Assembly (NCBI GenBank): GCA_017616785.1
Contig: JAFZXK010000012.1
Location: 32,004-96,003 of the forward strand
Length of the DNA stretch: 64,000 nucleotides
Direction: 5' to 3'
DNA from: Alphaproteobacteria bacterium
GTDB lineage: Bacteria; Pseudomonadota; Alphaproteobacteria; Rs-D84
The position numbers and the translations under genes were made by a program. This document shows positions 1-64,000 of the stretch, in pieces (within the stretch, counting starts at the first letter, position 1; every line of letters begins with the position of its first letter). The notes below the pieces were generated by a model. The model searched no databases. It was not told the origin of the DNA and was given only the letters and a program-made list of their open reading frames with translations.

Positions 1-5
1 ATCAA

Positions 6-341
6 TTGGGCGCGTGGTATGTTCTGCAAATGCTGATGCGGCGGCCGGAAATTTCGGGCTTTGTGTTGGTGTCGCCTGATACGGCAATGTCGGACTTTGC
101 GTTTTTGTCACCGCGGCCGAATCGTGGATTGCTGCTTCAGGGTGCCGAAGAATCGGACGATGCAAAGCATTTTTCGGAACACCTTACCCAGGTACTAAAA
201 AAACAGGCGCAAATAAGTTTGGAAACAATTCGTATAAAAAATGCAAATCAAACATATGCCGCGCCCGCGGATTTGCGACAATTATATAATGACCTAAAGG
301 CGTATGTTGGTCGTGAAAATGCGGATACCAAGTTATTGTAA
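6..341 (+). CDS. C-terminal fragment of an alpha/beta-fold hydrolase-like protein (5' end outside window)
   Basis: ORF open to the window start, in frame from position 3. Hydrophobic core followed by a charged C-terminus is typical of an alpha/beta hydrolase C-terminal region. It does not match RuvA, which usually precedes ruvB. Ends 11 nt before the ruvB start. Confidence 0.45.
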
Positions 342-352
342 CGGATTATGCG

Positions 353-1348
353 ATGGAAAATGCAATAAATGACCGTTTTATGAATCCAAATGTTCCCGAC
401 GAAATGGCCGGGTCAATTCGGCCAAAGGTCTTGGCCGATTTTATTGGCCATGAATCGTTAAAGCAAAATTTATCCGTCTTTATATCGGGGGCGCGGGCGC
501 GCGGCGAACCAATGGACCATGTGTTACTTTATGGGCCGCCGGGACTCGGTAAAACCACCCTTGCCCACATTGTGGCAAATGAACTTTCCGCGAATTTTCG
601 GGCGACATCGGCGCCAATGCTAACCAAACAGGGGGATTTGGCGGCGATACTTACCGCACTGGAACCGATGGATGTGTTGTTTATTGATGAAATTCATCGC
701 CTGCCCACGGCGATAGAGGAAGTTTTGTATTCCGCAATGGAAGATTTTAAACTTGATATCATGCTTGGCGAAGGGCCGTCTGCGAAGAGTGTTCGTATTG
801 ACCTGCCCCCGTTCACTTTGGTTGGGGCAACAACGCGGACGGGGTTACTGTCTAATCCGTTGCGCGATAGGTTTGGAATTGATTTGCGACTTAGTTTTTA
901 TTCACCGAACGATTTGGCAAAAATTATTCGGCGCAGTGCCGGGATACTTGGCACGGAAATTGATGAAGGGGGGGCGTTGTTACTTGCCAAAAGTTCACGC
1001 GGAACACCGCGTATCGCCAACCGTTTGTTAAAGCGTGCACGTGATTTTGCCGCGGCAACTGGGAACAGTGTTATTACGGAATCTGTGGTTCGGACGACAC
1101 TCGAACAACTTCATATTGATTCTGATGGGCTGGACCAGGTTGACCGCGAATACATCAATGCAATTATAATGCACTATGCGGGCGGCCCGGTTGGAATTGA
1201 TAACTTGGCGGCGGCACTGTCGGAGCCGGCGGATACTATCGAAGATGTTATTGAACCGTATTTAATGCAACTGGGGCTGATTCAACGCACCCCGCGTGGA
1301 CGCATTGTGACCGATGCGGGTTATAAACATATGGGGTTAGAGAAATAA
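353..1348 (+). CDS. ruvB: Holliday junction branch migration DNA helicase RuvB
   Basis: 331 aa. Walker A motif [13 protein letters not shown], an AAA+ core, and RuvB-specific segments (GHESLKQNL..., ...[17 protein letters not shown]). Confidence 0.95.
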
Positions 1349-1350
1349 TT

Positions 1351-1731
1351 ATGAAGGTTCATAAATTCAAATTTTCGGTGGCGTATGCGGATACTGATGC
1401 GGGCGGCATTATGTATCATGGGCGGTATATCGAAATTGCGGAACGCGCGCGTATGAATTGGCTTGGGAAAAATGCACGGCCAGTTGCGACGGATGTTGGG
1501 TTGGTTATTCGTGATTTGCAAGTTAGGTATCTGCGGCCATTATTCTTGGCGGATGAATTTGTTGTGAAAACGGTTGTAACCAGTATTCGGGCGGCGTCGG
1601 TTGCGGTTGAACAAAAGTTCGTGAAAAATGGTGAAATTTGTGCTATACTTACCGGGACGGCGGCATATTTGGATGCAAATGGCCGCCCGGCGTGTATGCC
1701 GGATGTGTTAGTGTGTGCGTTAAAACAATAG
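1351..1731 (+). CDS. ybgC: Tol-Pal-associated acyl-CoA thioesterase YbgC (4HBT fold)
   Basis: 126 aa. N-terminal motif VAYADTDAGGIMYHGRYIEIAE matches the YbgC/4HBT hotdog family. It sits immediately upstream of tolQRA, as in the canonical ruvB-ybgC-tolQRA arrangement. Confidence 0.8.
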   Translation: MKVHKFKFSVAYADTDAGGIMYHGRYIEIAERARMNWLGKNARPVATDVGLVIRDLQVRYLRPLFLADEFVVKTVVTSIRAASVAVEQKFVKNGEICAILTGTAAYLDANGRPACMPDVLVCALKQ

Positions 1732-1750
1732 TAAAAACAAGGGGAAAAAT

Positions 1751-2203
1751 ATGAATTCGTTTTCGTTATGGAAATTATTTACAACCGATGTCATAACGGC
1801 GGTTGCGTCGGTGGTGCTGGTGGTGTTTAGTGTGTTGTCTTGGGCGGTGATTGTTGAAAAAATACGACTTTTCCGCGCCGTGCGTCATAAAAAGCCGACG
1901 GGAAATCCCGATGTAGCGATTCGTCCGTTTGATAAAAACCTTTGGTTTTTGGCGATGGTTGCGTATATTTCGCCGTTTATCGGACTCTTTGGAACGGTTT
2001 GGGGGGTTATGGATTCATTTTCTTCGATTGGTGCAAATCAATCGGTAAGTATTGGTGTGATTGCGCCGGGACTTGCCATTGCGTTGGGAACGACGGCGTT
2101 GGGACTTATTGTTGCGATTCCGGCGGCAATCGCGCATCAGGTTTTTTCAAAGCGCGCCGATGATTTATATGACGCGATAGGGGGACACGAAGATGTCGCG
2201 TAA
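1751..2203 (+). CDS. tolQ: MotA/TolQ/ExbB proton-channel protein (short TolQ)
   Basis: 150 aa with three predicted TM segments. TolQ signature GLFGTVWGVMDSF. The start codon is preceded by the RBS 'aaggggaaaaat'. Followed by tolR with a small overlap. Confidence 0.75.
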   Translation: MNSFSLWKLFTTDVITAVASVVLVVFSVLSWAVIVEKIRLFRAVRHKKPTGNPDVAIRPFDKNLWFLAMVAYISPFIGLFGTVWGVMDSFSSIGANQSVSIGVIAPGLAIALGTTALGLIVAIPAAIAHQVFSKRADDLYDAIGGHEDVA

Positions 2204-2594
2204 AAGACGTTGGATTTCGGATGCAACCATTACTTTGACACCAATGATTGATGTTATGACGGTGTTGCTTGCGGTGTTTATGGTGACGACACCGATGATG
2301 ACAAATGGAATCGATTTGGAATTGCCAAACGCCGGAACAACGGTTTTGACCGGGACCGACCACGCGATGCAGGTTAGTGTCGATTCGGCTGGTCGATATT
2401 ATTTGGGAACTGTGGAATTACCGGCTGATGAGGTTGTGACCCGTGCGGTCGCAATGCGGGGTGAAAATCCCAACTTGACCATTGTTATAAATGGGGATAC
2501 GCATGCGGACTATGGCGCGGTGATGAATGTTATGGGAAAATTAAAGACCGCGGGTTTTCAAAAAATTGGGCTCAGAACGAAACTGGAAAAATAA
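2193..2594 (+). CDS. tolR: ExbD/TolR biopolymer transport protein
   Basis: 133 aa. Motif TPMIDVMTVLLAVFMV and a single TM segment followed by a periplasmic domain, typical of TolR/ExbD. Confidence 0.8.
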   Translation: MSRKRRWISDATITLTPMIDVMTVLLAVFMVTTPMMTNGIDLELPNAGTTVLTGTDHAMQVSVDSAGRYYLGTVELPADEVVTRAVAMRGENPNLTIVINGDTHADYGAVMNVMGKLKTAGFQKIGLRTKLEK

Positions 2595-2597
2595 AAT

Positions 2598-3353
2598 ATG
2601 GCGGGATTCAATCATTTTGCATCTGAAAACATTGGGCTTTCGGTCCTTGGGCATTTGGTTGTTTTGTGCGTCTTGGTTTTTATTGCGAGTGTGGTTATTG
2701 GCGAACGCGAAAGGTTTGTTGCACCCGATCGGATTCAGATAATGATGATAGATTTAAGCCAGGTAAAGGTTACCGGGGACGAGTCCGTTTTGTATAATAC
2801 TAATGTTCCGGACAAAGATGAGAAAAAGGAAGAAAAACCCGCGGAACCAAAGCCAAAACCGGAACAAGATGCCGCGGTAAAAACGGAACAAAAGATTGAA
2901 ACGCCGACTGTTATGCCCGAAGAAAAACCGGCGGAAAGGGACGATGCGAACCCAAAGGAAGAAAAGCCCGATGATAAGCCGGCGACGGTTAAAAAGACCG
3001 TAATTCGTGTGAATCGAAACACGACTTCGTTGCATACGGGACTGGCCATTTCGATTATTGATGCGTTGCGGTATAAAATGACGCGTTGTTGGGTGATTGA
3101 TACATCGCGTCCGGATATTTCGGGTATTCGTGCGGTCGCGCATTTAACGATGCGGACAAATGGAACGGTTGCGAATGTATGGTTCGAAGGTGCGTCAAGG
3201 GCGGAATCTGATCCGGCGTTTGCATATGTGCTGGATACAATCCGTGCGGCAATAAATGCGTGCCAACCCCTGGACATGTTGCCGCGTGAAGAATATAAAA
3301 CATGGCGTGAGATTCAACTGACATTCTATCCGGCGCAGGGAACGGTGATGTAG
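2598..3353 (+). CDS. tolA: TolA-like protein (N-terminal TM anchor, Lys/Glu/Pro-rich linker, C-terminal domain)
   Basis: 251 aa. TM helix, then a KEEKPAEPKPKPEQD low-complexity spacer, then a globular C-terminus. Positioned after tolQ-tolR. Confidence 0.6.
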   Translation: MAGFNHFASENIGLSVLGHLVVLCVLVFIASVVIGERERFVAPDRIQIMMIDLSQVKVTGDESVLYNTNVPDKDEKKEEKPAEPKPKPEQDAAVKTEQKIETPTVMPEEKPAERDDANPKEEKPDDKPATVKKTVIRVNRNTTSLHTGLAISIIDALRYKMTRCWVIDTSRPDISGIRAVAHLTMRTNGTVANVWFEGASRAESDPAFAYVLDTIRAAINACQPLDMLPREEYKTWREIQLTFYPAQGTVM

Positions 3354-3375
3354 TGGTTAGTGTTAGTGTTAGTAC

Positions 3376-3400
3376 GCGGGGCAAAAGCCCCGCGTTTGTT
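3376..3400. terminator. bidirectional rho-independent terminator (GCGGGGC-AAAA-GCCCCGC plus T tract)
   Basis: Perfect 7-bp GC stem with a 4-nt loop, flanked by T tracts. Lies between convergent tolA (+) and the exported-protein gene (-). Directly preceded by a GTTAGTG heptamer run (3354-3375). Confidence 0.7.
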
Positions 3401-3426
3401 TGAATATTAAACTTTGGGCGTGAAAC

Positions 3427-4146
3427 CTATCTGCCCTTATACAAGTTTTGACGGCGCCGATTATATTTTGCGGTATCAAATTGCTGCATCTGTTTTGTGT
3501 AAAGTGCGGGACGAACGCTGTCCATGCGTGATTTATATTCATGCTGTGTATTTGTATCGCCAGATTTATAATTAAAATCACCCCGCATAATACGATAGCC
3601 TTTGCTGGTGTACCAAACGCTGTCTTCCAATGACATGCCATATGGTTCATAACCGTTATGTGGTAAATGCGCACCAGTGTATTTGTTCACATATATTATT
3701 GCGTTACCCGCATTTACTGTTTTGCCGTATTGTTCCAATATGTCCCAGTATTTGCCAATTGTATCACGTGCGCGATGAAAATCATAGGGTGTATAGTAGG
3801 TGCAAGTTATGACGTTTGATTGAAAAGAATTTGTATCCGGCATCAATGTAATCCGATCAATATTATGGCGATTGGCATAGTATTCAATTGTGTCCGGATT
3901 TATAAAATCATTGTAGCCAATCCAATTATACCAGTTCCATGTAATGGTTGCCTTTTGGTCCGCCGTCAACATTGTGGCCGGTTCGCCCGGGTCCATTGGA
4001 ACCAAAAGGCTTGAATCGTTTGGTGCCATTGATGGTGTTTGTTTTGATGTGGCGACATCGGGGATTGGTTCCTTGGTACATGCGTTGTTGGCAATGGCCA
4101 TTAACGCCGCAAGGTAAAATATATAGTTTACTTTTTGTTTTTTCAT
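3427..4146 (-). CDS. exported hypothetical protein (signal peptide, possible lipoprotein), Tyr/Trp/Asn-rich
   Basis: 239 aa. N-terminal hydrophobic signal sequence ending ...AIANNAC (weak lipobox). RBS 'aaaggaaagaaac' before the ATG. A consensus promoter lies upstream. Confidence 0.6.
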   Translation of the reverse strand: MKKQKVNYIFYLAALMAIANNACTKEPIPDVATSKQTPSMAPNDSSLLVPMDPGEPATMLTADQKATITWNWYNWIGYNDFINPDTIEYYANRHNIDRITLMPDTNSFQSNVITCTYYTPYDFHRARDTIGKYWDILEQYGKTVNAGNAIIYVNKYTGAHLPHNGYEPYGMSLEDSVWYTSKGYRIMRGDFNYKSGDTNTQHEYKSRMDSVRPALYTKQMQQFDTAKYNRRRQNLYKGR

Positions 4147-4172
4147 GTTTCTTTCCTTTGTACGTCCCCTTA

Positions 4173-4201
4173 ATTATAACGAAAAATTTACGTGTTGTCA
4201 A
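4173..4201 (-). promoter_or_regulatory. consensus sigma70 promoter (TTGACA-N17-TATAAT) for the exported-protein gene
   Basis: Minus-strand reading gives cTTGACAacacgtaaatttttcgtTATAATtaagggg, about 30 nt upstream of the RBS and ATG at 4146. Confidence 0.6.
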
Positions 4202-4227
4202 GATGTTGATTTTGTCATAGGGAGGGG

Positions 4228-4429
4228 CCACTACCCCGCGGCATGTTATGCCGCACCCCTTCGCCCGGCGAAGGGGATCGATCCCCTTTCCCGCGGAAAG
4301 GGGCGGCGCCGAACGGCGACGGGGTATGGGTCCGTCTACGCTTTGCTCCGCCGAGACTAAGTCCATTGGCGCTTTGCGCCACCACTACCCCACCGCGTCC
4401 CGCGGTCCCCCCCTTCGCCCGCGAAGGGG
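4228..4429. repeat. cluster of five GC-rich stem-loops (CCCCTTCGCC...GGCGAAGGGG family) downstream of rnpB
   Basis: Hairpins at 4238-4254, 4256-4276, 4283-4303, 4368-4380 and 4407-4429. Direct repeat CCACTACCCC at 4228 and 4382. GC content far above the local average. Confidence 0.6.
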
Positions 4430-4457
4430 AATAAAAAATCGTCCCCGGACGGGGACG
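4430..4457 (-). terminator. intrinsic terminator of rnpB (CGUCCCCG-GAC-GGGGACG plus U8)
   Basis: Hairpin at 4440-4457 and an A tract at 4431-4438 on the plus strand, which is a U tract on the minus-strand transcript. Confidence 0.7.
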
Positions 4458-4461
4458 GATT

Positions 4462-4798
4462 GCCGTGATAGCCGAATGATAAGCCGGATTCTGTTCCGCC
4501 CATATTCAGTGTTGTTCCGGCGCGTTCAACACCAAACAAATGGGTGGCAGGCATAATTAATCTGTGCAATGTGTTACCACAAAGCATCAAGCCCTCTACC
4601 CGTTTCCGATTTGGGACGATCATTGGAAACCTATTTGAAGTTGCTGCACACAGAGATTGCCCGTTTCACCCGGGTTAAACCCGTATCGTCACTGTTGCTC
4701 TAATCGTCAGATTGCTCTGCCCGGTGATTGGCCGGTGTGTTGTCCCAATGCAGTCCGGACTTTCCTCCGCCACGGAAAAAGTTGCGACGGCTATGCCT
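4462..4798 (-). ncRNA. rnpB: RNase P RNA, bacterial type A
   Basis: Minus-strand sequence contains GGAGGAAAGUCCGGACUGCA (CR-I, P4 5' strand). It also has GGGUGAAACGGGC, CAAAUAGG...GGGUAGAGGGCUUGAUGC and ACAGAAUCCGGCUUAUC (CR-V), in the same order as E. coli M1 RNA. 5' AUAGCCG can pair with 3' CGGCUAU (P1). Followed by an intrinsic terminator. End coordinates are approximate (+/- 10 nt). Confidence 0.8.
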
Positions 4799-4816
4799 TT
4801 ATTCAACTATTCGTGA

Positions 4817-4846
4817 TTATAATACGCAAATGAAAAAAAATTGCAA
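4817..4846 (-). promoter_or_regulatory. putative sigma70 promoter for rnpB (TTGCAA-N18-TATAAT)
   Basis: Minus-strand -35 at 4841-4846 and -10 at 4817-4822. Predicted +1 is about 10 nt upstream of the mature RNase P RNA 5' end. The AT-rich divergent region is shared with the giant gene promoter. Confidence 0.45.
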
Positions 4847-4946
4847 ATACTTTTTATAAAAAAACATAAAAAAAAATTTTTTTTGGTTGCGGTTGGTTAT
4901 CTAATTTTCTACACTGGGGTCATAGGAATGGAAGGAAAGGGATTGA

Positions 4947-7900
4947 ATGTCACGTTTTCTGCGGTTTTTTAGGGTTTTTGTCGTTGCAGTTATATGCGGT
5001 TTTGGCGCACTTTCGGCGAATGCATTGGTTACATTGAATGATGGTGGTGCAATATATGCCGGTGCGCCACATAGTATCGAAAGATTGAATTCCAATACAC
5101 AATTGATGGCTTTTCCATATAGACCTGGGTACGGGTTTGCCGGGTATTATACTGCACAGGATTGTGCCAGTAATGCCCAGCAGATATTGACACACGAAGG
5201 TACATGGACTGGAACGCAGTATGATGGCACAATTTATGCATGTTGGGTGCCGTTGGTTCCTGGTGGAATTAATAATCCTTTTGGACATACAAAATTATTT
5301 GTTTTGGATAAAAACGGTGGTGATACGGTTGGTAATATGTGGCCAAATCTGGACCAGCCAATTGAGTTTGATACGACTGATTATAATTTTGGTGGAACCG
5401 GGCGTAGTATAAGGTTTGAAAATCGTGGTGATTGGGTATATTTGCAGTGTTATATTTATAGGGATGGTATATGTGATGATTTGCAGTGGCGTATGCCCAG
5501 GGATGCGGCGGGGAATCAGGCAATATTTAGTCCTACAAAACTTTTTTGGACCATTCAGGGCGTACAGGAACTTCCGACGCGTTCGGGGTATGCGTTTGGG
5601 GGAATGTACAGTACCAGCGGTACAACTGGTGGAACGCAATATTGTAATGCGAATGGTAATACCACGGATATAAATTCGTTGTGGAATAACAGTTTGCCGG
5701 CATTCAACACTATTTATGCCCGGTGGAATGCGATGACGGTGTATTTGAATGGCACTGGTGTTTCGCCAAATCCTGTTTATTTTTATGGTGGAAATTGGTA
5801 TTCGGATAGTGGTGCCACGCAACCTATAACCGCGTTAACAAGTTTGCCGCAAAATGGAAGCTTTGATTTTCTTGGTTATTATACGGCGCCGGATGGTGGT
5901 GGAATACAGATTGTTCGTGAAAATGGAACATTTCTTACCGGGGACGATGTAACGGGGGCAATCACGGATGGAATTCATTTGTATCCATTGTGGCAGAGTG
6001 CACCAACATGGGCGACGTTGACGATAAATGACCGGGATGAAACGACCGGTTCGGTTCCGAAACCTTTGTATTATCCGTTAAGTGGGTGTTCTGTATCCGG
6101 TTTTAGAGCAACACAATCGTGTGATGCGGCCACAGTAAACAATATAACCGTGCCAACGAAAAATGGTTGGGTGTATGGTGGGCATTTTGCGGATGCTGGT
6201 GGAACTGGAAGGGCTTATATAAACCCCGATGGAACCTTTAACCAGTTGAATAACGGGATTTCCGGTGATTTAACCATATATGCAAAATGGACATTTAGTA
6301 TTTCATATTCCACCGGTGGTTCAGCAACGTGTACATATGGAACGACGTGCGCTGCGGCGGCGGCGCCAGAGCCACCGTCTTCTGGACAAGTATTCAACGG
6401 ATGGGCGTGTACGTTAAGTAACGGCGGGGCATGCGCCCAAAGTGTTTACCCCGAGGGTGGAAATTTGGCGAATGCCACGAATAATACTGCTGGGGTGACT
6501 GGCATCACCCTAACCGCGACATGGTCGTCGACGGCACCGACCTATGTTTACAAAAAGGTTACATTGGATCTAAATGGTGGAACGATTGGTCCAGCCCAGG
6601 TTATTAATAAGATTTTTGAAGGTTTTAATGGTAGTGTGTCTTTGGGATTCTTTACTTGTCAATCCGCGTCTTGTAATAGCACCGGGTCGAGTTGTACATG
6701 CGAAGGTGCAACGGCGATTTTGGGTTCGATATTTGATGCTGGAATATCACGGCCGACCAATGGAAACAATGCATTTGGTGGGTATTATACCCATAGTAGT
6801 GGTGGGTATGAAAGAGTCGATAGCGAAGGGTTTATAAAGGGTGAACTTTACAGTGCTGCACCAGTAACCATTTATGCGCATTGGGTCGCACCGCAAGAGG
6901 TTAAATTGGATGCTGGTGCTATGGGTTCGTGGTCAAATTGTAGTGGCAAGGTTTTGGAATATGCGGGGTTGCCGTTGACGCCGATTGGTAATGACTGTAA
7001 ACCAACGGCGGCAAGTGGATATACTTTTAAAGGTTATTTTGATGGAAATACAAAGTATTATGATGGTAACTTAAATCCGGTGCGTGATGCGTGGCCGATG
7101 TCGAATGCCCCAACCGAATTGGTGGCTGGTTATGATGCGGTGCTGTATGCGGTAAATTATTATTGTGGCAATAATCTGGTGCATACGGAGTATGTGGCCA
7201 ATAATGCTCCATATACCATATGGGATGGAAATGGTGGAACCGCATGTGGTGACCCTGTATCCGCATCACCGTCGTCCGCGGGAAGTCGCCTCGCCGGGTG
7301 GCAACAACAGAATACCTCAACCGAATATGGTCTTGGACAGAATGTTTCTCCTTTCGTAATTACGGGGTCTATAAATCTCGTAAGTGTGACACGCAGTATT
7401 TATTATGTAACATTGAATCATAATAATCCAGATAATACCCCATCGCCAGATAGCGTTTATTTCTGGAACGGACATTGGTATACTGGGAACACCGCCGTCG
7501 CCCCCAGTCAGATAACGACTATGAATCCAAAACCTGTAATGGCCGGGTATACATTTAACGGATATTATACCGGAAACAATGGCACAGGAACACAGGTTAT
7601 CGATTCTGAGGGTGATTTTATAGATGTTCCGGTGACTACCATAGGGCAAAACGGTGCACAAATAACCGCCAATTGGACAATGCGGCAGTATGCGGTACAG
7701 TTGATTGCTGGTAACGGCACCTGTGACAGCGGTTGCAGCACATATATGTATTATCAGGCAAATGTCGGATGGACCGCAAATTCAAATGGTTCTACGCCTA
7801 TTACATCTATTAATCCGCCAACACCGCCAACGGGTCAGGTATTTAGTGGGTACTATACCGGTCAGAATGGCACCGGAACGTTGGTTGTGGATGGCAGTAG

Positions 7901-10900
7901 AACCATACAGGTTACCGGAACGGATGCATTGAATTTGCTTGAAGCATTGGGTGGTGGTACTAGTACTACTTTAAAGTTTTATGCAAAGTATGATGATATA
8001 CAAACTGCCCCAACGAACCCAAATGGATATTTTGCGGTGACAACGACGGAGTTAGCGGCAAATACAGAATTTAAGTTTGCGATGTCCGCGGCGGGTGATT
8101 TCTGGGTTGATTGGGATGCGGATAACCAAAATACCAACAGTATAGTACGTATTACGCCTGATAATACCAACCTCACCATGTATTCGCATGTTTATGGAAC
8201 GTCCGGGGCAAAAACAATTAAGATTTGGCGAACAGTGGGAACAAGTGTGTCGTATAATACCGATATTATTGAGCACCTAGATATTTATACTAGTGTGCCG
8301 GCAATATATTTTGGTGAAGCCCTGGGTATTGATGGGGTTGCACCGACATCAAGTCTTGTGGCGGCTATATCTGGTTCACTTGGTGCGGTTTTCCCGACGG
8401 TTAATAGTACGTTATCTGGCACTCCATCATTTTCTCATGCATTTAAGGGTTGTAGTAACTTGAATGGTAATATACCCGAAGATTTGTTTGGCTATATGTC
8501 TGATGGAAATTATGTTGGTGTGACTGGCTCAAGATCATATATGTTTTCAAACACATTTGCTAATACGGGATTAACGAGTATACCGGGAACGTTGTTTGGT
8601 CGTACTACGATAAATGGGACTTATTATGGTGTATCAGGTGCGGCGGAAGATATGTTCGCTGCTACATTTGCAGGGATGCCTATAAATACTGATACGAATC
8701 CGATACCAGAGAATTTGTTTATAGGAATAACGGGAAATGCGAAGGGGTTGTTTGCATCAACCTTCGCTGGGTGTACAAATTTGAAAACAGTTCAGGCCGG
8801 CTTGTTTAGCGGTGTGTCTGGGGCGGCTAATCAGATGTTTAGGGCCACGTTTATGCAGTCTGGCTTGACGTCGTTACCCCCTGGGTTGTTTGGCGGTGTT
8901 TCCGGTGTTGCACAAGCAATGTTTAATCAAACATTTGCTGGGTGTAACCATTTGCAATTGATACCAGATAGTTTGTTTAGTGGTGTAAGTGCTACTGGAA
9001 ATGTGAATGATTCAGCAGCCAGCATGTTTTATGGTACATTTGTGGCTTGTACCGCGTTAACTGCCCTGCCCGCGACATTGTTTGGAACAATAGATGCGCC
9101 AGGGGTTGATAGGACGTTTATGTTTAGTGGTATGTTTGCTAATAATACGGCTTTGGGGGGGTATATTCCGAAAACGTTGTTTGCGAATGTTACTGATAAT
9201 GATGCTACATATTTTATGACGGATATATTTGGTGGTGATACCAACCTCGCCACATCGTGCGGTTCGTATAATTTAACGCAATATACAACTGGGTTTGAAG
9301 ATTATTGGAATGGGCATGTTTCATGTGCGCCGGTGGCAACGTTTAGTTGTGGTATCGGAAGCGGGACCGCCCCGAGTTCGATATTTGTAGAACCGGTGCA
9401 GTCGGGCAGTGTTACGTTTACATTTCCGGCGGTAAGTGGGTGTAGTGCCCCGAATCATTACAATAATACCAACAGACAATGGACGTGCGATGGTTCGGCA
9501 TGTGTTTATGGAACAAATAGTCATGTATACTGGGGGGGGGGCGAAACCTATCCTACTAGCAACAATGTATCGTGGGATGGTCAACAAAACGTTGAATTCT
9601 ATATGACATATACGCCGGAGACATATACCATAACATTGAAACGAAATCATGACAGCAATGATGACACGAACGTTGGAACGATTACGGAAACATATGCGAC
9701 TTCGTGGTCTGGGGCGCCGACTATTCCGGCAAGTTGGTCCGATGGAACATATACGTATAATTTTGATGGTTATTTTACAACGCGTGATAATACCGGGGCA
9801 CGTATGACCGATTTGAACGGAAATTTTGTTGGTGAGGCGGCGACGTTTATGGTTGGGGCAAGTGGAAATTGGTATGCGCATTGGACGACTATGACGGGGC
9901 CATTTACCGCAACATTTAAGTGTGACGAAGATTCCAATACGACGATTCATACAATATCAAATATTTATATTGATCCGACGAATCATCCGAATGCCGATGT
10001 TATCACTATGCCTGCACTTAGCGTTGGGGCTTCTTGTACCAAAACTGGGTACGAGTTTGCCCGGTGGAAAGTCCTTGGTACCAATGATGTGGTCAACCCG
10101 AATGCTACGTATACCTGGACATTATATGGGGGTTCAGATGTTATCCCCGATTGGCAACCGGTTCAGACCACAATTACACTTAGCCCCAATGGCGGAACGG
10201 GTGGACCGGCGGCAGTGTATACACGGTATGCCAATGGTGTTTATCGGGATTCAGAGCGCACTGTGCAAATGACAACCGGTAATAATCCGCTTACTTCATT
10301 GCCGATGAAAACCGTGAATATAACCTTTGCGCTGAATGATGGCAATTCTGGTGATGCCACGTTGAATGCAGGCGGACAAAGTTATAGTGGCAATAATTTG
10401 TTAAGTGTTCCTGTGGGGTTGCCGTTCCAAGGTTATTATAATACCGACAACACAAGGATGATAAAAGGTAATGTCAAAGAGAATGGCAGTCAAGAATCAA
10501 ACCCGGGCCATATTACTTCCCAAGGTGATACCGACGGTAAGGAGTATACTACAAATCAAACTTGGACGGCTGTGTGGCAACCCAAAACGGTTTCAAATCA
10601 AGATTTCCAATATCAAAATTACGATTTGGAGAATATGATACCAACATGGGACGGACATGTGTTCTTGGGGTGGTTTACCGCGACCAGTGGTGGTCAGCAG
10701 ATAACGGACGGCAATGGTAATATGAATTGCGAAAATTGTTTCAGTCAGAGTATAAACGGAAACAAAACATGGTATGCACATTGGCAGGTGTGTTCACACA
10801 CACAACCATCGGATCCACATGCGACCATGAACGCAATAGGTGCGATTGGTGGTGCGTGTGCGTATCATATTGTCTGTGATCAAACGCCATATGGATATAC

Positions 10901-13900
10901 GCAATATGGTGGAAACAATACAACGCAGAATTTTGATATTATTGCGACGGTGGGCAGTTATAGCGGTGTGTTGGATAGTGCAAAATGTTTGCCACGGACT
11001 TATAGCATAGATTATCAAAATGTAACCGAACATGGTGGAACTTTGCCGGCGGGGACGATTGATACATATACATATGGGGTTGAGACGGAGGTTAATGCTG
11101 TGCCGACATCACCATCAGAGAATTTTGAATCATGGTGCACGGGCTATGATGAATCAACGGGTGTATATTCGGGCTGTGCCACGACACAGACGATACCTGA
11201 TACGACATATGGTGATAAACCATATTATGCAAAGTGGGCTGGGTGTAAAACGGGATACAGAACCTATAATTATGATGTTCGGGTTACAGCCGATTATGAT
11301 AATCAAAGCCATGAATATCTTGCGGGGGCTTGTGCGCCTGGGAATTATGTGGTTACTTGTAACAAAAATTGTCCGGCGGGTGAAACATGTAATGCGTGTT
11401 TGGAAGATATCTTTTCGCAATATCATTTGGGTCAAAGATATGGTGTTTATTCACAACAGTGGGAAACGCAGGTCGGTGTAGTCGGGGCCTTGGGGGCGGT
11501 TTTGCCACATGGTTCAGGTTCACAATATTTACCATTTGGGGGGGATGAATATGGACAAAGTGGAGATACAAGTTTTGGAATAAGACCTTTATATTCTTAT
11601 AATGGGATTGGTGCAGGAACAGATCCTTTGGACATGCCCGCTAGTAGCATCTTTATGCAAAATGATTATGTTGCTTATATGACTGCTTTGACACAATTGA
11701 ATAACAAAACATTTGGAACAAGTCACTATGACTTTAACGGTTTATGGACAGATGCGACATCAGAAGATAGTCAGTATAGATATTTACCGACGGTAAATGG
11801 AACAACGCCGTGGTCGCAACGAAATGCGGATGGCAAGGCTCTTTCGAAATTCTTTACATCTGATGCGACGGTCTATGCGCATTGGATACCGCATGTTTAT
11901 AGTGTGAAATTGATGCGGAATCACAGCAGCACGGATTATAACCAAAAAGGGACTTTGTATGAAGAATACGGAAATGGTTGGAACAATGCGAATACTGGCA
12001 CATTTGGTACGAATTATCAGTTGCCCAGTGATTTAATTCCGTCATGGACCGGATATACATTTAGTGGGTATTGGACTACACGCGATGATAGTGGAACCCA
12101 GTTAGTCGCAAAAGTGAACAATGCATGGACAGTTACAGCAGATGCAAAGACACTTGTTGATAACAACGCAAAATGGTATGCACATTGGACACCGAAACAG
12201 TTCACGATTACATTGGATAATGCGGATGCTTTGGTTAATGGAACGGCGTCTTTGACATCAATATATGATTCGGGTGCGTATTTAAATGTTGATGGCACGT
12301 TGACGTTGATGGATAAAGATAATGGACCGGCGATTACCCTGCCCGAACATAAATATACTGTTTCGTTTGATTTGAATTATAATGGTGCACCGAATGGGCC
12401 GGCTACTCAGTATCCTGGGTGGACGTTTAATGGATATTTTAGTGCGTCATCAAATGGAACAAAGTATATCGCCGCGGATGGTAAGATTACGCAGAGTGGT
12501 ACAGATAAAGCAAAAATACTTACGGCAAACGCCACATGGAATGCACAATGGACACAGGTTGCAAATTTGACTTTGCCGGACGTTTATAACTCTGGTGCGG
12601 GGTATTTTGGACAACCGGGGTATGTTTTTATCGGATGGTGGACAACGTCGAATGAGAATGCCGGGACAAGTGTTGGTGTCAATGGCGATACATACGATGC
12701 TGCACAAAATCAAACGCTAAATCAAACGCTGTATGCGCAGTGGAGACCGTGTAGTTATACCGGTGCCACAGGTGCCACGAGTGTTTCGGTAGCGACAAGT
12801 GATCTTAATGCATGTGTTTATACGATAACTTGTCCGGCCAACTATACGTGTGAAGGAAATAATTGTGAGATTATTGGTGAACCCGATAGTTATGCGACCG
12901 TTACTTTGCCGGATTGTGTTGGTGCGGGTCATACCATCACATATTATGATAATCCAGCGTATGGGACGAATGTTGAGTTGAATACGCAATCATATACTTA
13001 TAATCCAAATGGGTCTGTGACGTTGAATCCAGATTTGAACAACACTGTTTACGATGATCATCATGCCGCGTCTGTTCAATGGTGTGATATAGATGGTAAT
13101 AATTGCGTGACACAAATTGCACCACAAAATCAGACTGGCGACATAGCACTTTATGCAAAATGGACTTGTGCGACGGGGTATACGTCAACGTATACATTTG
13201 ATGCTCAGGTTGCAGAATATGGCAGCAATAGCGGATTTGTTGAATTTAATGCTGGGATGTGCGCTCCAAAACGTTATCGTATAATATGTGATAAAAATTG
13301 CCCAACGTATACATCAGATGGGCAAACGGTAACAGAAAGTTGCAATGCGTGTTTGGAAGATTTTAGTTTGCTTCAAGCGGGGACTGTTGGGAAATATAGC
13401 TGGGGGTATTTGTATAATTCTAGTTTGTTTGATCCTAATGGGGCGTTGGAATCTTCTCAGGTTCCCGTGCCTGTGTATTCGGTAAATAGCACCCTAGGCG
13501 ATTTTATGCTTTTTACGACAACACCAAAATATGAACATTTATACCTGTGGCCGGTTCCGTTAGATGAAAATGCTAGTTTGCTTGGTGCACTTAATACTGG
13601 AAACTATAAGACGTTTATGATGGCGCTTGCCAACGAACAGTACAACAGTAGTCTCGACTTTGGAGCGCAACATTATACTTTTGATGGTTTATGGACCGCG
13701 GCCAGTGATGGAGAAATTTATATTAATGCCAATGGTTGGGTGGCAGGACCAAACAATACAGATTCAGAAATGCATAGCGAAGTTGCCTCAAAGTCCTTTA
13801 CATCAGATACAGATGTCTATGCGCATTGGGACCCGAAAGTATATGATATTACTTTGGACCCCGATGATGGAACCCCGGGTGGCAGTATGAGTGGTACAGT

Positions 13901-16900
13901 CGTAACCTTGTTGAAACAAAAATGGAATACTGGGTGGAAGGCCGGAACACATGGTGATTTTGTTTCAGCAGGCAGTTTCCAATTGTCTGGGCCCCAATTG
14001 CCGACAAGGGACGGATACATATTTAATGGATATTATACACAACAAAATTGTCAGGGAACCAAGATTGTTAATGCCGATGGAACATTGAACCTTAATGCGA
14101 CCAGTACCGCGGGCGATGTTCAGCATGCAACATATTTTGAAAATGAAAATGGTTCGACATTGTATGCATGTTGGGAATCGTTGAGTTATAATATATCTTA
14201 TGACTGGAACGGTGGCAGTCATGATACGTGTTCTGATAGCGGTAATCCAGCCGTTTGTCCGTCGGTTGCAACGTTTGGTGGAAATGCGTTCCGTGTGCCA
14301 GCTCCAACGCATGAACACGGAACGTTCAAGGGTTGGATAATAACCGGTATGGACGATGGTGTTGCGCATAAATATGGACAAGATTCTTCGGTAACAAATA
14401 CGACCACCAATACGGGTTTGGATTTGTCGCAAACGAATGATGGTCCAAGTATGGTATATTTCAAAGACCTGCGCGGAAGTGCCGGAACCGTTACGTTTAC
14501 GGCAAAATGGGAATGCACCCAAGGATGGGGCAATGCCGATTGTTCGGAACCGGGTGCACATGTTATAACTATTAAGGCGGGTTATGGTGTTAGTAAATTA
14601 AATGGTGGTACCGGGTGGAGTGGTAATGATACAGGTACAATAACCCGGTCGTACAATACTGATGGTGAAGTAACACTTGGGGATATTAATGCGACCTTAA
14701 AAGGTGGTTATACTGGGCGGACATATCGCGTTACGGTTTCTGGTAATGGGCAACTGATAGAAAATAATACGAAATTTAAGGTTGGTTCCGGTGATGCGAC
14801 GATATACATAGATGCCACTGGGATAACTACGCCGGTACCGACAATTAGTGGTGGTGCAACAAAGGTATATAATTACCAAAGCACAACACTTACAGGGACC
14901 GTGAGTAATAGTACAGATTATGATTCCGGAATATCTTTCACATATCGGTTTGGTGTATCGGATACAAGTGATGGGACATATGACTATACGACGTCCGATA
15001 TTAATACGAAAACAATTGCGAAAGATGCATATCTTGATACCAAGTATCACAAGGTTGAAATAACCGCCCATGGTGAAGGTGAACTTGCCAGTTCGGCGGG
15101 CGTTTCGGCAACGCCGGCGGAGGTAAAACTCCAAAATGCGCCAATAAAGTTTAATGTCGGCACCGGGGAAACATTGGTTGGATCTTCGCCGCTTTATGCG
15201 CCGTATAATATAAATGGAAATCTGTATAGTGGTGAATTTAGTCCGGCAACTGATACGCCCGCAACCGTTCCAAGTGCAACAAAGAGTAACTATAATTTTG
15301 CCGGTTGGTGGACGTCGGCGGATGGTGGTAGCATGGTGTACGATGGGGACAGGACCTTGACATCTAACAATGTTTCGGGGTATGTAAATTATGCCAATGG
15401 TGAGACAAAATGGGTTGTTACATCCACAAATGGCAAAGATTTATATCCACACTGGGACGGCAAGATCTATACAATCACTTTGGATAGAAATGGTGCAACC
15501 AATGGAACGGCAACATTCTATGAAAAGTATGATAATGGGTACGCGTTATCAAGTAATCCAACCGATTGGACGACAACTTTATCAATTACCGTGCCGACAA
15601 AGACAGGACACACATTTGGTGGATATTATGCCAATAGTAATTTTAGTGGCGCCCAGGTCATCGGAACGGATGGTGCGTTGCCGACCAATCCTAAATACTT
15701 CACACAGAGTAAGACATTGTATGCCAAATGGACGGCGAATACGTATAACATATCGTATAATACTAACGGGGGAACCGCAGGAACGGATCAGCCGGAAACG
15801 GTGACGTTTGGCACCGTGTTCCATGTGGATAATCCGACGCCGACGGGGCATCAAACTTCCTTTGCCGGGTGGAACGTAACAAATATGCAATCGGGTGTTA
15901 CGCACTATTATGGTACGTCAGATTCGAACGTGGCCGCCCACGGAACGGGAACAAGTTGGGGTTACACAACCATTACACCGGATAGACAGTATTTCAAAAA
16001 TCTGCGTGCGAATGCGGATGCGACGGTGAAGTTTACGGCGGTTTGGAATTGTGAATATCCTTATGAGGCCCCGGCATGTTCAGAACCGGGAGATGTGAAA
16101 GTGACGGTTAATCCGGGCGCGGGTGTTTCGACAGTGGCCGGTGTTGGCGACGGATGGGTAAGCGATGGGTCCGGATCAGTTTATAAATATTTTGATTTTG
16201 GGGAGCAAATAACCTTGTCGACAGTGGTGTCACCGGTATTAAAACTTGGCTATATCGCAACCAGTGGGTATGCGTATACAAAGACGAGTGGTGCTGGAAC
16301 GCTTAATAATGGAGTGTTTACGGTTGGTGATGGCGATGCAGAGATAACTGTTGCCGCAACGGGGGTAAAAACACCAGTCCCGACAATCAGTGGTGGTGTG
16401 ACGCAGATATATAACTATCAAGATGTAACCCTTGTGGGAACCCTTGGGAATAGTACTGATTACGGCAGTGATAGTGGAATATCATTCGCATATCAATATG
16501 GTTATTCAACATCAAGTGATGGCACGTATGGAAATTGGACGACGTCGCCCACCGTTGGCGCAGCCGCTTTCCACGGGACAAGGTATTACAAAGCCAAAAT
16601 AACCGCCAGTGGTGAAGGTGGACTTAGTGCGACAGGAACTTCGAGTAATCCGACAGAGGTGACTTTGACCCAAAGGACGGTAACCTTTAATCCAAATGGT
16701 GGGACGTTGGGCGACAGCAGTGGGCGGTATATAAGGTATAATAGCCCAGATTTGTACACAACCGCCACCAGTGATACGCCAATTGCGGCGCCAACCGTTA
16801 CGCGGAATTATTACACATTTGATGGTTGGTGGACAACATCAAGTGGTGATGGAAGTCAAATATATGACGCAAATGGTAATTTAACAACGACAACGATTGC

Positions 16901-19900
16901 CGGGTGGACCGGTGAATATGGATGGGCCGCGACCCAGGATAGGACGCTTTATGCGCGTTGGAATGGAAATGTGTATAAATTGAATCTGAATAAGAATGGT
17001 GGAACAACAAATGGTTCGGCCGTCACTGTTTTGAATGAAAAGTATGGAACCGGGTGGCGTATTGGGACCAGTGGGAATTTTAGTTCAAGTGTATCGTTGT
17101 CTGGTGATCAATTACCGACAATGCCGGGTCACACATTTGCGGGGTATTATGATGAGGCAACAAACGGAAATCCAAAGGGAACCTTTGAAAATGGAAGTTG
17201 GACAACGCCTGGGGCGACCACAATTACCGCGGAAACGACATGGTATGCGCATTGGACACCGAATACATATACCGTGACATATGATTGCGGTATTGGTAAT
17301 GGTGCCGGTTCAACGGATACGGCGACGTATAATCCAAATAATGATCCAAACGGAAGTTATACAACGAAAACCTTGGCACAGGCGAATTGTGAAACATCAT
17401 TGATGGGGCATTATTTCAATGGTTGGAATGTAACGCCGGGACATAGTGCAAGCGATACGTGGGGGGCTGGTGTTTGGCGCGCATGGGATTATACTGAAAA
17501 TCAAACTCTTACGGCGCGGTGGGTGGCCAAGGAATATCATATAACATTTGATAACAATGGGGCCACTACGCCGGGAACGAGTCAGGTATGGGAACATTAT
17601 GGCACAACTGGAGGATTCTGGCATGATGCGGCCCAAAACCATGTGACAACGATAACTTTGCCACAGAAAACCGGGCACACATTTAATGGTTATGCGTTAA
17701 ATGGGGTAACTTATATAGATACTAACAATAACCTGCCCGAACCGACACTGACCTTTGGTGATACATCGAACAATGCGACGGTTGATATAACCCTTACCGC
17801 ACAATGGACACCGATTACATATAACATATACTATGATGAAAACGGTGGTTCGCGGACATTACCGGCGGGATACACACCACGTGAATTCATTGAATCGAAT
17901 GGTACACAGTATATTGACACAGGGATAAAGGGAAATATGGGGTATACGTATGAACTTGAATTTCAGCAAACAGATACTGGTAACTATCGGAATTGGGGTG
18001 TATTTAATCAGTCTGGATATAGTGGACAAAATATGAGTTTAACATATGTTAATGGTTGGGCTGTAAGATGGGAAGCAAGGGCCGGTCAACGATCTTATGT
18101 TGATTTGGGAACAAAAAATACCGATCGACATGTATTACGCGTAGTGGATGGTGAGGTTTACTTTGATGGTGTGGATAAAGGTAAAAGTGCTGGACATGAT
18201 TCTTCGTTTGAATTTAATTACAACCTGTTCTTAGGTACCATTAATCCAGGTGGAACCACCCCGAGTTCAAATGCGAAATCAAGGTATTATTCCTATAGGG
18301 TTTGGAATGCGAGTGGCGAATTAATTCAAAATTTAATTCCGGTGTCACATGTTGAAAACGGTGTAACGGTTGTTGGAATGTATGATACGGTGTCTGGGCA
18401 ATTCTTTACCAGTGTGCCGTCTGGGACAAATTTTGCCGCCGGACCGGCTGTGGATATAAGTACAACATTGTATCCGAACAATTATACTTACGGTGTTGGG
18501 GCGAAGATTTACGCTGTTCCGATGCGCGAACATAGTGTGTTTCAGGGTTGGTGTCGGACGGAAAATCCGTTTACCGGTTGTGCGATGCCGTATGAAATAA
18601 CGACAACGGATTTGGGTGATAAAACATTGTACGCAAAGTGGCGTTGTGAAACGGGGTATAGTGACACCGGCAGTGCCTGTGTTGCGAATACGATTATATT
18701 GAATTGGAATGAAAATAATGGAAATTACCAAGAATTGCCAAATGATCAGTGCACTTATGGTGGTGATTTGACATTGCCTGGTGGTGCACCAGTGAACAGT
18801 AATGCATTGGTGTTTAATGGATGGAAGTTGGTGAATAATGATTATGTCGACGGTGGGGATACCGTTACAAATGGATGCGTTGAAACATATACTGGTGTTA
18901 CCAGTGGAACAAGTACCGGTATAATGGCACAGTGGTGCAATGCATGTAATACAACCCATGCTACATGCACGTTGGATGCAACGACTGTGCCAGGAACATG
19001 TTCATATACGACCGCGTGCGAAAGTGGGTATCACCTTAGTCCGGATTCGGCACTAAATGTTTACAATACTGTTTGTATTCCGTACACAATAACATATGAT
19101 GCAAATGGTCATGGGAATGGTGCGGTGGATGATAATGTCCGTTATAATCAAACGTTTACGACAAATGATGCAAAAGATACGGATGAATTCTTGTGGGCGA
19201 ATCATATTGTGACCACATGGACACGTGTTTCGGGTGGAAACTTCCCAAATGTTGGTGCGGAATATCCATACAATGTTCAAAGTGATACGACACTGCGTGC
19301 AAATTGGGGTGAGTGCAATTGTACACCAGGAACAAATGCGACCGCGTGTTCAACGACATCATCAAATAATGAGTGCCAGGTAAATGTAATTACGTGTGCC
19401 ACCGGATATACCGGAACATCGTGGAGTTGCGATGGTACAGATTGCACGGCTAGTTGCAGCGATAGTCACAATCATACAATTAGTTTACAACACGCACTTA
19501 GTGGTGTGACTGGTGGAACGAACACGATTTATTCGATAGATAGTGGAGCAAGTTCTGGGGCGGGTGTTTACCTTGATAACACTCATCAACAGTTGATGGC
19601 GGTTAGTGGTGCGAATTCTAATCCTGTTACATTGCCCGATTCGTTTGCGTATACGGTGACGTATGATGTATCGGGTGGCACATTGGAAACCGGTGCGGCA
19701 AATTCGGCCCAAGCGGTTGCCACATTTAATGGATACTATGATTCTGCAAATGGAGAGGGTTTATACATTTCAGGTGATACCGGTAATATAACTAGTGAAG
19801 GTATTGCGGCTGGAACGAGCACAAATTCCGACGCGACTTGGTGGGGACAATGGACGATTGCGTCGATTACTTTGCCAATCGCGTATCGTCCGGGATATGT

Positions 19901-22900
19901 TTTTGCGGGATGGTTTGTTGCTAATGGGGCGACACCCGTGGGAAATAATGAAGGTCAGTTTACACCGGGTAATAATGTGACGTTGTATGCGCATTGGACC
20001 GAATGTGCCGCGGGGAACTATTGCCCGGGAATGGAAACTGTAGATGGTGAAACGCTGTATAATACGGTGTATTCTTGCAGTCAGGCAACAAACGGAAAAT
20101 ACGAAAATAGTGTGGCCGGCAGCGACGATATCAGTGATTGTTATTTGGTATTAGAAGCCGGTAAATGGGTTGAAACGGTGGGGGCTGGTAAAGTTGCGTG
20201 TACCGAAGGTTATTATTGTAATGATAATGCGACACAGGTTTATTATTCTGACCCAGGGGATAATCGTCGGACCACAGGTATAAGGAATGCCTGTCCAACA
20301 GGTTTTGCGAATACGGTTGGAACGGGTAACACATCAATAAATCAGTGCTATAAAAATGTAACATTGAACAAGCGTGGCGGTAGTGGCAATCTTGGTGGGG
20401 CAAGTGGTACGAATAATGGTTCACGGTTGTGTTATTATGATATAGATTGTACATTACCGGATGCGTCGGTGTTGGTGTTGACCGGGCATACTTTCCACGG
20501 TGGTTGGACCGACCAGGCCGACACAGATTGTGATAGTACTACGCGCGTGTTTAATATGCCGAACGATTATCCTGATACTGATACTTTTTATGCTTGCCGG
20601 ACAACAAATGCTTATACGGTTACATTAAAGGACGGAATTGACACAAATACAACATACGGAACTGTGAGTAATGTTACCTATGGACAGCCGATGCCGACGG
20701 TTGCGGTACCAGAGCATTCTGCACAGCATACCACATATACCTTTACGGGATATTACGATAACCCACAGACATCGAATTCGGGCGTGAAGTATTATAATGC
20801 GGATGGAACAAGCGCAAAAGATTGGGATGTTGCCCAGAATGCCAGTTTATATGCATGGTGGGATGTTGGATGCGATGCGGGATATTATTTGCCGGCGAAC
20901 AGTTTTGTATGTACCGCGTTGTGCCCGGCGGGAAAATATTGTGCGGGAAATATGACTTTTTCAGCGGTGCTTTTGCCGTGGGATGCCGACCAAGGAATAT
21001 CTGGGGTCGTGGCGGCCGGGTATTACAGCACCGGCGGCGGAACAATTGCGACACCGACCGCCGCGGGTAATGGATGTGTGACCGGAAACACATGTGGCAT
21101 TGTTAGCGGTGGGTACTACAGCACCGGTGGCGGAACGGCCGCGGCGCCGACGGAGACGGGTAATGGATGCCTTAGTGGATATACTTGCGGTATATTGTCC
21201 GCGGATTATTTCAGCAATGGTGGTGGAACGGTTCCAAACCCAAGTGGTACACAAAACGCTGGGTGTGTCAGTGGACAAACTTGCGGAACCTGCCCTGTGA
21301 ATTATCGGGCGGCGACTGATACAACCGGTAAAACCGTTATTACGCAATGTGTGGCTGCATGTATTGCGGGTCAACGCGTTGTGAACGCCGCAGACCCAGA
21401 CGTCAATAGTCCGTATGCCGCAGGTTGCACGACGCCGTCTGGAAATTTGTGGTGGAGTGATGCACACAATGTAAATTATGGGTCAGCGTCCCCGGCTGTT
21501 AGTGTTGCAACGGATACGGGGGTTCACACATGTGCGACGAACTATGCGACAGTAGCACCTTCTAATGATCCTAATGATCATAATGAGCAATCTGATTGCA
21601 AACGAAATGTATGGTTGAACAAAAATGGTGGAACAACGATAGATGGAGCAACATGGCCCGAAGGGGTGACGGATAATGGGGACACCCAGTTAAAACGTAC
21701 ATGCCAAGAAGGCGTGTCTTGTGCATTTGGTAATCCGGCGCTGTTGCTGGAAAAACCGGGGTGGACATTCCAAAATGCGTGGGGAACTAATGCTAGTTGT
21801 ACGGGTACAACGTATGAGTCACCCGTTGCGTCGCCATTAACCAGTGCAAAGTATTACGCGTGCAAGAATCAAATCGATTACACATTGACCTATGCGTGCG
21901 GGACGGGCACAGGAACGGCGCCGGTACACACGACACCAAATCCAATACATTATGGTAATACGGTTACGGTTGCTGCGGTTGGTGATTGTGCCAAAACGGG
22001 GCATCATTTCACCGGTTGGGCGGTTAGCAATTCCGAAGATGTTGTGCAACCGGGTAATATGACGTGGAATTACGAGGAAAACAAGACCTTTACCGCACAA
22101 TGGGCGCCAGATGTGTATGATATTGATTATGATTGGAATGGCGGAAACGCATATTCATCGGCCGTGCCAGCGGAATATAGTCAGGTTGGATATGTAGATA
22201 TGCCCGCTGGTTCGTATTTACTTACAGATATAATACCGACTTATGATGGACATTATGAGTTAGATTTTCAGACAACAACTATGACTGCCAGCCCAACAAC
22301 ATATTTGGGGGCGAGAACTAGTTCAAGCACAAACGGTTTGCGTTTGGCACATATATCATCTGGTGTGTTTAGATTTTATGGTTTTGGGAGTTATGTTGAT
22401 TCAACTGTAAATTGCCAAAATAATACAAGATATAAATTTGTTTGGGATAACAAAGATTGCACTTTAACAACTGGCGACACAACGATAATATCAAAAACAT
22501 TTACAACTTCTGGCAGCAATACAACCCCTTTGAGTATAAACGCCTGGAATACAGAGGGGGCTATTAACGGGAACAACGAAGGCATCCGTGTCTATTCGTT
22601 CAAAGCGTGGAACAATCAGGGTACATTGATTGCGAACTATGTTCCTGTTAAGGACAGCAATGATGAAGCCGGATTCTATGATACGGTATCTGGGGAATTC
22701 AAAGGTGCGACAGCCGGGACCTTGAGTGCTACCGATGAATATCCGATGGAATATACATATGGTGTTGGGGCGACGGTTTATGGTGTGCCGGTGCGCGCAA
22801 ACAGTGTGTTCGAAGGTTGGTGCCGAACGGAATCGGCCGGAAATACATTTGACGATTGTGCAATGCCGCATGAAATCACCACAACCGACATCGAAGATAA

Positions 22901-25900
22901 ATTGTTACATGCAAAATGGTCTTGCGATGCGGGGTATCATTTAAGTGATGATGGACAAAGTTGCGTTGGAAATGAAATAACCATTCAATACAATAAAAAT
23001 GGTCATGGAACTGAATTGACGCCGCAAAGTCAGACATGTATTTATGGTTCACAATCGGATCCACTTGCAAATGGTCTTACACAGCAAGGTTGGTGGTTTA
23101 TGGGATGGAATGTTCCGAATGTTGATACATTTGATGCGGGTGAAACAATTCCGTGTGATGTGGATCATTTGGGTGTGACCACTGGAACGGTTACCTTGAA
23201 CGCGAATTGGGAACCATGGTGCAACAAGATTACCTTGGATAAAAACAACGATAATGCATCGTATGGTATAAGGTATTTGTATGCCAAGACCAGAGAGGCC
23301 GGCGATACCCATGATAGTACGTGGTACAAGAATGATACTTGCACGGTGGAATATACATCCGCAGATTATGAAAGTGTAAAACCATCGCGCACCGGATTGG
23401 GTTTCCGCGGGTTTTATCAGAGTTCCAGTGATGCGGCGGATATAAATGCGACACAAACGAACGGTGCAGCGCAACTTATTTCACATACTGGGGCGCCGAC
23501 TACAACGGGACGGATTTTCGTAAATGGTTTAACGGGTGATGTAACGATATATGCCGGTTGGGCCCAGGATTGTGCAAATTCGATTTCAAACGGAACATGT
23601 TCGCGAACTCTTGGGGCAAATACAAGTTATGCCACCACATGCGCCACCGGTTATCATTATGGCACGGCGCCAGATGGTGTGACCTATAATCCGGCAACAC
23701 AAAATAACACCAGTGAATCGACATATAATCCAATATGTGTTGCGGATACGATAAACATTGTTTTGGATAAAAATGGCGGAACGGGAACATGTGGCGGTGC
23801 GGGTGGAACAACGTCTGGAACAATGACATGCTATTATGATGGAACATGTAATACGCCAATTTGGAATTCATGTAGTATTAGCAATGGCGCACGGATATTT
23901 ACGGGTTGGAACACCGAATCGGATGGAACCGGAACACCGTATGGCAGTGCCGAGATTGGTGTTGGTATTGATACAACCGATCCCACAATTTTGGCAAACG
24001 GATTAACGCTTTATGCGCAATGGGCGGATGTTACATGCAATGTTTCGCATGGAACCGCGACGGCGAGTGCGACCGCAACGAATACCCCAACATGTTGGGT
24101 TGATTCTGATTCGTGCGATAATGGTTATTCGCTTAGTGCAAATCCGCCATATTATGGAACACAGCATACAACCACGGTAAATACCGGCCAATGCAATGAG
24201 GCGACATATGATATAAATTATGAATGGAATGGCGGAAATGAATATTCGTCGGTCGTGCCACCTGAATATACGCAGTTGGATTATTTAACTTTTTCTGGCG
24301 ATCAATATATTGATACCGGTGTGATTTTAACTAATTCACAAAACATTGAAAATGTCATTGAAATGCAGGCAGATTCGGCGAGTGGTTTCCAAACATGGAC
24401 AGGTTTTATGAAAACTTCGGAGATGACTCCTAGGTATGGAATAAACTTTTATGGTAATAAGTGGATGATTGGTATAAACGCAACTTCGTCAAATGGAGTT
24501 ACGGCAGATTCTGGCCGACATATTGTAAAATTTGTAACAACAAATAATGCACAGATACTTTACGATACAGATGGTACAACGGAACTAGCCAGGTCAAGTT
24601 TAGATGCAAATGCGTTGTCTAGTAATGTTTTGCCATTATATATTGGAGCGCGTAATAACAGTGGAACTCCAGTTAATTTCGTGAATGGAAATATAGGTCG
24701 TACGTATTTGAAACAAAATGGTGTAATGCTTTATAATCTTATTCCGGCGCGTCATAATAGTGATGGGGTACTTGGTATGTATGACACGGTAACGGGAACA
24801 TTCTTTATAAATGAGGGTATCGGTAATTTTGGTGCGGGTAATGTTGTTACCAATGCATATCCGACAGAATACACATACGGTATCGGTGCGACGGTTTATG
24901 GTGTGCCGGTGCGTGCGAACAGTGTGTTTGATGCATGGTGTCGGAATGCGGCGTTAACCGAAAATTGCACAATGCCGCATGAAATAACCACAACTGATTA
25001 CGGGGACAAAGATTTATATGCAAAATGGTCTTGTGTGGATGGGTATCAATTGAATGCGAACAATCAATGTGTTGGAAATGATATAACTATTACATATCAA
25101 AAGGGAACCCATGGTGTTGGAAATCCGCCACAGCCGGTAACAAAGCACTATAATGATCGATTGGAACTTGAAGACGCGATGAGTGGCGAATATGGTTGGA
25201 CGTTTGTCGGTTGGCAGATAAATGGTGTTACATATAACGGGGGTGATCGTATAACACTTGATTTTGACACCCTTGGCATGTACAGCGGTAATATAAATGC
25301 CATCGCCCAGTGGGAGGCGGATGTGTATACTGTGCATTATAATTGCAATACCACATGGCCAGATGTGCGTGTGCCGGCGGATGGGTATCCGACAACGGGT
25401 GTACAGTTCTGGGCTGCATCGGCAAGTTCGTGTGTGAATCCGGGCTATCATTTCGTTGGTTGGTTGCCTGAATCCGATTGGCTATCTACAATATGGGTTA
25501 ATGGAACAGAGTGGAATTTGATAAACAGAAATGATCCAACCGATACAGATGTAATCTTTACCGCCCAGTGGGAACGTGACGATCCGGCGTTTACTGTAAT
25601 GGTTACGGTGCCCGCCGGTACAACATTTAGTTTTGATACTTTTGCGTCCGGGCAATTCTGGGTCGATTGGAATTATGTGGCAAATCCGGGGGTAAGTGTT
25701 GATGAATTTGAAACGGCGACGGTCGTCGCACATACTTGGTCGCATGAGTATACGACCGCTGGAACGTATGTCATTGGTATCGGTGGTCGTGCATCGGGGT
25801 ATTTTTCCGGTTCAGGTACGGCCAATCAAAGAAAAGCGGCAATAAGTTTCTTTAATGGAACACTGGATGGGACGGGTGTTGATGCCCAAATCGCATTGGA

Positions 25901-27659
25901 TGATAATGAACAGCCACTGAATGGTTCCGAACAATATATTGTTTCGGCCAAGGGTTCGTTGGGGTCGATATTCCCAACAATAGCGGCGGGAACATACCAT
26001 GGACAACCGCGATTCTATCGCACATTCAAAAACACATTTGCAATGACGCAACGGTTGCAAAACTTGGCGGATTTGTTCGATGGTATTTATGGTGACCCGG
26101 TTCCGTATATGTTTGCCGAATTGTTCGATGGTTCGGCAATAACTGGGACGATACCGGCGGGATTATTCCCGGTTGATGGAACGGTGAAAACGGCATTGTT
26201 CCTGTCCACGTTCCGTGGTTGTGCGGGCCTCTCTGGAACTATACCGGCGGATTTGTTTAAAAATATTGCCGGTGCACCGTTGAATTATATGTTTAGTCGG
26301 ACGTTTAGGGGTTGCACCAACCTTACGGGGATACCGGTGGGATTATTTAGGAACATCAGCGGTGCGCCCGCAGCCAATATGTTTTCGTACACTTTTATGG
26401 GCTGTTCCAATATTACCGGAACATTATCAAAGAATTTGTTTGGAAATATAGATGGGGCACCGGCGGCAAGTATGTTCACTTTCACGTTTAATGCGTGCAC
26501 AAAGTTGCAGGGTGATACATCAAACCCGGAAATTGCGATTCCGGACGGAATGTTTGGAAAACTGCGTGGTGCGGCGGCGAATTATATGTTCCATTACACA
26601 TTTTATAACTGCAGTGAATTAACCGGAAAAATTGGCGGTGCATTGTTTGGTGGGTTAACCGGGGAACCAGCAACCAATATGTTCTATCGGACATTTTCGG
26701 GTTGTTCAAAACTTAGTGGTTCGATTCCGAATAATTTGTTCGGTAATATGACCGGTGCGCCGAAAGGATATATGTTTCGTGAAACGTTTTATGGGTGTTC
26801 GAACCTGACGGGGAATATACCGGATGGTTTGTTTGGAAGACCAAATGGGTCGGCGGCGGACTATATGTTTTATGGAACATTTTATAATTGCGGTGGTTTA
26901 ACCGGCAAAATACCGGACGGTTTGTTTGGCACACCAAGTGGAACGGCGGACTATATGTTTTATGCAACATTTTATAATTGCGGTGGTTTAACCGGTGAAA
27001 TACCAAGTCGTTTATTTGGAACGCCAAGTGGTGCGCCTTCCGTCAGTATGTTCTCTAAGACATTTTATGGGTGCGGTGGTTTAACCGGAACAATCCCAAG
27101 TACTTTGTTTGGAACATTGTCTGATGCGGGGGTCGATAATATGTTTTATCAAACGTTTTATAATTGCGCGAACCTGAATGGATATGTGCCAGATGGGTTG
27201 TTTGGAACCATGACCGCGGGCGGAACGACTTCAATGTACAGGGTTTTTGCCGGTTCGGGATTATTAACCGAATGTCCGTGTGGAACAACGGATGTTAGTC
27301 AAGATAGTCCGTTCTATTCATATTGGCAATCAACAGCGTCGTCCGCCACGCCAAAGAAAGTATCTTGTCGTGTTGATACGACACCTGGGGATTTCTATTG
27401 GTATGGCGGGGAATGTTCGACCATTTGTCCGGTCGCCACGATGGATGAATTGCATGTTGCCAATTTAACGCCCTATCCGGTGTTGGCGCGCAAGGTTTCG
27501 GATGTTGCAATAAATATCAAATATGGCGATACGACATGCTATGTTCCGTTGACGGCGGGTAATGGCGGTGCGAACAGTTTGAATATGAAGTATAATAACA
27601 CCGTTTATCATGCCGACCGACCGGGAACAACGCCGCCCGCCGGATTCGGACAAAGGTAA
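4947..27659 (+). CDS. giant secreted repeat protein (7570 aa): Listeria/Bacteroides-type (Flg_new-like) repeats, BspA/DUF285-like LRR blocks, duplicated modules
   Basis: Uninterrupted 22,713-nt ORF. RBS 'ggaaggaaaggga' precedes the ATG. N-terminal signal peptide (MSRFLRFFRVFVVAVICGFGALSANA). Dozens of ~70-aa repeats carry the G[YH]TF.G[WY]...G......(L)YA[KH]W signature. Two blocks of ~31-aa repeats of form LFG..SGA...MF..TF.GC..LTG.IP. G/T/N/Y-rich composition. No frameshift or internal stop. Confidence 0.9.
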   Translation: MSRFLRFFRVFVVAVICGFGALSANALVTLNDGGAIYAGAPHSIERLNSNTQLMAFPYRPGYGFAGYYTAQDCASNAQQILTHEGTWTGTQYDGTIYACWVPLVPGGINNPFGHTKLFVLDKNGGDTVGNMWPNLDQPIEFDTTDYNFGGTGRSIRFENRGDWVYLQCYIYRDGICDDLQWRMPRDAAGNQAIFSPTKLFWTIQGVQELPTRSGYAFGGMYSTSGTTGGTQYCNANGNTTDINSLWNNSLPAFNTIYARWNAMTVYLNGTGVSPNPVYFYGGNWYSDSGATQPITALTSLPQNGSFDFLGYYTAPDGGGIQIVRENGTFLTGDDVTGAITDGIHLYPLWQSAPTWATLTINDRDETTGSVPKPLYYPLSGCSVSGFRATQSCDAATVNNITVPTKNGWVYGGHFADAGGTGRAYINPDGTFNQLNNGISGDLTIYAKWTFSISYSTGGSATCTYGTTCAAAAAPEPPSSGQVFNGWACTLSNGGACAQSVYPEGGNLANATNNTAGVTGITLTATWSSTAPTYVYKKVTLDLNGGTIGPAQVINKIFEGFNGSVSLGFFTCQSASCNSTGSSCTCEGATAILGSIFDAGISRPTNGNNAFGGYYTHSSGGYERVDSEGFIKGELYSAAPVTIYAHWVAPQEVKLDAGAMGSWSNCSGKVLEYAGLPLTPIGNDCKPTAASGYTFKGYFDGNTKYYDGNLNPVRDAWPMSNAPTELVAGYDAVLYAVNYYCGNNLVHTEYVANNAPYTIWDGNGGTACGDPVSASPSSAGSRLAGWQQQNTSTEYGLGQNVSPFVITGSINLVSVTRSIYYVTLNHNNPDNTPSPDSVYFWNGHWYTGNTAVAPSQITTMNPKPVMAGYTFNGYYTGNNGTGTQVIDSEGDFIDVPVTTIGQNGAQITANWTMRQYAVQLIAGNGTCDSGCSTYMYYQANVGWTANSNGSTPITSINPPTPPTGQVFSGYYTGQNGTGTLVVDGSRTIQVTGTDALNLLEALGGGTSTTLKFYAKYDDIQTAPTNPNGYFAVTTTELAANTEFKFAMSAAGDFWVDWDADNQNTNSIVRITPDNTNLTMYSHVYGTSGAKTIKIWRTVGTSVSYNTDIIEHLDIYTSVPAIYFGEALGIDGVAPTSSLVAAISGSLGAVFPTVNSTLSGTPSFSHAFKGCSNLNGNIPEDLFGYMSDGNYVGVTGSRSYMFSNTFANTGLTSIPGTLFGRTTINGTYYGVSGAAEDMFAATFAGMPINTDTNPIPENLFIGITGNAKGLFASTFAGCTNLKTVQAGLFSGVSGAANQMFRATFMQSGLTSLPPGLFGGVSGVAQAMFNQTFAGCNHLQLIPDSLFSGVSATGNVNDSAASMFYGTFVACTALTALPATLFGTIDAPGVDRTFMFSGMFANNTALGGYIPKTLFANVTDNDATYFMTDIFGGDTNLATSCGSYNLTQYTTGFEDYWNGHVSCAPVATFSCGIGSGTAPSSIFVEPVQSGSVTFTFPAVSGCSAPNHYNNTNRQWTCDGSACVYGTNSHVYWGGGETYPTSNNVSWDGQQNVEFYMTYTPETYTITLKRNHDSNDDTNVGTITETYATSWSGAPTIPASWSDGTYTYNFDGYFTTRDNTGARMTDLNGNFVGEAATFMVGASGNWYAHWTTMTGPFTATFKCDEDSNTTIHTISNIYIDPTNHPNADVITMPALSVGASCTKTGYEFARWKVLGTNDVVNPNATYTWTLYGGSDVIPDWQPVQTTITLSPNGGTGGPAAVYTRYANGVYRDSERTVQMTTGNNPLTSLPMKTVNITFALNDGNSGDATLNAGGQSYSGNNLLSVPVGLPFQGYYNTDNTRMIKGNVKENGSQESNPGHITSQGDTDGKEYTTNQTWTAVWQPKTVSNQDFQYQNYDLENMIPTWDGHVFLGWFTATSGGQQITDGNGNMNCENCFSQSINGNKTWYAHWQVCSHTQPSDPHATMNAIGAIGGACAYHIVCDQTPYGYTQYGGNNTTQNFDIIATVGSYSGVLDSAKCLPRTYSIDYQNVTEHGGTLPAGTIDTYTYGVETEVNAVPTSPSENFESWCTGYDESTGVYSGCATTQTIPDTTYGDKPYYAKWAGCKTGYRTYNYDVRVTADYDNQSHEYLAGACAPGNYVVTCNKNCPAGETCNACLEDIFSQYHLGQRYGVYSQQWETQVGVVGALGAVLPHGSGSQYLPFGGDEYGQSGDTSFGIRPLYSYNGIGAGTDPLDMPASSIFMQNDYVAYMTALTQLNNKTFGTSHYDFNGLWTDATSEDSQYRYLPTVNGTTPWSQRNADGKALSKFFTSDATVYAHWIPHVYSVKLMRNHSSTDYNQKGTLYEEYGNGWNNANTGTFGTNYQLPSDLIPSWTGYTFSGYWTTRDDSGTQLVAKVNNAWTVTADAKTLVDNNAKWYAHWTPKQFTITLDNADALVNGTASLTSIYDSGAYLNVDGTLTLMDKDNGPAITLPEHKYTVSFDLNYNGAPNGPATQYPGWTFNGYFSASSNGTKYIAADGKITQSGTDKAKILTANATWNAQWTQVANLTLPDVYNSGAGYFGQPGYVFIGWWTTSNENAGTSVGVNGDTYDAAQNQTLNQTLYAQWRPCSYTGATGATSVSVATSDLNACVYTITCPANYTCEGNNCEIIGEPDSYATVTLPDCVGAGHTITYYDNPAYGTNVELNTQSYTYNPNGSVTLNPDLNNTVYDDHHAASVQWCDIDGNNCVTQIAPQNQTGDIALYAKWTCATGYTSTYTFDAQVAEYGSNSGFVEFNAGMCAPKRYRIICDKNCPTYTSDGQTVTESCNACLEDFSLLQAGTVGKYSWGYLYNSSLFDPNGALESSQVPVPVYSVNSTLGDFMLFTTTPKYEHLYLWPVPLDENASLLGALNTGNYKTFMMALANEQYNSSLDFGAQHYTFDGLWTAASDGEIYINANGWVAGPNNTDSEMHSEVASKSFTSDTDVYAHWDPKVYDITLDPDDGTPGGSMSGTVVTLLKQKWNTGWKAGTHGDFVSAGSFQLSGPQLPTRDGYIFNGYYTQQNCQGTKIVNADGTLNLNATSTAGDVQHATYFENENGSTLYACWESLSYNISYDWNGGSHDTCSDSGNPAVCPSVATFGGNAFRVPAPTHEHGTFKGWIITGMDDGVAHKYGQDSSVTNTTTNTGLDLSQTNDGPSMVYFKDLRGSAGTVTFTAKWECTQGWGNADCSEPGAHVITIKAGYGVSKLNGGTGWSGNDTGTITRSYNTDGEVTLGDINATLKGGYTGRTYRVTVSGNGQLIENNTKFKVGSGDATIYIDATGITTPVPTISGGATKVYNYQSTTLTGTVSNSTDYDSGISFTYRFGVSDTSDGTYDYTTSDINTKTIAKDAYLDTKYHKVEITAHGEGELASSAGVSATPAEVKLQNAPIKFNVGTGETLVGSSPLYAPYNINGNLYSGEFSPATDTPATVPSATKSNYNFAGWWTSADGGSMVYDGDRTLTSNNVSGYVNYANGETKWVVTSTNGKDLYPHWDGKIYTITLDRNGATNGTATFYEKYDNGYALSSNPTDWTTTLSITVPTKTGHTFGGYYANSNFSGAQVIGTDGALPTNPKYFTQSKTLYAKWTANTYNISYNTNGGTAGTDQPETVTFGTVFHVDNPTPTGHQTSFAGWNVTNMQSGVTHYYGTSDSNVAAHGTGTSWGYTTITPDRQYFKNLRANADATVKFTAVWNCEYPYEAPACSEPGDVKVTVNPGAGVSTVAGVGDGWVSDGSGSVYKYFDFGEQITLSTVVSPVLKLGYIATSGYAYTKTSGAGTLNNGVFTVGDGDAEITVAATGVKTPVPTISGGVTQIYNYQDVTLVGTLGNSTDYGSDSGISFAYQYGYSTSSDGTYGNWTTSPTVGAAAFHGTRYYKAKITASGEGGLSATGTSSNPTEVTLTQRTVTFNPNGGTLGDSSGRYIRYNSPDLYTTATSDTPIAAPTVTRNYYTFDGWWTTSSGDGSQIYDANGNLTTTTIAGWTGEYGWAATQDRTLYARWNGNVYKLNLNKNGGTTNGSAVTVLNEKYGTGWRIGTSGNFSSSVSLSGDQLPTMPGHTFAGYYDEATNGNPKGTFENGSWTTPGATTITAETTWYAHWTPNTYTVTYDCGIGNGAGSTDTATYNPNNDPNGSYTTKTLAQANCETSLMGHYFNGWNVTPGHSASDTWGAGVWRAWDYTENQTLTARWVAKEYHITFDNNGATTPGTSQVWEHYGTTGGFWHDAAQNHVTTITLPQKTGHTFNGYALNGVTYIDTNNNLPEPTLTFGDTSNNATVDITLTAQWTPITYNIYYDENGGSRTLPAGYTPREFIESNGTQYIDTGIKGNMGYTYELEFQQTDTGNYRNWGVFNQSGYSGQNMSLTYVNGWAVRWEARAGQRSYVDLGTKNTDRHVLRVVDGEVYFDGVDKGKSAGHDSSFEFNYNLFLGTINPGGTTPSSNAKSRYYSYRVWNASGELIQNLIPVSHVENGVTVVGMYDTVSGQFFTSVPSGTNFAAGPAVDISTTLYPNNYTYGVGAKIYAVPMREHSVFQGWCRTENPFTGCAMPYEITTTDLGDKTLYAKWRCETGYSDTGSACVANTIILNWNENNGNYQELPNDQCTYGGDLTLPGGAPVNSNALVFNGWKLVNNDYVDGGDTVTNGCVETYTGVTSGTSTGIMAQWCNACNTTHATCTLDATTVPGTCSYTTACESGYHLSPDSALNVYNTVCIPYTITYDANGHGNGAVDDNVRYNQTFTTNDAKDTDEFLWANHIVTTWTRVSGGNFPNVGAEYPYNVQSDTTLRANWGECNCTPGTNATACSTTSSNNECQVNVITCATGYTGTSWSCDGTDCTASCSDSHNHTISLQHALSGVTGGTNTIYSIDSGASSGAGVYLDNTHQQLMAVSGANSNPVTLPDSFAYTVTYDVSGGTLETGAANSAQAVATFNGYYDSANGEGLYISGDTGNITSEGIAAGTSTNSDATWWGQWTIASITLPIAYRPGYVFAGWFVANGATPVGNNEGQFTPGNNVTLYAHWTECAAGNYCPGMETVDGETLYNTVYSCSQATNGKYENSVAGSDDISDCYLVLEAGKWVETVGAGKVACTEGYYCNDNATQVYYSDPGDNRRTTGIRNACPTGFANTVGTGNTSINQCYKNVTLNKRGGSGNLGGASGTNNGSRLCYYDIDCTLPDASVLVLTGHTFHGGWTDQADTDCDSTTRVFNMPNDYPDTDTFYACRTTNAYTVTLKDGIDTNTTYGTVSNVTYGQPMPTVAVPEHSAQHTTYTFTGYYDNPQTSNSGVKYYNADGTSAKDWDVAQNASLYAWWDVGCDAGYYLPANSFVCTALCPAGKYCAGNMTFSAVLLPWDADQGISGVVAAGYYSTGGGTIATPTAAGNGCVTGNTCGIVSGGYYSTGGGTAAAPTETGNGCLSGYTCGILSADYFSNGGGTVPNPSGTQNAGCVSGQTCGTCPVNYRAATDTTGKTVITQCVAACIAGQRVVNAADPDVNSPYAAGCTTPSGNLWWSDAHNVNYGSASPAVSVATDTGVHTCATNYATVAPSNDPNDHNEQSDCKRNVWLNKNGGTTIDGATWPEGVTDNGDTQLKRTCQEGVSCAFGNPALLLEKPGWTFQNAWGTNASCTGTTYESPVASPLTSAKYYACKNQIDYTLTYACGTGTGTAPVHTTPNPIHYGNTVTVAAVGDCAKTGHHFTGWAVSNSEDVVQPGNMTWNYEENKTFTAQWAPDVYDIDYDWNGGNAYSSAVPAEYSQVGYVDMPAGSYLLTDIIPTYDGHYELDFQTTTMTASPTTYLGARTSSSTNGLRLAHISSGVFRFYGFGSYVDSTVNCQNNTRYKFVWDNKDCTLTTGDTTIISKTFTTSGSNTTPLSINAWNTEGAINGNNEGIRVYSFKAWNNQGTLIANYVPVKDSNDEAGFYDTVSGEFKGATAGTLSATDEYPMEYTYGVGATVYGVPVRANSVFEGWCRTESAGNTFDDCAMPHEITTTDIEDKLLHAKWSCDAGYHLSDDGQSCVGNEITIQYNKNGHGTELTPQSQTCIYGSQSDPLANGLTQQGWWFMGWNVPNVDTFDAGETIPCDVDHLGVTTGTVTLNANWEPWCNKITLDKNNDNASYGIRYLYAKTREAGDTHDSTWYKNDTCTVEYTSADYESVKPSRTGLGFRGFYQSSSDAADINATQTNGAAQLISHTGAPTTTGRIFVNGLTGDVTIYAGWAQDCANSISNGTCSRTLGANTSYATTCATGYHYGTAPDGVTYNPATQNNTSESTYNPICVADTINIVLDKNGGTGTCGGAGGTTSGTMTCYYDGTCNTPIWNSCSISNGARIFTGWNTESDGTGTPYGSAEIGVGIDTTDPTILANGLTLYAQWADVTCNVSHGTATASATATNTPTCWVDSDSCDNGYSLSANPPYYGTQHTTTVNTGQCNEATYDINYEWNGGNEYSSVVPPEYTQLDYLTFSGDQYIDTGVILTNSQNIENVIEMQADSASGFQTWTGFMKTSEMTPRYGINFYGNKWMIGINATSSNGVTADSGRHIVKFVTTNNAQILYDTDGTTELARSSLDANALSSNVLPLYIGARNNSGTPVNFVNGNIGRTYLKQNGVMLYNLIPARHNSDGVLGMYDTVTGTFFINEGIGNFGAGNVVTNAYPTEYTYGIGATVYGVPVRANSVFDAWCRNAALTENCTMPHEITTTDYGDKDLYAKWSCVDGYQLNANNQCVGNDITITYQKGTHGVGNPPQPVTKHYNDRLELEDAMSGEYGWTFVGWQINGVTYNGGDRITLDFDTLGMYSGNINAIAQWEADVYTVHYNCNTTWPDVRVPADGYPTTGVQFWAASASSCVNPGYHFVGWLPESDWLSTIWVNGTEWNLINRNDPTDTDVIFTAQWERDDPAFTVMVTVPAGTTFSFDTFASGQFWVDWNYVANPGVSVDEFETATVVAHTWSHEYTTAGTYVIGIGGRASGYFSGSGTANQRKAAISFFNGTLDGTGVDAQIALDDNEQPLNGSEQYIVSAKGSLGSIFPTIAAGTYHGQPRFYRTFKNTFAMTQRLQNLADLFDGIYGDPVPYMFAELFDGSAITGTIPAGLFPVDGTVKTALFLSTFRGCAGLSGTIPADLFKNIAGAPLNYMFSRTFRGCTNLTGIPVGLFRNISGAPAANMFSYTFMGCSNITGTLSKNLFGNIDGAPAASMFTFTFNACTKLQGDTSNPEIAIPDGMFGKLRGAAANYMFHYTFYNCSELTGKIGGALFGGLTGEPATNMFYRTFSGCSKLSGSIPNNLFGNMTGAPKGYMFRETFYGCSNLTGNIPDGLFGRPNGSAADYMFYGTFYNCGGLTGKIPDGLFGTPSGTADYMFYATFYNCGGLTGEIPSRLFGTPSGAPSVSMFSKTFYGCGGLTGTIPSTLFGTLSDAGVDNMFYQTFYNCANLNGYVPDGLFGTMTAGGTTSMYRVFAGSGLLTECPCGTTDVSQDSPFYSYWQSTASSATPKKVSCRVDTTPGDFYWYGGECSTICPVATMDELHVANLTPYPVLARKVSDVAINIKYGDTTCYVPLTAGNGGANSLNMKYNNTVYHADRPGTTPPAGFGQR
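8370..9290 (+). repeat. intragenic block 1 of ~31-aa BspA/DUF285-like leucine-rich repeats (preceded by an FWVDW module)
   Basis: About 9 tandem units such as GLFASTFAGCTNLKTVQAGLFSGVSGAANQMFRATF. Same architecture as block 2. Confidence 0.6.
25960..27280 (+). repeat. intragenic block 2 of ~31-aa BspA/DUF285-like leucine-rich repeats
   Basis: About 14 units of form MF..TF[YR]GC..LTG.IP..LFG...G[AS]. Also preceded by an FWVDW-containing module. Confidence 0.6.
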
Positions 27660-27685
27660 AAGAGTTTCACAACACAACAAACGTG

Positions 27686-27710
27686 AAAACCGGGCATTCG
27701 CCCGGTTTTT
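27686..27710 (+). terminator. intrinsic terminator of the giant gene (AAAACCGGGCATTCGCCCGGTTTTT)
   Basis: GC stem plus T tract 27 nt after the stop, followed by a GTGTTAGTGGGG heptamer motif. Confidence 0.65.
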
Positions 27711-27909
27711 GTGTTAGTGGGGACACTTTTTTCGTCATCCCGCGCGCCGACGCGGGATCTTGTTGTTTTCGTTGAAGTCCAGCAAGATACCGCTTTGCAG
27801 CGGTATGACGGGAAAAACGACAAGGCCCGGTTTTTTGTGTTAGTGTTAGTGTTAGTGGGGCGACACCCCCGGCGGTTCCGCCGGACCCTTCTAGGCAGAG
27901 GGGAACTTG

Positions 27910-27958
27910 CACTAACCACCCGTCGCGGCACGCCGCGCCGCGGTCGTGACGGACTTAC
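27910..27958 (-). repeat. 49-bp dispersed GC-rich repeat element, copy 1 (inverse orientation of copy at 53752-53800)
   Basis: 48 of 49 identity with the reverse complement of 53752-53800 (GTAAGTCCGTCACGACCGCGGCGCGGCGTGCCGCGACAGGTGGTTAGTG). Confidence 0.8.
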
Positions 27959-28014
27959 ACTATACATCATACCCCGTCTGCTGCGCATCCACCCCTTTCC
28001 ATGGGAAAAGGGGA

Positions 28015-28227
28015 TTATTTTGTTCCCATTGTTTTGGCGGATTTAAGTGCGGCGCGTAACGATTCGCGTGCAATCTCTTTTATGCGGCCCGAAAAAGTGC
28101 GCATATTCATCGAATCTGCAAAGTTTTTGGTAAATATGTTCGCAATATATTCGACCTGCGCCGGCGAAATCATAAAAATATCACTGGATATGTCATTGAT
28201 ATCAAGTTGTTTTATCGGTGTTTTCAT
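28015..28227 (-). CDS. small hypothetical protein (70 aa), convergent with the giant gene
   Basis: RBS-like 'gaaaagag' before the ATG. Its 3' flank carries the same hairpin plus 49-bp element plus GTTAGTG arrangement seen after gpmI, which argues it is a real transcription unit. No family recognised. Confidence 0.4.
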   Translation of the reverse strand: MKTPIKQLDINDISSDIFMISPAQVEYIANIFTKNFADSMNMRTFSGRIKEIARESLRAALKSAKTMGTK

Positions 28228-28352
28228 CTCTTTTCTTGCTCTTTTTTGTCTTTTGTTCTTGTTTATTGCTTTTATTGCATTATATCATAAAGTATCTTGA
28301 CCGCAAGGTGTAAAATTTGCTATACAATTGAAAAATAAGACAAGGAAAAACG

Positions 28353-30962
28353 ATGGCTATGAATATTATTCAAAAAATATTGGGGTCGGCAAACGATCGG
28401 TTGGTGAAATCTTATGACAAAACGGTGTCGCTGATTAACGATTTGGAACCGAAATACCACGAAATGTCCGATGATGCGTTGCGTGCACAAACTGATGTGT
28501 TACGCGCGCGGCTACGGGGTGGCGAAAAAGAAAAAAATATACTGCCCGATGCATTCGCCTTGGTGCGCGAAGCCGCGAAGCGGTCAATTGGCCTGCGTCA
28601 TTTTGATGTGCAACTGATTGGCGGTATGGTTTTGAATAATGGGCAAATCGCCGAAATGAAAACCGGCGAAGGTAAAACACTCGTTGCGACATTGGCACTG
28701 TATCTTAAGGCGTTACATGGTCGCGGTGCGCATTTGATTACTGTGAACGATTATTTGGCGTCGCGCGATGCGAAATGGATGGGGCGTGTGTATGAATTCT
28801 TGGGGTTATCTGTCGGAATTATTCAGCATGATATGACCGACGAAGAACGGCGCGCGGCGTATGCGTGTGATATTACGTATGTTACGAATTCTGAATTGGG
28901 GTTTGATTACCTGCGTGATAATATGAAGTTTTCAAAAAGCCAACAGGTGTTGCGGCCTTTGTTCTTTGGTATCGTTGACGAAGTTGATAGTATTTTGATT
29001 GACGAAGCGCGCACACCGCTTATTATTTCGGGGCCGTCCGAAGATATAAGTGAACTTTACAATCGGGTCGATGCGGTGGTTGCAAAACTGTCGCCCGATG
29101 ATTACAAAAAGGACGAAAAGGACCGGCATGTTACATTGACCGAAGGCGGTGTGGATTCGGTGACGCGGTTGCTTGCGGATGCGGGACTTTTGGTCGGCGA
29201 CAACCTTTATGCGCCGGAAAATGCCGCGGTTGTGATGCATGTGCAACAATCGTTACTTGCGCATCATTTGTTCCAGAAAAATGTGAACTATGTCGTTCGA
29301 AATGGCGAGGTTTTAATCGTCGATGAATTTACTGGGCGCGTTATGACGGGGCGGCGGTTTGGACGCGGCCTGCACCAGGCGATAGAGGCCAAGGAACATG
29401 TCGCCGTGCAACCGGAAAACCAAACGGTATCCAGTATTTCGTATCAGAATCTGTTCCGGCTTTATGAAACACTTGCGGGGATGACCGGGACCGCAATGAC
29501 CGAAGCCGCAGAGTTCGAAGAAATCTATAAGTTGCGCGTTGTGTCAATTCCGACCAATCGACCCGTCGCGCGTGTGGACCATCATGACGAAATTTATCGT
29601 AATCGCGAAGAAAAATATAAAGCCATTATCAATCAGATAGATGAATGTGTTAAACGAAAACAACCGGTCTTGGTCGGGACCGTTTCTATCGAAAAATCCG
29701 AAGAGTTGGCGGACATTGTTCGTAAAAGGTTGAATATAAATCCGGCGGTGTTGAATGCAAAACACCATGAATCCGAGGCGAAAATTGTTGCCCAGGCGGG
29801 CGCACCGGGCGCGGTTACAATTGCAACAAATATGGCGGGTCGTGGAACCGATATTAAACTTGGTGGAAACGCCGAAGATTTAATTGCGGACTTGGATAAA
29901 GATGCGCCGGATTATGAACAGAAAAAACAGGAAATTTACAATACGATTGAAAAGAATAAAAAAATCGTTCTTGACGCGGGCGGTCTTTATGTAATTGGAA
30001 CCGAACGTCATGAATCGCGCCGTATTGATAATCAATTGCGTGGGCGCAGTGGGCGTCAAGGTGACCCAGGTGATTCAAAATTCTTTTTGGCGCTGGACGA
30101 CGATTTGATGCGAATTTTTGGTGCAAGTCGTTTAAGTGGAATGTTGACCACACTTGGTCTTAAACCAGGCGAGGCAATTACGCATCCATGGATAACCAAG
30201 GCGTTGGAAAAGGCGCAAAAACGTGTCGAAGCGCGGTATTTCGAAGCACGCAAAGAATTGCTTAAATACGACGATGTTATGAACGAGCAACGCGCCGTTG
30301 TGTATAAACAACGTGATGATTTGATGACATCAAAAGATTTGTCTGGGCTTGCCACGGAAATGATTGGCGATGTGGTTGAAATTATTTGCGAAAATAATAT
30401 ACCCGAAAAAACTTTGCCGGCGGATTGGAATATCAAGGGACTGCACGATGCAATGGTGCGCGTGTTCGCGTTGGATATTACCGATATTGAAAACTGGAAG
30501 ACCGATGAATCAATTACCGAACGCAGAGCATATGATACTTTGTTGCAACTGGCGATGCAGCGGTATCAACAGCAATCTGAAAAGTATGGGCTGGATATGA
30601 TGCAGGCGGCGACACGACAAATGATGCTTGGGGCGTTGGATTCGGTATGGAAACAGCATTTGCAACAAATGGATTACCTGCAGACCGGAATTGGTCTGCG
30701 TGGGTATGCCCAGAAAAATCCACTTTATGAATACAAGCGCGAAGCGCTGGGTTTGTTCAAGAACACAATAAATAACTTTAAGATAATGTCGGTTGCGTAT
30801 ATTTCGCGCATGGAATTGACGCGTGCGGATGTTGATGCCACCGAAAGAGAGCGCACAGAACATGACCAGGCGTTAAATTCGGCCGGCGATGCACGGCGAA
30901 ATGCGCCCTGCCCGTGTGGTTCGGGATTAAAGTATAAGCATTGCTGTGGAAAATTAAACTAA
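28353..30962 (+). CDS. secA: preprotein translocase ATPase SecA
   Basis: 869 aa. N-terminus LVKSYDKTV..., DEAD motor motifs, and the C-terminal zinc-binding tail CPCGSGLKYKHCCG. Confidence 0.97.
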   Translation: MAMNIIQKILGSANDRLVKSYDKTVSLINDLEPKYHEMSDDALRAQTDVLRARLRGGEKEKNILPDAFALVREAAKRSIGLRHFDVQLIGGMVLNNGQIAEMKTGEGKTLVATLALYLKALHGRGAHLITVNDYLASRDAKWMGRVYEFLGLSVGIIQHDMTDEERRAAYACDITYVTNSELGFDYLRDNMKFSKSQQVLRPLFFGIVDEVDSILIDEARTPLIISGPSEDISELYNRVDAVVAKLSPDDYKKDEKDRHVTLTEGGVDSVTRLLADAGLLVGDNLYAPENAAVVMHVQQSLLAHHLFQKNVNYVVRNGEVLIVDEFTGRVMTGRRFGRGLHQAIEAKEHVAVQPENQTVSSISYQNLFRLYETLAGMTGTAMTEAAEFEEIYKLRVVSIPTNRPVARVDHHDEIYRNREEKYKAIINQIDECVKRKQPVLVGTVSIEKSEELADIVRKRLNINPAVLNAKHHESEAKIVAQAGAPGAVTIATNMAGRGTDIKLGGNAEDLIADLDKDAPDYEQKKQEIYNTIEKNKKIVLDAGGLYVIGTERHESRRIDNQLRGRSGRQGDPGDSKFFLALDDDLMRIFGASRLSGMLTTLGLKPGEAITHPWITKALEKAQKRVEARYFEARKELLKYDDVMNEQRAVVYKQRDDLMTSKDLSGLATEMIGDVVEIICENNIPEKTLPADWNIKGLHDAMVRVFALDITDIENWKTDESITERRAYDTLLQLAMQRYQQQSEKYGLDMMQAATRQMMLGALDSVWKQHLQQMDYLQTGIGLRGYAQKNPLYEYKREALGLFKNTINNFKIMSVAYISRMELTRADVDATERERTEHDQALNSAGDARRNAPCPCGSGLKYKHCCGKLN

Positions 30963-30965
30963 TAA

Positions 30966-30990
30966 ATCCCCGATTTCGGGGATTTTTTGT
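30966..30990 (+). terminator. intrinsic terminator after secA (AAATCCCCGATTTCGGGGATTTTTT)
   Basis: 8-bp stem plus T6 immediately after the secA stop codon. Confidence 0.7.
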
Positions 30991-31055
30991 TGGGTAAATT
31001 TTATTAAATTATGTTATGGACGCGGGCGTAATTTTTTTGCTATGGTCTTGTTGTT

Positions 31056-34000
31056 ATGAAGGGCGAATTTATTCATCTTAGAACGCATTCGCGATTATCC
31101 ATTGGCGCCGGCACAATAAAGGTCAAGGAAATTCCAAAGTTGTGCGCCGAAAATGGTATGTTTGCGTGCGCGCTGACCGATACCAATATGATGTCGGGTT
31201 GTGCGGAGTTTTCTGATGTTATGCCGGCGGCAAAAATTCAACCGATAATAGGCGTTGAGATATCGTTGAATCATCACACGGCGGATCCAAAGATTTTGCG
31301 CGAATCATCATTATCCAAGATAGTTTTGCTGGCGCAGAATCATGCGGGGTATTTGAACCTTTGTGAACTTAGTCGTGTGATGTATATGCGCGAAGAAAAC
31401 CATCATTTGGGCCCGTATATAACTTTTGACGAGTTGCGCGCGCATGCCGACGGCGTGATATGTTTGTCTGGGGCGCATTTGGGGCCAATTGGTATGGCAA
31501 TTTTGAACGAACAGCGCGAGCTTGCGCGGGAATATGCGGGACGGTTTGTTAAAATCTTTGGTGACAGGTTTTATATCGAAATTCAACGACACGGGTTGGA
31601 AAATGAAATTAAAACAGAACCGACGTTCCTTGAAATCGCAAGGGATTTGAATATACCAATTGTTGCAACCAATGATGTTTGTTTTGCGAGGTCCACGGAT
31701 TACGAGGCGGCGGATGCGTTGAGTTGCGTGCTGGGACAAACCAAGGTTATTGACCCGGAACGGCCACGAAAGTCATCAGAGCAATATTTTAAGACGGCGT
31801 CGGAAATGTGCGATTTGTTTTCTGATTTGCCAGAGGCGATTGAGAATACTGTTCAAATTGCAAGGCGTTGCGCGTTTTTTGTAAATGTGCATGAAAAACC
31901 GCTTTTGCCACGGTTTGGTGATGATTTTGAATCGGAATGCCAAATGCTGCGTGATATGACAATGAAGGGATTGGCGGAACGGTTAAAGCAACAAGGAATT
32001 ACGGATACAACCGCCTATTTTGATCAGGCGAAATATGAGTTAGATGTTATTATTGGTATGGGGTTCCCGGGGTATTTCCTTATCGTTGCGGATTACATAG
32101 ATTGGTGTCGCAAGCATGATATTTTAACCGGTCCTGGGCGTGGTTCGGGTGCGGGATCTATTGTGGCGTGGGCGATGGGAATTACACATGTGAATCCGTT
32201 GAAATATGGACTGCTGTTCGAAAGGTTTTTGAACCCAGATCGTATTTCGATGCCTGATTTTGATGTGGACTTTGAACCGACGGGTATCGAACAGGTGCTT
32301 GCGTATATTTGTGATAAATATGGGCATGATTCTGTGTGTCGAATAATCACGTTTGGAAGCTTACAGGCGCGTGGTGCAATTCGTGATGTCGGACGCGTTT
32401 ATGGTATACCATATTCGAAGTCGGACCGACTTTCTAAGATGATACCAATGGATGCGAAGACATTAAAAGAAGCCATTGATACATCGCAAGAAATTCAAAA
32501 TGTGTTAGATACAGATTCAGATATGGACAAGGTGGTTTCCATTGCAGAAGAACTTGAAGGTGCATTCAGAAATCTTGGCCAACATGCGTGCGGGGTTGTT
32601 ATTGGGGACCGCCCGACAACAAAAATTGCACCGGTGTATCGCGATCCGGCCAATCCGTTGCCGTCGTGCCAATTTGATGGACATTATTTGGAATCGGCGG
32701 GGTTGATAAAGTTCGATTTTCTTGGGTTGGAAACATTGGTTGTGTTAAAATGTGCGACAAAACTTATTCAAAAAACGCGTCGTATTAATGTGATACTTGA
32801 TGAAATTCCCACAGATGATAAAAAGACATTGGAACTTTGGCAATCAGGTATGACCGAAGGTATATTCCAATTTGATGCGCCGTTTGTTCAGCAAACTTTG
32901 CGTAAAATGCATCCGACAAGTTTTTTGGAAATATCAGCATTAAATGCGTTGAATCGTCCGGGGCCAATTGCCTTTATTCCGCAATTTATTGCGCGTATGC
33001 ATGGCGAAGAAAAAATAGAATATGTTCATCCAAAGGCCGAACCAATATTAAAAGAAACATATGGAATTATCGTGTACCAAGAACAGGTTATGCAGTTGAC
33101 GCGGGCACTCGCTGGATTCACACGTGGTGAATCCGATACCGTGCGCAAGGCGATGGGTAAAAAGAAACTTGAATTATTGGCAAAGTTAGAGGTGAAGTTC
33201 CAAGAAGGATGCAAAAAAGAAGGAACTTTGGACGAAGCAACTGCCAAAGATTTATGGGAAAAGTTCAAAGAGTTTGCAAAGTATGCATTTAATAAATCGC
33301 ACGCAATCGCCTATTCTATTGTTGCAAACCAGTGTGCGTATCTAAAGGCGCATTATACGCCGGAATTTTTGGCGGCATCTATGTCCAGTAATATGAACGA
33401 TACGGATCAATTGTCTTTGTTTGTTGACGACGCAAAGTCCAATTTTGGCATTGATATTGTTCCGCCGGATATAAATAAAAGTGAATCTTTGTTCACGGTT
33501 GTGGATGGCAAGATTGTTTATGCATTGGCCGCGATCAAGGGGGTTGGTGTGGCCGCGACGGATGCGATTATTGCGGAACGCGCCAAGGGGCCGTTCAAGA
33601 ATATAACCGATTTTGCAAAACGCACAGCGCCGATAATAAACAAAAGAATCTTAGAGGCGTTTGCCAAGGTTGGCGTTCTTGATTCCATCAATCCAAATCG
33701 GGCAGAGATATTTATGAATGCGGATGCGATTTTGTCGTATGCGTCAAAGTCCAAAGAGACAGCGAATTCGTTATCTTTGTTTGCGAATACGGTCGAAGAT
33801 GATGTTAGTGAAGATCGACTTGCCAAAAATATGGTTAAAACTGCGCCGTGGTCGTTTGGGCAAAAGTTGGAAAATGAATTGTCGGCACTTGGGTTCTATA
33901 TTTCGGCGCATCCGTTGGACCAATATAGGCATTTAATAGAACGCGAACATTTGGCGACAAGTGCAAAGTTGGCGGAAATGCCCGACCGGGCAAATGTAAA

Positions 34001-34463
34001 GATTGCCGCAAATGTTGCGTCTTATTCGCGTCGTAAAACCAAAGCCGGTAAAGATATGTTGACCATAAATGCATCGGACAGTGGTGGTAATATTGATGCG
34101 ATTGCCTTTGGTGACGCGGTAAACGATTTGGTGCCGGTTGTTGCAACGGAAAATGCGGTTGTTTTGATGGGACGGTTGTCAAACAAGGATGATCGGGTTT
34201 CGGTGTTTGTGGATTCGGTGGTGCCACTTGCGGGATGGGTCGCGCAAATTGCAAAGAAAATCACACTTGATATTCGAAATAAAAATGTGTTGGTTGATGT
34301 TAAAAAGGCGCTGTCGACACTTGCACCCGGGCGGACCAAGGTTGTGTTGAACCTGTATTCTGGGGATAAAAAGACGACGCTTGCCATCAATGGCGGGGTG
34401 GAACTTGGGAAAAATACGGTCGCGGATTTTGCGGGCCTGGGGATAAAGGTGGATATAGAATAA
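31056..34463 (+). CDS. dnaE: DNA polymerase III alpha subunit
   Basis: 1135 aa. N-terminal PHP domain (FIHLRTHSRLSIGAGT...TDTNMMSG), polymerase core, and C-terminal OB region. Confidence 0.95.
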   Translation: MKGEFIHLRTHSRLSIGAGTIKVKEIPKLCAENGMFACALTDTNMMSGCAEFSDVMPAAKIQPIIGVEISLNHHTADPKILRESSLSKIVLLAQNHAGYLNLCELSRVMYMREENHHLGPYITFDELRAHADGVICLSGAHLGPIGMAILNEQRELAREYAGRFVKIFGDRFYIEIQRHGLENEIKTEPTFLEIARDLNIPIVATNDVCFARSTDYEAADALSCVLGQTKVIDPERPRKSSEQYFKTASEMCDLFSDLPEAIENTVQIARRCAFFVNVHEKPLLPRFGDDFESECQMLRDMTMKGLAERLKQQGITDTTAYFDQAKYELDVIIGMGFPGYFLIVADYIDWCRKHDILTGPGRGSGAGSIVAWAMGITHVNPLKYGLLFERFLNPDRISMPDFDVDFEPTGIEQVLAYICDKYGHDSVCRIITFGSLQARGAIRDVGRVYGIPYSKSDRLSKMIPMDAKTLKEAIDTSQEIQNVLDTDSDMDKVVSIAEELEGAFRNLGQHACGVVIGDRPTTKIAPVYRDPANPLPSCQFDGHYLESAGLIKFDFLGLETLVVLKCATKLIQKTRRINVILDEIPTDDKKTLELWQSGMTEGIFQFDAPFVQQTLRKMHPTSFLEISALNALNRPGPIAFIPQFIARMHGEEKIEYVHPKAEPILKETYGIIVYQEQVMQLTRALAGFTRGESDTVRKAMGKKKLELLAKLEVKFQEGCKKEGTLDEATAKDLWEKFKEFAKYAFNKSHAIAYSIVANQCAYLKAHYTPEFLAASMSSNMNDTDQLSLFVDDAKSNFGIDIVPPDINKSESLFTVVDGKIVYALAAIKGVGVAATDAIIAERAKGPFKNITDFAKRTAPIINKRILEAFAKVGVLDSINPNRAEIFMNADAILSYASKSKETANSLSLFANTVEDDVSEDRLAKNMVKTAPWSFGQKLENELSALGFYISAHPLDQYRHLIEREHLATSAKLAEMPDRANVKIAANVASYSRRKTKAGKDMLTINASDSGGNIDAIAFGDAVNDLVPVVATENAVVLMGRLSNKDDRVSVFVDSVVPLAGWVAQIAKKITLDIRNKNVLVDVKKALSTLAPGRTKVVLNLYSGDKKTTLAINGGVELGKNTVADFAGLGIKVDIE

Positions 34464-35308
34464 TGAAACATATTCCGGTGTTGTTGGATGCGGTGATGTG
34501 GGCGGCGGGCGATGTTCGGGACGCGCGTGTGTTGGATGCAACATTTGGTGCCGGTGGGTACAGTCGTGCGTTTTTGAATGCGGGCGCGATTGTTACCGCG
34601 TTTGATAGGGACCCAACGGTTGCGAATGACGCAAAGCAAATTGCCGATGAATTTGGTTCGCGTTTTCGTTTTATTCAGAAAAACTTTTCATCTATGGCCG
34701 AATTGAATGAAAAGTTTGATGTTATTGTTTTTGATTTGGGCATATCTTCGATGCAGATTGATGAACCGTCACGCGGTTTTTCCTTTCGCACGGATGCGCC
34801 ATTGGATATGCGGATGTCAATTGATGGGCCAACGGTGTCCGATATGTTTAATGTTTGGACGGTTGATGATTTAACAAAGATTTTACGCGATTTTGGCGAT
34901 GTTCGGCCCGCGCGTGCAATTGCGGCGGCGATAAAGAATAAAATGCCAAAGACGACATTTGAACTAAAAGATTTAATTCATAATCCGCGCGATATTGCCC
35001 CGGTGTTTCAGGCATTGCGAATTGCGCTAAACGATGAAATGGGTGAAGTTACACGTGCGTTGGCGGTTGTACCAGATTTATTAAATGTTGGTGGGCGATG
35101 CATATGTGTAACTTTTCATTCGGTTGAAGATAGAATTGTAAAGAATACTTTTCGTGAACTTTCGACGGTGGCGGGCGATGTCCGTATGCCGATTATTGAA
35201 AAACCGCGGTTCGAATTGATAAAGCCGCAAACGCCGACGAAAGCCGAATTGGAAAAAAATCCGCGTGCGCGCAGTGCACATATGCGTGGGGTTATAAAAT
35301 TGTGTTGA
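34463..35308 (+). CDS. rsmH: 16S rRNA (cytosine1402-N4)-methyltransferase RsmH (MraW)
   Basis: 281 aa. VLLDAV...LDATFGAGGYSRAFL SAM-binding motif, and the FHS.EDR motif (here FHSVEDRIVK). Start overlaps the dnaE stop by 1 nt. Confidence 0.9.
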   Translation: MKHIPVLLDAVMWAAGDVRDARVLDATFGAGGYSRAFLNAGAIVTAFDRDPTVANDAKQIADEFGSRFRFIQKNFSSMAELNEKFDVIVFDLGISSMQIDEPSRGFSFRTDAPLDMRMSIDGPTVSDMFNVWTVDDLTKILRDFGDVRPARAIAAAIKNKMPKTTFELKDLIHNPRDIAPVFQALRIALNDEMGEVTRALAVVPDLLNVGGRCICVTFHSVEDRIVKNTFRELSTVAGDVRMPIIEKPRFELIKPQTPTKAELEKNPRARSAHMRGVIKLC

Positions 35309-35368
35309 CCCGGGACTTAAGATTTTTGTAGCATGCAGGGAAGGATTATAAAATTTAAGGAAAGGAAA

Positions 35369-35917
35369 ATGAAAAATCGTTTGTATTTGGCGCTTTTTTC
35401 GTGTTTTTGTGCGTTGTGCGTTGTGTCGGCGGCACATGCGGTTTGTCCCGTTTGTACGATTGCCATTGGTGCGGGACTCGAAGGTATGCGTATGCTTGGG
35501 GTCAAAGATGTAATTACCGGCATTTGGGCGGGTGGCCTTACGGTTTCGTTGATTGGGTGGACGGCAAATTATATGCGGCGGCGTAATGTAACCGGATGGT
35601 TTTGGTATGTTTTGAACACCATTGTTTATATTGCGTTATTGGCAAGTGTGTATTTTATCCCCGTTGGTAATCCGGTTGTAAAATGGTGGGAAAATTGTAT
35701 GTGGGGAATGGACCAATTCTTGCTTGGGTCGTTGGTTGGTGCGGTTGTGTTTGTTTTGATGGAGTTATGGTATGCACATATAAAACGGAAAAATGGCGGA
35801 CATGCCCTATTCCCGTTTCAAAAGGTTGTTATGCCATTTGCGGGTTTGGTGTTTATGACATTGGTGTTTTGGCTGATTATAAAGGTTTTACCGACAATGG
35901 GTGTTGTGTTGTGCTAA
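35369..35917 (+). CDS. hypothetical membrane protein (signal peptide, CPVC motif, 4-5 TM segments)
   Basis: ORF begins at 35333, but the best RBS 'aaggaaaggaaaATG' supports a start at 35369. Hydrophobic segments throughout. Confidence 0.6.
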   Translation: MKNRLYLALFSCFCALCVVSAAHAVCPVCTIAIGAGLEGMRMLGVKDVITGIWAGGLTVSLIGWTANYMRRRNVTGWFWYVLNTIVYIALLASVYFIPVGNPVVKWWENCMWGMDQFLLGSLVGAVVFVLMELWYAHIKRKNGGHALFPFQKVVMPFAGLVFMTLVFWLIIKVLPTMGVVLC

Positions 35918-35943
35918 AAGAATTTTAATAAAAGGAAGAAAAG

Positions 35944-36525
35944 ATGAAAGAAAAAAAGATGTCTTTGGAAGAAATGGTGCGAAAAATCGATGATTCCAAA
36001 AAGGTGAATCCGCTTGATTTGTCGTCTGACCAGGATTTGTCTATCGCGTTGATGAACCTTGTGTCGTTGGAAGAACATTTCTTTTTTAGTGGCGCAAAAA
36101 CAAAAAAGTCCGGGTTTTATGATTTGATAAATGTGGTGCGGAATATGCGCAAGGAACTTATGGAAAGAATTGTTGATAAAAACAAACATGATGGGGCCGA
36201 AGTTTGGTGCATATCAAAGCACTTGTTGGCGGCGTCTATGCGTTTGTACGAGGTTGGAACCAAGGCGTTGGGCGTCGGTAACAAGGCGGATGCGCAGAAA
36301 ATGTTTGAAAAGGCGTATGAACTTTATTCGCTTTTTTGGGGATTGAATATGGATATGATTGATTTGGCCGGTGTGAAAAAAATGGAACCGGTTTTGTATG
36401 ATTCTGTTGTTAAAACGGATAAAAAAAGTGACAAGGAAGTAAAGGAAGAAATGGTAAAGTCAAAGTCAACCGTGCAGAAATTGGGCGATTGGGTAAAGAA
36501 GAAAGTAAATTGCTGTATCGAGTAA
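35944..36525 (+). CDS. hypothetical protein (193 aa, Lys/Glu-rich, no signal peptide)
   Basis: Good RBS 'aaaggaagaaaagATG'. No recognisable family. Confidence 0.55.
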   Translation: MKEKKMSLEEMVRKIDDSKKVNPLDLSSDQDLSIALMNLVSLEEHFFFSGAKTKKSGFYDLINVVRNMRKELMERIVDKNKHDGAEVWCISKHLLAASMRLYEVGTKALGVGNKADAQKMFEKAYELYSLFWGLNMDMIDLAGVKKMEPVLYDSVVKTDKKSDKEVKEEMVKSKSTVQKLGDWVKKKVNCCIE

Positions 36526-36532
36526 TTTTGGC

Positions 36533-36561
36533 TTGATTAAAATTTGTGGTTTTTTCTATAA
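36533..36561 (+). promoter_or_regulatory. consensus sigma70 promoter (TTGATT-N17-TATAAT) driving the large secreted-protein operon
   Basis: TTGATT at 36533-38, a 17-nt spacer, TATAAT at 36556-61. Lies ~37 nt upstream of the 36598 start and RBS. Confidence 0.6.
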
Positions 36562-36597
36562 TCACAAATGTATGGGGAGTGAATTTTGCTAAGAAGG

Positions 36598-38874
36598 ATG
36601 GGAATTTTTGCGGTTTCTATGCTTGCGGTCGTGGTGGCTGCGGTGGCTGATACCGCCCAAAATCCACGCGCATTATCTACTCAAGCTGACACAAAATCTG
36701 ATACAAGGGTATTATCAAGAACGGCGACCATGGGTGCGCTAACGCGGCGTGCAATTGGTGAAACGCGCGCGCGTACGGGTGCGACCACGCGTTTGGCGCG
36801 TGCAACCTCATCCGGCGGTACGCGTGTCGTAACCGATTTGGCGCATGTGTCTGTGGCACGTTCGGCAACGGCGCAAAAGTCAAACCCGCGTGGCGGCGCG
36901 CGTAGTGTAACAAATTCGGTTGCGGGGCTTTCACGTGCGGCAACGACGGCGCGTGCAACGGCGGTCTTTAATGACCTTGGCAAGATTGGATCGGGGTATG
37001 CGGCGTGTCGCGAATCGTATGCGACATGTATGGATCAAATGTGCGCCAATGCAAATGATACTTATCGCCGTTGTTTTTGCAGTGACCGATTCACAAAATT
37101 CCGCAGTGTGGAAGAATCTTTGGATGAAGCAATGATTATGTTGCAACAATTCCAAGATAATAATTTAGAGGTTATTGATAAAACCGCCGCTGAAGTGAAC
37201 GCTATGTATTCCGCTAGTATTGGTGAGGCGGCGATAAAAAAGGATACAAGTGCGTCGGCAAAATTGTTGGATAATATAAATAAGTTATTGTCGGGTGGCG
37301 GAACAAGTTCGACCGCATCCAATATGAATAATTCTATTGGAATTTTAGATTTGGATTTTTCGGTTGATTTTGACGATGTTTGGTCTGATGGTGGGTTTTC
37401 GTTGTTTGATACCGGTAATCAGGATTTGTCCACGCTGGAAGGAACGGCGCTCTTTAACGCGGCCCAGCGGCAGTGTACTCGTTTAACACAGAATATGTGT
37501 GAAAATAATGCGGCGTTCACCATGTCGCGCAGTTCGTATAATATATTGATAAGTCAGGATTGCAATACGTATGAAAAGGCGTTGAACAAGAAAAAAGAAA
37601 CCGTGGCCCAGGCGGTGCGGACGGCGGAAAAATACCTGCGTGAGGCAAGATTAGAGGAATACCGTGCGCATAATTCGATGGATGTGAATGAATGTTTGGC
37701 CAAGGTACGTTCGGCAATGTTGTCTGATACGGCGTGTGGTGAAAACTATAAACGGTGTTTGGACCCGACGGGTGCGTATATCGATTCGACCGGCGAGCCG
37801 ATTTATTCGCCGCGCTTGTTCCAATTGGAAAAGACGATAAAGTTACCGGGGGTTACGGATAACAATATAAATACAGATATATTGGGTGCGAATTCCGCGT
37901 ATGAAAAGTTCTTGGATGGGTATCGTGGGTATGTGACCCAACAACTTGATACTTGTCGCAGTATTGCGGATTTCGTTTGGACGGAATTCAAGCGTAATGC
38001 GGTTATCGAAATTGCCCAGGCACAGGCGAACAAGATAGAGGAAGTGAAATCGTCTTGTGTGGATACAATTGCAGAATGTTACGACGCGCAATCGCAATCG
38101 ATTATAAAGTTGGGCAGCAAGAAAACCGCAACTACCGCCGGTGCACTGGGGCGTTATACCGCGCGTGATATGTGCCAGGAAAAAGTTTCTGCGTGCGCGG
38201 CATTGTATAGTCGGGGCACTGGATGTACATTTGATTCAAATGGGTATTTACAAAATAGCACGGCGTGCGGCATGGAATCTTTGATAACCTATGTAAATAC
38301 GGTTGATGATTTGATGGTTGTGGAAAAGTGCAAGGATGCGGTTGATGAGTATTTAACCGAACTTTGCACGCCGGATGACGGAAAATACGAATATCCGTAT
38401 AATTGCAAGGGACTGACGACACAACGAATCAGAGAGTTGATAACTGGTTATGTAGAGTCATATTGCAAAAACCCGACAATGTCGGATAGCGATTGGAGCA
38501 ATAGTCCACTTAAAACACAATTGGATGCATATGCTACTTTGGCGATAGATGATATTCAGGCAGATATCAAGGCAGTGTTGGCCGATATTTGTGAAGATTT
38601 GGATGGGTATTGGTATGATAATTTGCAAGGCGAAACCCTGTTAAAACAATTTTATACCAAGGTTTATGGGGGTAACGAAGATACTACATGGGGATATTGC
38701 TATCAAAATTCGGAACGTATTGCGTGCGAAAATTACAATGTCGGCCATGCGGATGATCCGTTAACCGAATGGTATAATGGGCAATGTACGTTCTTTGATG
38801 CGTGGTATGAAATGAAATGTAAAGAATTGGATGGTTATTACGAAGGTGGCACGTGTTATGTGCCGAACGAGTGA
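36598..38874 (+). CDS. secreted Cys-rich hypothetical protein (ORF 762 aa from TTG 36586; ATG 36598 preferred)
   Basis: RBS 'aagaagg' 3 nt before ATG 36598. Signal peptide MGIFAVSMLAVVVAAVA. An Ala/Arg/Thr-rich disordered region, then a ~600-aa domain with more than 40 Cys. TGA stop codon. Confidence 0.75.
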   Translation: MGIFAVSMLAVVVAAVADTAQNPRALSTQADTKSDTRVLSRTATMGALTRRAIGETRARTGATTRLARATSSGGTRVVTDLAHVSVARSATAQKSNPRGGARSVTNSVAGLSRAATTARATAVFNDLGKIGSGYAACRESYATCMDQMCANANDTYRRCFCSDRFTKFRSVEESLDEAMIMLQQFQDNNLEVIDKTAAEVNAMYSASIGEAAIKKDTSASAKLLDNINKLLSGGGTSSTASNMNNSIGILDLDFSVDFDDVWSDGGFSLFDTGNQDLSTLEGTALFNAAQRQCTRLTQNMCENNAAFTMSRSSYNILISQDCNTYEKALNKKKETVAQAVRTAEKYLREARLEEYRAHNSMDVNECLAKVRSAMLSDTACGENYKRCLDPTGAYIDSTGEPIYSPRLFQLEKTIKLPGVTDNNINTDILGANSAYEKFLDGYRGYVTQQLDTCRSIADFVWTEFKRNAVIEIAQAQANKIEEVKSSCVDTIAECYDAQSQSIIKLGSKKTATTAGALGRYTARDMCQEKVSACAALYSRGTGCTFDSNGYLQNSTACGMESLITYVNTVDDLMVVEKCKDAVDEYLTELCTPDDGKYEYPYNCKGLTTQRIRELITGYVESYCKNPTMSDSDWSNSPLKTQLDAYATLAIDDIQADIKAVLADICEDLDGYWYDNLQGETLLKQFYTKVYGGNEDTTWGYCYQNSERIACENYNVGHADDPLTEWYNGQCTFFDAWYEMKCKELDGYYEGGTCYVPNE

Positions 38875-38902
38875 TAAAACCGGATAAGGAAAGGAAAGAA
38901 AA

Positions 38903-41900
38903 ATGTTCAAAGGTTGGAAATTTTTGACCAGTTTTTGCGTTATGTTCGCAACGCTTTGTGGCGGGGCGTATGGCGCGGCAAGTGTTCGCGGTGGTGCGAC
39001 CGGACGTGCCGGTTCGCTTAGGACGCTTGGTGGCGGGACGAGTGCGACGGTCAAAACAAATGCGAACCAACCTGCCCCGTCGGTTGCGGTGACGGGCGAC
39101 GCGTCTGTGGCCGATTCGCCGCGTATGGTTACGGGAATTAGCACCGGACGGACGAAACTAAATCTTGCCTCGACCACGGGAACATCAGGTGGCCAGAACC
39201 TTAGTGAATTGCGCCAGGCCATAGAACAATTGCGTAATGATTATGATGCGTTGGATGAACGGTATAACACTTTGTTGGGTGATGTATCAAATGTGTCTGA
39301 TACGGCGCAAAATGCGAATTTAACGGCGGAAAGCAATGCAAACACACTTGTCGTTGTGCGTAGTGATTTGAACGATGCACAATCGGATCTTGCGGTTTTA
39401 AAGGCCGCCGGCGGTTTTGACGAAGCGCGTGTTCAACAAACGGTCGAAGGTGTCTTGGATGCCAGGGATTATGCGACACAATCGCAATTGGCGGCGACCG
39501 ATGTTGTGGCGCGTGGCGCGGTGCAATTGAACGATTTGTCGCAAAAATTAGATGCGTTGAATATTGCGGACCGGGATTATGTTGACACTATGGTTGCAAC
39601 TGGTATGAGTGACACCAGGGTCCAAGGTATTGTGAACGATTCGCTTAATAACACCATGGCGAATTACTATACGAAAAAGCAAGTTAATGATGCGATTAAT
39701 ACCGCAAAGGACGGTATGGTTGACAAAGATTATGTTGATTACCAGGTTCAAACCAGTATCGGTGACAAGGCGTCATACACTTATGTTGACCAAAAGGTTG
39801 CAACGGGCATGAACGAGGCCCAAGTCCAAGGTATTATCGGCAATGTGCTTGGTGGTACATTGGAAAATTATTATGATAAGGGGACGGTTGATTCCTTGGT
39901 CGATGCCGCCGTTGTGGACGCAAAAAATGGCATGGTGGACAAGGACTATGTTGATAATCAGGTTCGCGATATGGCGTCCAAAGATTGGGTTAATAATAAA
40001 ATCGCGGATATTGAAATCGGGGTCGATGAGTATGAAATTCGAAACATACTTGCCCAGGGTGACTATAAGACGGGTACACAGGTTGAAGGTATCGTAACAG
40101 ACGCACTTAATGGTGCACTTGGGAATTATTATACCCGGCAACAGGTTAACAAGGCAATTAGTGATGCCAAAGAGGGTATGGTTGGTATGGACCAACTTAA
40201 TTATCAACTTAGCGGTTTGGCACCAAAAAGTTGGGTGACCACCCAAATTGATAGTGCTGTTACAGACCTTGATTTTGGGTTGAACAGGGATGCGGTAAAG
40301 GCTGTGGTTGAAGAGTATGGATATAAAAATGAAAATGATGTCCGGGGTATTATAACTGGTTATGGTTATGTAAAAGAAACCGATATTCCAGACCTGGTTA
40401 ATCAATGGGCACCGGGCGCAGAGATACAATACGCGGACGGGAAGTTATATTTCGTGGATAAAGACGGAAACGATAGGGTCGTTGATATTCGCGGGCTGGA
40501 TGGGCAAGATGGTGCCCAGGTTGAACTTCAAAAGAATGGTGACGTGATTCAGTGGCGTTATGCCAGTGGAAATGACCAATCGTGGCATAACCTTGTTAAT
40601 TTGTCTGACTTGCGGGGGGCGGATGGCAAGTCAGTTGAATTTAGTGTTCAGCCCTATGGTCAGATAAAAGAAGCATTGGGGTATACAAAAGAAGGCGAAT
40701 CGAATTGGCAATTTTTATATAACCTTGACGATATAAATGGCACCGATGGGTGCGGGGTTCGGGCGACCCAGGTACCGGTTGACGGCGGAATATTGGTAAA
40801 ATTGTTACGCGATTGTGCGGGGCAACCGGGTGATGGGGATTTGTTAACGCAATTTACTATTTTGAACGGCGCCGATGGAACGGTGACGGATGAGCAAATT
40901 ATTGACGCGATGATGACCAGTCCGGAATTCATACAATTAATGCAAGTAAAGAACAAAGTTAATGATTCGGAAAAAGGTTTGGATGCCACATATAATTTGG
41001 CGCGTATGACGGCAAATGCGGTTGATGATGATAAAACGGGGCTTGAGGCAACATATGAATTGGCAAGTAACGCATGGGACAAGGTAAAAGATTTGGATAC
41101 AAATGTTACGACCAAGGATTATGTTGACAGTTATGTTAACGGGAAAATTGGTGAGTTAGATTATAACCCGGCAACATATGCAAAATTTGCAAGTGTTGGT
41201 GCTAAGTTGGGCTCTATTGGGAACATGACCGTGAAGGATTATGTTGATGAAAAGGTCCGTGGAATCACGACAGAGATCATGGTTGATAAAGGGACCGACG
41301 GTTTTACATACATCTGTAAAAATGGTAATACATGTGCAAATAAGCCAAATTATTGGGATAATGAATGGGAACGTATTGATGTTGATTTGACTGGTTATCT
41401 TAAACAGGAAACCGCAGATAATTTGTATGCATCTTTTGGAACCGAGGTTGTCGCGCGTGATGCCGCCACCGCCGCGACCAATGCCCAAACCACGGCGAAT
41501 AATGCATGGAATAAAGTGAAAGATTTGGGAGATGGTGTTACGGTTAGTGATTATGTCGATGAAAGAATCGGGACCATGGGATTTGACATGCTAACTGGTG
41601 ATGAATATACTGTTGCGAAAAAAATTGGCCTTGATGATCGCCAATACGGAAGCATGTCGGTAAAAGAGTATGTTGATAAAAAGGTTTCTGATGTTAATAC
41701 GAGTATTCAAATAGGTTCTTATAATAATCAAACATATATTTGCAAGCATAATGATTGCAAAACTCCTGCGGGACCGTATTATCCCGAAGATTGGGCGTTG
41801 ATTTCTGTGGACTTGTCGGGTTATCTTACAAGGAACGATGCAGAACGAGAGTTCGCATCGATTGAAACGGAATCCATAGCGGGTGCGGCACAGAATGCCG

Positions 41901-44443
41901 CGGCGAGTGCGCAAACCACCGCCGCCACCGCGCAGACAACGGCGAATAATGCGTTGGGCAAATTGGGTAATTTAGGAACCAAAACCGTGACCGAATATGT
42001 TGATGAGAAAGTTGGTAGTACTGGTTTGAGTATTCGTGTTGAAACTGGTACCGATGGTTATACGTATATTTGTACCGCAAAAGAATCGGATTGTCGTGAT
42101 GCGCCCTCGTCGTCTTCCTCTTATTGGTCGCGAATAAACTTTAATATACCTGATGAATATCTTACAGCAACAGAGGGTAATGAGTTGTATGCATTGAAAA
42201 CTCAAATTGGTACATTGGGCGGCAGTTTTACAAGTGTCGCGGATAAGATTGGCCTTAACGATTATCAGTATGGTAACACATCGGTAAAAGATTATGTTGA
42301 TAATAAGGTTAGTAATATTAGTACAAGCATCCAGATTGAAACATCAAATGGAACAACGTATATTTGCAAGACGGGTAGTGGTTGTCCAGAGTATGATTTG
42401 ACTAATACGACTTATTGGACACCGGTTGCCGTAAATCTTGGTAATTTGGGTACAAATCCATCAACGGGGCAAACATATACAGTTGCGCAAAAAATAGGTC
42501 TTACTGATTCCGCTAATATAAACAAGACAGTTGTTGGGTATGTTGGTGAAAAAATCGGTGATTTGGGTTCTTATAGCACATATTACGGTCAACAACCGCA
42601 TAGTGTATTAACTTATCTTCAGGCCAATTATGCACCTATAACAAGTATTGGAACTTTGGGTAAAATAAATGCCTCTACGGATGCCAGTAGTGTTGCAGAG
42701 AAACTTGGTCTCGAAATCACCAATGCTAATAACACGGTTGCTGGGTATATCACTGGAAGAATTGGAAGTACGGGAACTGATACTTATGGTCAACCAAAAA
42801 GTGTCGTAGATTTCCTTTCAACCACTTATGCCCCGTTGGCCAAGATTGGTGATTTAGGTGCGGCGTATACTGGTGCGCCAACCTATACTGTTGCGGAAAA
42901 AATTGGCCTTGTTGATAGTAATGTAAATAAGACGGTAAAGGGATATGTTGATGAAAAAATTGGTACTTTGGGTGATAATTATGCCAGTGTTGCAGCGAAA
43001 CTTGGGGAAGAAATCACCAATACTAACAAGACGGTGGCGACATATATTGCTGATGCGGTAAATGCGGCCGGAACCAGTATAGTGGTTAGATCTAGTGCCA
43101 CTGACGGCAATACATATATCTGTACAGGTTCAGATTGTTCGGCAACGGATCCGTATGGCGATAGTAATTGGACGAAACTTAATGTTAATTTAAGTGGTAT
43201 TAATGCCATACTTTCCGGCTTTGGGGGTGAAAACCAACCGGCGACGGTAAAGGGGTATATTAGTGATAAAATCGGTACTTTGGGTAAGGTTATTGTGGAT
43301 GGTGATCCTGTAAATGCCCAAAGTGTCGCTGAAAAAATCGGAACAGAAATTACAAGTGCAAACAAAACGGTAGCTGGATATGTTGATACTGCAATCAATG
43401 GGTTATCAAGCACGTATGCGGCAAAATTTGTTGAAGAGAAGTTTGGGGCGATGAATAGTCAAAGTACCGTCACAGATTATGTTGGATCTGTGTTGGGCGA
43501 TTTGGGTAAAAAAGATAATTCAACGAATGCCGCAAGCGTTGCGGAAAAACTTGGGACGGATATCACAAGTTACGATGGGACAGTGAAGGATTATATTGCG
43601 TATTATGTCAGTGAAAATGCTGCCAGTGGTGGTGTGGTGGTAAAACCTGGGACCGATGGGAATACATATATTTGCACAGGGACAGATTGTTCATCACATG
43701 AAAATGATCCGAATAATGATTCAACCAATTGGACAAAACTTAATGTGGATTTGACTGCGATTAACACCGCAATTACGAATTTGCAGACTGGTAAGGCGGA
43801 CAAAACGGAGATAGGCACGTTGGGAAAAGTAAATAGTTCAACTGATGCCAGCAGTGTTGCGGAAAAACTTGGAACAGAAATAACAAGTGCTGATAATACT
43901 GTCGCGGGTTACATTACAGGAAAAATTGGTGATTTGGGTAAAAAAGATAGTTCAACGAATGCCGCAAGCGTTGCTGCAAAACTTGGGACGGATATCACAA
44001 GTTACGATGGGACAGTGAAGGATTATATTGCGTATTATGTCAGTGAAAACGCGGCCAGTGGTGGGGTACAGGTAAAAACAGTTGGAAATGATACATACAT
44101 ATGCAGTGAAAATTGCGAATCCGATCCACCATGTCAAGAAGGCAGCGAATCCACGTGTGGTTGGCAAAAACTTCAGGTTAATTTGACAGAATACCTTAAG
44201 AGTTCGGTCGCGGCGAGTACTTATGTTGCAAGCGCGGGGCTTAAGTTGGTTCGTGATGGGGCAGATATTAAATTACAGCAGGTTTCTGATGGTACGGTAG
44301 TTAAAGATTATGGTGTGATTGCCGGGGTTCAAGATTTGATGTGTCAGTCATATGAAATGCAGGAAATTCTGGGTACCGATCCTAGGTATATTCCAGGAAA
44401 GGTTACTTATGAAATGGTTTGTGTGACCAATGGTAGTAATTAA
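38903..44443 (+). CDS. giant secreted fibrous repeat protein (1846 aa): coiled-coil N-region, collagen-like GXY segments, ~28 copies of a [VT]K[DGE]Y[VI]D.K[VI]G..G repeat
   Basis: RBS 'aaggaaaggaaagaaaaATG'. Signal peptide. Short collagen-like triplet runs: GLDGQDGAQ with only 3 GXY repeats, RGADGKS with 2. Many periodic 'VKDYVDEKV/ITGKIGDLG' units, each followed by small Cys-containing knobs (TYICK..GC). 28 nt after the previous gene. Confidence 0.85.
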   Translation: MFKGWKFLTSFCVMFATLCGGAYGAASVRGGATGRAGSLRTLGGGTSATVKTNANQPAPSVAVTGDASVADSPRMVTGISTGRTKLNLASTTGTSGGQNLSELRQAIEQLRNDYDALDERYNTLLGDVSNVSDTAQNANLTAESNANTLVVVRSDLNDAQSDLAVLKAAGGFDEARVQQTVEGVLDARDYATQSQLAATDVVARGAVQLNDLSQKLDALNIADRDYVDTMVATGMSDTRVQGIVNDSLNNTMANYYTKKQVNDAINTAKDGMVDKDYVDYQVQTSIGDKASYTYVDQKVATGMNEAQVQGIIGNVLGGTLENYYDKGTVDSLVDAAVVDAKNGMVDKDYVDNQVRDMASKDWVNNKIADIEIGVDEYEIRNILAQGDYKTGTQVEGIVTDALNGALGNYYTRQQVNKAISDAKEGMVGMDQLNYQLSGLAPKSWVTTQIDSAVTDLDFGLNRDAVKAVVEEYGYKNENDVRGIITGYGYVKETDIPDLVNQWAPGAEIQYADGKLYFVDKDGNDRVVDIRGLDGQDGAQVELQKNGDVIQWRYASGNDQSWHNLVNLSDLRGADGKSVEFSVQPYGQIKEALGYTKEGESNWQFLYNLDDINGTDGCGVRATQVPVDGGILVKLLRDCAGQPGDGDLLTQFTILNGADGTVTDEQIIDAMMTSPEFIQLMQVKNKVNDSEKGLDATYNLARMTANAVDDDKTGLEATYELASNAWDKVKDLDTNVTTKDYVDSYVNGKIGELDYNPATYAKFASVGAKLGSIGNMTVKDYVDEKVRGITTEIMVDKGTDGFTYICKNGNTCANKPNYWDNEWERIDVDLTGYLKQETADNLYASFGTEVVARDAATAATNAQTTANNAWNKVKDLGDGVTVSDYVDERIGTMGFDMLTGDEYTVAKKIGLDDRQYGSMSVKEYVDKKVSDVNTSIQIGSYNNQTYICKHNDCKTPAGPYYPEDWALISVDLSGYLTRNDAEREFASIETESIAGAAQNAAASAQTTAATAQTTANNALGKLGNLGTKTVTEYVDEKVGSTGLSIRVETGTDGYTYICTAKESDCRDAPSSSSSYWSRINFNIPDEYLTATEGNELYALKTQIGTLGGSFTSVADKIGLNDYQYGNTSVKDYVDNKVSNISTSIQIETSNGTTYICKTGSGCPEYDLTNTTYWTPVAVNLGNLGTNPSTGQTYTVAQKIGLTDSANINKTVVGYVGEKIGDLGSYSTYYGQQPHSVLTYLQANYAPITSIGTLGKINASTDASSVAEKLGLEITNANNTVAGYITGRIGSTGTDTYGQPKSVVDFLSTTYAPLAKIGDLGAAYTGAPTYTVAEKIGLVDSNVNKTVKGYVDEKIGTLGDNYASVAAKLGEEITNTNKTVATYIADAVNAAGTSIVVRSSATDGNTYICTGSDCSATDPYGDSNWTKLNVNLSGINAILSGFGGENQPATVKGYISDKIGTLGKVIVDGDPVNAQSVAEKIGTEITSANKTVAGYVDTAINGLSSTYAAKFVEEKFGAMNSQSTVTDYVGSVLGDLGKKDNSTNAASVAEKLGTDITSYDGTVKDYIAYYVSENAASGGVVVKPGTDGNTYICTGTDCSSHENDPNNDSTNWTKLNVDLTAINTAITNLQTGKADKTEIGTLGKVNSSTDASSVAEKLGTEITSADNTVAGYITGKIGDLGKKDSSTNAASVAAKLGTDITSYDGTVKDYIAYYVSENAASGGVQVKTVGNDTYICSENCESDPPCQEGSESTCGWQKLQVNLTEYLKSSVAASTYVASAGLKLVRDGADIKLQQVSDGTVVKDYGVIAGVQDLMCQSYEMQEILGTDPRYIPGKVTYEMVCVTNGSN

Positions 44444-44459
44444 TTGAGGGGATGAAAAA

Positions 44460-47400
44460 ATGAGAAAGGATATAACTTTTGGTTTGATTTGTTTTGCCAT
44501 GATGTTTGGTATGGCGGGTGGTGCGCTTGCCGCACTTGGAACGGGTGAAATATCCATGGGAACTTTTTCTATTCCGTTGCCTGCGGACGGCAAGGACGGA
44601 TGTGCGCCTTTGATTCGTTCTATTGATTCATCGGTGGATTCATCGATAGCCGATGGGTGTTACGTAATTCAACAAAAGCAACAAACCCGTAATGGCGATT
44701 CGTGTGAAGGAACCGGCTCATGGGAGAATATCACTACTGTTTGTGATGGTGATGATGGTGCAGGCCTTGGTGAAGAAGATATTGTTGTTGCATATGTGGC
44801 GTATCCTGATTCGACAGAAAGTTATACAATGCCCTATCAACAGGGATATATGACAAAAAGCGTAGGTAATACGGTTTTGAACAAGTCAGAAGATTATTGT
44901 GAAGAGTTTTATGAAGACGGGGTAACAAAAAAGAAATGCACTGCGCAAGGTGATGCGACAAATTGGCTAAACAGTGATGGCACTGGGAATTATCAGACGG
45001 GTGAAACATATGTCTTTGCAACCGATCAATTGAATGATGGTTATCCCCGCAATGAATACACAACACCAAGGTTGTCAGGTGGAAGTTCAGGTTATCCGAC
45101 TGCGCCGGGGGTTACGAACAGAGTTTATAGATATACAAGCGGGCGCGAACGGTTCGAACTTGTTGCAATTGATGCGTGTGATTGGTACGCAAAAAGAACA
45201 GATACGACTGATCGGGTTAGGAAATGCACTGTTGGGGCGCCGACGGGGACGCCGGGACTTGCCAACCCTTATACGGCCGGTGCAACATATTGCTTAGGTG
45301 ATCATCAAAGTAATTGTAGTCAATATACTGTGCTGGTTGGTGCGGTTGATACATGTGCAACTTTATCGTCCAGTGATACTGCGTGGTGGACAACCGTCGA
45401 TCATACCGAATCTGAGTATACTGATCCCAATTATAGTTCTAGTTGTACAACGAATTGTACCGGAACACCGGGATATAAAATTATTAAAGAAGTAATGTGT
45501 GATGGTACTGCGCACGAGACGACCCAAAATGATACTTGTAGCCCGGCACAGAGTACCAGTGTGACCTGTGCGAGTGGTTACATATGGCAAACATGTACAA
45601 AACGGACGGCGGTTGCGGATACTGCACATGGAACTTATTCGGGATGTTTTCCGGATCCGTTTAATGATTTGTACGCCCGAAGAACGGATATCATTCCGGC
45701 AAATTTTGCGGCGGATAGTAACTATTTGTATTATTGTCGGCGTTCGGATTGTGATACGAATGCCGCATGCTGGGTGGACGGTCAGATAAATGTAACGCCG
45801 TTGTGGAATAGTACAAATGGTTGTTGGGGACGTGTGTCTATAAATGGGCTCCAGGGTGATGCGGGACCGGGATGTTCGTTTGTTTACAATGGTACCAAGT
45901 GGCAGGTGTGTTGTTTGCCAGTTGGTGCCAATGGTGTCATAGATACAACACAAAGTTGGAGTTGTAATGATGTTGACGCCAATACTGAAGCGCAATTGAA
46001 CCAATGGTTGTGCAAACCGACATATACCACATTTTATCTGACCCCGAAAGCAGGTGGTGGTTATAATGAAACAGCGACTAGTTCGACCAGACCGAATGAT
46101 ACCGTTGGTATAAGAACAAGGATAACAAATTGTGATGGAACCCAAGGGGCAACGATAGATACATTTGATGGTGAAGATGGGGAGCCAGGGGGTGATTATA
46201 ATCCTTGTGATGGATTAGAGCCGGGGTCGGTTGCGGCACAGACAACCATACAAAGTCAAACATCTGTGTATGTTTCTAATACTTCAAGTAGTAATATATT
46301 CACACCAAAAGTTGGTTATTATCAGACAACCACCAACATGTGCGAAGGTAATCCGCAAATAACATATAAGCAAGATAAATGTATACCTGTGTCACTTGCA
46401 ACCGGGGATTCGCGTACTGTTGGAACTATTACTTGTGCTGCGAATCAGACATTAATGCGTTGTACGCCACAGGCAGGTGCCAGTACAGATCCATACTTTA
46501 TTTGCGAAAATGCCGAGGTCAGCGGGTATCCAGAAAAACAATATGTTGCACCAGCTGGGACCAATGGGGTATTGAATACGGCCGGTTACACGCGTTGGGC
46601 GCATAAATATACTAGTTCTTCATCAATAGTTTATGAGAAAATTGATGATGATACGTGTCGGAATGCGGTAAAGAGAACGCGTAATGCAGCAAATACACAA
46701 ACCACAACAAGGAACGTGTTAAAGTGTACTGTTCAGAACCCTGGGACTAATGGGTATACTGAAGGATCTTCATATTGTTTGTTTATGGCCAGTGGGGAAA
46801 ATTGTGATGATTATATCATAGCAGGCAGCGAAGTCGAAGAATATGAAACCAAGTATATGTCGCCGACCGGCAGCGATGGTGTGCTTACAAAAGAAGGATA
46901 TACGTGTAAACAAAGAAAACTTACGAGAACAGCTGCTGGATCAACGGATCCTGTTGTCGTGGAAGAATCATGTCAGCTGGTTGAAAAGGATACGTGTAAC
47001 AAGGCCGTAAAATACACCCGCACAACTAGCAATCAGGTTGTAAATATGGTAGAAAAAAGTTTATTAAAGTGCGAGGTTCAATATCCTGGTAATAGCTCTT
47101 ACACAGCCGGGACGTATTATTGTTTGAACCTGGGGGGGGGCGAGAATTGTGCTGATTATAATATCGTTGGTGACGTGTCAGAGCAATCACAAGATGAATA
47201 CGTTGCGCCGACCATGTCAGATGGCAAACCTACATCGGTTGGATATCTGCGGACCAGTGTGACAAATACTAGGTTCGCATCGGGTAGTCAAACCTATTAT
47301 ACAAATGAACGCAAGGATCCAGGTCGTAAAGTTTATAAGGGAACAAGTAGCACCATAAAGTATACTGTTCAGGCACCTGGGGCTGGATCTGAACCATTTA

Positions 47401-49184
47401 TAACTGGTGCAGAATATTGCCTTAATATGACAATTGGCGAATGCCAAACGTATAAAGATGATGATCCTTGTGCGTCGGTAGCGACAGCGTCTGATGCGGT
47501 AAAGGCCAAGACAGTGCAAAAGATTTTAGAACGCACTTATTCACCTGCCAATAATAGTCAAGGTTCGATGGTTTCGACATACAAAATGTGTGATGATTCG
47601 ACGCATACGGAATCCACGCCGGATGAATGCAGGGAGGTGCCAACGCCGGCGGGCCAGACCTGTACTAATGGGGTATGGATGCAGTGTACGCGTCAAGCGG
47701 ACGAAGGAACCGGTACCAGTACCGCGCGTGGAACCACGTATGGATATTGTGCTGTATATCCACAATGTGTTGGGAATGAAAGTAGCACATCGATAGTAAA
47801 AAAGACGCAACGTTCGTATACTCCGCCGACCAAAACCGGTAGTAACAGTTATTATGATACGGTCGGTAAAATAACGGATGTTAAGATTGCGTGTGATAAT
47901 AGTTCAACCACGATAGAATCGGTGGATGATGAATGCGATGAAATTCCGAATACCACAAGTATTTGTCCGGCTGACAAGGTCCTTAAACAATGTAAACGTC
48001 AGGGGAAACAGGATAGCGATCTTGCCGGGTCGACATATAATTTGTGTACAGTATATCCGCAATGTGTTGGGAATACGAGTTCCGCTACGATTGTGAAAAA
48101 GACGGAACGTTCATATACTGCACCTGGTGGATCTGGTGGTTCTGGTGATAAAACATACTATACTACGGTTGGTAAGGTTACGGATGTTAAGGTTGCGTGT
48201 AATGGGACCACGATATCTACGGAGGAATCGGCCGAGGATCAATGTGATGAAATTCCGAATACCGCCAGTGTTTGCCCAACTAACAAGGTCCTTAAAACAT
48301 GTACACGCAAGGGTAACCAGGGTACGAGTAATGACACAAAAGCCGGGACGACATACAATCTTTGTACGACCGGGCCTTCTATATATGGTTCAATTGCCGA
48401 TAATGACCCGTGTGGTGGTGATACGACCAGTGATTCGGCAAAGAAAAAGGTCAAGAGCATTCAATATGAATATATAACAAAGGATGCAACCGGAAACACC
48501 GCCAAGGTTGGATACAGTAAAAAAACAACCACGATGTGTAATCAGGCGGGGAACACGGATGAATATATATATGATACTTGTATTCCAGTAGCATCTGCAT
48601 CAGGATGTAATGGGGCAAATGATAAGAATTATAAGTGTTATAACCAAACCAAACTTACGAGTACTAATGCCAGTGAACGTGAATATAACACATGCAATCC
48701 ATCATCGAATGTTTCGTCGGTTGCGCTATCTAATAAAATTGATGGGAAGTTGGATAATGATGTCACGTTTACAACTGGGACTTATGATAACAAAGATTAT
48801 ATTTTGATGAGTGCGACAGGGATAACTAATAAACCCGTGGTGCCGGTTGACACATTAAAACCACAATCCTTATTCGATACTTGGAAGGAAGAACAGAAAA
48901 ACAAGAACTGGACGGCAGCTGAATGTGCGGCGCTTTTTGGAAGCGGGGTGAATTGTAGCACGGGTGCTGGGTTGACTACGGAGATGATGTTTCAAAGTTT
49001 TACGGACTATGGGGTTTGGAAACAGGAACAGGTTGAAGATGGTGAAACCGATGCGGCGGATTTAACAACAACGGTGTACAGGCAAAGTTTATCTTCGTGT
49101 CCGGGTGGAATCACACTTACGCCGAATGGGACAGATGCCAATGGCGGAAATAAATATACGATGACTTGTGCGGATGCGTCATAG
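44460..49184 (+). CDS. giant secreted Cys-rich repeat protein (1574 aa), paralogue of the downstream 829-aa protein
   Basis: 16 nt after the previous stop. Signal peptide. The N-terminal domain (DGCAPLI...CYVIQQKQQTRNGDSCEGTGSWENITTVCDG) is homologous to the N-terminus of the 49218 gene. Tandem ~95-aa units of form ..RSYT.P....YY.TVGK.TDVK.ACD...T....D.CDEIPNT...CP..KVLK.C.R.G. Confidence 0.85.
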   Translation: MRKDITFGLICFAMMFGMAGGALAALGTGEISMGTFSIPLPADGKDGCAPLIRSIDSSVDSSIADGCYVIQQKQQTRNGDSCEGTGSWENITTVCDGDDGAGLGEEDIVVAYVAYPDSTESYTMPYQQGYMTKSVGNTVLNKSEDYCEEFYEDGVTKKKCTAQGDATNWLNSDGTGNYQTGETYVFATDQLNDGYPRNEYTTPRLSGGSSGYPTAPGVTNRVYRYTSGRERFELVAIDACDWYAKRTDTTDRVRKCTVGAPTGTPGLANPYTAGATYCLGDHQSNCSQYTVLVGAVDTCATLSSSDTAWWTTVDHTESEYTDPNYSSSCTTNCTGTPGYKIIKEVMCDGTAHETTQNDTCSPAQSTSVTCASGYIWQTCTKRTAVADTAHGTYSGCFPDPFNDLYARRTDIIPANFAADSNYLYYCRRSDCDTNAACWVDGQINVTPLWNSTNGCWGRVSINGLQGDAGPGCSFVYNGTKWQVCCLPVGANGVIDTTQSWSCNDVDANTEAQLNQWLCKPTYTTFYLTPKAGGGYNETATSSTRPNDTVGIRTRITNCDGTQGATIDTFDGEDGEPGGDYNPCDGLEPGSVAAQTTIQSQTSVYVSNTSSSNIFTPKVGYYQTTTNMCEGNPQITYKQDKCIPVSLATGDSRTVGTITCAANQTLMRCTPQAGASTDPYFICENAEVSGYPEKQYVAPAGTNGVLNTAGYTRWAHKYTSSSSIVYEKIDDDTCRNAVKRTRNAANTQTTTRNVLKCTVQNPGTNGYTEGSSYCLFMASGENCDDYIIAGSEVEEYETKYMSPTGSDGVLTKEGYTCKQRKLTRTAAGSTDPVVVEESCQLVEKDTCNKAVKYTRTTSNQVVNMVEKSLLKCEVQYPGNSSYTAGTYYCLNLGGGENCADYNIVGDVSEQSQDEYVAPTMSDGKPTSVGYLRTSVTNTRFASGSQTYYTNERKDPGRKVYKGTSSTIKYTVQAPGAGSEPFITGAEYCLNMTIGECQTYKDDDPCASVATASDAVKAKTVQKILERTYSPANNSQGSMVSTYKMCDDSTHTESTPDECREVPTPAGQTCTNGVWMQCTRQADEGTGTSTARGTTYGYCAVYPQCVGNESSTSIVKKTQRSYTPPTKTGSNSYYDTVGKITDVKIACDNSSTTIESVDDECDEIPNTTSICPADKVLKQCKRQGKQDSDLAGSTYNLCTVYPQCVGNTSSATIVKKTERSYTAPGGSGGSGDKTYYTTVGKVTDVKVACNGTTISTEESAEDQCDEIPNTASVCPTNKVLKTCTRKGNQGTSNDTKAGTTYNLCTTGPSIYGSIADNDPCGGDTTSDSAKKKVKSIQYEYITKDATGNTAKVGYSKKTTTMCNQAGNTDEYIYDTCIPVASASGCNGANDKNYKCYNQTKLTSTNASEREYNTCNPSSNVSSVALSNKIDGKLDNDVTFTTGTYDNKDYILMSATGITNKPVVPVDTLKPQSLFDTWKEEQKNKNWTAAECAALFGSGVNCSTGAGLTTEMMFQSFTDYGVWKQEQVEDGETDAADLTTTVYRQSLSSCPGGITLTPNGTDANGGNKYTMTCADAS

Positions 49185-49217
49185 TAGATAAATCTAGATC
49201 GATAAAGAGGGTTAAAG

Positions 49218-51707
49218 ATGAGAAAAAATATTTTGATTGTTGCTGTTTTTGGGGCGTGCATGATGAACGGTGTCATGGCTGCGTATACAATCGGTGAATT
49301 TACCGCACCGCGTGGCGCGAACGGAGCAAATGGAACGAATGGTACAAATGGCACAAATGGTGCTGATGCTTGCCCGCCGTTGATTTCGTCAGATACAAAA
49401 GATGCGAACGGTTGTTTTGTTGTTAAACAGAGGGCTCAGGTTCGTAATAATGGAAGCTGTCAGGCCACGGGAAGTTGGACGACCATTGATACGGTGTGTG
49501 ATTGTCGGCCGACGGAGACAAGGACCCGCTGTTACGGGACGGGGGATAATAAGTGCGATGATACCACGCGTACGGGGGTAAAGATTGTTACAACACAATG
49601 TGATGGCACAGGTTCGACAACTTCTTATATTTATGATAATGATTGCGGTATCACGATTGCAAGTGTGGCCGATGTCCACCGAGATAATGATTCTAATGAG
49701 CCGGTTACACATAAAAGGGTTACATTCAAAGATTGCAACAATAATACATTGTCGACGACGGCGGATATTCCGGTTGGTACTGATGGTGCCGCGTGTGAAG
49801 CCGAAGTGGTAACTACGGCCTGTGGACCAGTAGGCACGGCATCGGTACGTTGTGCCGATACAGCAAAACGCGGTATCAAGGTTGAACGCAAGAATTGTTC
49901 TGGTCAAATTGTTGATGCTGATACGCAGTATATATATAATGGCGATAATGGAACATCATTTAACTTTATGGGAACCGTCGCAAGTTGTGGGGCTTTACAG
50001 GTCAAGCCAGGGGTACGAAACGATGCATGGCTGGTTGGAACCAAGGGCGATGGTGACGGAGAAGGCAAACTTTGTATTTATGGTGAGAACGGATGGCCGA
50101 CCAATTGCCCAGATGACTGTGCGGAGTTTACTGGGCCTGCGGGTGCAAACAATTGTACAGCACTTGAAGATTCGAGTACGGCAGTGAAAAACAGTACATT
50201 GGCATATAGCGCGCCAACTAAAACCAATCAATCAGATGCATATTATACGGGGCGTGGAGGAATGCTGCGGACAAATGTTATGTGCAACCCAAATTTGAAT
50301 AATACAATAGAAAAATTGGAAGATACTTGTTTCCAAATAGTAAAGCCAACGAATAGTGCATGTACTGGGGTATATATGGAATGCACTCCTAAGGGAACCT
50401 ATGAAGGAAACACAAATTATTCAAAATATAATCTTTGTGTAACGACGACCGGAACAACGATTGAATCAGCATTAAGTAACAAAGAAGATAATCCGTGTGC
50501 AGGGAATAATTCAAGTTCAACAACAATAGAAAGAACCCAAACAACCGCGTATAGTGTACCGACTGGTAATACTACAACAGTAAGCAGTTATACGTATTAT
50601 ACTAATGCGCCTGGGAAAGTTGTTACAACCAGTGTAAAGTGTGATACTTCGGGGAATACAGTAATAGGAACTACACAAGATAAGTGTGTCGAGATTACAA
50701 AGCCGACGGGTGTCTGTACAAGTAACGATAAAAAGTTTTATCAATGTAAACCACAGGGGAAAATTGGAAGTGATACTAACCTGACGCCTTATTATCTTTG
50801 TGCGTCAGAATTGGAGCCATCATTGTTAGATAAAATTAATACGGCGCAGAATACGGCTGCTGAGGCGGCGAGTGCGGCGGAGACGGCAAATCCGTGTGTG
50901 GGAAGTAATTCAAATTCGGCGACAATAATAAAAAGTACGACAAGCACATCGTATAATCGCGGTACAAAGAGTGATGGTCTTTACCCAAGTATAGGCGGCA
51001 AGACCGTTACCAAAACCGCATGTGACGGGACCACAACTTATGTGACGACAGAGCAAGATTCTTGTGTTGAAATTGCAAAGCCAAGCGGTGTGTGTACACC
51101 AGCATCATCGGCTTATCTGCGTTGTTATAATGCACAAGTGAATTCTGATAACACATATTATGTTTGTCAGGATTTAGGTGATGGGAATAAGGCACTAAAT
51201 AATAAGATTGATGGCAAGGCGGATGCAACCGCGGTAACAGCCAGTGCATTAGCAAACACTTTGGGAAGCACATATTTGAAACCGACTGATAGTATAAGTG
51301 CTAGTAATTTAACGGGAACAATTGATGCCGGGAGATTGCCGAACACTGTTGTAACAACGGGTGATGATGCGACACATGGTTTTAATACGTTAATTGGTAA
51401 CGCCGTTCAGACCGAAGTAGCAACTCAAATTGAGAGTGCGAAACTTGTGAGCGAAAGTGACTTGGCTGATTATGTAAAAACTGATGGCACCAATTTGCCG
51501 AATAGTGTTGTCACGACAACTTCTTTGGGTACCCAAACATTTAATTTTGGTAAAGATAGCAACGATAATGATATTAGTTTAAGTATCAGCGAAATTGTAT
51601 CATTGCTTCATGCAGCAGCCGGGACATGTACACGGAACGCCGAGAGTGGAACAACAACTTGTCAGGGCGGAAGTTTGGGGACAATAACAACTTCGACTAG
51701 ACAATAG
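49218..51707 (+). CDS. secreted Cys-rich repeat protein (829 aa) with a collagen-like (G-x-N)6 tract and a tail-fibre-like C-terminal region
   Basis: RBS 'aaagagggttaaagATG'. Signal peptide. RGANGANGTNGTNGTNGADA encoded by near-perfect 9-nt tandem repeats. N-terminal domain and Cys repeat units shared with the 1574-aa protein. C-terminal ...SASNLTGTIDAGRLPNTVV... segment. Followed by a terminator. Confidence 0.85.
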   Translation: MRKNILIVAVFGACMMNGVMAAYTIGEFTAPRGANGANGTNGTNGTNGADACPPLISSDTKDANGCFVVKQRAQVRNNGSCQATGSWTTIDTVCDCRPTETRTRCYGTGDNKCDDTTRTGVKIVTTQCDGTGSTTSYIYDNDCGITIASVADVHRDNDSNEPVTHKRVTFKDCNNNTLSTTADIPVGTDGAACEAEVVTTACGPVGTASVRCADTAKRGIKVERKNCSGQIVDADTQYIYNGDNGTSFNFMGTVASCGALQVKPGVRNDAWLVGTKGDGDGEGKLCIYGENGWPTNCPDDCAEFTGPAGANNCTALEDSSTAVKNSTLAYSAPTKTNQSDAYYTGRGGMLRTNVMCNPNLNNTIEKLEDTCFQIVKPTNSACTGVYMECTPKGTYEGNTNYSKYNLCVTTTGTTIESALSNKEDNPCAGNNSSSTTIERTQTTAYSVPTGNTTTVSSYTYYTNAPGKVVTTSVKCDTSGNTVIGTTQDKCVEITKPTGVCTSNDKKFYQCKPQGKIGSDTNLTPYYLCASELEPSLLDKINTAQNTAAEAASAAETANPCVGSNSNSATIIKSTTSTSYNRGTKSDGLYPSIGGKTVTKTACDGTTTYVTTEQDSCVEIAKPSGVCTPASSAYLRCYNAQVNSDNTYYVCQDLGDGNKALNNKIDGKADATAVTASALANTLGSTYLKPTDSISASNLTGTIDAGRLPNTVVTTGDDATHGFNTLIGNAVQTEVATQIESAKLVSESDLADYVKTDGTNLPNSVVTTTSLGTQTFNFGKDSNDNDISLSISEIVSLLHAAAGTCTRNAESGTTTCQGGSLGTITTSTRQ

Positions 51708-51713
51708 GTTTAA

Positions 51714-51740
51714 AAAACACCGCCCAAATGGCGGTGGTTG
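51714..51740 (+). terminator. intrinsic terminator ending the secreted-protein operon (CACCGCCCAAATGGCGGTGG)
   Basis: Hairpin closely related to the dnaK terminator (CCGCCCAAATGGGCGGG). Also serves the convergent HTH gene. Confidence 0.6.
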
Positions 51741-51756
51741 TCGTTTGAAAAATATT

Positions 51757-52170
51757 TTATTCGCCTTCGGTTAATGTTTTTAGCAAGTTCATTACGGATT
51801 CGCGTTGTTTGTCACTGGACAATTTCCAATACATGCGAATCAATTCCAAACTTTCCGTGCGAACCAATGGATCGTCCGCGTTTGGTGAATGAACGTGAAT
51901 TGAACGACTGCTTTTTGTTTCGTCCGGCATATTCCCCGGCAACCCAATAAAGAAAAATGAAACCGGCGTTTGCATGGCACGCCCTATTTCAAATAAACGT
52001 GATGCGGATATGCGGTTGTCCGCACTTTCGTATTTCTGAATTTGTTGAAAAGTAACGCCACAGACGTGCGCCAAATCCTTTAATGATAATCCCATCATAG
52101 TCCGGCGCAATTGCATGCGTTTGCCGATATGTTGATCAACCGTTGATGGTATATATGCTTTCCCAGACAT
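51757..52170 (-). CDS. XRE-family helix-turn-helix transcriptional regulator
   Basis: 137 aa. HTH_XRE signature QHIGKRMQLRRTMMGLSLKDLAHVCGVTFQQIQKYESADNRISASRLFEIGRAM. Confidence 0.75.
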   Translation of the reverse strand: MSGKAYIPSTVDQHIGKRMQLRRTMMGLSLKDLAHVCGVTFQQIQKYESADNRISASRLFEIGRAMQTPVSFFFIGLPGNMPDETKSSRSIHVHSPNADDPLVRTESLELIRMYWKLSSDKQRESVMNLLKTLTEGE

Positions 52171-52228
52171 TTTTAGACCCTTTATATATGATATGTATCC
52201 TATCTTTTATACAATGTTTTTTTTTGTT

Positions 52229-52257
52229 TTGCAATCAAAAAAGGCCTGTGATATTAT
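52229..52257 (+). promoter_or_regulatory. sigma70 promoter with extended -10 (TTGCAA-N17-tgaTATTAT) for gpmI
   Basis: Consensus-like hexamers 26 nt upstream of the RBS 'aggagaaaag'. Confidence 0.5.
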
Positions 52258-52282
52258 GTTTTGAACCATAGGAGAAAAGTTT

Positions 52283-53755
52283 ATGAAAAAGACGGTTGTT
52301 TTGTGTATCTTGGACGGTGTCGGTTACAGCGAAGCGCGCGCGCATAATGCGGTGGTGCGTGCCAAGATGCCTTTTTTTAACGGATTGTTGCGGAAATATC
52401 CAAATTCGCTTTTGCGGGCGTCGGGAACGGCGGTTGGGTTGCCGGGAAATTTAATGGGTAATTCCGAAGTTGGACATATCTGTATTGGCGCCGGGCGCGT
52501 GGTTATGCAATATTTGTTGCGGTTTGCACGTGAAGATTGGAATTCGAATAAACCATTGAACAAATTTATCGCCGATGTTCGGCGTGACGGCGGAATTGTG
52601 CACTTTGCAGGTCTGATGTCCGACGGGCGGGTGCATTCGGATGTGCGTGACGAAATGAAAATCGTAAAGTATATTTTGGATGCGGGCCTAAAAGTATGTA
52701 TTCATTTTATGGGCGATGGACGCGATACACCCCCGCGATCGGCACTTAAGTATGTGCGTGTAATAAAGCGGATGCTGGCACCGTATTTCGCCGATGGACG
52801 CGTGTGGTTTGGGACCTTGTCCGGCCGGTACTATACGATGGACCGAAACAATAATATGGATCGAACGGAACTCGCGTTTAATGCGATTGCAAATGCACAT
52901 GGCGGTGCACATGCCGATACAATTGAAGACGCAATAAAAGATTCCTATGCGGCCGGCGTTACAGATGAATTTTTCAAACCGACGATTATAAAGCCAACAC
53001 CAATTTCGGCGCGCGATGGGTTTGTTTTTGGCAATTATCGCAGTGACCGTGCGCGGCAAATCGTTCGTGTAATGTTGCGGACCGGTGCACACATATTGTG
53101 TTTTTCGCAATATGGTGAGGGGTTAAATGAAAAATGCCCTGCACTGCTTTCTGATATTCCGGTTGAAAATACACTTGGTGATGTTGTTGCGGCGGCGGGA
53201 CTGACGCAGTTGCGCATCGCGGAAACCGAAAAGTACAACCATGTGACTTATTTTATGGATGCGGAACGAACAATTGATTTCAATGGCGAAGAAAAAGTGC
53301 TGATTGATTCGCCGGCGGTCGCGACGTTTGATATGAAGCCCGAAATGTCGGCACCGGAAATAACGGCGGCACTTTTACCACGCATTGGAAAGTTTGATGT
53401 TGTTATGATGAACTTTGCCAATGGCGATATGGTCGGGCATACCGGGAACGAGGTCGCAACCGTTAAAGCCATGGAATGTTTAGATAAACAATTGGCGCAG
53501 ATTGTGCCGGCGGTACTGGCGGTCGGTGGGCAAATGCTGATTATCGCGGACCATGGTAATGCGGAAAAAATGTGGGACGATAAAAATAATGTCCCATGGA
53601 CGGCACATACCAATAATAAAGTTCGTGCGATTTTGGTGTCTGAACCACCATATAGAAAAATCAAAAACGGTGGCCTGGCTGATGTTGCACCAACGATTTT
53701 GAAGTTATTAGGCGTGTCGCAGCCGGCGGATATGACGGGGAAGAGTTTAGTGTAA
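52283..53755 (+). CDS. gpmI: 2,3-bisphosphoglycerate-independent phosphoglycerate mutase
   Basis: 490 aa. N-terminal VLCILDGVGYS and NFANGDMVGHTG motifs, which bind the metal and phosphoserine in iPGM. Confidence 0.9.
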   Translation: MKKTVVLCILDGVGYSEARAHNAVVRAKMPFFNGLLRKYPNSLLRASGTAVGLPGNLMGNSEVGHICIGAGRVVMQYLLRFAREDWNSNKPLNKFIADVRRDGGIVHFAGLMSDGRVHSDVRDEMKIVKYILDAGLKVCIHFMGDGRDTPPRSALKYVRVIKRMLAPYFADGRVWFGTLSGRYYTMDRNNNMDRTELAFNAIANAHGGAHADTIEDAIKDSYAAGVTDEFFKPTIIKPTPISARDGFVFGNYRSDRARQIVRVMLRTGAHILCFSQYGEGLNEKCPALLSDIPVENTLGDVVAAAGLTQLRIAETEKYNHVTYFMDAERTIDFNGEEKVLIDSPAVATFDMKPEMSAPEITAALLPRIGKFDVVMMNFANGDMVGHTGNEVATVKAMECLDKQLAQIVPAVLAVGGQMLIIADHGNAEKMWDDKNNVPWTAHTNNKVRAILVSEPPYRKIKNGGLADVAPTILKLLGVSQPADMTGKSLV

Positions 53756-53800
53756 GTCCGTCACGACCGCGGCGCGGCGTGCCGCGACAGGTGGTTAGTG
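53752..53800 (+). repeat. 49-bp dispersed GC-rich repeat element, copy 2 (immediately after the gpmI stop)
   Basis: See copy 1. In both copies the element lies directly downstream of a stop codon in the sense orientation of that gene. Confidence 0.8.
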
Positions 53801-53828
53801 ATAGTGAAAAATCCCGCAAACGTAGGAT

Positions 53829-54278
53829 TTAATCTTTTTTTCGGCGGTTTGCAAAAAATTCTCGCAATAATTCGGCGGATTCGGCGGCGTATTCCGGAAT
53901 TTGGACTATATTTGGGTGCCAAAGGTGTTTGTCGTTGTCGAACACACGTGCGTTTGCGGTAATGCCCCCACCCTTTTCATCCGTCGCTGCGAAATAGATA
54001 TTACGAATACGGGCAAAAGATATTGCGGTTGCGCACATGGCGCATGGTTCCAACGACACATATATGTCGCAATCGTCAAGGAACTTTTGTCCCAATTTCC
54101 TGCATGCGCGGTTTATCGCGACAATTTCCGCATGTAATGTCGGGTTTTGTTTCCGTTGGACCAGGTTTTCGCCGCGCGCAATAATCTTGCCGTCGCGTAC
54201 AATTACCGCGCCGATGGGAACGTCGCCGTTTGCACCCGCGTGACGCGCCAAATTTAAAACTTGCTTCATTATGTTCAT
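53829..54278 (-). CDS. tadA: tRNA-specific adenosine(34) deaminase TadA (ORF extends to 54314; start at 54278 or 54269 likely)
   Basis: CDA zinc motifs HAE...PCAMC. The conserved N-terminus begins near MNIMKQVLNLARHAG...VPIGAVIV. Confidence 0.88.
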   Translation of the reverse strand: MNIMKQVLNLARHAGANGDVPIGAVIVRDGKIIARGENLVQRKQNPTLHAEIVAINRACRKLGQKFLDDCDIYVSLEPCAMCATAISFARIRNIYFAATDEKGGGITANARVFDNDKHLWHPNIVQIPEYAAESAELLREFFANRRKKD

Positions 54279-54296
54279 AATTGTAAAGTTTACAGC

Positions 54297-54851
54297 ATGG
54301 ATTCTAAATTGCAAATTATTTCTGGGACATTACGCGGGCGGAAACTCGCCCTGCCTGGTGGTGCGCGACCAACACAAAATATGGCGCGCGGCGCAATTTT
54401 TAATATATTGGCCGGTGTTTTTAATGCGGACGATAAAATTTCCGTTTGGGATGCGTTTGCGGGTTCGGGGGCGTTGGGAATTGAAACGCTTTCGCGTTAT
54501 CCAAATGCAACGGCGATTTTTACCGATGTTTCGGATGAATCTATTAAAGTGATAAGAAAAAATACCGAAAAAATCGCGGCAAATCGTGTCCGTATTGTCA
54601 CGGCGGATGCGGTTCGGGAAATAAAAAAGTATGGTGCGGGCGTAAATTTGATTTTTGTTGACCCGCCATATGAAAAAGCAAGGGCCGGAATTGAGTTTGT
54701 TGAAAAATTGGCCGACGTTGCCCCGTCCGGAACGGTGGTTGTTCAGGAAATTGAAAAGATTGTCCCATATTCACCCGATATTACAAAATGGGAAATTTTG
54801 CGCGATAAAACATATGGCCGCGCGCGGTTTTTGATTTTACGGCGAGTTTAG
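54297..54851 (+). CDS. rsmD: 16S rRNA (guanine966-N2)-methyltransferase RsmD (ORF from TTG 54261; ATG 54297 preferred)
   Basis: Motifs IISGTLRGRKL, DAFAGSGALGIE and FVDPPYE, typical of RsmD. Divergent from tadA. Confidence 0.85.
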   Translation: MDSKLQIISGTLRGRKLALPGGARPTQNMARGAIFNILAGVFNADDKISVWDAFAGSGALGIETLSRYPNATAIFTDVSDESIKVIRKNTEKIAANRVRIVTADAVREIKKYGAGVNLIFVDPPYEKARAGIEFVEKLADVAPSGTVVVQEIEKIVPYSPDITKWEILRDKTYGRARFLILRRV

Positions 54852-54923
54852 AACAAAGGTATTGACGTTTATACAGATTTGTGTAAACTGACCTTATGAA
54901 TACAGTATCAAAGGAGTTTTGTT

Positions 54924-55805
54924 ATGGATAATGCAAATAATAATGTTCCACCATCGGAAATGATTGTTGATGTGCGCCCCGTGCTGGATCATATTGGCGC
55001 ATGGCGTGGTGCCTGGGTGGTCAGTACCTGTGTTGGACGAAATGGTAGAATAAACAAAAGATGGATTGAACCATTAAGAGATGGTCAAATTAAATGCGGG
55101 TCGTTGGGTGTGTTCAATGGGGATATATTCGAACAACAACAAGATTATTATGATGCAAAATACGATATTGTGACTGTGCAATCAATTAACTACAAAGCCA
55201 TAGGGTTTAATTCAGGAATTGATTTTGTAACTTACAATGTGTATTCTCCGAAAAATGGTTTTGATGGTATTCCTTCACAACGACTGGATGTTGATGTTCT
55301 TGGTGGGTATAGTTGTGACATTGCCTGTGTTGGAAATAATTTGTTATTGGACAAAGATAATAGAATATTGGCTAATTTAACGACAGAAGAAAATATTTAT
55401 GATTTGTGGAACGGACGTAATTTAAAAAAATATAATTTGCGCCTTGATCGTGGTGGTACCAAAAGAAAATATTATACTATTACATACCCACATGAAAGTA
55501 TTGGCATGCCGGCTGTGATGTTGGGACATGGTATAGGAAACGTTAATACAGATTTCGTATTTATTCCAGAATATAACAAGGGTTCAAAATGTGATATTCG
55601 TATTGAAGGTCTTTGGCAACCTATGCCCAGACCAAGCGATATTGTGTTATTAGAAGCGACCGAACAAGAAAACATATTCGTTCTGAAAAGGAACCTGACG
55701 TTGTGTTGTCAAAATCAAGAAATGGATAAAAAATTCGGCTTAGCGGAATATCAAAATAAAATGCGTCGCGTATGGGAAAAAGCTTTGCGAAACGAACACC
55801 AATAA
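54924..55805 (+). CDS. hypothetical protein (293 aa), no recognisable domain or signal peptide
   Basis: RBS 'aaaggag' 7 nt upstream. Clean ORF between rsmD and rplY. Asn/Asp/Gly-rich. Confidence 0.55.
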   Translation: MDNANNNVPPSEMIVDVRPVLDHIGAWRGAWVVSTCVGRNGRINKRWIEPLRDGQIKCGSLGVFNGDIFEQQQDYYDAKYDIVTVQSINYKAIGFNSGIDFVTYNVYSPKNGFDGIPSQRLDVDVLGGYSCDIACVGNNLLLDKDNRILANLTTEENIYDLWNGRNLKKYNLRLDRGGTKRKYYTITYPHESIGMPAVMLGHGIGNVNTDFVFIPEYNKGSKCDIRIEGLWQPMPRPSDIVLLEATEQENIFVLKRNLTLCCQNQEMDKKFGLAEYQNKMRRVWEKALRNEHQ

Positions 55806-55906
55806 AATAACTTGATTTTTCGATAATTTTGTTTCATAATGCGGTCCGCGTGAGCACCCTTGGAGGTTTGCGCAGAAAACAGAAATTGCAAAAAAAGGAT
55901 AAAAAA

Positions 55907-56533
55907 ATGGCAATTGAATTAAAAGCAGAGATTCGCAATGTTGCTGGCAAGGGGGCCGCGCGTGCAATTCGTAATAACAAAAATATCCCCGCCGTTATCT
56001 ATGGTGAAAAGAAAGACCCGGTCGCAATTGAAATTTCCGGTCGTGATTTTGCACCTATTGTCGTGATTCCGGCGTTACGAACAAAACTTTTTCATATTAC
56101 AATCGGTAAAGGCACCGAAGACGCCATGTTGATGGATATTCAATATCATCCGGTTACTGATAAAATCGTTCATGTTGATTTCAAACGCATCGATGTTAAA
56201 AAGCCGGTTTGCGTATCCGTTCCGGTAGAGGTTATAAATGCCGATATTTCCAAAGGTCTTAAACTTGGTGGCGTTTTGAACTTTGCGGTGCGTAAAGTTG
56301 CGCTTGTCGCATTGGTTGATAAGTTGCCGGAGAAAATCGTCCTTGATTTGGCGGATTTGACAATTGGCGACACCGTTCACGGGTCCGATTTGGTTTTGCC
56401 GGATGGCGTGTCATTGGGCCTGCACCAGGCGGAATTGGCATTTGCGACCATCGGTGGTAAGATGCCAGAAGAAGCCGATGCTAAGAAACCAGCGGCGGCA
56501 ACCGCGGCGCCTGCGGCACCAGCAAAGAAATAA
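55907..56533 (+). CDS. rplY: 50S ribosomal protein L25 (general stress protein Ctc form, 208 aa)
   Basis: ORF begins at 55829, but the RBS 'aaaaaggataaaaaaATG' gives a start at 55907. MAIELKAEIRNVAGKGAARAIRNNKNIPAVIYG matches the L25/Ctc N-terminus. Long C-terminal extension with an Ala/Pro-rich tail. Confidence 0.88.
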   Translation: MAIELKAEIRNVAGKGAARAIRNNKNIPAVIYGEKKDPVAIEISGRDFAPIVVIPALRTKLFHITIGKGTEDAMLMDIQYHPVTDKIVHVDFKRIDVKKPVCVSVPVEVINADISKGLKLGGVLNFAVRKVALVALVDKLPEKIVLDLADLTIGDTVHGSDLVLPDGVSLGLHQAELAFATIGGKMPEEADAKKPAAATAAPAAPAKK

Positions 56534-56565
56534 TATAGTGTTAGTGGTTAGTGTAAGTGTTAGTG

Positions 56566-56597
56566 AAACGGCGCGTAATGCGCCGTTTTCATTTTTT
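56566..56597 (+). terminator. intrinsic terminator after rplY (AAACGGCGCG-TAAT-GCGCCGTTT plus T tract), flanked by inverted GTTAGTG/CACTAAC runs
   Basis: 9-bp stem. Left flank has GTTAGTG repeats (56537-56565). Right flank has their reverse complement (56598-56636). Confidence 0.65.
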
Positions 56598-56652
56598 CGC
56601 TAACCACTTCCCACTAACACCAACATATTCCACTAATTTTTATTCCTATGGT

Positions 56653-56680
56653 CTTGAAATGGTAAATCGGCTAACTATAT
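56653..56680 (+). promoter_or_regulatory. putative RpoH (sigma32)-type heat-shock promoter upstream of dnaK (CTTG-N18-CTATAT)
   Basis: Matches the alphaproteobacterial sigma32 consensus CTTG-N17-18-CYTATNT. Located ~35 nt upstream of the dnaK RBS 'aataggagtgaaaaATG'. Confidence 0.5.
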
Positions 56681-56714
56681 TTGTGGCATACAAGAAAAAA
56701 AATAGGAGTGAAAA

Positions 56715-58610
56715 ATGGGAAAAGTATTAGGTATCGATTTGGGAACCACAAATTCGGCCATGGCCTTTATGGACGGAAATGACCCGAAAATTATTGAAAA
56801 CGCCGAAGGTGGTCGGACGACCCCGTCGGTTGTTGCAATTACGAATAATGGCGAACAGTTGGTTGGTATTACCGCCAAGAACCAGGCCGTTACAAATCCG
56901 GAAAATACGATATATGAAATTAAGCGTCTTATGGGTTTGCGCTTTGATAGCCCAGAGGTGCGCGAAATTATGAAGCGTGTGCCGTATAAGATTGTCCCGG
57001 GTGACAATGGTGATGCGTGGGTTGAAATTGATGGCAAAAAATACGCCCCGTCGCAGATTTCGGCGATGATTCTTAGCAAACTTAAAAAAGACGCCGAAAA
57101 TTACCTTGGCGAAGCGGTAACCGATGCGGTTATTACTGTGCCGGCGTATTTCAATGACTCGCAACGTCAGGCAACCAAAGACGCCGGTCGTATTGCAGGC
57201 TTGAACGTTTTGCGTATTGTGAACGAACCGACCGCGGCCGCGTTGGCGTATGGTTTGGATAAAAACAAAGATGGAACGATTGTGGTCTATGACCTTGGTG
57301 GTGGAACGTTCGATGTGTCGGTCTTGGAAATTGTTGACGGCGTGTTCGAAGTGAAATCAACCAATGGTGATACGGCGCTTGGCGGGTCTGATTTTGATGC
57401 GCGCGTGTTGAAATATCTGATTGATGAATTCAAATCGCAAACTGGCATTGATTTGTCGAACGACAAATTGGCGTTGCAGCGGTTAAAGGAAGCCGCCGAA
57501 AAGGCAAAAATTGAACTTTCGTCCAAGATGTCGACCGAAATCAACCTGCCCTTTCTTACGGCGGATGCGTCGGGCCCAAAACATTTCAATATAACACTGA
57601 CACGTGCAAAGTTGGAATCTTTGGTTGATGATTTGATTCAGCGCACAATTGAACCTTGCAAAAAGGCGTTGAAAGACGCGGGTATCGAAAAATCGCAAAT
57701 CAACGAGGTTATCTTGGTTGGTGGTCAAACCCGTATGCCCAAAGTTGTGGAAACGGTCAAGGAATTCTTTGGTCGTGAACCGCACAAGGGTGTGAACCCG
57801 GACGAAGTGGTTGCACTGGGTGCCGCGATTCAAGGGGGCGTGTTAAAGGGCGATGTCAAAGATGTATTACTTTTGGATGTTACGCCATTGTCACTTGGAA
57901 TTGAAACATTGGGCGGTGTGTTCACGCGTCTTATTGACCGCAATACAACGATTCCGACCAAAAAGTCCCAGGTGTTCAGTACCGCCGAAGATAATCAATC
58001 GGCCGTAACTATTCGCGTATTCCAAGGTGAACGCGATATGGCGGCGGATAATAAATTGCTTGGTCAATTTAATTTGGAAGGTATCGCGCCGGCGCCGCGT
58101 GGCATGCCACAAATCGAAGTGTCTTTTGATATCGATGCGAACGGCATTGTTCATGTGTCGGCCAAAGATAAAGGTACCGGCAAAGAACAGGCGATTTCGA
58201 TTAAATCTGATGGTGGATTGTCCGAAGACGAAATTAAACGCATGGTTGACGAAGCCGCCGCAAATGCCGACGCGGACAAGAAAAAACGCGAACTGGCCGA
58301 GGCCAAGAATAATGCGGAGGCCGCAATCAATATGATTGAAAAGTCGTTAAAAGAACATGGTGATAAAATCGGCGCGGATGATAGGGATGCCATTGAAAAA
58401 GCCAAGAAGGAATTGGCGGACGAATTGGCAAAATCCGACGCAACCGCGGAATCTTTGAAACAAAAGACCGAAGGGTTAACCGAAAAAGCTATGAAACTTG
58501 GCGAAGCGGTGTACAAGGCGCAACAAGAAGCGCAAAATGCCGCGGGCGAAAGTTCGGATAATAACCAATCCGACGGTGCGCGCGATGCGGACTTTTCGGA
58601 AAAGAAGTAA
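56715..58610 (+). CDS. dnaK: molecular chaperone DnaK (Hsp70)
   Basis: 631 aa. [17 protein letters not shown] and the full Hsp70 ATPase and substrate-binding domains. Confidence 0.98.
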
Positions 58611-58642
58611 GTGAGTGGTTAGTGTAGGTGGATAGTGTAAGT

Positions 58643-58666
58643 GAACCCGCCCAAATGGGCGGGTTT
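58643..58666 (+). terminator. intrinsic terminator after dnaK (AACCCGCCCAAATGGGCGGGTTTT)
   Basis: Perfect 8-bp stem plus T run. Preceded by a GTGAGTGGTTAGTGTAGGTGGATAGTGTAAGTG heptamer run. Confidence 0.7.
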
Positions 58667-58738
58667 TATGGTATAAAAGTTAGATACGTTCAATTTGCTT
58701 TTTGAATATAATTGAAAAAAATATTACAACACAAAACC

Positions 58739-58958
58739 CGCGGGAATCCGCGGTTTTTTGTGTTTTGGGGTGGTATAAAAAAACCAAGGTTTTTAGTCAA
58801 CCACTTTTTTCAAAAAATCAAAAATTTTTTTCATAGTAAAAACAATAGATTACAAATTTTGCCATTTCCGCCGTGGTGGTGTAAAAAAAACCTTGGTTTT
58901 TTTATACCACCCCAAAACACAAAAAAACCGCAGATTCCCGCGGGTTGTATCACGAAAT
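58739..58958. mobile_element. MITE-like element: ~62-bp near-perfect inverted repeats flanking an ~85-bp AT-rich core
   Basis: Left arm 58739-58805 is the reverse complement of right arm 58890-58958 with 1-2 mismatches (...cccgcgggaatccgcggttttttgtgttttggggtggtataaaaaaaccaaggttttt). No ORF. Each arm contains a CCGCGG-centred hairpin. Confidence 0.55.
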
Positions 58959-59076
58959 TCTTTTTTAAATTATGTCGGGAAAAACAAGCCGGGCGCTTTC
59001 GCGCCCGCTGTCGCGGCTCCGCTTTGCGGAGACGGATAGCCCCCGTCCACCGAAGCCCAACGGGCGAAGGCGGAAC

Positions 59077-59844
59077 TTACACTAACACTGCCCCATACAA
59101 GACCGCAAAAAAGAAACAAACACTGCCGCCGATTACGAACAAATGCCAAATCGCATGCGAAAATTTCATACGGCGCCAAAGATAAAAAATAACCCCAATT
59201 GAATACGACAATCCGCCCGCCAAAATAAACCACAATCCCCGCGCCGGCACATACCGCAACATCGCCGGCAAAATGAACACCAATGTCCACCCCATAATCA
59301 AATAAAGCGCGACAACCCACTTTGGCTGTTGCCGCGGATTACGAATTTTGACTATCGCGCCCCAAATCACAATCGCCCACAAAATGCCAAATACCGTCCA
59401 ACCCAAACCGCCCCGCAAATTCACCAACAAAAACGGCGTGTATGTGCCGGCAATCAACGCATAGATGGCGACACTGTCCCAGACCTCGAAAAAACATTCG
59501 CTTTTGCGACCAATTGTTATGTGGCACATTGTCGAACCGAAATAAAGCGTGAACATTGTCGCGCCAAAAATTGCACACGACACCACCGACCAAACATTTC
59601 CATAAATCGCCGCAAAAACGACCAAAAGTGTCAAACCCGCAATGGCAAGTCCGATACCGATTCCATGTGTCAGAACATTTAATAATTCTTCGCCGCGTGT
59701 TGACCGCCGTTCCCACCGAAAAAGTCCCGTCGCACGCAGGCACCGCAACAACCGCGACGCATGCCGGTCGCCACGAACCTGTTTTAATCGCGTTCTAACA
59801 ACTTTACGATTTTTTGTCATCGGCACCCGCCATTTCAAATTCAC
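59077..59844 (-). CDS. hemolysin-III / PAQR family channel protein
   Basis: 255 aa with 7 TM segments and motif EELLNVLTHGIGIGLAIAGL, typical of the HlyIII family. The start is probably the internal Met at 59820. Confidence 0.8.
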   Translation of the reverse strand: MNLKWRVPMTKNRKVVRTRLKQVRGDRHASRLLRCLRATGLFRWERRSTRGEELLNVLTHGIGIGLAIAGLTLLVVFAAIYGNVWSVVSCAIFGATMFTLYFGSTMCHITIGRKSECFFEVWDSVAIYALIAGTYTPFLLVNLRGGLGWTVFGILWAIVIWGAIVKIRNPRQQPKWVVALYLIMGWTLVFILPAMLRYVPARGLWFILAGGLSYSIGVIFYLWRRMKFSHAIWHLFVIGGSVCFFFAVLYGAVLV

Positions 59845-60511
59845 AAAGTTTTATCGGTTCAATTTTCACATCGGAAAAATCGCCCCGCATATTTTTGATT
59901 TTCGTTATATATTCCGGCTTTCCCATCATATCTTCCAACACAAGACGTTGATTTACAAAATGCGTGCCACCAAATATAACAAAAACGGTATCCCATTTAT
60001 TCAAAGCCACCACAATATTTTGCAACATAAATCTATCCCTCTGTCGCAGCAACCAAATATACTGTTCATGTTGTTGTTCCGTGTGGTCTTTCGGCATTAA
60101 AATATTATGCAAATCGGAATCAACAATCTGGTTGTTTGGAAAACGACTATTTACAACATCCATCATTTGCTCTCTTGATAAATCTATAAAAACAAGCGGA
60201 ATATTCTTTTTCGCCGCGACCCCTGCCGCATGTGTAAGATCACTGTCTTGGTACCCATGCGGAGAAAATTTACGTTCAAACCCAACGTTTTCCATTTCGC
60301 ACAATAAAACATCCGGTTTTATCGGAAAATCATCAGAAAGACACATCTCTGACATATCAAAAGCTATATTTGCTCTGTGGTCATCACACATACAAACCAA
60401 CGTTTTATTTTCCCGATGAAAAATCGCGATACATAAACGATCCCCAGTAATATTTATCAACTCTTTGGAATTTACTGTGCGCAACAAATCAAAATTTGGT
60501 TTAAATTGCAT
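59804..60511 (-). CDS. hypothetical protein, possibly TraB/GumN-family-like (tentative)
   Basis: 235 aa. C-terminal VFVIFGGTHFVNQ resembles the TraB/GumN 'G[AT]xHL' region. Overlaps gltX by 11 nt and the HlyIII gene start. Confidence 0.55.
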   Translation of the reverse strand: MQFKPNFDLLRTVNSKELINITGDRLCIAIFHRENKTLVCMCDDHRANIAFDMSEMCLSDDFPIKPDVLLCEMENVGFERKFSPHGYQDSDLTHAAGVAAKKNIPLVFIDLSREQMMDVVNSRFPNNQIVDSDLHNILMPKDHTEQQHEQYIWLLRQRDRFMLQNIVVALNKWDTVFVIFGGTHFVNQRLVLEDMMGKPEYITKIKNMRGDFSDVKIEPIKLCEFEMAGADDKKS

Positions 60512-61961
60512 TTTTAATCCTTTTAATTACCCTATCCTTGCCCATGACTTGCATTATGGAATAAAGGTCCGGCGTATTTGTGCGACCCGAAAGCGCGACA
60601 CGCAAATCCATCGCAACATCGCCGTTTTTAACACCAAATTTTTCGGCAATCGCGACGATTTTATTCCACCAAATATCTTTGTCATCGGCAATATCAAAGG
60701 TTTCCAAAAACGCCCGCAACACGTCCGCGTTATATTTATATTCGGTATTCGGCACAAACAATTCGTCCCAGAAAAATTCTTCGATTTCAAGTGTCTGTTT
60801 CCAAGTGATAAAATCTTTGCGAATACGTTTCGGATTATCGCGTTCAATGGACAACACCGCGGTCAGATATTCGGTGTCACGAACCTGCATTTTTTGTTTT
60901 TCATCGCCATATTCATTTGCCCAAATGGTAACGGACTTTACCAAATCCGGAACCGTCATCGCGCCGATGTATTCTTTGGCCCACCATTCCAATTTCTTCA
61001 TATCAAACAGCGCACCCGACATTGGAATTTTTTTCGGCCGCATTTCATATTCCCAGAAATTTTTAACCGCACCTTTTAACTTCGCCTCTTCATACCCCGA
61101 CGCCAATATGTTGCCAAGGTATTCCATCACCGATTCCACCGGCCAACCATCAACCAAGAAAAATTCCACATTAGCTTCTGGGTCTTTACGTTTTGACAAC
61201 TTTCTTTGTTTGCCCGTTTCCACATCGATTTTATCAAGTGTCGCCGTATGGATATACATCGGCGGCGTCCATTCCATCATACGAAACAACTGATAGTGCA
61301 TAGGCAGCGACGGCAACCATTCTTCGCCACGCACAACATGCGTTGTCCGCATAAAATGGTCATCGACCAAGTGCGCAAAATGATATGTCGGCAAACCATC
61401 ATTTGATTTTATCAAAACCAAATCTTCATTACTTTCTGGAAACCCAATTGACCCACGCACCGCATCTTTACAGAAAATGCGTTTGCCGGGGTCGCCCGTC
61501 GAATACAGCCGAATCGTCGGCACTTCGCCATTATCCAAATGACGAATAATTTCATCAGGCGTTATATCGCGGTCGCGGGCGAATTCGCCGTATACGCCGG
61601 TTCCAAAGCCCGCCGCCGTTTGTTCGGCACGTATTTTTTCCAAATCATTTGCGGTCAAAAAGCATGGATATGCACGTCCAGTCCGCAATAATTCCGCCGC
61701 AACCGAATGATAAATATCGCGTCGCTGCGATTGATAATATGGGCCATATTTTTCATCGTTATTATATTTCAAACCAAAGTCACTCATCGCCCTTTTAACA
61801 ACATCGACGGCACCGGACACTTCGCGCTTGGTATCCGTATCTTCGATACGCAACATAAACACCCCACCCGATTGCGACGCCAATTTATAATCAATCAACG
61901 CACCATACAAATTTCCAATATGCATAAAGCCCGTCGGACTTGGTGCGAAACGCGTCACCAT
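60501..61961 (-). CDS. gltX: glutamate--tRNA ligase (ORF extends to 62105; canonical start MVTRFAPSPTGFMHIGN at 61961)
   Basis: HIGH motif (FMHIGN), KMSKS variant KLSKRK, and a class I GluRS catalytic domain plus anticodon-binding domain. The 48-codon upstream extension is of uncertain reality. Confidence 0.93.
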   Translation of the reverse strand: MVTRFAPSPTGFMHIGNLYGALIDYKLASQSGGVFMLRIEDTDTKREVSGAVDVVKRAMSDFGLKYNNDEKYGPYYQSQRRDIYHSVAAELLRTGRAYPCFLTANDLEKIRAEQTAAGFGTGVYGEFARDRDITPDEIIRHLDNGEVPTIRLYSTGDPGKRIFCKDAVRGSIGFPESNEDLVLIKSNDGLPTYHFAHLVDDHFMRTTHVVRGEEWLPSLPMHYQLFRMMEWTPPMYIHTATLDKIDVETGKQRKLSKRKDPEANVEFFLVDGWPVESVMEYLGNILASGYEEAKLKGAVKNFWEYEMRPKKIPMSGALFDMKKLEWWAKEYIGAMTVPDLVKSVTIWANEYGDEKQKMQVRDTEYLTAVLSIERDNPKRIRKDFITWKQTLEIEEFFWDELFVPNTEYKYNADVLRAFLETFDIADDKDIWWNKIVAIAEKFGVKNGDVAMDLRVALSGRTNTPDLYSIMQVMGKDRVIKRIKNAI

Positions 61962-62119
61962 CGCGCCATCGGGCAAATTGCGCGGCGGGAATTTTTCCTC
62001 TAATTCCGCCAAAGTATATTTCGGTGCGGCGCCCAAAACGCGTGCGATTAAATCTTCGGTCAAACCTGTCCTCATATCAAATCCTTGTGTTTTCAATATA
62101 TGCATTTTATACTAATAAT

Positions 62120-62752
62120 ATGGAAAAACAAGAAATAAGAACTTTCGGTCGCCGCCATGGCAAAAAATTATCGACCCGCCAAAAATCGCTGGTGCGCAAC
62201 GTGTTACCGGGCATTGCGCCAACCGAATCGGAACAAATCAACATCCTTGAAATCGGATTCGGCGCCGGTGAACACCTGCGTGAACTTGCGGTTGCGAACC
62301 CGGAAAAAACTATTTTGGGCGCCGAACCATTTGTGAATGGTGTTGCGTCTTTACTTTCCGCAATTACAAATGAAAGCAATCAAATTTTACCAGAATTCCG
62401 CCGTATACGCGTTTTTCCGGACGATGTTCGTTTGATATTAAACGCGCGCGAATTTAACTTTGCCGAAATATGGATTTTGCACCCTGACCCATGGTCCAAG
62501 GCACGACATGAAAAGCGACGATTATTAAACGCGGATTTCCTTGACCTGTTATCAAAACATTTGGCGCAAAATGGCAAAATAATTATCGGCACAGACCATT
62601 GGGAATACTATGATTGGATTATGAATCAAATTCCAAACACGAATCTTCGCCAAACCGATTCGGCGCATGATATTGTTAAAACAAGGTATCAAAAAAAGAA
62701 TATGGCGCACACCGCCGAACCAAAATATATTATTCTGACGCACGCGGCATAG
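62120..62752 (+). CDS. trmB: tRNA (guanine46-N7)-methyltransferase TrmB (ORF from 61940; ATG 62120 preferred)
   Basis: N-terminus ...RTFGRRHGKKL, motif LEIGFGAGEHL, and the FPDPWSKARHEKRR motif. Confidence 0.9.
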   Translation: MEKQEIRTFGRRHGKKLSTRQKSLVRNVLPGIAPTESEQINILEIGFGAGEHLRELAVANPEKTILGAEPFVNGVASLLSAITNESNQILPEFRRIRVFPDDVRLILNAREFNFAEIWILHPDPWSKARHEKRRLLNADFLDLLSKHLAQNGKIIIGTDHWEYYDWIMNQIPNTNLRQTDSAHDIVKTRYQKKNMAHTAEPKYIILTHAA

Positions 62753-63428
62753 CATTTACAAACACGCGCATATTTTGAACTAAATCCGGCTTTATCTTTT
62801 GACAAAGGCGTAAAACCTGACTTACACGGAACATATTTTTTCCAAACCACACATGCAAATCGGAATCTAGATTCCAATTATTCAACATATCAAACACCAA
62901 ACCAACAAAGTCCGAATTCGCATCAAACGAATCGCCCTTTGCCGTTATCAAAATTTCATCAGGACGAATTTCACGCAACGCGTCAAAAAACGCATTCCAA
63001 CTTTGTCCGCGCATTTCATCAATATCAATTGCAACCGAAAAATTTTTATCAAAAAACAAATCTTGGCGAACGGGCTTCATCGCATCACAAAATTGCGCGA
63101 TATCAGAAAAATGGACAAAAACCTGGGCCCCAACGGCACCCGATTTGAATGATTCAGTAACAGATTTTGCCAAGCCAGAAATAACATCAATAACATCCGA
63201 ACCCTTGGCAATTGAAAAATCAAAACGATTTACAATTTTTATATTATTCTTTTCCACCCACGGCCAAATTTCACCAGTCGCCACACATGGCACAGATATC
63301 AACGACACACCCGATTCCAACACCACATCCGTCGCCACCGCCAAATCAGACATATCAGTTTTAGAGTCCGGTATCCACCAAGCGCGCATTTCTGTTATAT
63401 CATCAAAAATGTAATTCAAATTCATCAT
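62730..63428 (-). CDS. hypothetical protein (ORF extends to 63524; start at 63428 or 63425 likely)
   Basis: Clean 230-264-aa ORF convergent with trmB (23-nt overlap). The longer start would overlap the divergent downstream gene. No family recognised. Confidence 0.5.
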   Translation of the reverse strand: MMNLNYIFDDITEMRAWWIPDSKTDMSDLAVATDVVLESGVSLISVPCVATGEIWPWVEKNNIKIVNRFDFSIAKGSDVIDVISGLAKSVTESFKSGAVGAQVFVHFSDIAQFCDAMKPVRQDLFFDKNFSVAIDIDEMRGQSWNAFFDALREIRPDEILITAKGDSFDANSDFVGLVFDMLNNWNLDSDLHVWFGKNMFRVSQVLRLCQKIKPDLVQNMRVFVNAMPRASE

Positions 63429-63472
63429 AACACTTTTTACTTTATCACAATTGTGATATAATTTGAATGCTA

Positions 63473-64000
63473 TGAAAAGATTTTTAGATAAATTTTTATT
63501 GGGCATTTTATGGTTACTGTCCATAGCTCTTGTAACAACCCTTTGGATGAATACGAATTATGGCTTTGACATGCTGTCTGCGGCGCATTGGGAATACCTT
63601 GCCACACTTCAGGCACATCGTTCTGAAATCAAGCCGGATTTTTATATTTCACTTATCGGTGCGCTTTTTATCGCGTTGATTGGGCTGTATCTAATCGTCC
63701 GACCGCGAACACGGCATATAAAAATGGAGCAATCATCCGCACCACAAACGAACATTATTATTCAACCGGCACAACCAATTGTTCAAACAACACCAAAAAT
63801 CGAAACACAAAAAACAGAAAAAAAACAAGAACCGGTTTTCACACCGCGTCCGGCACCTGCGATATCATTGACTTCGCGCCCAATGTCCCCAACCGGACTT
63901 CGTCCACCAACCACGGCCCCGGCGGCAACCATACCCACACCACCATTGCAACAGACACCAAAATTTACCCCGCCGAAACCAACCGTTCAAAACACAAATT
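63473..64000 (+). CDS. membrane protein with a Pro/Thr/Gln-rich linker (partial, 3' end outside window)
   Basis: Not in the ORF track because no stop occurs before the window end. ATG at 63473 is preceded by TGTGATATAAT, an extended -10. Two TM helices, then PQTNIIIQPAQPIVQTTPK...PTPPLQQTPKFTPPKP low-complexity region. 176 codons with no stop. Confidence 0.5.

What the first reader, a model, noticed from the sequence alone, without database searches (positions are those of the whole stretch)
3351..3375. Family of (GTTAGTG)n-type heptamer runs placed immediately after stop codons; stops in all three frames
Directly after the stop codons of tolA (3351-3375), the giant gene (27711-27722 and 27837-27860), gpmI (53749-53808), rplY (56534-56565), dnaK (58611-58642) and, on the minus strand, the HlyIII gene (59060-59090) sit 2-4 copies of GTTAGTG / GTGTAAGTG. 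Each is always in the sense orientation of the upstream gene and always followed by a GC-rich hairpin terminator. A 7-nt unit cycles through all reading frames, so three copies place a TAG/TAA in every frame. This acts as a built-in fail-safe terminator for read-through or frameshifted ribosomes. It also defines a species-specific 3'-end element. The related terminators CCGCCCAAATGG(G)CGG after dnaK and after the 829-aa gene belong to the same system.
Basis: seen in the sequence. Interest (0 to 1): 0.6.

Follow-up and report, generated by a model that had tools for sequence, protein, structure and literature searches.

The report
Terminator-flanking GTTAGTG repeat arrays
One group of uncultured gut bacteria (Candidatus Enterousia) marks the ends of many transcription units with short imperfect arrays of a (G)TTAGTG unit placed against terminator hairpins; the arrays are real and non-random, but they are a variant of the poorly understood heptamer repeats known from other bacteria, not a dedicated three-frame stop-codon device.

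Summary
The runs exist at every cited coordinate and are far beyond chance (34 arrays against 4.6 in shuffles). The window is a Candidatus Enterousia genome, and the arrays are confined to one clade of that genus. Each array has 2-6 imperfect units: an almost invariant AGTG core plus a C-free spacer of 2 or 3 nt, so the step is a 6/7 mix, not 7. Of 44 arrays, 28 are flush with or overlap a protein gene's stop codon. Four follow the terminator of RNase P RNA or of the giant gene, where nothing is translated. Twelve are mirror copies beyond the hairpin, just upstream of the next promoter. Orientation follows the transcription unit and points at a GC-rich hairpin (37/44). Stops in all three frames occur in only 8 of 19 arrays. 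The anchor site at tolA has stops in one frame only. Full frame coverage is no commoner than a random 6/7 mix gives. Adjacent units are almost never identical (2/85), unlike slippage microsatellites. A 35-nt mobile palindrome inserts precisely into the AGT^G core. Best reading: a selection-maintained terminator-flanking single-strand element whose stop codons are a by-product. The closest relatives are the Xanthomonas/Nostoc heptamer repeats, the Beggiatoaceae TAACTGA repeats and REP/BIME.

The parts
3351..3373 (+). Array after the TolA-like gene: TAGTG GTTAGTG TTAGTG TTAGT. The gene's TAG stop (3351-3353) is the first unit.
   Evidence: The array is conserved at the same site in L209, L211 and L212 and absent in L210 and L213.
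3374..3395 (+). Terminator hairpin ACGCGGGGC-AAAA-GCCCCGCGT followed by a T-rich tail, starting right after the array.
   Evidence: the hairpin is the only stable element in the centroid fold.
27711..27719 (+). One and a half units (GTGTTAGTG) placed after the T-tract of the giant-gene terminator (hairpin 27686-27709).
27837..27857 (+). Array GTG TTAGTG TTAGTG TTAGTG (pure 6-nt steps) after a T6 run, followed by the hairpin CCGGCGGTTCCGCCGG.
27905..27965 (-). Minus-strand units TAGTGTAAGT and GGTTAGTG flanking a 35-nt GC-rich palindrome (27918-27952). This is a 93% copy of the element at 53745-53805.
   Evidence: (I2).
53745..53757 (+). Units TTTAGTG TAAGT at the end of gpmI. The TAA stop (53753-53755) lies inside the second unit, and the last two codons (Leu-Val) are encoded by the first.
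   Evidence: The same arrangement occurs in L004, L012 and L094.
53758..53792 (+). 35-nt palindrome CCGTCACGACCGCGGCGCGGCGTGCCGCGACAGGT inserted between AGT and G of an array core.
   Evidence: 5 copies in 4 species, all with AGT on the left flank and 4 of 5 with G on the right.
53793..53806 (+). Remainder of the gpmI array (GGTTAGTG ATAGTG), followed by a weak hairpin shared with the convergent deaminase gene.
56534..56565 (+). Five-unit array after rplY (stop TAA 56531-56533): TA TAGTG TTAGTG GTTAGTG TAAGTG TTAGTG.
   Evidence: An array is present at this site in at least 10 related species.
56565..56589 (+). Terminator hairpin GAAACGGCGCG-TAA-TGCGCCGTTTT followed by a T-tract.
56600..56636 (-). 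Degenerate mirror array (plus strand reads CTAACCACTTCCCACTAACACCAAC..CCACTAA) between the terminator and the dnaK promoter. It pairs with 56534-56565 into a long outer stem.
   Evidence: -42.2 kcal/mol, z -8.3; present upstream of the dnaK promoter in all clade members.
58608..58643 (+). Array after dnaK: TAAGTG AGTG GTTAGTG TAGGTG GATAGTG TAAGTG. The TAA stop (58608-58610) is the first unit.
58644..58666 (+). dnaK terminator hairpin AACCCGCCC-AAAT-GGGCGGGTT.
59077..59090 (-). Two units GTGTTAGTG TAAGT at the end of the HlyIII gene. The TAA stop (59077-59079) is inside the second unit. GC-rich palindromes and a terminator (58990-59007) follow.

Best explanation
The runs are a clade-specific repeat that flanks terminators and is oriented with transcription.

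Anatomy (shown). Each array has 2-6 imperfect units. A unit is an almost invariant AGTG core preceded by a C-free spacer of 2 or 3 nt (TT, GTT, TA, ATT and others). The array always reads 5'->3' towards a GC-rich hairpin. It fills the untranslated space at the edge of a transcription unit in one of three ways: flush with or overlapping the stop codon of a protein gene, after the T-tract of a non-coding RNA gene, or as a mirror copy beyond the hairpin and directly upstream of the next promoter.

Mechanism (inferred). The array is read as a single strand, most probably in the RNA. It offers a non-pairing, C-free shoulder carrying several (U)AGUG sites next to the terminator. This would serve as a platform for a single-strand-binding factor and/or keep the hairpin free to fold. 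Where a mirror copy exists, read-through RNA can pair the two arrays into a much stronger outer stem followed by a T-tract. That would be a nested second terminator insulating the next promoter.

Stop codons. The unit carries stops on both strands (TAG/TAA/TGA in sense, TAA in CACTAAC). This is why the array can abut or replace the stop codons of genes on either side, and it gives only partial, incidental fail-safe termination.

Kind. It is a variant of the heptameric intergenic simple-sequence repeats of Xanthomonas, Nostoc and Beggiatoaceae. In this genome it is also embedded in a REP/BIME-like population of GC-rich palindromes, one of which uses the AGT^G core as its insertion site.
For: - Non-random and clade-restricted: 34 arrays against 4.6 in shuffles. 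They occur only in the clade around the window in a dnaK tree of 80 species.
- Orientation follows the transcription unit, not replication. L150 has three arrays in alternating orientation within 3 kb, each after its own gene. In L209, the argS(-), tolA(+) and rnpB(-) arrays each follow their own unit.
- Hairpin adjacency: a fold of dG <= -10 within 40 nt 3' of the array in 25/28 cases, mostly starting 0-5 nt away, against 9/28 on the 5' side; 37/44 at <= -9 in the enlarged set.
- Independent of translation: arrays follow the RNase P RNA terminator in L209, L211 and L212 and the giant-gene terminator. Mirror arrays lie upstream of the dnaK and ompA-like promoters.
- Position-specific constraint: interior AGTG cores are intact in 94 cases against 7 degenerate, while spacer positions match the consensus only about 70% of the time.
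- Unlike slippage products: adjacent identical units number 2/85 against 6.5 in within-array permutations (P = 0.0005). Steps of 6 and 7 alternate, 74 mixed against 27 same.
- Retention: arrays persist at orthologous sites (rplY, dnaK, gpmI, tolA) in species whose dnaK DNA is only 81-88% identical, while the adjacent hairpins are replaced.
- The mirrored module folds to -42.2 and -48.1 kcal/mol, z about -8.
- In centroid folds of mRNA 3' ends the tolA array stays unpaired and the dnaK array is mostly unpaired, and the terminator hairpin forms in both.
- The same positional rule holds for Xanthomonas and Nostoc heptamers: G-rich strand on the coding strand just after or overlapping the stop, or on the non-coding strand upstream (PMC4692102).
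Against: - There is no expression, 3'-end or binding data, and no candidate binding protein was identified.
- About half of the convincing terminators in the same genome lack arrays (SecA, the 829-aa gene, rnpB in the window, L083 and L086 sites).
- Several species inside the clade have lost the arrays at dnaK and tolA without obvious replacement. Any function is therefore dispensable.
- Mirror copies lie beyond the inner T-tract, so they enter RNA only on read-through. The T-tract after them is also part of the conserved promoter-upstream region.
- One array (L150 7480-7510) has no adjacent terminator hairpin.
- The analogous Xanthomonas repeats showed no detectable regulatory role (PMC4692102).
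- The sample is a few syntenic regions in related species, so the counts are not phylogenetically independent.
- The genome's strong sense-strand GC skew (+0.15 to +0.28) could by itself favour G/T-rich, C-poor spacers.
Confidence: 0.4

Rival explanations
1. REP/BIME-like selfish repeat system. The arrays are tandem copies of the recognition or target sequence (AGT^G) of a single-strand DNA transposase (RAYT / IS200-IS605-type, or similar). This enzyme moves small GC-rich palindromes. Arrays and hairpins accumulate together at transcription-unit ends, where single-stranded DNA and hairpins form and insertions are tolerated. Any terminator role is secondary.
For: - A 35-nt palindrome occurs 5 times in 4 species at different loci. 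The left flank is always AGT and the right flank is G in 4 of 5. Removing the element restores a perfect array.
- Other GC-rich palindrome families sit next to arrays: CGTCATACCGGCGAAAGCCGGTATC and CCCCTTTCC..GGAAAGGGG.
- Many arrays end in a truncated AGT directly abutting a hairpin.
- Hairpin types are swapped between species at one site.
- From my own knowledge: E. coli REPs carry a conserved 5' GTAG next to the hairpin, lie at gene 3' ends and occur in inverted pairs.
Against: - No transposase gene was seen, but only about 2% of each genome was sampled.
- The terminator hairpins next to arrays are diverse in sequence, unlike a REP family.
- No mechanism is evident that would build 6/7-nt tandem arrays from such insertions.
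- Being a target of a mobile element is equally expected for any abundant, harmless motif.
- Core conservation and the avoidance of identical neighbouring units suggest constraint on the array itself.
Confidence: 0.2
2. Neutral simple-sequence repeat. Polymerase slippage on a 6-7-nt unit created arrays that survive only where they do no harm, between a stop codon and a terminator. Their G/T-rich, C-free sense strand reflects the genome's strand-biased mutation.
For: - Heptamer repeats are the commonest long simple-sequence repeats (SSRs) in bacteria and have been attributed to slippage (Mrazek 2007 as cited in PMC4679880; PMC4692102).
- The distribution is lineage-specific, with patchy losses.
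- Sense-strand GC skew is strong.
- Units with stops on both strands cannot invade ORFs.
- One array is a perfect (TTAGTG)3 at 27837-27857.
Against: - Adjacent identical units are strongly avoided (2/85; P = 0.0005).
- The core is far better conserved than the spacer.
- Arrays persist at orthologous sites across species with 81-88% dnaK DNA identity, in genomes under 1 Mb with about 90% coding.
- Orientation towards hairpins is strict.
Confidence: 0.15
3. One reading: a built-in fail-safe translational terminator that places a stop codon in every reading frame for read-through or frameshifted ribosomes.
For: - 116 of 131 units carry TAG, TAA or TGA.
- 28 of 44 arrays are flush with or overlap a protein gene's stop.
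- 15 of 19 give a second in-frame stop.
- One array supplies the stop codons of both convergent genes, der and a bamB-like gene.
- The base after each in-array stop is G or T, never C. From my own knowledge this is the favourable context.
Against: - All three frames are covered in only 8/19 arrays, and both shifted frames in 10/19. The anchor site covers one frame.
- Six-nt steps predominate, and full coverage is no commoner than chance (12 against 14 expected).
- 16 of 44 arrays lie where nothing is translated.
- Operon-internal genes and about half of the unit ends lack arrays.
- A sister lineage's array lacks sense-strand stops.
- There is no extra conservation of the stop-forming T.
Confidence: 0.1
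4. A DNA-level polar or uptake motif: a KOPS/Chi/Ter-like sequence oriented with replication, or a DNA uptake sequence concentrated in terminators.
For: - In the window the G-rich strand is on the leading-type strand on both sides of a GC-skew sign change at about 58.7 kb. Four of the six sites lie within 5 kb of it.
- From my own knowledge: uptake sequences in Neisseria and Haemophilus often form inverted pairs in terminators.
Against: - Orientation alternates within 3 kb following gene direction (L150, L209).
- Single copies inside genes are not enriched: 6 against about 4 expected per strand.
- The motifs are tandem, which is unlike KOPS, Chi or uptake sequences.
- No dif-like site was found near the skew switch.
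Confidence: 0.04

Closest known systems
Heptameric intergenic simple-sequence repeats of Xanthomonas (GGGAATC) and Nostoc/Anabaena (GGGGA(C/T)T, the STRR class) (Rehm et al. 2015, PMC4692102; Mrazek et al. 2007)
   Same: - Short arrays of about 3-6 copies of a roughly 7-nt unit, strongly intergenic.
- The G-rich strand lies on the coding strand 0-50 bp after the stop codon, including overlaps with it, or on the non-coding strand upstream of genes.
- Inverted pairs occur.
[quoted passage not shown]
- There is no functional theme among the flanking genes, and the function is unknown.
   Different: - The unit has no G-tracts, so no G-quadruplex can form.
- The step is a 6/7 mix with an invariant AGTG core and variable spacers.
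- Neighbouring units are almost never identical.
- Nearly every unit carries a stop codon.
- Arrays are immediately adjacent to an intrinsic-terminator hairpin.
- The core is the insertion site of a small palindrome.
TAACTGA direct repeats of marine Beggiatoaceae, some Cyanobacteria and Bacteroidetes (MacGregor 2015, PMC4679880)
   Same: - Heptamer arrays of 2-6 copies in intergenic regions.
- Stop codons in the forward orientation, so arrays can overlap ORF ends only marginally.
- A post-transcriptional protein-binding role has been proposed (S1, Csp, CsrA) but not shown.
   Different: - TAACTGA arrays lie mainly a few nucleotides upstream of start codons, not at 3' ends next to terminators.
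- Their units are perfect heptamers.
- They are found across distant phyla.
REP/BIME elements of enterobacteria and pseudomonads with their RAYT transposases
   Same: - Located at gene 3' ends and between convergent genes.
- Palindromic hairpins preceded by a short conserved motif (GTAG there, (T/A)AGT here).
- Inverted arrangements; roles in termination and mRNA 3'-end protection; targets for other mobile elements.
   Different: - Here the conserved part is a tandem array outside the hairpin, and the hairpins are diverse.
- No RAYT gene has been seen.
- Copy number per genome is unknown.
Multi-(N)AG RNA sites of TRAP (11 G/UAG triplets, 2-3-nt spacers) and HutP (UAG triplets, 4-nt spacers) in Bacillus
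   Same: - Arrays of a short invariant core ((U)AG...) with variable spacers of 2-4 nt, giving a period of 5-7.
- Read as single-stranded RNA, placed against a terminator hairpin whose formation they control.
   Different: - Those sites lie in the 5' leaders of single operons and have a known ring-shaped binding protein.
- Here the arrays are at the 3' ends of many unrelated units, in an alphaproteobacterium, with no known binder.
- The resemblance is anatomical only.
Tandem or three-frame stop signals (natural tandem stops; engineered three-frame stop linkers)
   Same: Stop codons packed immediately after the ORF; a second in-frame stop in 15 of 19 arrays.
   Different: Frame coverage is incomplete and no better than chance, and many arrays lie in untranslated places.

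Membership tests
Heptameric intergenic simple-sequence repeats (SSRs; long SSRs of 5-11-nt units) | Head-to-tail copies of a 5-11-nt unit, longer than chance allows | tested here: met
   TRF rows at 3351, 27837, 56536 and 58614. 34 arrays against 4.6 in shuffles.
Heptameric intergenic simple-sequence repeats (SSRs; long SSRs of 5-11-nt units) | Strong bias to non-coding DNA, close to the neighbouring ORF: on the coding strand downstream, on the non-coding strand upstream | tested here: met
   All 44 arrays are outside real coding sequence except for overlaps with stop codons. 28 are at stops in sense and 12 are mirror copies upstream of promoters.
Heptameric intergenic simple-sequence repeats (SSRs; long SSRs of 5-11-nt units) | Same site in related species, with variable length and sequence | tested here: met
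   The rplY, dnaK, gpmI and tolA sites compared across species.
Heptameric intergenic simple-sequence repeats (SSRs; long SSRs of 5-11-nt units) | Near-perfect repeats of one unit, as expected from replication slippage | tested here: not met
   Mixed 6/7 steps. Adjacent identical units 2/85 against 6.5 expected (P = 0.0005).
REP/BIME | An imperfect palindrome of 20-40 nt repeated many times with a conserved sequence | tested here: inconclusive
   One 35-nt palindrome has 5 copies in 4 species, and other GC-rich palindrome families were seen. The terminator hairpins beside the arrays are diverse. Genome-wide copy number is unknown.
REP/BIME | A conserved tetranucleotide at the 5' side of the hairpin | tested here: inconclusive
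   (T/A)AGT directly precedes the 35-nt palindrome in 5/5 copies and precedes many terminators. It is not the GTAG of known REPs.
REP/BIME | A cognate RAYT (Y1 transposase) gene in the genome | not testable with these tools
   Only about 20-kb pieces of each genome were available.
TRAP/HutP-type RNA-binding arrays | An invariant short core repeated with non-conserved spacers of 2-4 nt | tested here: met
   The AGTG core is intact in 94 of 101 interior positions. Spacers of 2 or 3 nt vary.
TRAP/HutP-type RNA-binding arrays | Lies against a terminator or antiterminator structure in a 5' leader | tested here: not met
   The arrays are adjacent to terminators but at the 3' ends of transcription units, not in leaders.
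TRAP/HutP-type RNA-binding arrays | A cognate oligomeric RNA-binding protein | not tested
   No candidate was searched for. Whole genomes are needed.
Fail-safe / tandem stop signal | An additional in-frame stop shortly after the main stop | tested here: met
   15 of 19 arrays. It is absent at the tolA anchor site.
Fail-safe / tandem stop signal | Stops in all three frames, more often than the repeat structure alone gives | tested here: not met
   8 of 19 arrays. Arrays with at least two 7-nt steps number 12 of 28 against 14 expected.
Fail-safe / tandem stop signal | Restricted to places that ribosomes reach | tested here: not met
   Arrays occur after rnpB terminators and upstream of promoters.
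Replication-polar motif (KOPS/Chi-like) or DNA uptake sequence | Orientation set by the replichore, or strand-independent with abundance inside genes | tested here: not met
   Orientation alternates with gene direction within 3 kb. There is no enrichment inside genes.

The most novel reading that the evidence does not exclude
The arrays are the cis half of a clade-wide 3'-end control system not yet described. An as-yet unidentified oligomeric single-strand-binding protein reads (U)AGUG sites spaced 6-7 nt apart on nascent RNA. It thereby tunes terminator efficiency, read-through or 3'-end stability at many unrelated transcription units, including RNase P RNA. This would be a global, 3'-end version of TRAP/HutP-type attenuation. 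It could also give a first functional handle on the unexplained heptamer repeats of Xanthomonas, Nostoc and Beggiatoaceae.
Probability: 0.15. Interest if true: 0.75.

Novelty: new variant of a known kind. Interest (0 to 1): 0.45.

Why it matters
Intergenic heptamer repeats are widespread in bacteria and their function has stayed unknown for more than 30 years. The Enterousia arrays obey the same positional rule as the Xanthomonas and Nostoc repeats but are easier to interpret. They occur in a genome under 1 Mb with little spare DNA. They lie hard against intrinsic terminators and have an invariant core with variable spacers. They avoid perfect tandem copies and also occur after a non-coding RNA gene. 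Together these features argue for selection on a single-strand recognition element rather than slippage debris or a translational safeguard. They also suggest concrete tests: finding a co-occurring protein, mapping 3' ends, and termination reporters. Practically, the arrays and the palindrome that targets them are clade markers. They are also likely causes of gene-end miscalls, because stop codons, and in gpmI and HlyIII the last two codons, are encoded by the repeat.

Tried and rejected
- Rfam scan of the window: only RNase P RNA was found; no family covers the arrays.
- Literal literature search for the repeat sequences: only unrelated eukaryotic oligonucleotides. A search for 'Enterousia' found nothing on repeats or terminators.
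- Metagenome pattern scan: 120 hits, nearly all pure hexamer microsatellites, many apparently within coding repeats. Only 3 loci were Enterousia-like (L094, L150, L185), so the pattern was too permissive for a census.
- Strain-level polymorphism: other assemblies of this organism are at least 99.97% identical (one 976-nt fragment, L088, 99.59%), so this says nothing about array stability.
- Extension of the same genome by 18 kb: no further arrays, so they are not at every transcription-unit end.
- Replication-polar motif: the GC skew flips at about 58.7 kb, but no dif-like site was found and array orientation follows genes in other loci. Rejected.
- A Rho-loading (rut) role for the complementary C-rich strand: considered from the positional rule. 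(CACUAA)n is poor in YC dinucleotides and the arrays are only 20-35 nt long. Not pursued.
- Shine-Dalgarno-like pairing with the 16S 3' end: only GUGAU in a minority of units. Rejected.
- CAAAGTT repeats in L060, L068, L080 and L082 lie inside a conserved coding region and are unrelated.
- A fuzzy-regex search for the palindrome timed out and was replaced by blastn-short.
Full report
**1. What the window is**

DnaK of the window is 96% identical to proteins of MAGs labelled Candidatus Enterousia or 'uncultured Alphaproteobacteria' from rumen and gut samples. According to PMC12306168, this is the uncultured order Rs-D84, whose genomes are mostly under 1 Mb.
- ruvB, a thioesterase gene, ExbB/TolQ, ExbD/TolR and a 251-aa TolA-like protein (TolA by position only; no Pfam domain);
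- a 7570-aa ORF;
- gpmI, L25 and DnaK;
- HlyIII on the minus strand.

Yes. Runs of (G)TTAGTG, TAAGTG, ATAGTG and TGAGTG units are present at every cited place, and TRF reports them with periods 6, 7 and 13. A two-unit pattern is about 50 times commoner than in shuffles. I defined an array as at least three AGTG cores spaced 6 or 7 nt apart. The window plus 82 related loci (1.45 Mb) then hold 34 arrays, against 4.6 (maximum 7) in shuffles.

Several details of the description are wrong.
- The step is a mixture of 6 and 7 nt (73:58), not 7.
- At tolA, gpmI, dnaK and HlyIII the gene's own stop codon is part of a repeat unit. In gpmI and HlyIII the last two codons (Leu-Val) are too.
- The two giant-gene runs lie after the T-tract of a terminator, 52 and 178 nt beyond the stop.
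- The gpmI stretch is two short arrays split by a 35-nt palindrome.
- Mirror-image copies (CACTAAC-type) exist at 56600-56636 and around 27905-27965.
- About half of the convincing terminators in roughly 82 kb of this genome have no run. These include SecA, the 829-aa gene, rnpB, and several in the 18 kb beyond the window ends.

**3. Distribution among relatives**

In a dnaK tree of 80 Enterousia species, arrays occur only in the clade that contains the window.
- They are dense in the nearest species (L004, L005, L009, L012; dnaK DNA 86-88% identical).
- They are patchy in the next tier (L007, L016, L021, L006, L014, L073).
- They are absent from about 55 more distant species.

At orthologous sites the arrays persist while unit order and number change. 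This holds after rplY in at least 10 species and after dnaK in at least 9. It also holds after gpmI in 4, and after the TolA-like gene in W, L209, L211 and L212 but not L210 or L213. Other species carry arrays at sites where the window has none, such as argS, gdhA and der. The hairpin next to the array is often a different GC-rich stem in each species.

Other lineages have their own period-7 arrays next to terminators. These are TAGAGTG (L030), CAGAGTG/CAAAGTT (L056) and GAGTAAC read on the other strand (L026, L027, L064). They share the AGTG/AGTW core but not the stop codon.

**4. Anatomy of the enlarged set**

The set contains 44 arrays and 182 cores.

*Position, after removing three spurious antisense ORFs by hand:*
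- 28 arrays are flush with or overlap the stop codon of a real protein gene, in sense. In about half of them the stop is inside the array.
- 4 arrays follow the T-tract of a terminator. Three of these follow RNase P RNA (L209, L211, L212; Rfam). One follows the giant gene.
- 12 arrays are mirror copies on the far side of the hairpin(s), ending 10-17 nt upstream of the -35 element of the next promoter. Examples are the dnaK sigma32-type promoter CTTGAAA-N16-CTATATTT and an ompA-like sigma70-type promoter.

In L003 the dnaK mirror copy travels with the promoter, although the upstream gene is different and the hairpin is gone.

*Hairpins.* 25 of the first 28 arrays have a fold of dG <= -10 kcal/mol within 40 nt on their 3' side, mostly starting 0-5 nt away, against 9 of 28 on the 5' side. 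In the full set, 37 of 44 have <= -9. A sense array, the hairpin and a mirror array together fold into one long stem of -42 to -48 kcal/mol with z about -8.

*Orientation* follows the transcription unit, not the replichore. L150 has three arrays in alternating orientation within 3 kb, each after its own gene. In L209 the argS(-), tolA(+) and rnpB(-) arrays each follow their own unit.

*Unit structure.*
- Interior AGTG cores are intact in 94 cases and degenerate in 7.
- The three preceding positions match the consensus (G-T-T) only about 70% of the time and almost never carry C.
- Steps of 6 and 7 alternate (74 mixed neighbour pairs against 27 like pairs).
- Neighbouring units are identical in only 2 of 85 cases, against 6.5 in within-array permutations (P = 0.0005).
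- There is no excess identity at lag 2, so the array is not a fixed 13-mer either.

**5. The three-frame-stop idea**

Most units do contain a stop (116 of 131). The frames, however, do not work out.
- Of 19 stop-adjacent arrays, 15 give a second in-frame stop, 10 have stops in both shifted frames, and 8 have all three.
- The anchor site (3351-3373) has TAGs only in frame +1.
- The rplY array leaves frame +1 open.
- Arrays with at least two 7-nt steps, the condition for the cores to visit all frames, number 12 of 28 against 14 expected from a random 6/7 mix.

The apparent preservation of stops in TAAGTG and TGAGTG units is explained by the general conservation of T at position -2. That T is just as frequent in TTAGTG, where the stop does not need it. 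Sixteen of 44 arrays lie where no ribosome arrives. The L056 lineage has a related array with no sense-strand stop.

The stop content still matters in one way. GTTAGTG carries TAG and its complement CACTAAC carries TAA. The array can therefore butt against ORFs on either strand, and even supply their stops. In L150 one 31-nt array provides the stop codons of both convergent genes, der and a bamB-like gene. I read this as a consequence, and a tolerance filter, rather than the selected function.

**6. A mobile palindrome targets the core**

The 35-nt element CCGTCACGACCGCGGCGCGGCGTGCCGCGACGGGT occurs five times: in the window at 27918-27952(-) and 53758-53792(+), and in L209, L010 and L021. The loci differ between species. 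The left flank is always AGT, and the right flank is G in 4 of 5 copies. Removing the element restores an uninterrupted array, for example TAAGT|G GTTAGTG. Other GC-rich palindrome families sit beside arrays. The arrays therefore live within a REP/BIME-like population of intergenic palindromes, and at least one of these uses AGT^G as its insertion site.

**7. What it most likely is and does**

*Shown:* a clade-restricted, non-random array with three properties. It is oriented with transcription and pointed at hairpins, it is independent of translation, and it has a constrained core with an anti-slippage unit pattern.

*Inferred:* strict strandedness argues for recognition as a single strand, either RNA or the non-template DNA strand. 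Core invariance with free spacers is the anatomy of a multivalent protein-binding site. From my own knowledge, TRAP sites are G/UAG triplets with 2-3-nt spacers, HutP sites are UAG with 4-nt spacers, and both lie against terminators.

The C-free composition keeps the 5' shoulder of the terminator largely unpaired in centroid folds of the tolA and dnaK 3' ends. Mirrored arrays would give read-through RNA a second, much stronger stem followed by a T-tract.

I put 0.4 on this family of explanations: a selection-maintained, terminator-associated single-strand element, with the effector unknown. Within it I lean to a protein-binding platform over a purely structural role, because a structural spacer would not need an invariant AGTG.

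*Rivals:*
- a REP-like selfish system in which the arrays are recognition or target repeats of a single-strand DNA transposase (0.2);
- neutral slippage debris (0.15);
- the fail-safe stop device (0.1);
- a replication-polar or uptake motif (0.04).

**8. Comparison with what is known**

Rehm et al. 2015 (PMC4692102) describe heptamers in Xanthomonas (GGGAATC) and Nostoc (GGGGA(C/T)T).
- They lie between the same genes in related species but vary in length.
- Their function is unknown.

This is the same positional rule as here. MacGregor 2015 (PMC4679880) describes TAACTGA arrays with stops in all forward frames, mostly just upstream of start codons. That paper cites Mrazek 2007 for the general excess of heptamer repeats.

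The Enterousia arrays differ in six ways:
- the mixed 6/7 step;
- the invariant core with variable spacers;
- the avoidance of identical neighbouring units;
- the tight coupling to intrinsic terminators;
- their presence after rnpB;
- their use as the target of a mobile palindrome.

I found nothing on these repeats in Enterousia. I therefore class the finding as a new variant of a known kind.

**9. Limits**

- All counts come from a few syntenic regions (around dnaK and around tolA) in related species, plus three independent loci, so the arrays are not phylogenetically independent.
- Gene models are my own longest-ORF calls, supplemented by the collection's calls.
- No transcript data, whole genomes or protein candidates could be examined.
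- The window's sequence around 58.9 kb differs from another assembly of the same strain. Conclusions about that junction should be treated with care.

Noticed in passing
window 27918-27952 (-) and 53758-53792 (+); also L209 10765-10799, L010 108-142, L021 7011-7045: A 35-nt GC-rich palindrome (CCGTCACGACCGCGGCGCGGCGTGCCGCGACGGGT) behaves as a tiny mobile element. It has five copies at different loci in four species. It is always inserted between AGT and G of a repeat core, with no obvious larger target duplication.
   Followed up: partly
window 58708-58973 and 56000-62000: An imperfect inverted repeat (arms 58708-58794 and 58887-58973) lies exactly where gene orientation and GC skew change sign (+0.15..0.25 to -0.14..-0.21). 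Another assembly of the same strain (L001) continues into a different gene after 58901, and L086 ends at 58886. This could be a repeated element, a rearrangement point or a terminus-like region. No dif-like site was found.
   Followed up: partly
window 4464-4810 (-): RNase P RNA gene (Rfam RF00010, 175.7 bits) with its own terminator (4440-4457). The ORF 4248-4556 listed mechanically overlaps it and is probably not a gene. In L209, L211 and L212 this RNA gene's terminator is followed by a repeat array; in the window it is not.
   Followed up: yes
window 56653-56681: A sigma32-type promoter-like sequence CTTGAAA-N16-CTATATTT lies upstream of dnaK, with a conserved TTTTTATTCCTATGG stretch before it. 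It is present in all relatives examined, even where the upstream gene differs.
   Followed up: partly
window 27966-28013 (-); L083 about 4480-4567 (-); window 4245-4314: Further REP-like GC-rich palindrome families occur directly after stop codons (for example CCCCTTTCC..GGAAAGGGGTGGATGCG.AGCAGACGGGGTATG). A CGTCATACCGGCGAAAGCCGGTATC family is seen in L185, L209, L211 and L212 and, diverged, at window 27785-27815.
   Followed up: no
L030 5967-5999 and 6284-6308; L056 1324-1355; L026/L027/L064 about 11920-11960: Other Enterousia lineages carry different period-7 arrays next to terminators and GC-rich palindromes: TAGAGTG, CAGAGTG/CAAAGTT, and GTTACTC (GAGTAAC on the other strand). They share an AGTG/AGTW core with the window's repeat.
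   Followed up: partly
L150 7480-7510: A single 31-nt array forms the whole junction between convergent der (EngA) and bamB-like genes. It supplies TAG to one gene and, through its complement CACTAAC, TAA to the other. There is no terminator hairpin between them.
   Followed up: yes
L090, L106, L154, L175 (marine metagenome contigs): A conserved arrangement in which (CACTAA)4-6 lies immediately upstream of an ATG (..CACTAACAAAAATGGCA..). This is a hexamer array in a 5' untranslated region of unrelated, low-GC marine organisms or phages.
   Followed up: no
window 26538-27217 and 39500-44100: The 3' end of the 7570-aa gene holds six or more copies of a 90-93-nt coding repeat. The 1846-aa gene (38903-44443) is built of many diverged coding repeats of about 100-430 nt.
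   Followed up: no
window 28021-28227 (-): A 68-aa ORF with no Pfam match converges on the giant gene. It has a plausible terminator (27992-28013) and may be the unit that the minus-strand repeat units at 27905-27965 follow.
   Followed up: no

Follow-up and report, generated by a model that had tools for sequence, protein, structure and literature searches.

A 7570-residue mosaic protein of Candidatus Enterousia as a putative, fast-evolving attachment fibre

Giant surface proteins make up the second main class of bacterial proteins longer than 5000 amino acids and are tied to host-associated lifestyles (PMC11573180). In Apilactobacillus kunkeei, the genes for giant surface proteins take up 6% of a 1.5-Mb genome; Giant1-5 of this species are 3000-8000 amino acids long, join an elongated repeat stalk to a solenoid binding domain, diversify rapidly between positional homologues and cluster with other large secreted proteins (PMC12863079). 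Very long ORFs have also been described from metagenomes in Omnitrophota and other ultrasmall or host-dependent bacteria, which are uncultivated and probably partner-dependent, and here too the huge proteins are associated with a host-associated lifestyle (bioRxiv 10.1101/2023.11.21.568195; PMC11573180). On the Gram-negative surface, a very large repeat stalk carrying ligand-binding modules is typical of the T1SS RTX adhesins (LapA, SiiE and MpIBP type). Such adhesins are made without a Sec signal, and their C-terminus carries RTX repeats together with the signal for the T1SS. Flg_new repeats (PF09479, TIGR02543) occur in surface proteins of Listeria, other Firmicutes and Bacteroidota; the Listeria internalins are held on the cell by LPXTG or GW-type anchoring.

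The gene described here lies in a window of 64,000 nucleotides, which is the whole stretch of DNA analysed. The gene and its immediate surroundings are as follows.

4464-4810, minus strand: rnpB (RNase P class A; model match, 175.7 bits)
4811-4946: divergent intergenic region of 136 bp, common to rnpB and the giant gene, with an A9/T8 tract and a Shine-Dalgarno-like GGAAAGGG upstream of the ATG
4947-27659, plus strand: giant gene, ATG start, 7570 codons plus stop
27686-27709, plus strand: terminator-like hairpin AAAACCGGGC-ATTC-GCCCGGTTTT followed by T, 27 nt past the stop codon
28353-30962: secA, neighbour gene of the giant gene

By sequence, the host is a Candidatus Enterousia, a gut alphaproteobacterium of the order Rs-D84; a Ca. 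Enterousia MAG contig has the same gene order, with ruvB 98.5% and tolQRA 85-94% identical to this locus. Members of this lineage are widespread in the guts of livestock and humans, have genomes of 0.75-1.0 Mbp without a TCA cycle, respiration or standard transporters, and are reported to encode many hypothetical membrane-bound proteins (PMC12306168). The giant gene alone would account for some 2-3% of a genome of this size. The initial annotation had described a single 22.7-kb gene for a secreted mosaic repeat protein, placed it next to rnpB and secA of an alphaproteobacterium and compared it with the giant surface proteins of symbionts. Each of these points has held: the frame is open, the N-terminus is signal-like, the Flg_new units are significant, the flanking genes are as named, and a symbiont-type surface protein fits Ca. 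Enterousia with its reduced genomes (PMC12306168). The same annotation considered the gene unusual next to core genes, but the site between tolA/rnpB and secA is a conserved one, occupied in the same way in at least two other Enterousia-like species. An origin by horizontal transfer was dismissed, because the gene does not differ from its flanks in GC content or GC skew and sister species share the synteny. On the plus strand, the region 4811-4946 showed no strong sigma-70-type site. The next ORF after the giant gene encodes a 99-aa hydrophobic protein that is kept together with secA.

How does the giant protein compare with the described systems? The most likely reading is that of a giant, adhesin-like surface protein, a fast-evolving putative attachment fibre. 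With its length, its share of a small genome (several percent in A. kunkeei), its repeat stalk and solenoids, its rapidly diversifying positional homologues and its large secreted neighbours, it resembles Giant1-5. However, those belong to monoderm Firmicutes and have an N-terminal beta-solenoid akin to that of serine-rich-repeat adhesins, whereas the Enterousia protein belongs to a diderm alphaproteobacterium and combines LRR solenoids with a Flg_new stalk and a distinct conserved C-terminal domain. In contrast to Flg_new proteins elsewhere, about 40 units are found in one alphaproteobacterial chain, several of them with a LamG-like insertion of about 200 aa, and no LPXTG or GW-type match to Pfam points to anchoring of the Listeria kind. 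RTX adhesins differ in their ends: the giant protein starts with a Sec-type signal, has no HemolysinCabind/RTX match and finishes in a Cys-rich domain, and it thus falls outside the T1SS class. Foldseek returned weak PA14-like matches to the carbohydrate-binding domain of MpIBP, at E~1 and not significant. The giant genes of the Omnitrophota type belong to another phylum and have another domain content, while no cell-wall-degrading domains were found here; at 7.6 kaa, the protein is also far below the size records of giant genes.

Is such a long reading frame genuine? Its translation contains a single, terminal stop (none within 7570 codons), while the five remaining frames hold 170-625 each, so that chance can be ruled out for an ORF of this length. 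The product is identical to NCBI MBO4582959.1, already deposited under the name "InlB B-repeat-containing protein". One could suspect an assembly artefact, by collapse or expansion of repeats, or a decaying, non-functional pseudogene array, since the assemblies compared are all short-read metagenome assemblies and since the orthologue of one sister species (ERZ1667814 scaffold_6100) is broken into three ORFs by two out-of-frame deletions. We give this explanation hardly any credence, and it is already largely refuted. Near-identical DNA repeats able to collapse are absent from the gene: the sole tandem DNA array consists of 2.4 copies of 90 nt with an 84% match, and internal repeats at the protein level are only 35-55% identical to one another. 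Other metagenome contigs call the same 7570-aa product, one full-length copy differing by 1 aa and a second copy, cut off at a contig end after 5856 aa, by 2 aa. Across the 15-22 kb of DNA compared, separate assemblies agree in length and differ by 0-9 mismatches, without indels. Moreover, another species cluster has an intact orthologue of 7432 aa that is colinear from end to end, with 52% identity and the same module order. The giant gene is real and maintained; the two deletions in the sister species indicate that it can also be lost or inactivated. A gene that occupies a conserved locus, fills about 2-3% of the genome and has kept its reading frame intact for 7.5 kaa across 50% sequence divergence probably has a central part in the lifestyle of its host.

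The mature product has a mass of about 807 kDa and a pI of about 4.5. Its N-terminus and modules were mapped as follows.

4947-5024, plus strand: Sec-type signal peptide, aa 1-26, MSRFLRFFRVFVVAVICGFGALSANA (sequence, hydropathy and conservation in orthologous giants)
5082-8000, plus strand: N-terminal array of Flg_new-like units, aa ~46-1018 (profile; missing from the L009 orthologue)
8019-9341, plus strand: module 1, aa ~1025-1465, with a divergent PKD-type head (FWVDW), at least 7 LRR units of 28-37 aa and a Cys-containing C-cap (aa 1436-1465)
9342-17828, plus strand: central region, aa ~1466-4294, Flg_new units among Cys-rich spacers and two duplicated module pairs
17829-18461, plus strand: LamG/pentraxin-like jelly-roll copy 1, aa ~4295-4505, inserted within a Flg_new unit (fold from copy 3)
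19989-21926, plus strand: Cys-rich region, aa ~5015-5660, with C.AGYY..C / GCC2_GCC3- or EGF-like motifs and G/T-rich repeats (Cys density)
22125-22733, plus strand: LamG/pentraxin-like copy 2, aa ~5727-5929
24219-24851, plus strand: LamG/pentraxin-like copy 3, aa ~6425-6635
25584-27263, plus strand: module 2, aa ~6880-7439, with a PKD-type beta-sandwich head, then at least 11 LRR units of 30-38 aa
27264-27368, plus strand: LRR C-cap, aa 7440-7474, TECPCG...VSC (same motif behind every LRR block, here and in L006)
27369-27638, plus strand: Cys-rich C-terminal domain, aa ~7475-7564, ...C.T.C...YP...CYVPL..G.G...N...YH (profile search, position)

Visual inspection and hydropathy show a positively charged n-region at the N-terminus (MSRFLRFFRVFVVAVICGFGALSANA|LV), then a hydrophobic core and an A-x-A motif, with a putative cleavage at residue 26; this is the sole hydrophobic segment of the protein and is conserved in the orthologous giants, in agreement with the Sec signal peptide proposed earlier. 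The precursor would thus pass the inner membrane via Sec. Cys17 of this signal peptide is invariant in 8 of 8 orthologous giants and in the L009 orthologue, which raises an alternative: the protein could be a surface lipoprotein, lipidated at Cys17 and held by its N-terminus on the outer membrane, with the C-terminal domain as its distal functional tip. The n- and h-regions before Cys17 span 16 residues, a typical length for a lipoprotein signal, and the I-A that precedes it in 5 of 9 sequences fits a PROSITE-type lipobox. The lipobox demands Ala, Gly or Ser at position -1 (PROSITE PS51257). However, this position is Ile or Val here and in three orthologues (VIC, IVC, IIC, TIC), and a good A-x-A site for signal peptidase I follows further on at residue 26. 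A lipoprotein is therefore an improbable reading, although the conserved Cys17 makes it possible that, in an N-terminally anchored protein, the C-terminal domain would be the distal tip.

Pfam Flg_new (PF09479; cutoff 27 bits) reaches 64.1 bits on one half of the protein and 55.3 on the other, and TIGR02543 gives up to 38.3 bits against 20.95. When the protein was cut into 10 overlapping pieces and run against Pfam and NCBIfam at a permissive E<=1, Flg_new matched 8 of the 10, and beyond Flg_new and TIGR02543 only sub-threshold PARCEL and sub-threshold cEGF appeared. The units are tandem, about 70 aa long and end in aromatic-Ala-x-Trp; the motif YA[HKRQ]W is observed 18 times where 0.08 would be expected. 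The InlB-B-repeat-like units ending in YA[HK]W that the initial annotation had noticed are thus confirmed. An in-house iterated profile gives 43 candidate matches, about 40 of which are credible units; one lies in the LRR/C-cap region. A PDB sequence search with the Flg_new stretch aa 3900-4300 returned nothing significant. Together with disulfide-rich EGF/GCC-like spacers, these units may form a long, acidic, extended stalk, a role suggested by that of such repeats in other surface proteins.

The protein contains 171 Cys, and C..G[YFW]..C mini-domains number 10 against 1.8 +/- 1.3 in shuffles, in agreement with the earlier report of Cys-bracketed mini-domains; both would suit an oxidised protein outside the cytoplasm. 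Two Flg_new-like units (aa 5156-5306) break up the Cys-rich region aa ~5015-5660. No significant EGF-like or GCC2_GCC3 match was found in the giant protein: cEGF scores 19.3 bits against a cutoff of 26.6, and does so elsewhere than in this region, and GCC2_GCC3 (PF07699, displayed as Ephrin_rec_like) matches some relatives only. The duplicated pairs of the central region (aa ~2100-2252 with 2742-2907, and aa ~3195-3425 with 3703-3931) have no Pfam or PDB sequence match, and PDB sequence searches with module Y and with the LamG-like module gave nothing significant. The latter matches solved LamG/pentraxin/concanavalin-A-like jelly-rolls at the level of the fold.

Which family do the solenoid blocks belong to? 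The initial annotation had proposed two blocks of FWVDW followed by BspA/DUF285-like LRRs of about 31 aa, and had named Flg_new, DUF285 and LRR_5 as the families to be searched. The two blocks are present (aa ~1025-1465, nt ~8019-9341; aa ~6880-7474, nt ~25584-27368), with a period of 28-38 residues that is mostly 31 (30-31 in 10 of 11 units of block 2) and, in module 2, the consensus MF..TF.GC..LTG.IP..LFG...GAP.... The family names did not stand: of the three, only Flg_new was recovered (64.1 bits against 27), and Pfam DUF285 (PF03382) and LRR_5 (PF13306) have no match in the giant protein even at E<=1. TIGR02167 (PARCEL) stays below threshold, at 18.7 bits in the C-terminal block and 15.4 in block 1 against a cutoff of 30, covering positions 1-13 of the 26 in the model. 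Like PARCEL/DUF285 and BspA-type LRR_5 proteins, the blocks form an LRR-type solenoid on an 'MF..F.GC..L' core; unlike PARCEL/DUF285, with a period of about 26 residues, they have a period of 31 and add a PKD-type head and a Cys-containing C-cap, which always accompany the LRR module. Among 54 relatives of the module, 22 match TIGR02167 at E<=0.01 (best E 9.3e-20), one matches LRR_5 (E=0.002) and none matches Pfam DUF285; the TIGR02167 matches indicate a related motif and not a clean subfamily. At the level of the superfamily, the curved solenoid can be superposed on solved LRRs, while a PDB sequence search with the C-terminal block found nothing significant.

On either FWVDW head of the giant protein, the PKD models PF00801 and PF18911 have no match. 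Homologous heads of relatives, 30-42% identical, score 29.6-39.3 bits with PKD_4 over the same segment (cutoff 27), and an AF2 model of the head of module 2 is a beta-sandwich. By homology to the relatives that pass Pfam PKD_4, the head is probably a divergent PKD-type domain. A 'pilus' lead through the CPR pilus protein PamR (NF058578) was rejected: relatives score 18-31 bits against an equivalog cutoff of 300, over 36-72 residues of the head, and the giant protein has no match. The likeness of the relatives' heads to PamR is a local domain resemblance only. A PKD head joined to a PARCEL-like LRR of 31 residues gives 557 matches; this large family, which lacks an existing model, is useful beyond the giant gene.

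How fast does the protein change? Compared with the sister species, flanking proteins are 82-95% identical while the giant itself is only 33-55% identical. Within the species, copies differ by 1-3 changes; between species, divergence is saturated. A protein scan of genome representatives found only five loci, at 34-39% identity, and this species is thus apparently absent from the representatives. Among eight giants of 2640-7570 aa, the signal peptide is nearly identical and the tail domain is present in all eight, while the numbers of Flg units (8-39), heads (0-2) and LamG modules (0-4) vary. The passenger, which would be the exposed part, thus diversifies fast between species by substitution and by gain and loss of modules, and both ends are conserved. 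Such change is as expected for a molecule that faces a host, a partner cell, or immune or phage pressure, and the ~800-kDa protein is probably a cell-surface fibre for attachment or partner recognition in Candidatus Enterousia.

Rapid evolution, together with size and a repeat-rich build, is also common to secreted toxins or effectors of the polymorphic-toxin, MARTX or contact-dependent-inhibition type. This explanation is highly unlikely for the giant protein: Pfam and NCBIfam gave no toxin, protease, TPS, RHS or RTX family, the C-terminus is not polymorphic but better conserved than any other part, and the adjacent gene is not immunity-like but encodes the 99-aa hydrophobic protein.

The neighbourhood raises another alternative. 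Four large ORFs with signal peptides follow downstream (36.6-51.7 kb), and about 38 kb of the 64-kb window encode large secreted, T/G/N/S-rich proteins without enzymatic domains. The giant and these four ORFs might build a protective surface coat or envelope-structural layer of a minimal-envelope cell, and the giant would then not act as a specific adhesin. The acidic product (pI ~4.5), the conservation of the locus within the genus, and a lineage without standard transporters but with many hypothetical membrane-bound proteins (PMC12306168) would agree with a coat. By contrast, LRR and LamG/pentraxin domains are typical recognition modules and not lattice formers, no S-layer family was matched in Pfam or NCBIfam, and the extreme divergence between species, with module gain and loss and one interrupted orthologue, argues against an essential structural role. 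We consider a coat unlikely and retain the attachment fibre.

How would such a fibre reach the outer surface? The initial annotation had raised the question of export for a protein of this size in a diderm, and the question is legitimate. At E<=1, Pfam and NCBIfam show no signature of outer-membrane export or anchoring (TPS, autotransporter, RTX or T9SS-CTD). Neither a C-terminal beta-barrel nor an N-terminal TPS domain, as in type V secretion, was matched, and models of the T9SS CTD have no match in the C-terminal piece 10 of a protein whose host is an alphaproteobacterium and not a member of Bacteroidota.

The Cys-rich C-terminal domain is undescribed and is the most interesting part of a gene of otherwise known kind. 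It occurs in 607 protein cluster representatives, and among its carriers are proteins of Alphaproteobacteria MAG contigs. For the 71 full-length matches among the top 76 tabulated, the median distance of the domain from the C-terminus is 6 residues, and 67 lie within 25 residues. The carriers range from about 80 to 7432 aa, and 50 of the 67 that start with Met have a hydrophobic N-terminus; the passengers ahead of the domain include LRR, Flg_new, LamG-like and purely Cys-rich proteins. From its distribution over 607 clusters and its position, nearly always at the very end of proteins with a signal peptide, we propose a putative role in anchoring or sorting. In the giant, the domain may hold the protein on the envelope or mark it for passage through the outer membrane. 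No partner gene is linked to the tail-bearing genes in the three contexts examined, which are three unrelated housekeeping settings.

A bolder proposal, which we regard as tentative and rather doubtful, is that this ~80-residue domain is a previously undescribed sorting/anchoring domain of Rs-D84-type gut Alphaproteobacteria, and that the giant is the principal organelle of attachment in an epibiotic or host-attached life. If the sorting/anchoring reading is true, the domain would be analogous to the T9SS CTD in logic and not in sequence, and an unrecognised route would take Sec-exported cargo of up to ~800 kDa onto the outer surface of a diderm with a genome of about 1 Mb. The family of 607 clusters may mark the surface proteome of these bacteria. 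The giant gene itself is a practical starting point for localisation, partner pull-down and strain typing. A PDB search with the tail profile found nothing significant, and a word-indexed search with the same profile returned seven proteins. When modelled, the C-terminal ~130 residues form a small beta-domain and not a barrel.

What kind of gene fills the stretch between 4947 and 27659? On the plus strand, translation gives 7570 codons from an ATG with the terminal stop as the only one, so the single uninterrupted ORF described in the initial annotation stands. The five other frames over the same 22.7 kb carry 170–625 stops each, which argues that the giant open frame is kept by selection; its GC content and GC skew are like those of its flanks. 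The sole tandem array in the DNA repeats a 90-nt unit 2.4 times (84% match), the longest dispersed repeats are 88–99 nt at 66–88% identity, and the internal repeats of the protein are 35–55% identical. With almost no repeats at the DNA level and divergent repeats in the protein, collapse or expansion during assembly is unlikely. Independent assemblies were compared by taking the three other metagenome contigs that carry exactly the SecA of the window. One is 100% identical to the window, the second has one mismatch in 20.9 kb and the third nine mismatches in 15.2 kb; no indels were seen in any of them, and a gene of exactly 7570 aa is called on two of the three. One full-length copy has one residue change (Y1552D) and a 5856-aa copy truncated by its contig has two. 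GenBank already lists the protein under a repeat-based name, 'InlB B-repeat-containing protein [Alphaproteobacteria bacterium]' (MBO4582959.1); the MAG contig that carries it is 103.9 kb long. An assembly artefact or a pseudogene as the origin of the ORF is essentially excluded.

The giant gene is preceded by ruvB, ybgC, tolQ, tolR, a tolA-like gene and, on the opposite strand, a class-A RNase P RNA, and is followed by secA, dnaE and rsmH. In L009, a contig from a MAG named 'Candidatus Enterousia sp.', RuvB is 98.5% identical to that of the window, and the products of ybgC, tolQ, tolR and tolA are 85–94% identical in the same gene order; after tolA, a large ORF with almost the same signal peptide as the giant runs off the contig. 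Judged from gene identity and shared order, the host is Ca. Enterousia (Alphaproteobacteria, order Rs-D84). Members of this lineage live in the guts of farm animals, have genomes of ~0.75–1.0 Mbp and are without a TCA cycle, respiratory chains or standard transporters (PMC12306168). At that genome size, the giant gene would make up ~2–3% of the host DNA.

The N-terminus of the protein, MSRFLRFFRVFVVAVICGFGALSANA|LV, resembles a Sec signal, including an A-x-A site, and no other segment stands out as hydrophobic in the hydropathy profile, in agreement with the signal peptide first proposed. Its Cys17 (window 4995–4997) is invariant in all eight orthologous giants and in L009, and a lipobox-like I-A-C is found there in five of nine orthologues. 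Both points would fit a rival reading in which the protein is lipid-anchored at its N-terminus through Cys17, but the giant of the window has V-I-C, which does not fit the lipobox.

The rest of the protein is modular in build. Pfam Flg_new reaches 64.1 bits (cutoff 27), with matches in eight of ten overlapping pieces of the protein; TIGR02543 also matches, and YA[HKRQ]W occurs 18 times where 0.08 are expected. Of the 43 matches to an in-house iterated profile, ~40 are credible units. The Flg_new/InlB-B-like units are thereby confirmed, as are the Cys-bracketed mini-domains: the protein contains 171 Cys, and C..G[YFW]..C occurs 10 times against 1.8 ± 1.3 in shuffled sequences. EGF-type models give sub-threshold matches only. 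Two further pairs of modules are duplicated within the protein and matched nothing in Pfam or, by sequence, in the PDB:

aa ~2100–2252 and ~2742–2907, giant protein, duplicated module pair
aa ~3195–3425 and ~3703–3931, giant protein, duplicated module pair

A LamG/pentraxin-like jelly-roll module has the entry motif P.GYT.LEYIESTGTQYIDTG and the exit motif IPARRNSDGVLGMYDTV..TFFTN.G.G.F.AGP, both strongly conserved in the alignment of its homologues. Its listed structural relatives are PAPP-A, a putative carbohydrate-binding protein of Bacteroides (4dqa), pentraxins, neurexin LNS domains and sialidase CBM40. The module is also found as unannotated standalone proteins of 300–500 aa.

Two blocks combining an 'FWVDW' head with ~31-aa repeats, as first noticed, are present:

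aa ~1025–1465, giant protein, head and LRR block 1
aa ~6880–7474, giant protein, head and LRR block 2

The head-LRR family has 557 database matches (E down to 1e-189), nearly all without a Pfam label; every named relative is a 'hypothetical protein' from an alphaproteobacterial MAG, and neither head nor repeats occur without the other. With 54 homologues, AlphaFold2 gives a confident model of aa 6870–7570 (pLDDT 90.9, pTM 0.86), in which a beta-sandwich head and a long solenoid are joined by a small beta-domain at the C-terminus; Foldseek found no significant match to the model. The assignment of the repeats (consensus LTGxIPxxLFxGISGAPAxxMFxxTFxGCSG) to a BspA/DUF285-like type was not supported: neither DUF285 nor LRR_5 matches the giant protein even at E<=1, and among the 54 relatives they match none and one, respectively. 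TIGR02167 (PARCEL) reaches 18.7 bits against a cutoff of 30 over positions 1–13 of its 26, and is matched by 22 of the 54 relatives (best E 9e-20). The repeat is thus an LRR of 31-residue period that shares the PARCEL core motif and lies outside the family by curated thresholds. PKD models give no scoring match on either head of the giant; in relatives whose heads are 30–42% identical, PKD_4 scores 30–39 bits against 27 over exactly the homologous segment. By way of these homologous heads, the head is probably a divergent PKD-type domain. The NCBIfam model PamR, a CPR pilus protein, was dismissed, its matches to the head being short and local (18–31 bits against a cutoff of 300). Tandem arrays of the module exist elsewhere: an ORF of at least 2410 aa in Ca. 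Enterousia sp. (JAZNGD010000046.1, 3–7232) has at least five, each followed by the same Cys-containing C-cap, and the database giants P0207 and P0208 have 10–12.

Of the 120 best head-LRR homologues, 14 retain the last ~130 residues of the giant, mostly at the very end of the protein; in an alignment of 11 sequences, five cysteines are invariant and the domain closes with YH. Positions 1–30 of the tail profile are the LRR C-cap that recurs after every LRR block, so the true terminal domain is the last ~80 residues. When 1.84 billion cluster representatives were searched exhaustively with the profile, 607 proteins matched at E<=1e-3 and 372 of these at E<=1e-10. In the 71 full-length matches among the best 76 of the 607, the median distance between the end of the match and the C-terminus is 6 residues (25 or fewer in 67 of 71), and the proteins range from ~80 to 7432 aa; a hydrophobic N-terminus is present in 50 of the 67 that start with Met. 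The passengers are diverse: among the 143 carriers listed, 64 have LRRs, 39 a head, 29 Flg_new and 10 LamG-like modules, while 27 of the 94 listed that are at least 300 aa long have none of these and are Cys-rich, signal-peptide-bearing proteins with CxAGYY...CPAGYYC. Pfam recognised nothing in eight of ten mid-sized carriers, no sequence relative of the domain was found in the PDB, and three genomic contexts revealed no linked partner gene. The C-terminal position and the diversity of secreted passengers are as expected of a shared anchoring or sorting domain, and this may be its role.

How does the giant evolve? On a contig of a sister species (L004, ERZ1667814 scaffold_6100; present in two samples), the flanking proteins, including those of secA and dnaE, are 82–95% identical to those of the window; the giant orthologue, in the same position, is only 33–55% identical. 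Compared with the giant of the window, it is broken by two out-of-frame deletions (L004 ~8008–8029 and ~9648–9656) into three ORFs of at least 2707, 502 and 593 aa, through either real inactivation or assembly error. At least seven further giants of 2640–7432 aa among the cluster representatives have the tail of the giant and an almost identical signal peptide. The one of 7432 aa is colinear end to end (52% identity, same module order); the others vary, with 8–39 Flg_new units, 0–2 heads and 0–4 LamG-like modules. Between species, therefore, the ends are conserved and the passenger diversifies quickly and is modularly reshuffled. Copies within the species differ by 1–2 residues, with no sign of hypervariation in the population.

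The best-supported reading is a Sec-exported surface fibre for attachment. After crossing the inner membrane via Sec, Flg_new units and disulfide-rich spacers would form a stalk displaying LamG-type and PKD-LRR recognition modules; the fibre may attach a metabolically dependent bacterium to the surface of a host, to a glycan or to a partner cell, and the C-terminal domain would retain or sort it. The gene itself, its domains and folds, the conserved locus, the divergence between species and the spread of the tail domain are established by the analysis; exposure at the surface, binding, the part played by the tail and passage through the outer membrane are inferred. Pfam and NCBIfam searches of the giant gave no TPS, autotransporter, RTX or T9SS signature, so the question of outer-membrane export raised in the initial annotation stands. 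A structural coat is a rival reading, favoured by four further large ORFs with signal-peptide-like N-termini and T/G/A/S-rich composition:

36586–51707, plus strand, four consecutive large ORFs of 762, 1846, 1574 and 829 aa

None has a Pfam match; the 1574- and 829-aa products are paralogues, and the 762-aa one is 83% identical in the sister species. Together with the giant, these large secreted proteins take up ~38 kb of the 64-kb window. No evidence points to a toxin.

Among bacterial proteins above 5000 aa, giant surface proteins form the second main class, and they are associated with life on or in a host (PMC11573180). They occupy several percent of the genome in small-genome symbionts such as A. 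kunkeei (PMC12863079), and other ultrasmall bacteria also have giant genes (bioRxiv 10.1101/2023.11.21.568195). The giant of the window is of this known kind, in a barely studied lineage. Two families look undescribed, that of the PKD-head/31-residue-LRR module and, most of all, that of the C-terminal domain; the interest of the gene would be higher if the terminal domain defines a new sorting or anchoring route.

Several smaller features accompany the locus. In the stretch 1751–4146, neither tolB nor pal comes after tolQ, tolR and the tolA-like gene, and a 239-aa ORF with a hydrophobic N-terminus (3427–4146, minus strand) takes their place; the same position in L009 lacks it. The 136-bp divergent region between rnpB and the giant gene (4811–4946) holds an A9/T8 homopolymer tract at ~4866–4884, which might act in expression switching, and no strong sigma-70-type promoter was found on its plus strand. 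A terminator-like hairpin lies 27 nt past the giant's stop codon. A 99-aa ORF whose C-terminal half is hydrophobic (28001–28300, plus strand) separates the giant from secA; the other assemblies call it as well, and an 89-aa ORF takes the equivalent place in the sister species. The usual followers of rsmH are division and cell-wall genes; here it is directly followed by two ORFs without Pfam matches (35333–36525, plus strand), one of 194 aa with ~4 hydrophobic segments and a Lys-rich one of 193 aa, both 82–95% conserved in the sister species. At ~58000–60000, a strongly positive GC skew becomes negative and the genes change from the plus strand (dnaK) to the minus strand (gltX), a terminus-like maximum of cumulative skew.

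Follow-up and report, generated by a model that had tools for sequence, protein, structure and literature searches.

Several kinds of exported protein offer points of comparison for large, repetitive or cysteine-rich bacterial products. Bacterial collagen-like surface proteins, such as Streptococcus Scl1/2, Bacillus BclA and Legionella Lcl, have Gly-X-Y runs flanked by globular domains. OmcA and OmcB of Chlamydia are exported Cys-rich envelope proteins of a host-dependent bacterium, S-layer proteins are typically Cys-poor, and giant repeat adhesins occur in reduced-genome or epibiotic bacteria. Secreted mosaic adhesins that resemble phage fibres also have a precedent, the MAT fibre proteins of Bdellovibrio bacteriovorus (PMC10769870). 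The DNA analysed here, a stretch of 64,000 nucleotides referred to as the window, belongs to a MAG of Candidatus Enterousia (order Rs-D84) from a ruminant gut. Rs-D84/Enterousia are widespread in the guts of ruminants, horses, birds and humans, and their genomes, smaller than about 1 Mb and lacking most biosynthesis, have led to the view that they live off another organism. The Enterousia clade has been proposed to be an obligate symbiont or parasite; some of its uncharacterised membrane proteins have been suggested to serve in cell-cell interaction, and it encodes peptidoglycan and rod-shape machinery (PMC12306168). In a genome-reduced and probably partner-dependent host of this kind, contact proteins are to be expected.

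Four large genes, here called ORFs A to D, follow one another on the forward strand of the window: A (positions 36586-38874, 762 aa, TTG start), B (38903-44443, 1846 aa), C (44460-49184, 1574 aa) and D (49218-51707, 829 aa). The gaps between them measure 28, 16 and 33 nt, and a ribosome-binding site can be read from the sequence ahead of each gene (GGGGAG for A, AAGGAAAGG for B, GAGGGGA for C and AGAGGG for D). Read by eye, each of the four N-termini shows a basic n-region and a hydrophobic core ahead of an AxA-type cleavage site. These features bear out the preliminary description, which had listed four ORFs with gaps of 16-33 nt, ribosome-binding sites and Sec signal peptides. Its further statement that the products are large, repetitive and unlike any known enzyme also holds, as searches of A-D against Pfam, NCBIfam and PHROGs gave nothing usable and no enzyme family. 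Nothing meaningful came back when PDB sequences were queried with B, C, D and a profile of A, and member-wise Pfam scans of the A and D families gave only scattered noise.

The set had been described as lying behind a consensus TTGATT-N17-TATAAT promoter. A sigma-70-type site does precede ORF A on the + strand (36533..36562), with TTGATT at 36533-36538 and TATAAT at 36557-36562; its spacer is 18 nt rather than 17. Promoter-like matches are not enriched in the window as a whole (53, with 42.9 +/- 7 expected from shuffles). Across 78 distinct species-level loci, however, 69 carry the motif TTGA[CT]T-N17/18-TAnA[AC]T a short distance ahead of the ORF A homologue, and the spacer is 18 nt long in 67 of these 69. 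As only 1.3% of random 200-nt windows contain the motif, the conservation of this promoter is far beyond chance. Regarding the end of the gene set, a GC-rich hairpin of 7 bp (51718-51736, -13.4 kcal/mol) lies between D and a convergent gene for an HTH_3 (XRE-type) regulator (51757..52170, - strand). This is the structure previously taken as a single intrinsic terminator closing the set. The hairpin is real, but its proper U-run is on the - strand, where it serves the convergent HTH gene; on the + strand its tail is GUUGUCGUUU, which makes it a weak terminator for the four genes. Terminator-like sites inside ORFs A-D are only weak ones at chance frequency, and Rfam detected no RNA elements at the locus. 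A-B-C-D thus have the layout of an operon: one strand, short gaps, no strong internal terminator and a conserved upstream promoter. The 28-nt gap after A is too short to hold a separate promoter, so transcripts that start at the ORF A promoter most likely continue into B-D, which would place all four genes on one transcript.

ORF A is a clade-wide core gene of Enterousia/Rs-D84. It has more than 1000 homologues, every one of them named 'hypothetical', and 249 matching stretches among GTDB species genomes. No entry was identical to the ORF A sequence, probably since gene callers had set its start elsewhere. The protein consists of a signal peptide (aa 1-21), a disordered region rich in Arg, Ser, Thr and Ala (aa ~22-135) and a mostly helical domain with 28 Cys, nearly all of them invariant across homologues. 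No match was found in Pfam, NCBIfam, PHROG or PDB. An AF2 monomer model is helical; its pLDDT is 58.9 over the whole length and exceeds 80 at aa ~570-760. A Foldseek search of this model against PDB returned long-helix noise only (E >= 0.8), a null result that says little because the model is weak. The position downstream of rsmH raised the idea that A replaces FtsI; it was dropped, since a transpeptidase or other family signal is absent. The product is best pictured as a putative Sec-exported, mostly helical, disulfide-stapled protein with a disordered basic N-terminal tail. Given that a conserved sigma-70 promoter close to consensus is dedicated to it, the protein is probably abundant in the envelope.

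The gene order around A is conserved across species-level loci as SecA-DnaE-RsmH-sX-sY-A-[slot]-HTH-iPGM. In the window, sX (35333..35917, + strand) encodes a multi-pass membrane protein in which a CPVCT motif is invariant and for which no family matched, and lies within a conserved rsmH-sX-sY-A block. The adjoining sY (35944..36525, + strand) encodes a conserved 193-aa protein without a signal peptide and sits directly upstream of the ORF A promoter. What varies is the slot between A and the HTH gene, which forms its conserved right-hand border. Of 63 loci covering A as well as HTH, 14 have an empty slot and about 36 hold one Cys-rich ORF of ~280-530 aa; the ~400-aa slot protein is referred to as the E family. 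B/C/D-type genes occupy the slot in 10, most as a small three-gene cassette but with ORFs that are larger and fewer in L027, L030 and L038, and one (L062) carries a protein resembling the giant gene of the window. The cassette has a fixed order (B-type, then C-type, then D-type), and the sizes of its genes vary about five-fold. Full-size B-D occur in four further loci. Every cassette protein inspected at other species' loci has a signal peptide. E-family proteins were considered as homologues of A or D and rejected, because only the signal peptides align; a member-wise Pfam scan of this family gave scattered noise only. A search around B-D for direct or inverted repeats, as expected of a mobile insertion, revealed intragenic repeats only.

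B-D are therefore a hypervariable cassette restricted to certain lineages, its slot being used for different cargo elsewhere, and the four ORFs are not one evolutionary unit. The earlier view of the four genes as one dedicated apparatus does not survive this comparison: A is clade-wide, has its own conserved promoter and lacks B-D in most relatives, including the close ones L015, L016 and L034. It could still hold in terms of function, with the four genes working as one system, if A were an envelope base or anchor to which the slot proteins (B-D, the E family and others) attach as interchangeable parts. Cargo of any family does always follow A directly and in the same orientation, too close for a separate promoter; every cargo type is secreted and Cys-rich, and basic disordered N-terminal regions are found in both A and B-type proteins. 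Even so, we regard this version as unlikely, given that A stands beside an empty slot in 14 of the 63 loci, L015, L016 and L034 among them, and that the E family is unrelated to A and to D. The 14 genomes without any slot gene indicate that the cargo is dispensable for the clade and that A functions without it.

The closest relative (L091) was used as the reference for divergence. Identity to it is 97.1% for SecA, 96.4% for DnaE, 98.4% for sY, 90.5% for A, 69.1% for B and 64.1% for C, the last with 322 gap columns. The dN/dS ratio is 0.04 for SecA and 0.03 for sY, rises to 0.16 in A and reaches 0.29-0.34 in B and C. The dS of B and C is 0.81-0.87 against 0.27-0.46, an excess that may partly reflect misalignment of repeats. 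B-D thus diverge far faster than the neighbouring genes, several-fold relative to the rest of the genome and with many indels, and they grow through internal module duplication.

ORF B begins with a signal peptide and a conserved N-terminal region (AASVR...RAGSLR), followed by a coiled-coil-like stretch (aa ~97-200), ~75-aa repeats (aa 200-470) and, at aa ~700-1790, fibre repeats with a TVKDYVDEKIG motif and inserted 'GTDGxTYIC' knobs. About 15 copies of V/T-x-D/E/G-Y-V/I confirm the periodic 'VKDYVDEKIG' repeat noted earlier. B has 12 homologues, all in the same clade; the B-type N-terminus is conserved and the rest of the protein varies. Between the two groups of repeats, aa 527-617 (40481..40753, + strand) consist of repeated 'GxDG...IQWRY...W..L..L.GxDG' units that resemble phage tail fibres. 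In tblastn this segment matched a protein that is annotated as a tail fiber protein in Erwinia phage Fifi011 (E = 3e-5) and, more weakly, phage vB_EamP-S6 and others. It is also present in the first-gene proteins of smaller cassettes.

ORFs C and D share an N-domain behind their signal peptides and a module of six Cys, and internal repeats were sought by self-BLAST of protein fragments. C ends in a cap, 'CPGGITL...GGNKYTMTC', and contains six copies of the ~110-aa module (aa 297-406, 581-692, 1002-1100, 1101-1199, 1200-1314 and 1316-1429). A recent module duplication is visible in its DNA, with about 80% identity and about 300 nt apart. D has 22 homologues, all in the same clade. It carries six Gly-X-Y triplets (aa 33-50), a collagen-flanked domain (aa ~245-310), three tandem beta-rich six-Cys modules (50148..51215, + strand; aa 311-421, 425-542 and 558-666), an 'LPNTVVTT' fibre tail and the cap 'GTC...TCQGG'. 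An AF2 monomer model of its second module (aa 425-542) is beta-rich with a pLDDT of 90.7, and has no fold match among PDB structures or viral predictions. The ~65-aa domain at aa ~245-310 (49950..50147, + strand) occurs elsewhere between collagen repeats and alongside phage-fibre domains. When 1.84 billion representatives were searched with a D profile, a tail of weak matches appeared, all on this domain. Those sampled carry Pfam Collagen, Peptidase_S74, Mtd_N or Fibritin_C, and the matches include a protein of Serratia phage PCH45 and proteins named 'collagen-like protein'.

Two general features attributed to the four proteins apply to some of them only. Collagen-like GXY runs are real in D; B has 3-triplet runs only, and C has no run of 3 or more. 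In sister species, 12-13 triplets occur in the B and D homologues. Pfam Collagen (PF01391) was not reported on D at E <= 0.1, and 4 of the 22 D-family members match it weakly (best E = 0.007). As to domains with more than 40 Cys, this is true of C alone, with 75; A (28), B (22) and D (39) fall short. An S-layer-like coat, also suggested earlier, is unlikely because A, C and D contain 3.7%, 4.8% and 4.7% Cys and Pfam revealed no S-layer or SLH domains in A-D. A trimeric state of the fibres is only suggested, since the Gly-X-Y run of D is short and the vimentin-coil matches of B (aa 97-160) in the PDB sequence search are weak (E 0.17-1).

The two short modules, B aa 527-617 and D aa 245-310, resemble parts of phage tail-fibre or collagen-like fibre proteins and invite the question of whether B-D are a remnant or domesticated prophage, or a tailocin tail-fibre module. 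For such an origin speak the matches of the B segment to annotated phage tail fiber proteins and the fact that other proteins combine the D domain with Peptidase_S74, Mtd_N and Fibritin_C. These matches span 5% or less of each protein, all three of B-D have Sec signal peptides, and the chromosomal position is constant across species. Neither the window nor the roughly 80 syntenic loci contain capsid, terminase, integrase, baseplate or sheath genes, and the neighbours are housekeeping genes. There were no PHROG matches above threshold, no relatives in IMG/VR, whether scanned with B or with the D profile, and no tblastn match of D in INPHARED. We consider a phage remnant highly improbable, in agreement with the preliminary description, which had seen no obvious prophage.

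The place of the four proteins in the cell bears on two more alternatives. A general secA gene (28353-30962) lies in the window, as does an apparent tol cluster in the order ybgC-tolQ-tolR-tolA (1351-3353), in which tolQ is a Pfam match and ybgC, tolR and tolA were called by eye from sequence and position; the earlier remark that the window has no dedicated secretion genes needs this qualification. The tolQ match and apparent tol cluster suggest that the cell is probably diderm. In A-D, Pfam detected no outer-membrane translocation feature (autotransporter barrel, T1SS signal or S74 domain), and with no such route found for fibres of 80-190 kDa, B-D could stay in the periplasm. There, A-D might form a disulfide-cross-linked matrix that stiffens or coats a fragile reduced cell, like the chlamydial cysteine-rich outer-membrane complex. 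The high and conserved Cys content, the Sec signal peptides lacking a recognisable outer-membrane export feature, the strong conserved promoter of A and the neighbouring sX with its invariant CxxC are all consistent with a matrix. It is rendered rather improbable by the peptidoglycan and rod-shape machinery of the clade (PMC12306168), by the lack of a Pfam match to a chlamydial OMP family, and by the absence of B-D from most species and their fast evolution with indels, typical instead of exposed interaction proteins. If B-D did form a periplasmic matrix, the locus would bear on how envelopes are built in reduced cells. Alternatively, B-D could be released as effectors (toxins, bacteriocin-like or nutrient-capturing proteins) instead of remaining attached as fibres. 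Like polymorphic toxins they are secreted, Cys-rich and hypervariable; yet Pfam and NCBIfam show no toxin, immunity or enzymatic domains, no small immunity-like ORFs follow the genes, and the architecture is mostly long tandem structural repeats and fibre motifs, which leaves released effectors very unlikely.

We therefore favour, with moderate confidence, a composite locus: a core gene, A, and next to it a slot with genes for Sec-exported mosaic fibres that would form exposed fibrils for contact with a partner or host. The slot would be prone to recombination, and here, between A and the convergent HTH gene, it holds B, C and D, putative non-enzymatic fibre-type proteins that would ride on the core-gene promoter. 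Each would have a family-specific N-terminal region, presumably cell-proximal, a long shaft and a small two-Cys cap at the C-terminus. The shafts are built by tandem duplication, of coiled-coil or short fibre repeats in B and of the disulfide-locked ~110-aa beta module in C and D, and a few of their modules would have a common source with those of phage tail fibres and collagen-like fibres. Fast evolution with indels in a partner-dependent host with a genome below 1 Mb makes exposed surface fibrils for contact or recognition the most likely role. Such fibrils would be oligomeric, pass the outer membrane and bind a partner cell or host surface, as phage receptor-binding proteins or Bdellovibrio MAT fibres do.

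A more far-reaching interpretation, which we offer tentatively, is that the strong promoter and the Cys-stapled A form a fixed 'expression platform', with a downstream hot-spot at which fibre genes are swapped. B/C/D would then be a partner-recognition organelle, made partly of phage-fibre parts and partly of a six-Cys beta module of previously unseen fold. If so, a gut alphaproteobacterium with an obligate dependence on a partner would possess its own, bacterial equivalent of phage receptor-binding proteins. The window also contains a giant gene of 22.7 kb (7570 aa, repeat class List_Bact_rpt), which had been grouped with B-D. It does not belong with them, being non-homologous and of another repeat class. 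Together, B-D (about 15 kb) and this gene account for roughly 4% of the genome, on the assumption of the ~0.9 Mb given in the literature rather than the size of this MAG, and they are the most obvious candidates for contact machinery. The conserved promoter and core protein A could be used as markers and expression reporters, and the defined slot offers a handle for population-genomic tracking of host or partner specificity. The six-Cys domain, compact, confidently modelled and without a structural relative in PDB or viral predictions, is suited to expression, structure determination and binding screens.

Compared with the systems introduced above, the chlamydial OmcA/OmcB resemble A-D in being exported and Cys-rich, with disulfide cross-linking expected. 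They differ in that neither Pfam nor NCBIfam produced a match for A-D, that ORF A is helical and that Enterousia keeps its peptidoglycan genes. With Scl1/2, BclA and Lcl, the slot proteins share export, a putative surface fibre nature and Gly-X-Y repeats (in D, and in B and D homologues of sister species); here such a run is limited to D, where its 6 triplets do not reach the threshold of Pfam Collagen, and B-D lack LPXTG, an exosporium-targeting motif or any known anchor. Trimeric autotransporter adhesins (type Vc) are less similar, because A-D have no YadA-like C-terminal barrel (Pfam, E <= 0.1) and no YadA head, neck or stalk motifs (Pfam, NCBIfam), and B-D end in small two-Cys caps instead of a beta-barrel anchor. 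As with giant repeat adhesins, a large share of a genome below 1 Mb is spent on secreted repeat proteins whose presence varies by species, although B-D are not homologous to the giant List_Bact_rpt protein of the window and have other repeat classes. Phage tail fibres and receptor-binding proteins with collagen-like segments, such as the collagen-like protein of Serratia phage PCH45 and fibres bearing Peptidase_S74, share with B-D the ~65-aa domain of D, the GxDG...IQWRY units of B and a modular, tandemly duplicated, fast-evolving build; in contrast, B-D have Sec signal peptides and no phage neighbourhood, and more than 90% of each protein is unrelated.

Functionally, the best reading places B-D closest to the Bdellovibrio MAT fibres (PMC10769870), a likeness that comes from the description of those proteins. 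Both are chromosomal, non-phage genes of a bacterium dependent on other cells, and both encode a signal peptide, a family-conserved N-terminal region, a long repetitive shaft with elements like those of phage tail fibres, and variable distal parts suggesting module swapping. In MAT proteins the conserved N-terminal domain is beta-rich and ~130 aa long, and B-type proteins carry a conserved N-terminal region of their own. The differences lie in the parts and their arrangement. B-D lack the Peptidase_S74 chaperone/protease domain (Pfam) of the MAT S74 subfamily. The MAT shaft, displayed on the cell surface, is an intertwined trimeric beta-prism or beta-helix; in B-D it would consist of coiled-coil and short repeats and the six-Cys beta module. 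MAT proteins are about 21 dispersed paralogues, and B-D are an ordered three-gene cassette behind a core gene.

Four consecutive ORFs on the plus strand, A (36586-38874, 762 aa, TTG start), B (38903-44443, 1846 aa), C (44460-49184, 1574 aa) and D (49218-51707, 829 aa), are separated by gaps of 28, 16 and 33 nt, respectively, confirming the sizes and spacing given in the preliminary description. As also described there, each gene has a purine-rich Shine-Dalgarno sequence 5' of its start and encodes an N-terminal Sec signal peptide with an AxA-type cleavage site, read by eye. Both boxes of the reported promoter are present 5' of A, TTGATT (36533-36538, +) and TATAAT (36557-36562, +), with a spacer of 18 nt and not 17. 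The hairpin taken as the closing terminator also exists between D and the HTH gene (51718-51736, 7 bp, -13.4 kcal/mol), but the good U-run accompanies it on the minus strand, where it serves that convergent gene; the plus-strand tail is GUUGUCGUUU. The co-directional string of genes begins upstream of A, with secA, dnaE, rsmH and the small ORFs sX and sY, and the gaps between rsmH, sX, sY and A are 24-60 nt. The XRE-type HTH_3 gene that converges on D (137 aa, 51757-52170, -) marks, in all loci, the conserved right end of the interval that starts at the end of A, here called the slot. Between the RsmD-like methyltransferase and L25 genes lies a 293-aa ORF without family match (54924-55805, +), found in L001 and L002, contigs of the same species, and missing at that position in the loci L008 and L009.

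The gene order SecA-DnaE-RsmH-sX-sY-A ... HTH(-)-iPGM is kept across the roughly 80 loci retrieved. The motif TTGA[CT]T-N17/18-TAnA[AC]T occurs in the sY-A spacer of 69 of 78 distinct loci, 67 of the 69 with an 18-nt spacer, against 1.3% of 200-nt windows drawn at random from these loci, and the sequence between the boxes is itself free to vary. This phylogenetic footprint is strong evidence that the promoter is real and belongs to ORF A, a core gene as judged by its conservation. Homologues of ORF A number more than 1000, all named 'hypothetical', and the 120 listed include full-length ones with as little as 47% identity; scanning a single genome for each GTDB species gave 249 matching stretches. 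Almost all cysteines (28 in A) are invariant in the alignment. Behind the signal peptide are about 110 variable Arg/Ser/Thr/Ala-rich residues, closed by a conserved ARATAVF motif. The AF2 model is mostly helical, with long helices (pLDDT 58.9 overall, >80 for aa ~570-760), and neither family nor PDB sequence searches, nor a PDB fold search with this low-confidence model, gave a match.

Regarding the neighbours of A, rsmH (mraW) is normally the first gene of the division/cell-wall (dcw) cluster and precedes ftsL and ftsI; in the window and in all relatives the genes behind it are sX, sY and ORF A (region 34463-36525, +). The sX product (35333-35917, +, ~190 aa, no family match) crosses the membrane several times and carries a CPVCT motif directly behind its first hydrophobic segment. 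This motif is invariant in 63 homologues, always encoded beside the Cys-rich ORF A, and sX may serve in thiol-disulfide chemistry or bind metal at the membrane. The sY product has 193 aa, no signal peptide and the C-terminal end CCIE.

The slot was surveyed in 63 loci that include both flanks, A and the HTH gene, and its length and content vary between species. It is empty (50-270 nt) in 14 loci, including the close relatives L015, L016 and L034 (A 65-71% identical). One of the main rival readings, in which A would physically anchor the slot proteins and the preliminary description's idea of one apparatus would revive, is weakened by these 14 genomes carrying A alone. In about 36 of the 63 loci the slot holds a single protein of ~280-530 aa with 18-26 Cys (E family), with weak cEGF-like matches; a relationship to A or D was ruled out by profile comparison. 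Most Enterousia species have such an E-family protein in the slot (L033, L036, L037, L039-L088, e.g. L054:12438-13754), secreted, with ~400 aa, ~23 Cys and a conserved C-terminal 'QCWT...EY..CV' motif. Genes of the B/C/D type occupy the slot in 10 of the 63 loci, mostly as a compact three-gene cassette of ~3-5.5 kb, with one or two larger ORFs in L027, L030 and L038. By stated source, loci with B/C/D-type cassettes belong to MAGs of ruminants, chiefly of the foregut (goat omasum and reticulum, buffalo rumen, RUG series, red deer), and MAGs from hindgut, faeces, birds and humans mostly have the single E-type protein, a pattern confounded with phylogeny. One further locus, L062 (13887-20489), has a slot protein of 2200 aa related to the giant gene of the window (BLAST E down to 1e-20), and therefore the slot accepts several unrelated families of presumed surface proteins.

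The giant gene (4947-27659, +) encodes a protein of 7570 aa that carries, besides a signal peptide, several Listeria-Bacteroides repeat domains (Pfam Flg_new/List_Bact_rpt, E = 1e-17). The gene appears to be lineage-specific: upstream of secA, L008 and L009 have small ORFs only, and L091, the closest relative, has a gene related to it. Its proposed membership of the same apparatus as B-D was not supported: the giant protein has no homology to B-D.

Gene order in the three-gene slots is constant. The first gene encodes a B-type N-terminus (AASVR...RAGSLR) followed by a coiled-coil-like stretch, and the other two encode the C/D-type six-Cys module; the first two proteins end in the cap 'PCPGG..L....Y.L.C.E' and the third in 'GTC....TC.G'. 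Because this order is constant and sizes span roughly five-fold (B-type 269-2055 aa), B-D of the window are best read as expanded forms of an ancestral three-gene unit, full-size versions being found only in the nearest relatives (L011-L014, L017 and L091). Intragenic duplications can still be seen in the DNA, in B over 150 nt (93% identity) and in C as module copies of ~300 nt (~80%). Runs of N (translated X) occur inside the C/D-type genes of L017 (6818-11837); assemblies break within these repeat-rich genes, and lengths in some public records are unreliable.

Against L091, SecA, DnaE and sY have protein identities of 97.1%, 96.4% and 98.4% (dN/dS 0.04, 0.045 and 0.03), A has 90.5% (0.16), B 69.1% (0.29) and C 64.1%, with 322 gap columns (0.34). 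Synonymous divergence is roughly doubled in B and C (38903-49184; dS ~0.8-0.87) relative to the flanking genes (0.27-0.46); recombination that exchanges alleles may be the cause, or misaligned repeats.

B, C and D contain 22, 75 and 39 Cys. About 15 copies of a V/T-x-D/E/G-Y-V/I motif (TVKDYVDEKIG type) occur in B, and a real Gly-X-Y run only in D (six triplets, aa 33-50). C and D have in common an N-domain and the ~110-aa module with six conserved Cys (six copies in C, three in D, 82 in the collected family), which may be a new small fold. Searches with B-D found nothing in Pfam, NCBIfam or PHROGs and nothing meaningful among PDB sequences, and the homologues of B (12 proteins) and D (22) are all from the same clade. 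The D-family profile, searched against 1.84 billion representative proteins, gave ~20 strong same-clade matches and a tail of ~150 weak ones, all on D aa ~245-310. In sampled proteins this ~65-aa domain sits between collagen repeats and co-occurs with Peptidase_S74, Mtd_N or Fibritin_C; among its members are a protein of Serratia phage PCH45 and others annotated 'collagen-like protein'. In B, aa 527-617 (GxDG...IQWRY...W..L..L.GxDG units) match annotated tail fiber proteins of Erwinia phages (E = 3e-5). By similarity, two short stretches thus link B-D to the phage and collagen-fibre world, and the remainder is clade-specific. That the cluster is a phage remnant is nevertheless unlikely, in agreement with the preliminary description: the window and syntenic loci have no phage structural or integration genes, IMG/VR holds no relatives, D has no INPHARED match, and all the proteins carry signal peptides, which phage fibres lack.

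Identical proteins occur in ruminant-gut metagenome contigs and in a MAG named 'Alphaproteobacteria bacterium' (J5714_02850/55/65), and related loci carry the name Candidatus Enterousia, a genus of the order Rs-D84 with genomes of ~0.75-1.0 Mb that keeps MreB, RodA and MrdA and for which life as an obligate symbiont or parasite has been proposed (PMC12306168). Full Enterousia-type loci filed under 'Bacteroides fragilis' (L060, CAVGNU010000005.1) and 'uncultured Muribaculaceae' (L065, CAZJGX010000017.1) most likely reflect binning contamination in public records. The window has an apparent ybgC-tolQ-tolR-tolA cluster (1351-3353, +), in which tolQ has a Pfam match and the others were assigned by eye; the cell thus probably has an outer membrane. 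Close to this cluster is a bacterial RNase P class A RNA (4464-4810, -; Rfam, 175.7 bits).

We propose that A is a core disulfide-stapled envelope protein, probably abundant, made from a conserved strong promoter on which variable secreted proteins of a downstream hot-spot would ride by putative read-through. In the lineage of the window the cargo would be three genes for mosaic fibre-type proteins, in which the conserved N-terminus probably lies towards the cell and the repeat shaft and cap would point outward and diversify fast. Since the organism probably depends on a partner, contact or recognition is the most likely function of B-D. Another of the main rivals is a disulfide-linked matrix in the periplasm or envelope; no export domain or system to carry proteins of 80-190 kDa over the outer membrane was seen. 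Release of the slot proteins as effectors is unlikely. Overall, the earlier observation was confirmed with small corrections and its interpretation partly supported: secreted, fibre-like proteins with a plausible contact role remain, and a single conserved four-gene unit does not.

The closest precedent for such proteins is the mosaic adhesive trimer (MAT) fibres on the predator surface of Bdellovibrio bacteriovorus, which have a signal peptide and a conserved N-terminal domain, followed by a trimeric shaft of phage type and tips that can be swapped (PMC10769870). The likeness drawn here is one of working and not of family membership, and B-D have no S74 domain. Secreted mosaic fibre- or adhesin-like proteins are an already known kind of protein, to which this locus adds orphan families and a core-gene-plus-variable-slot architecture in a little-known symbiont clade.
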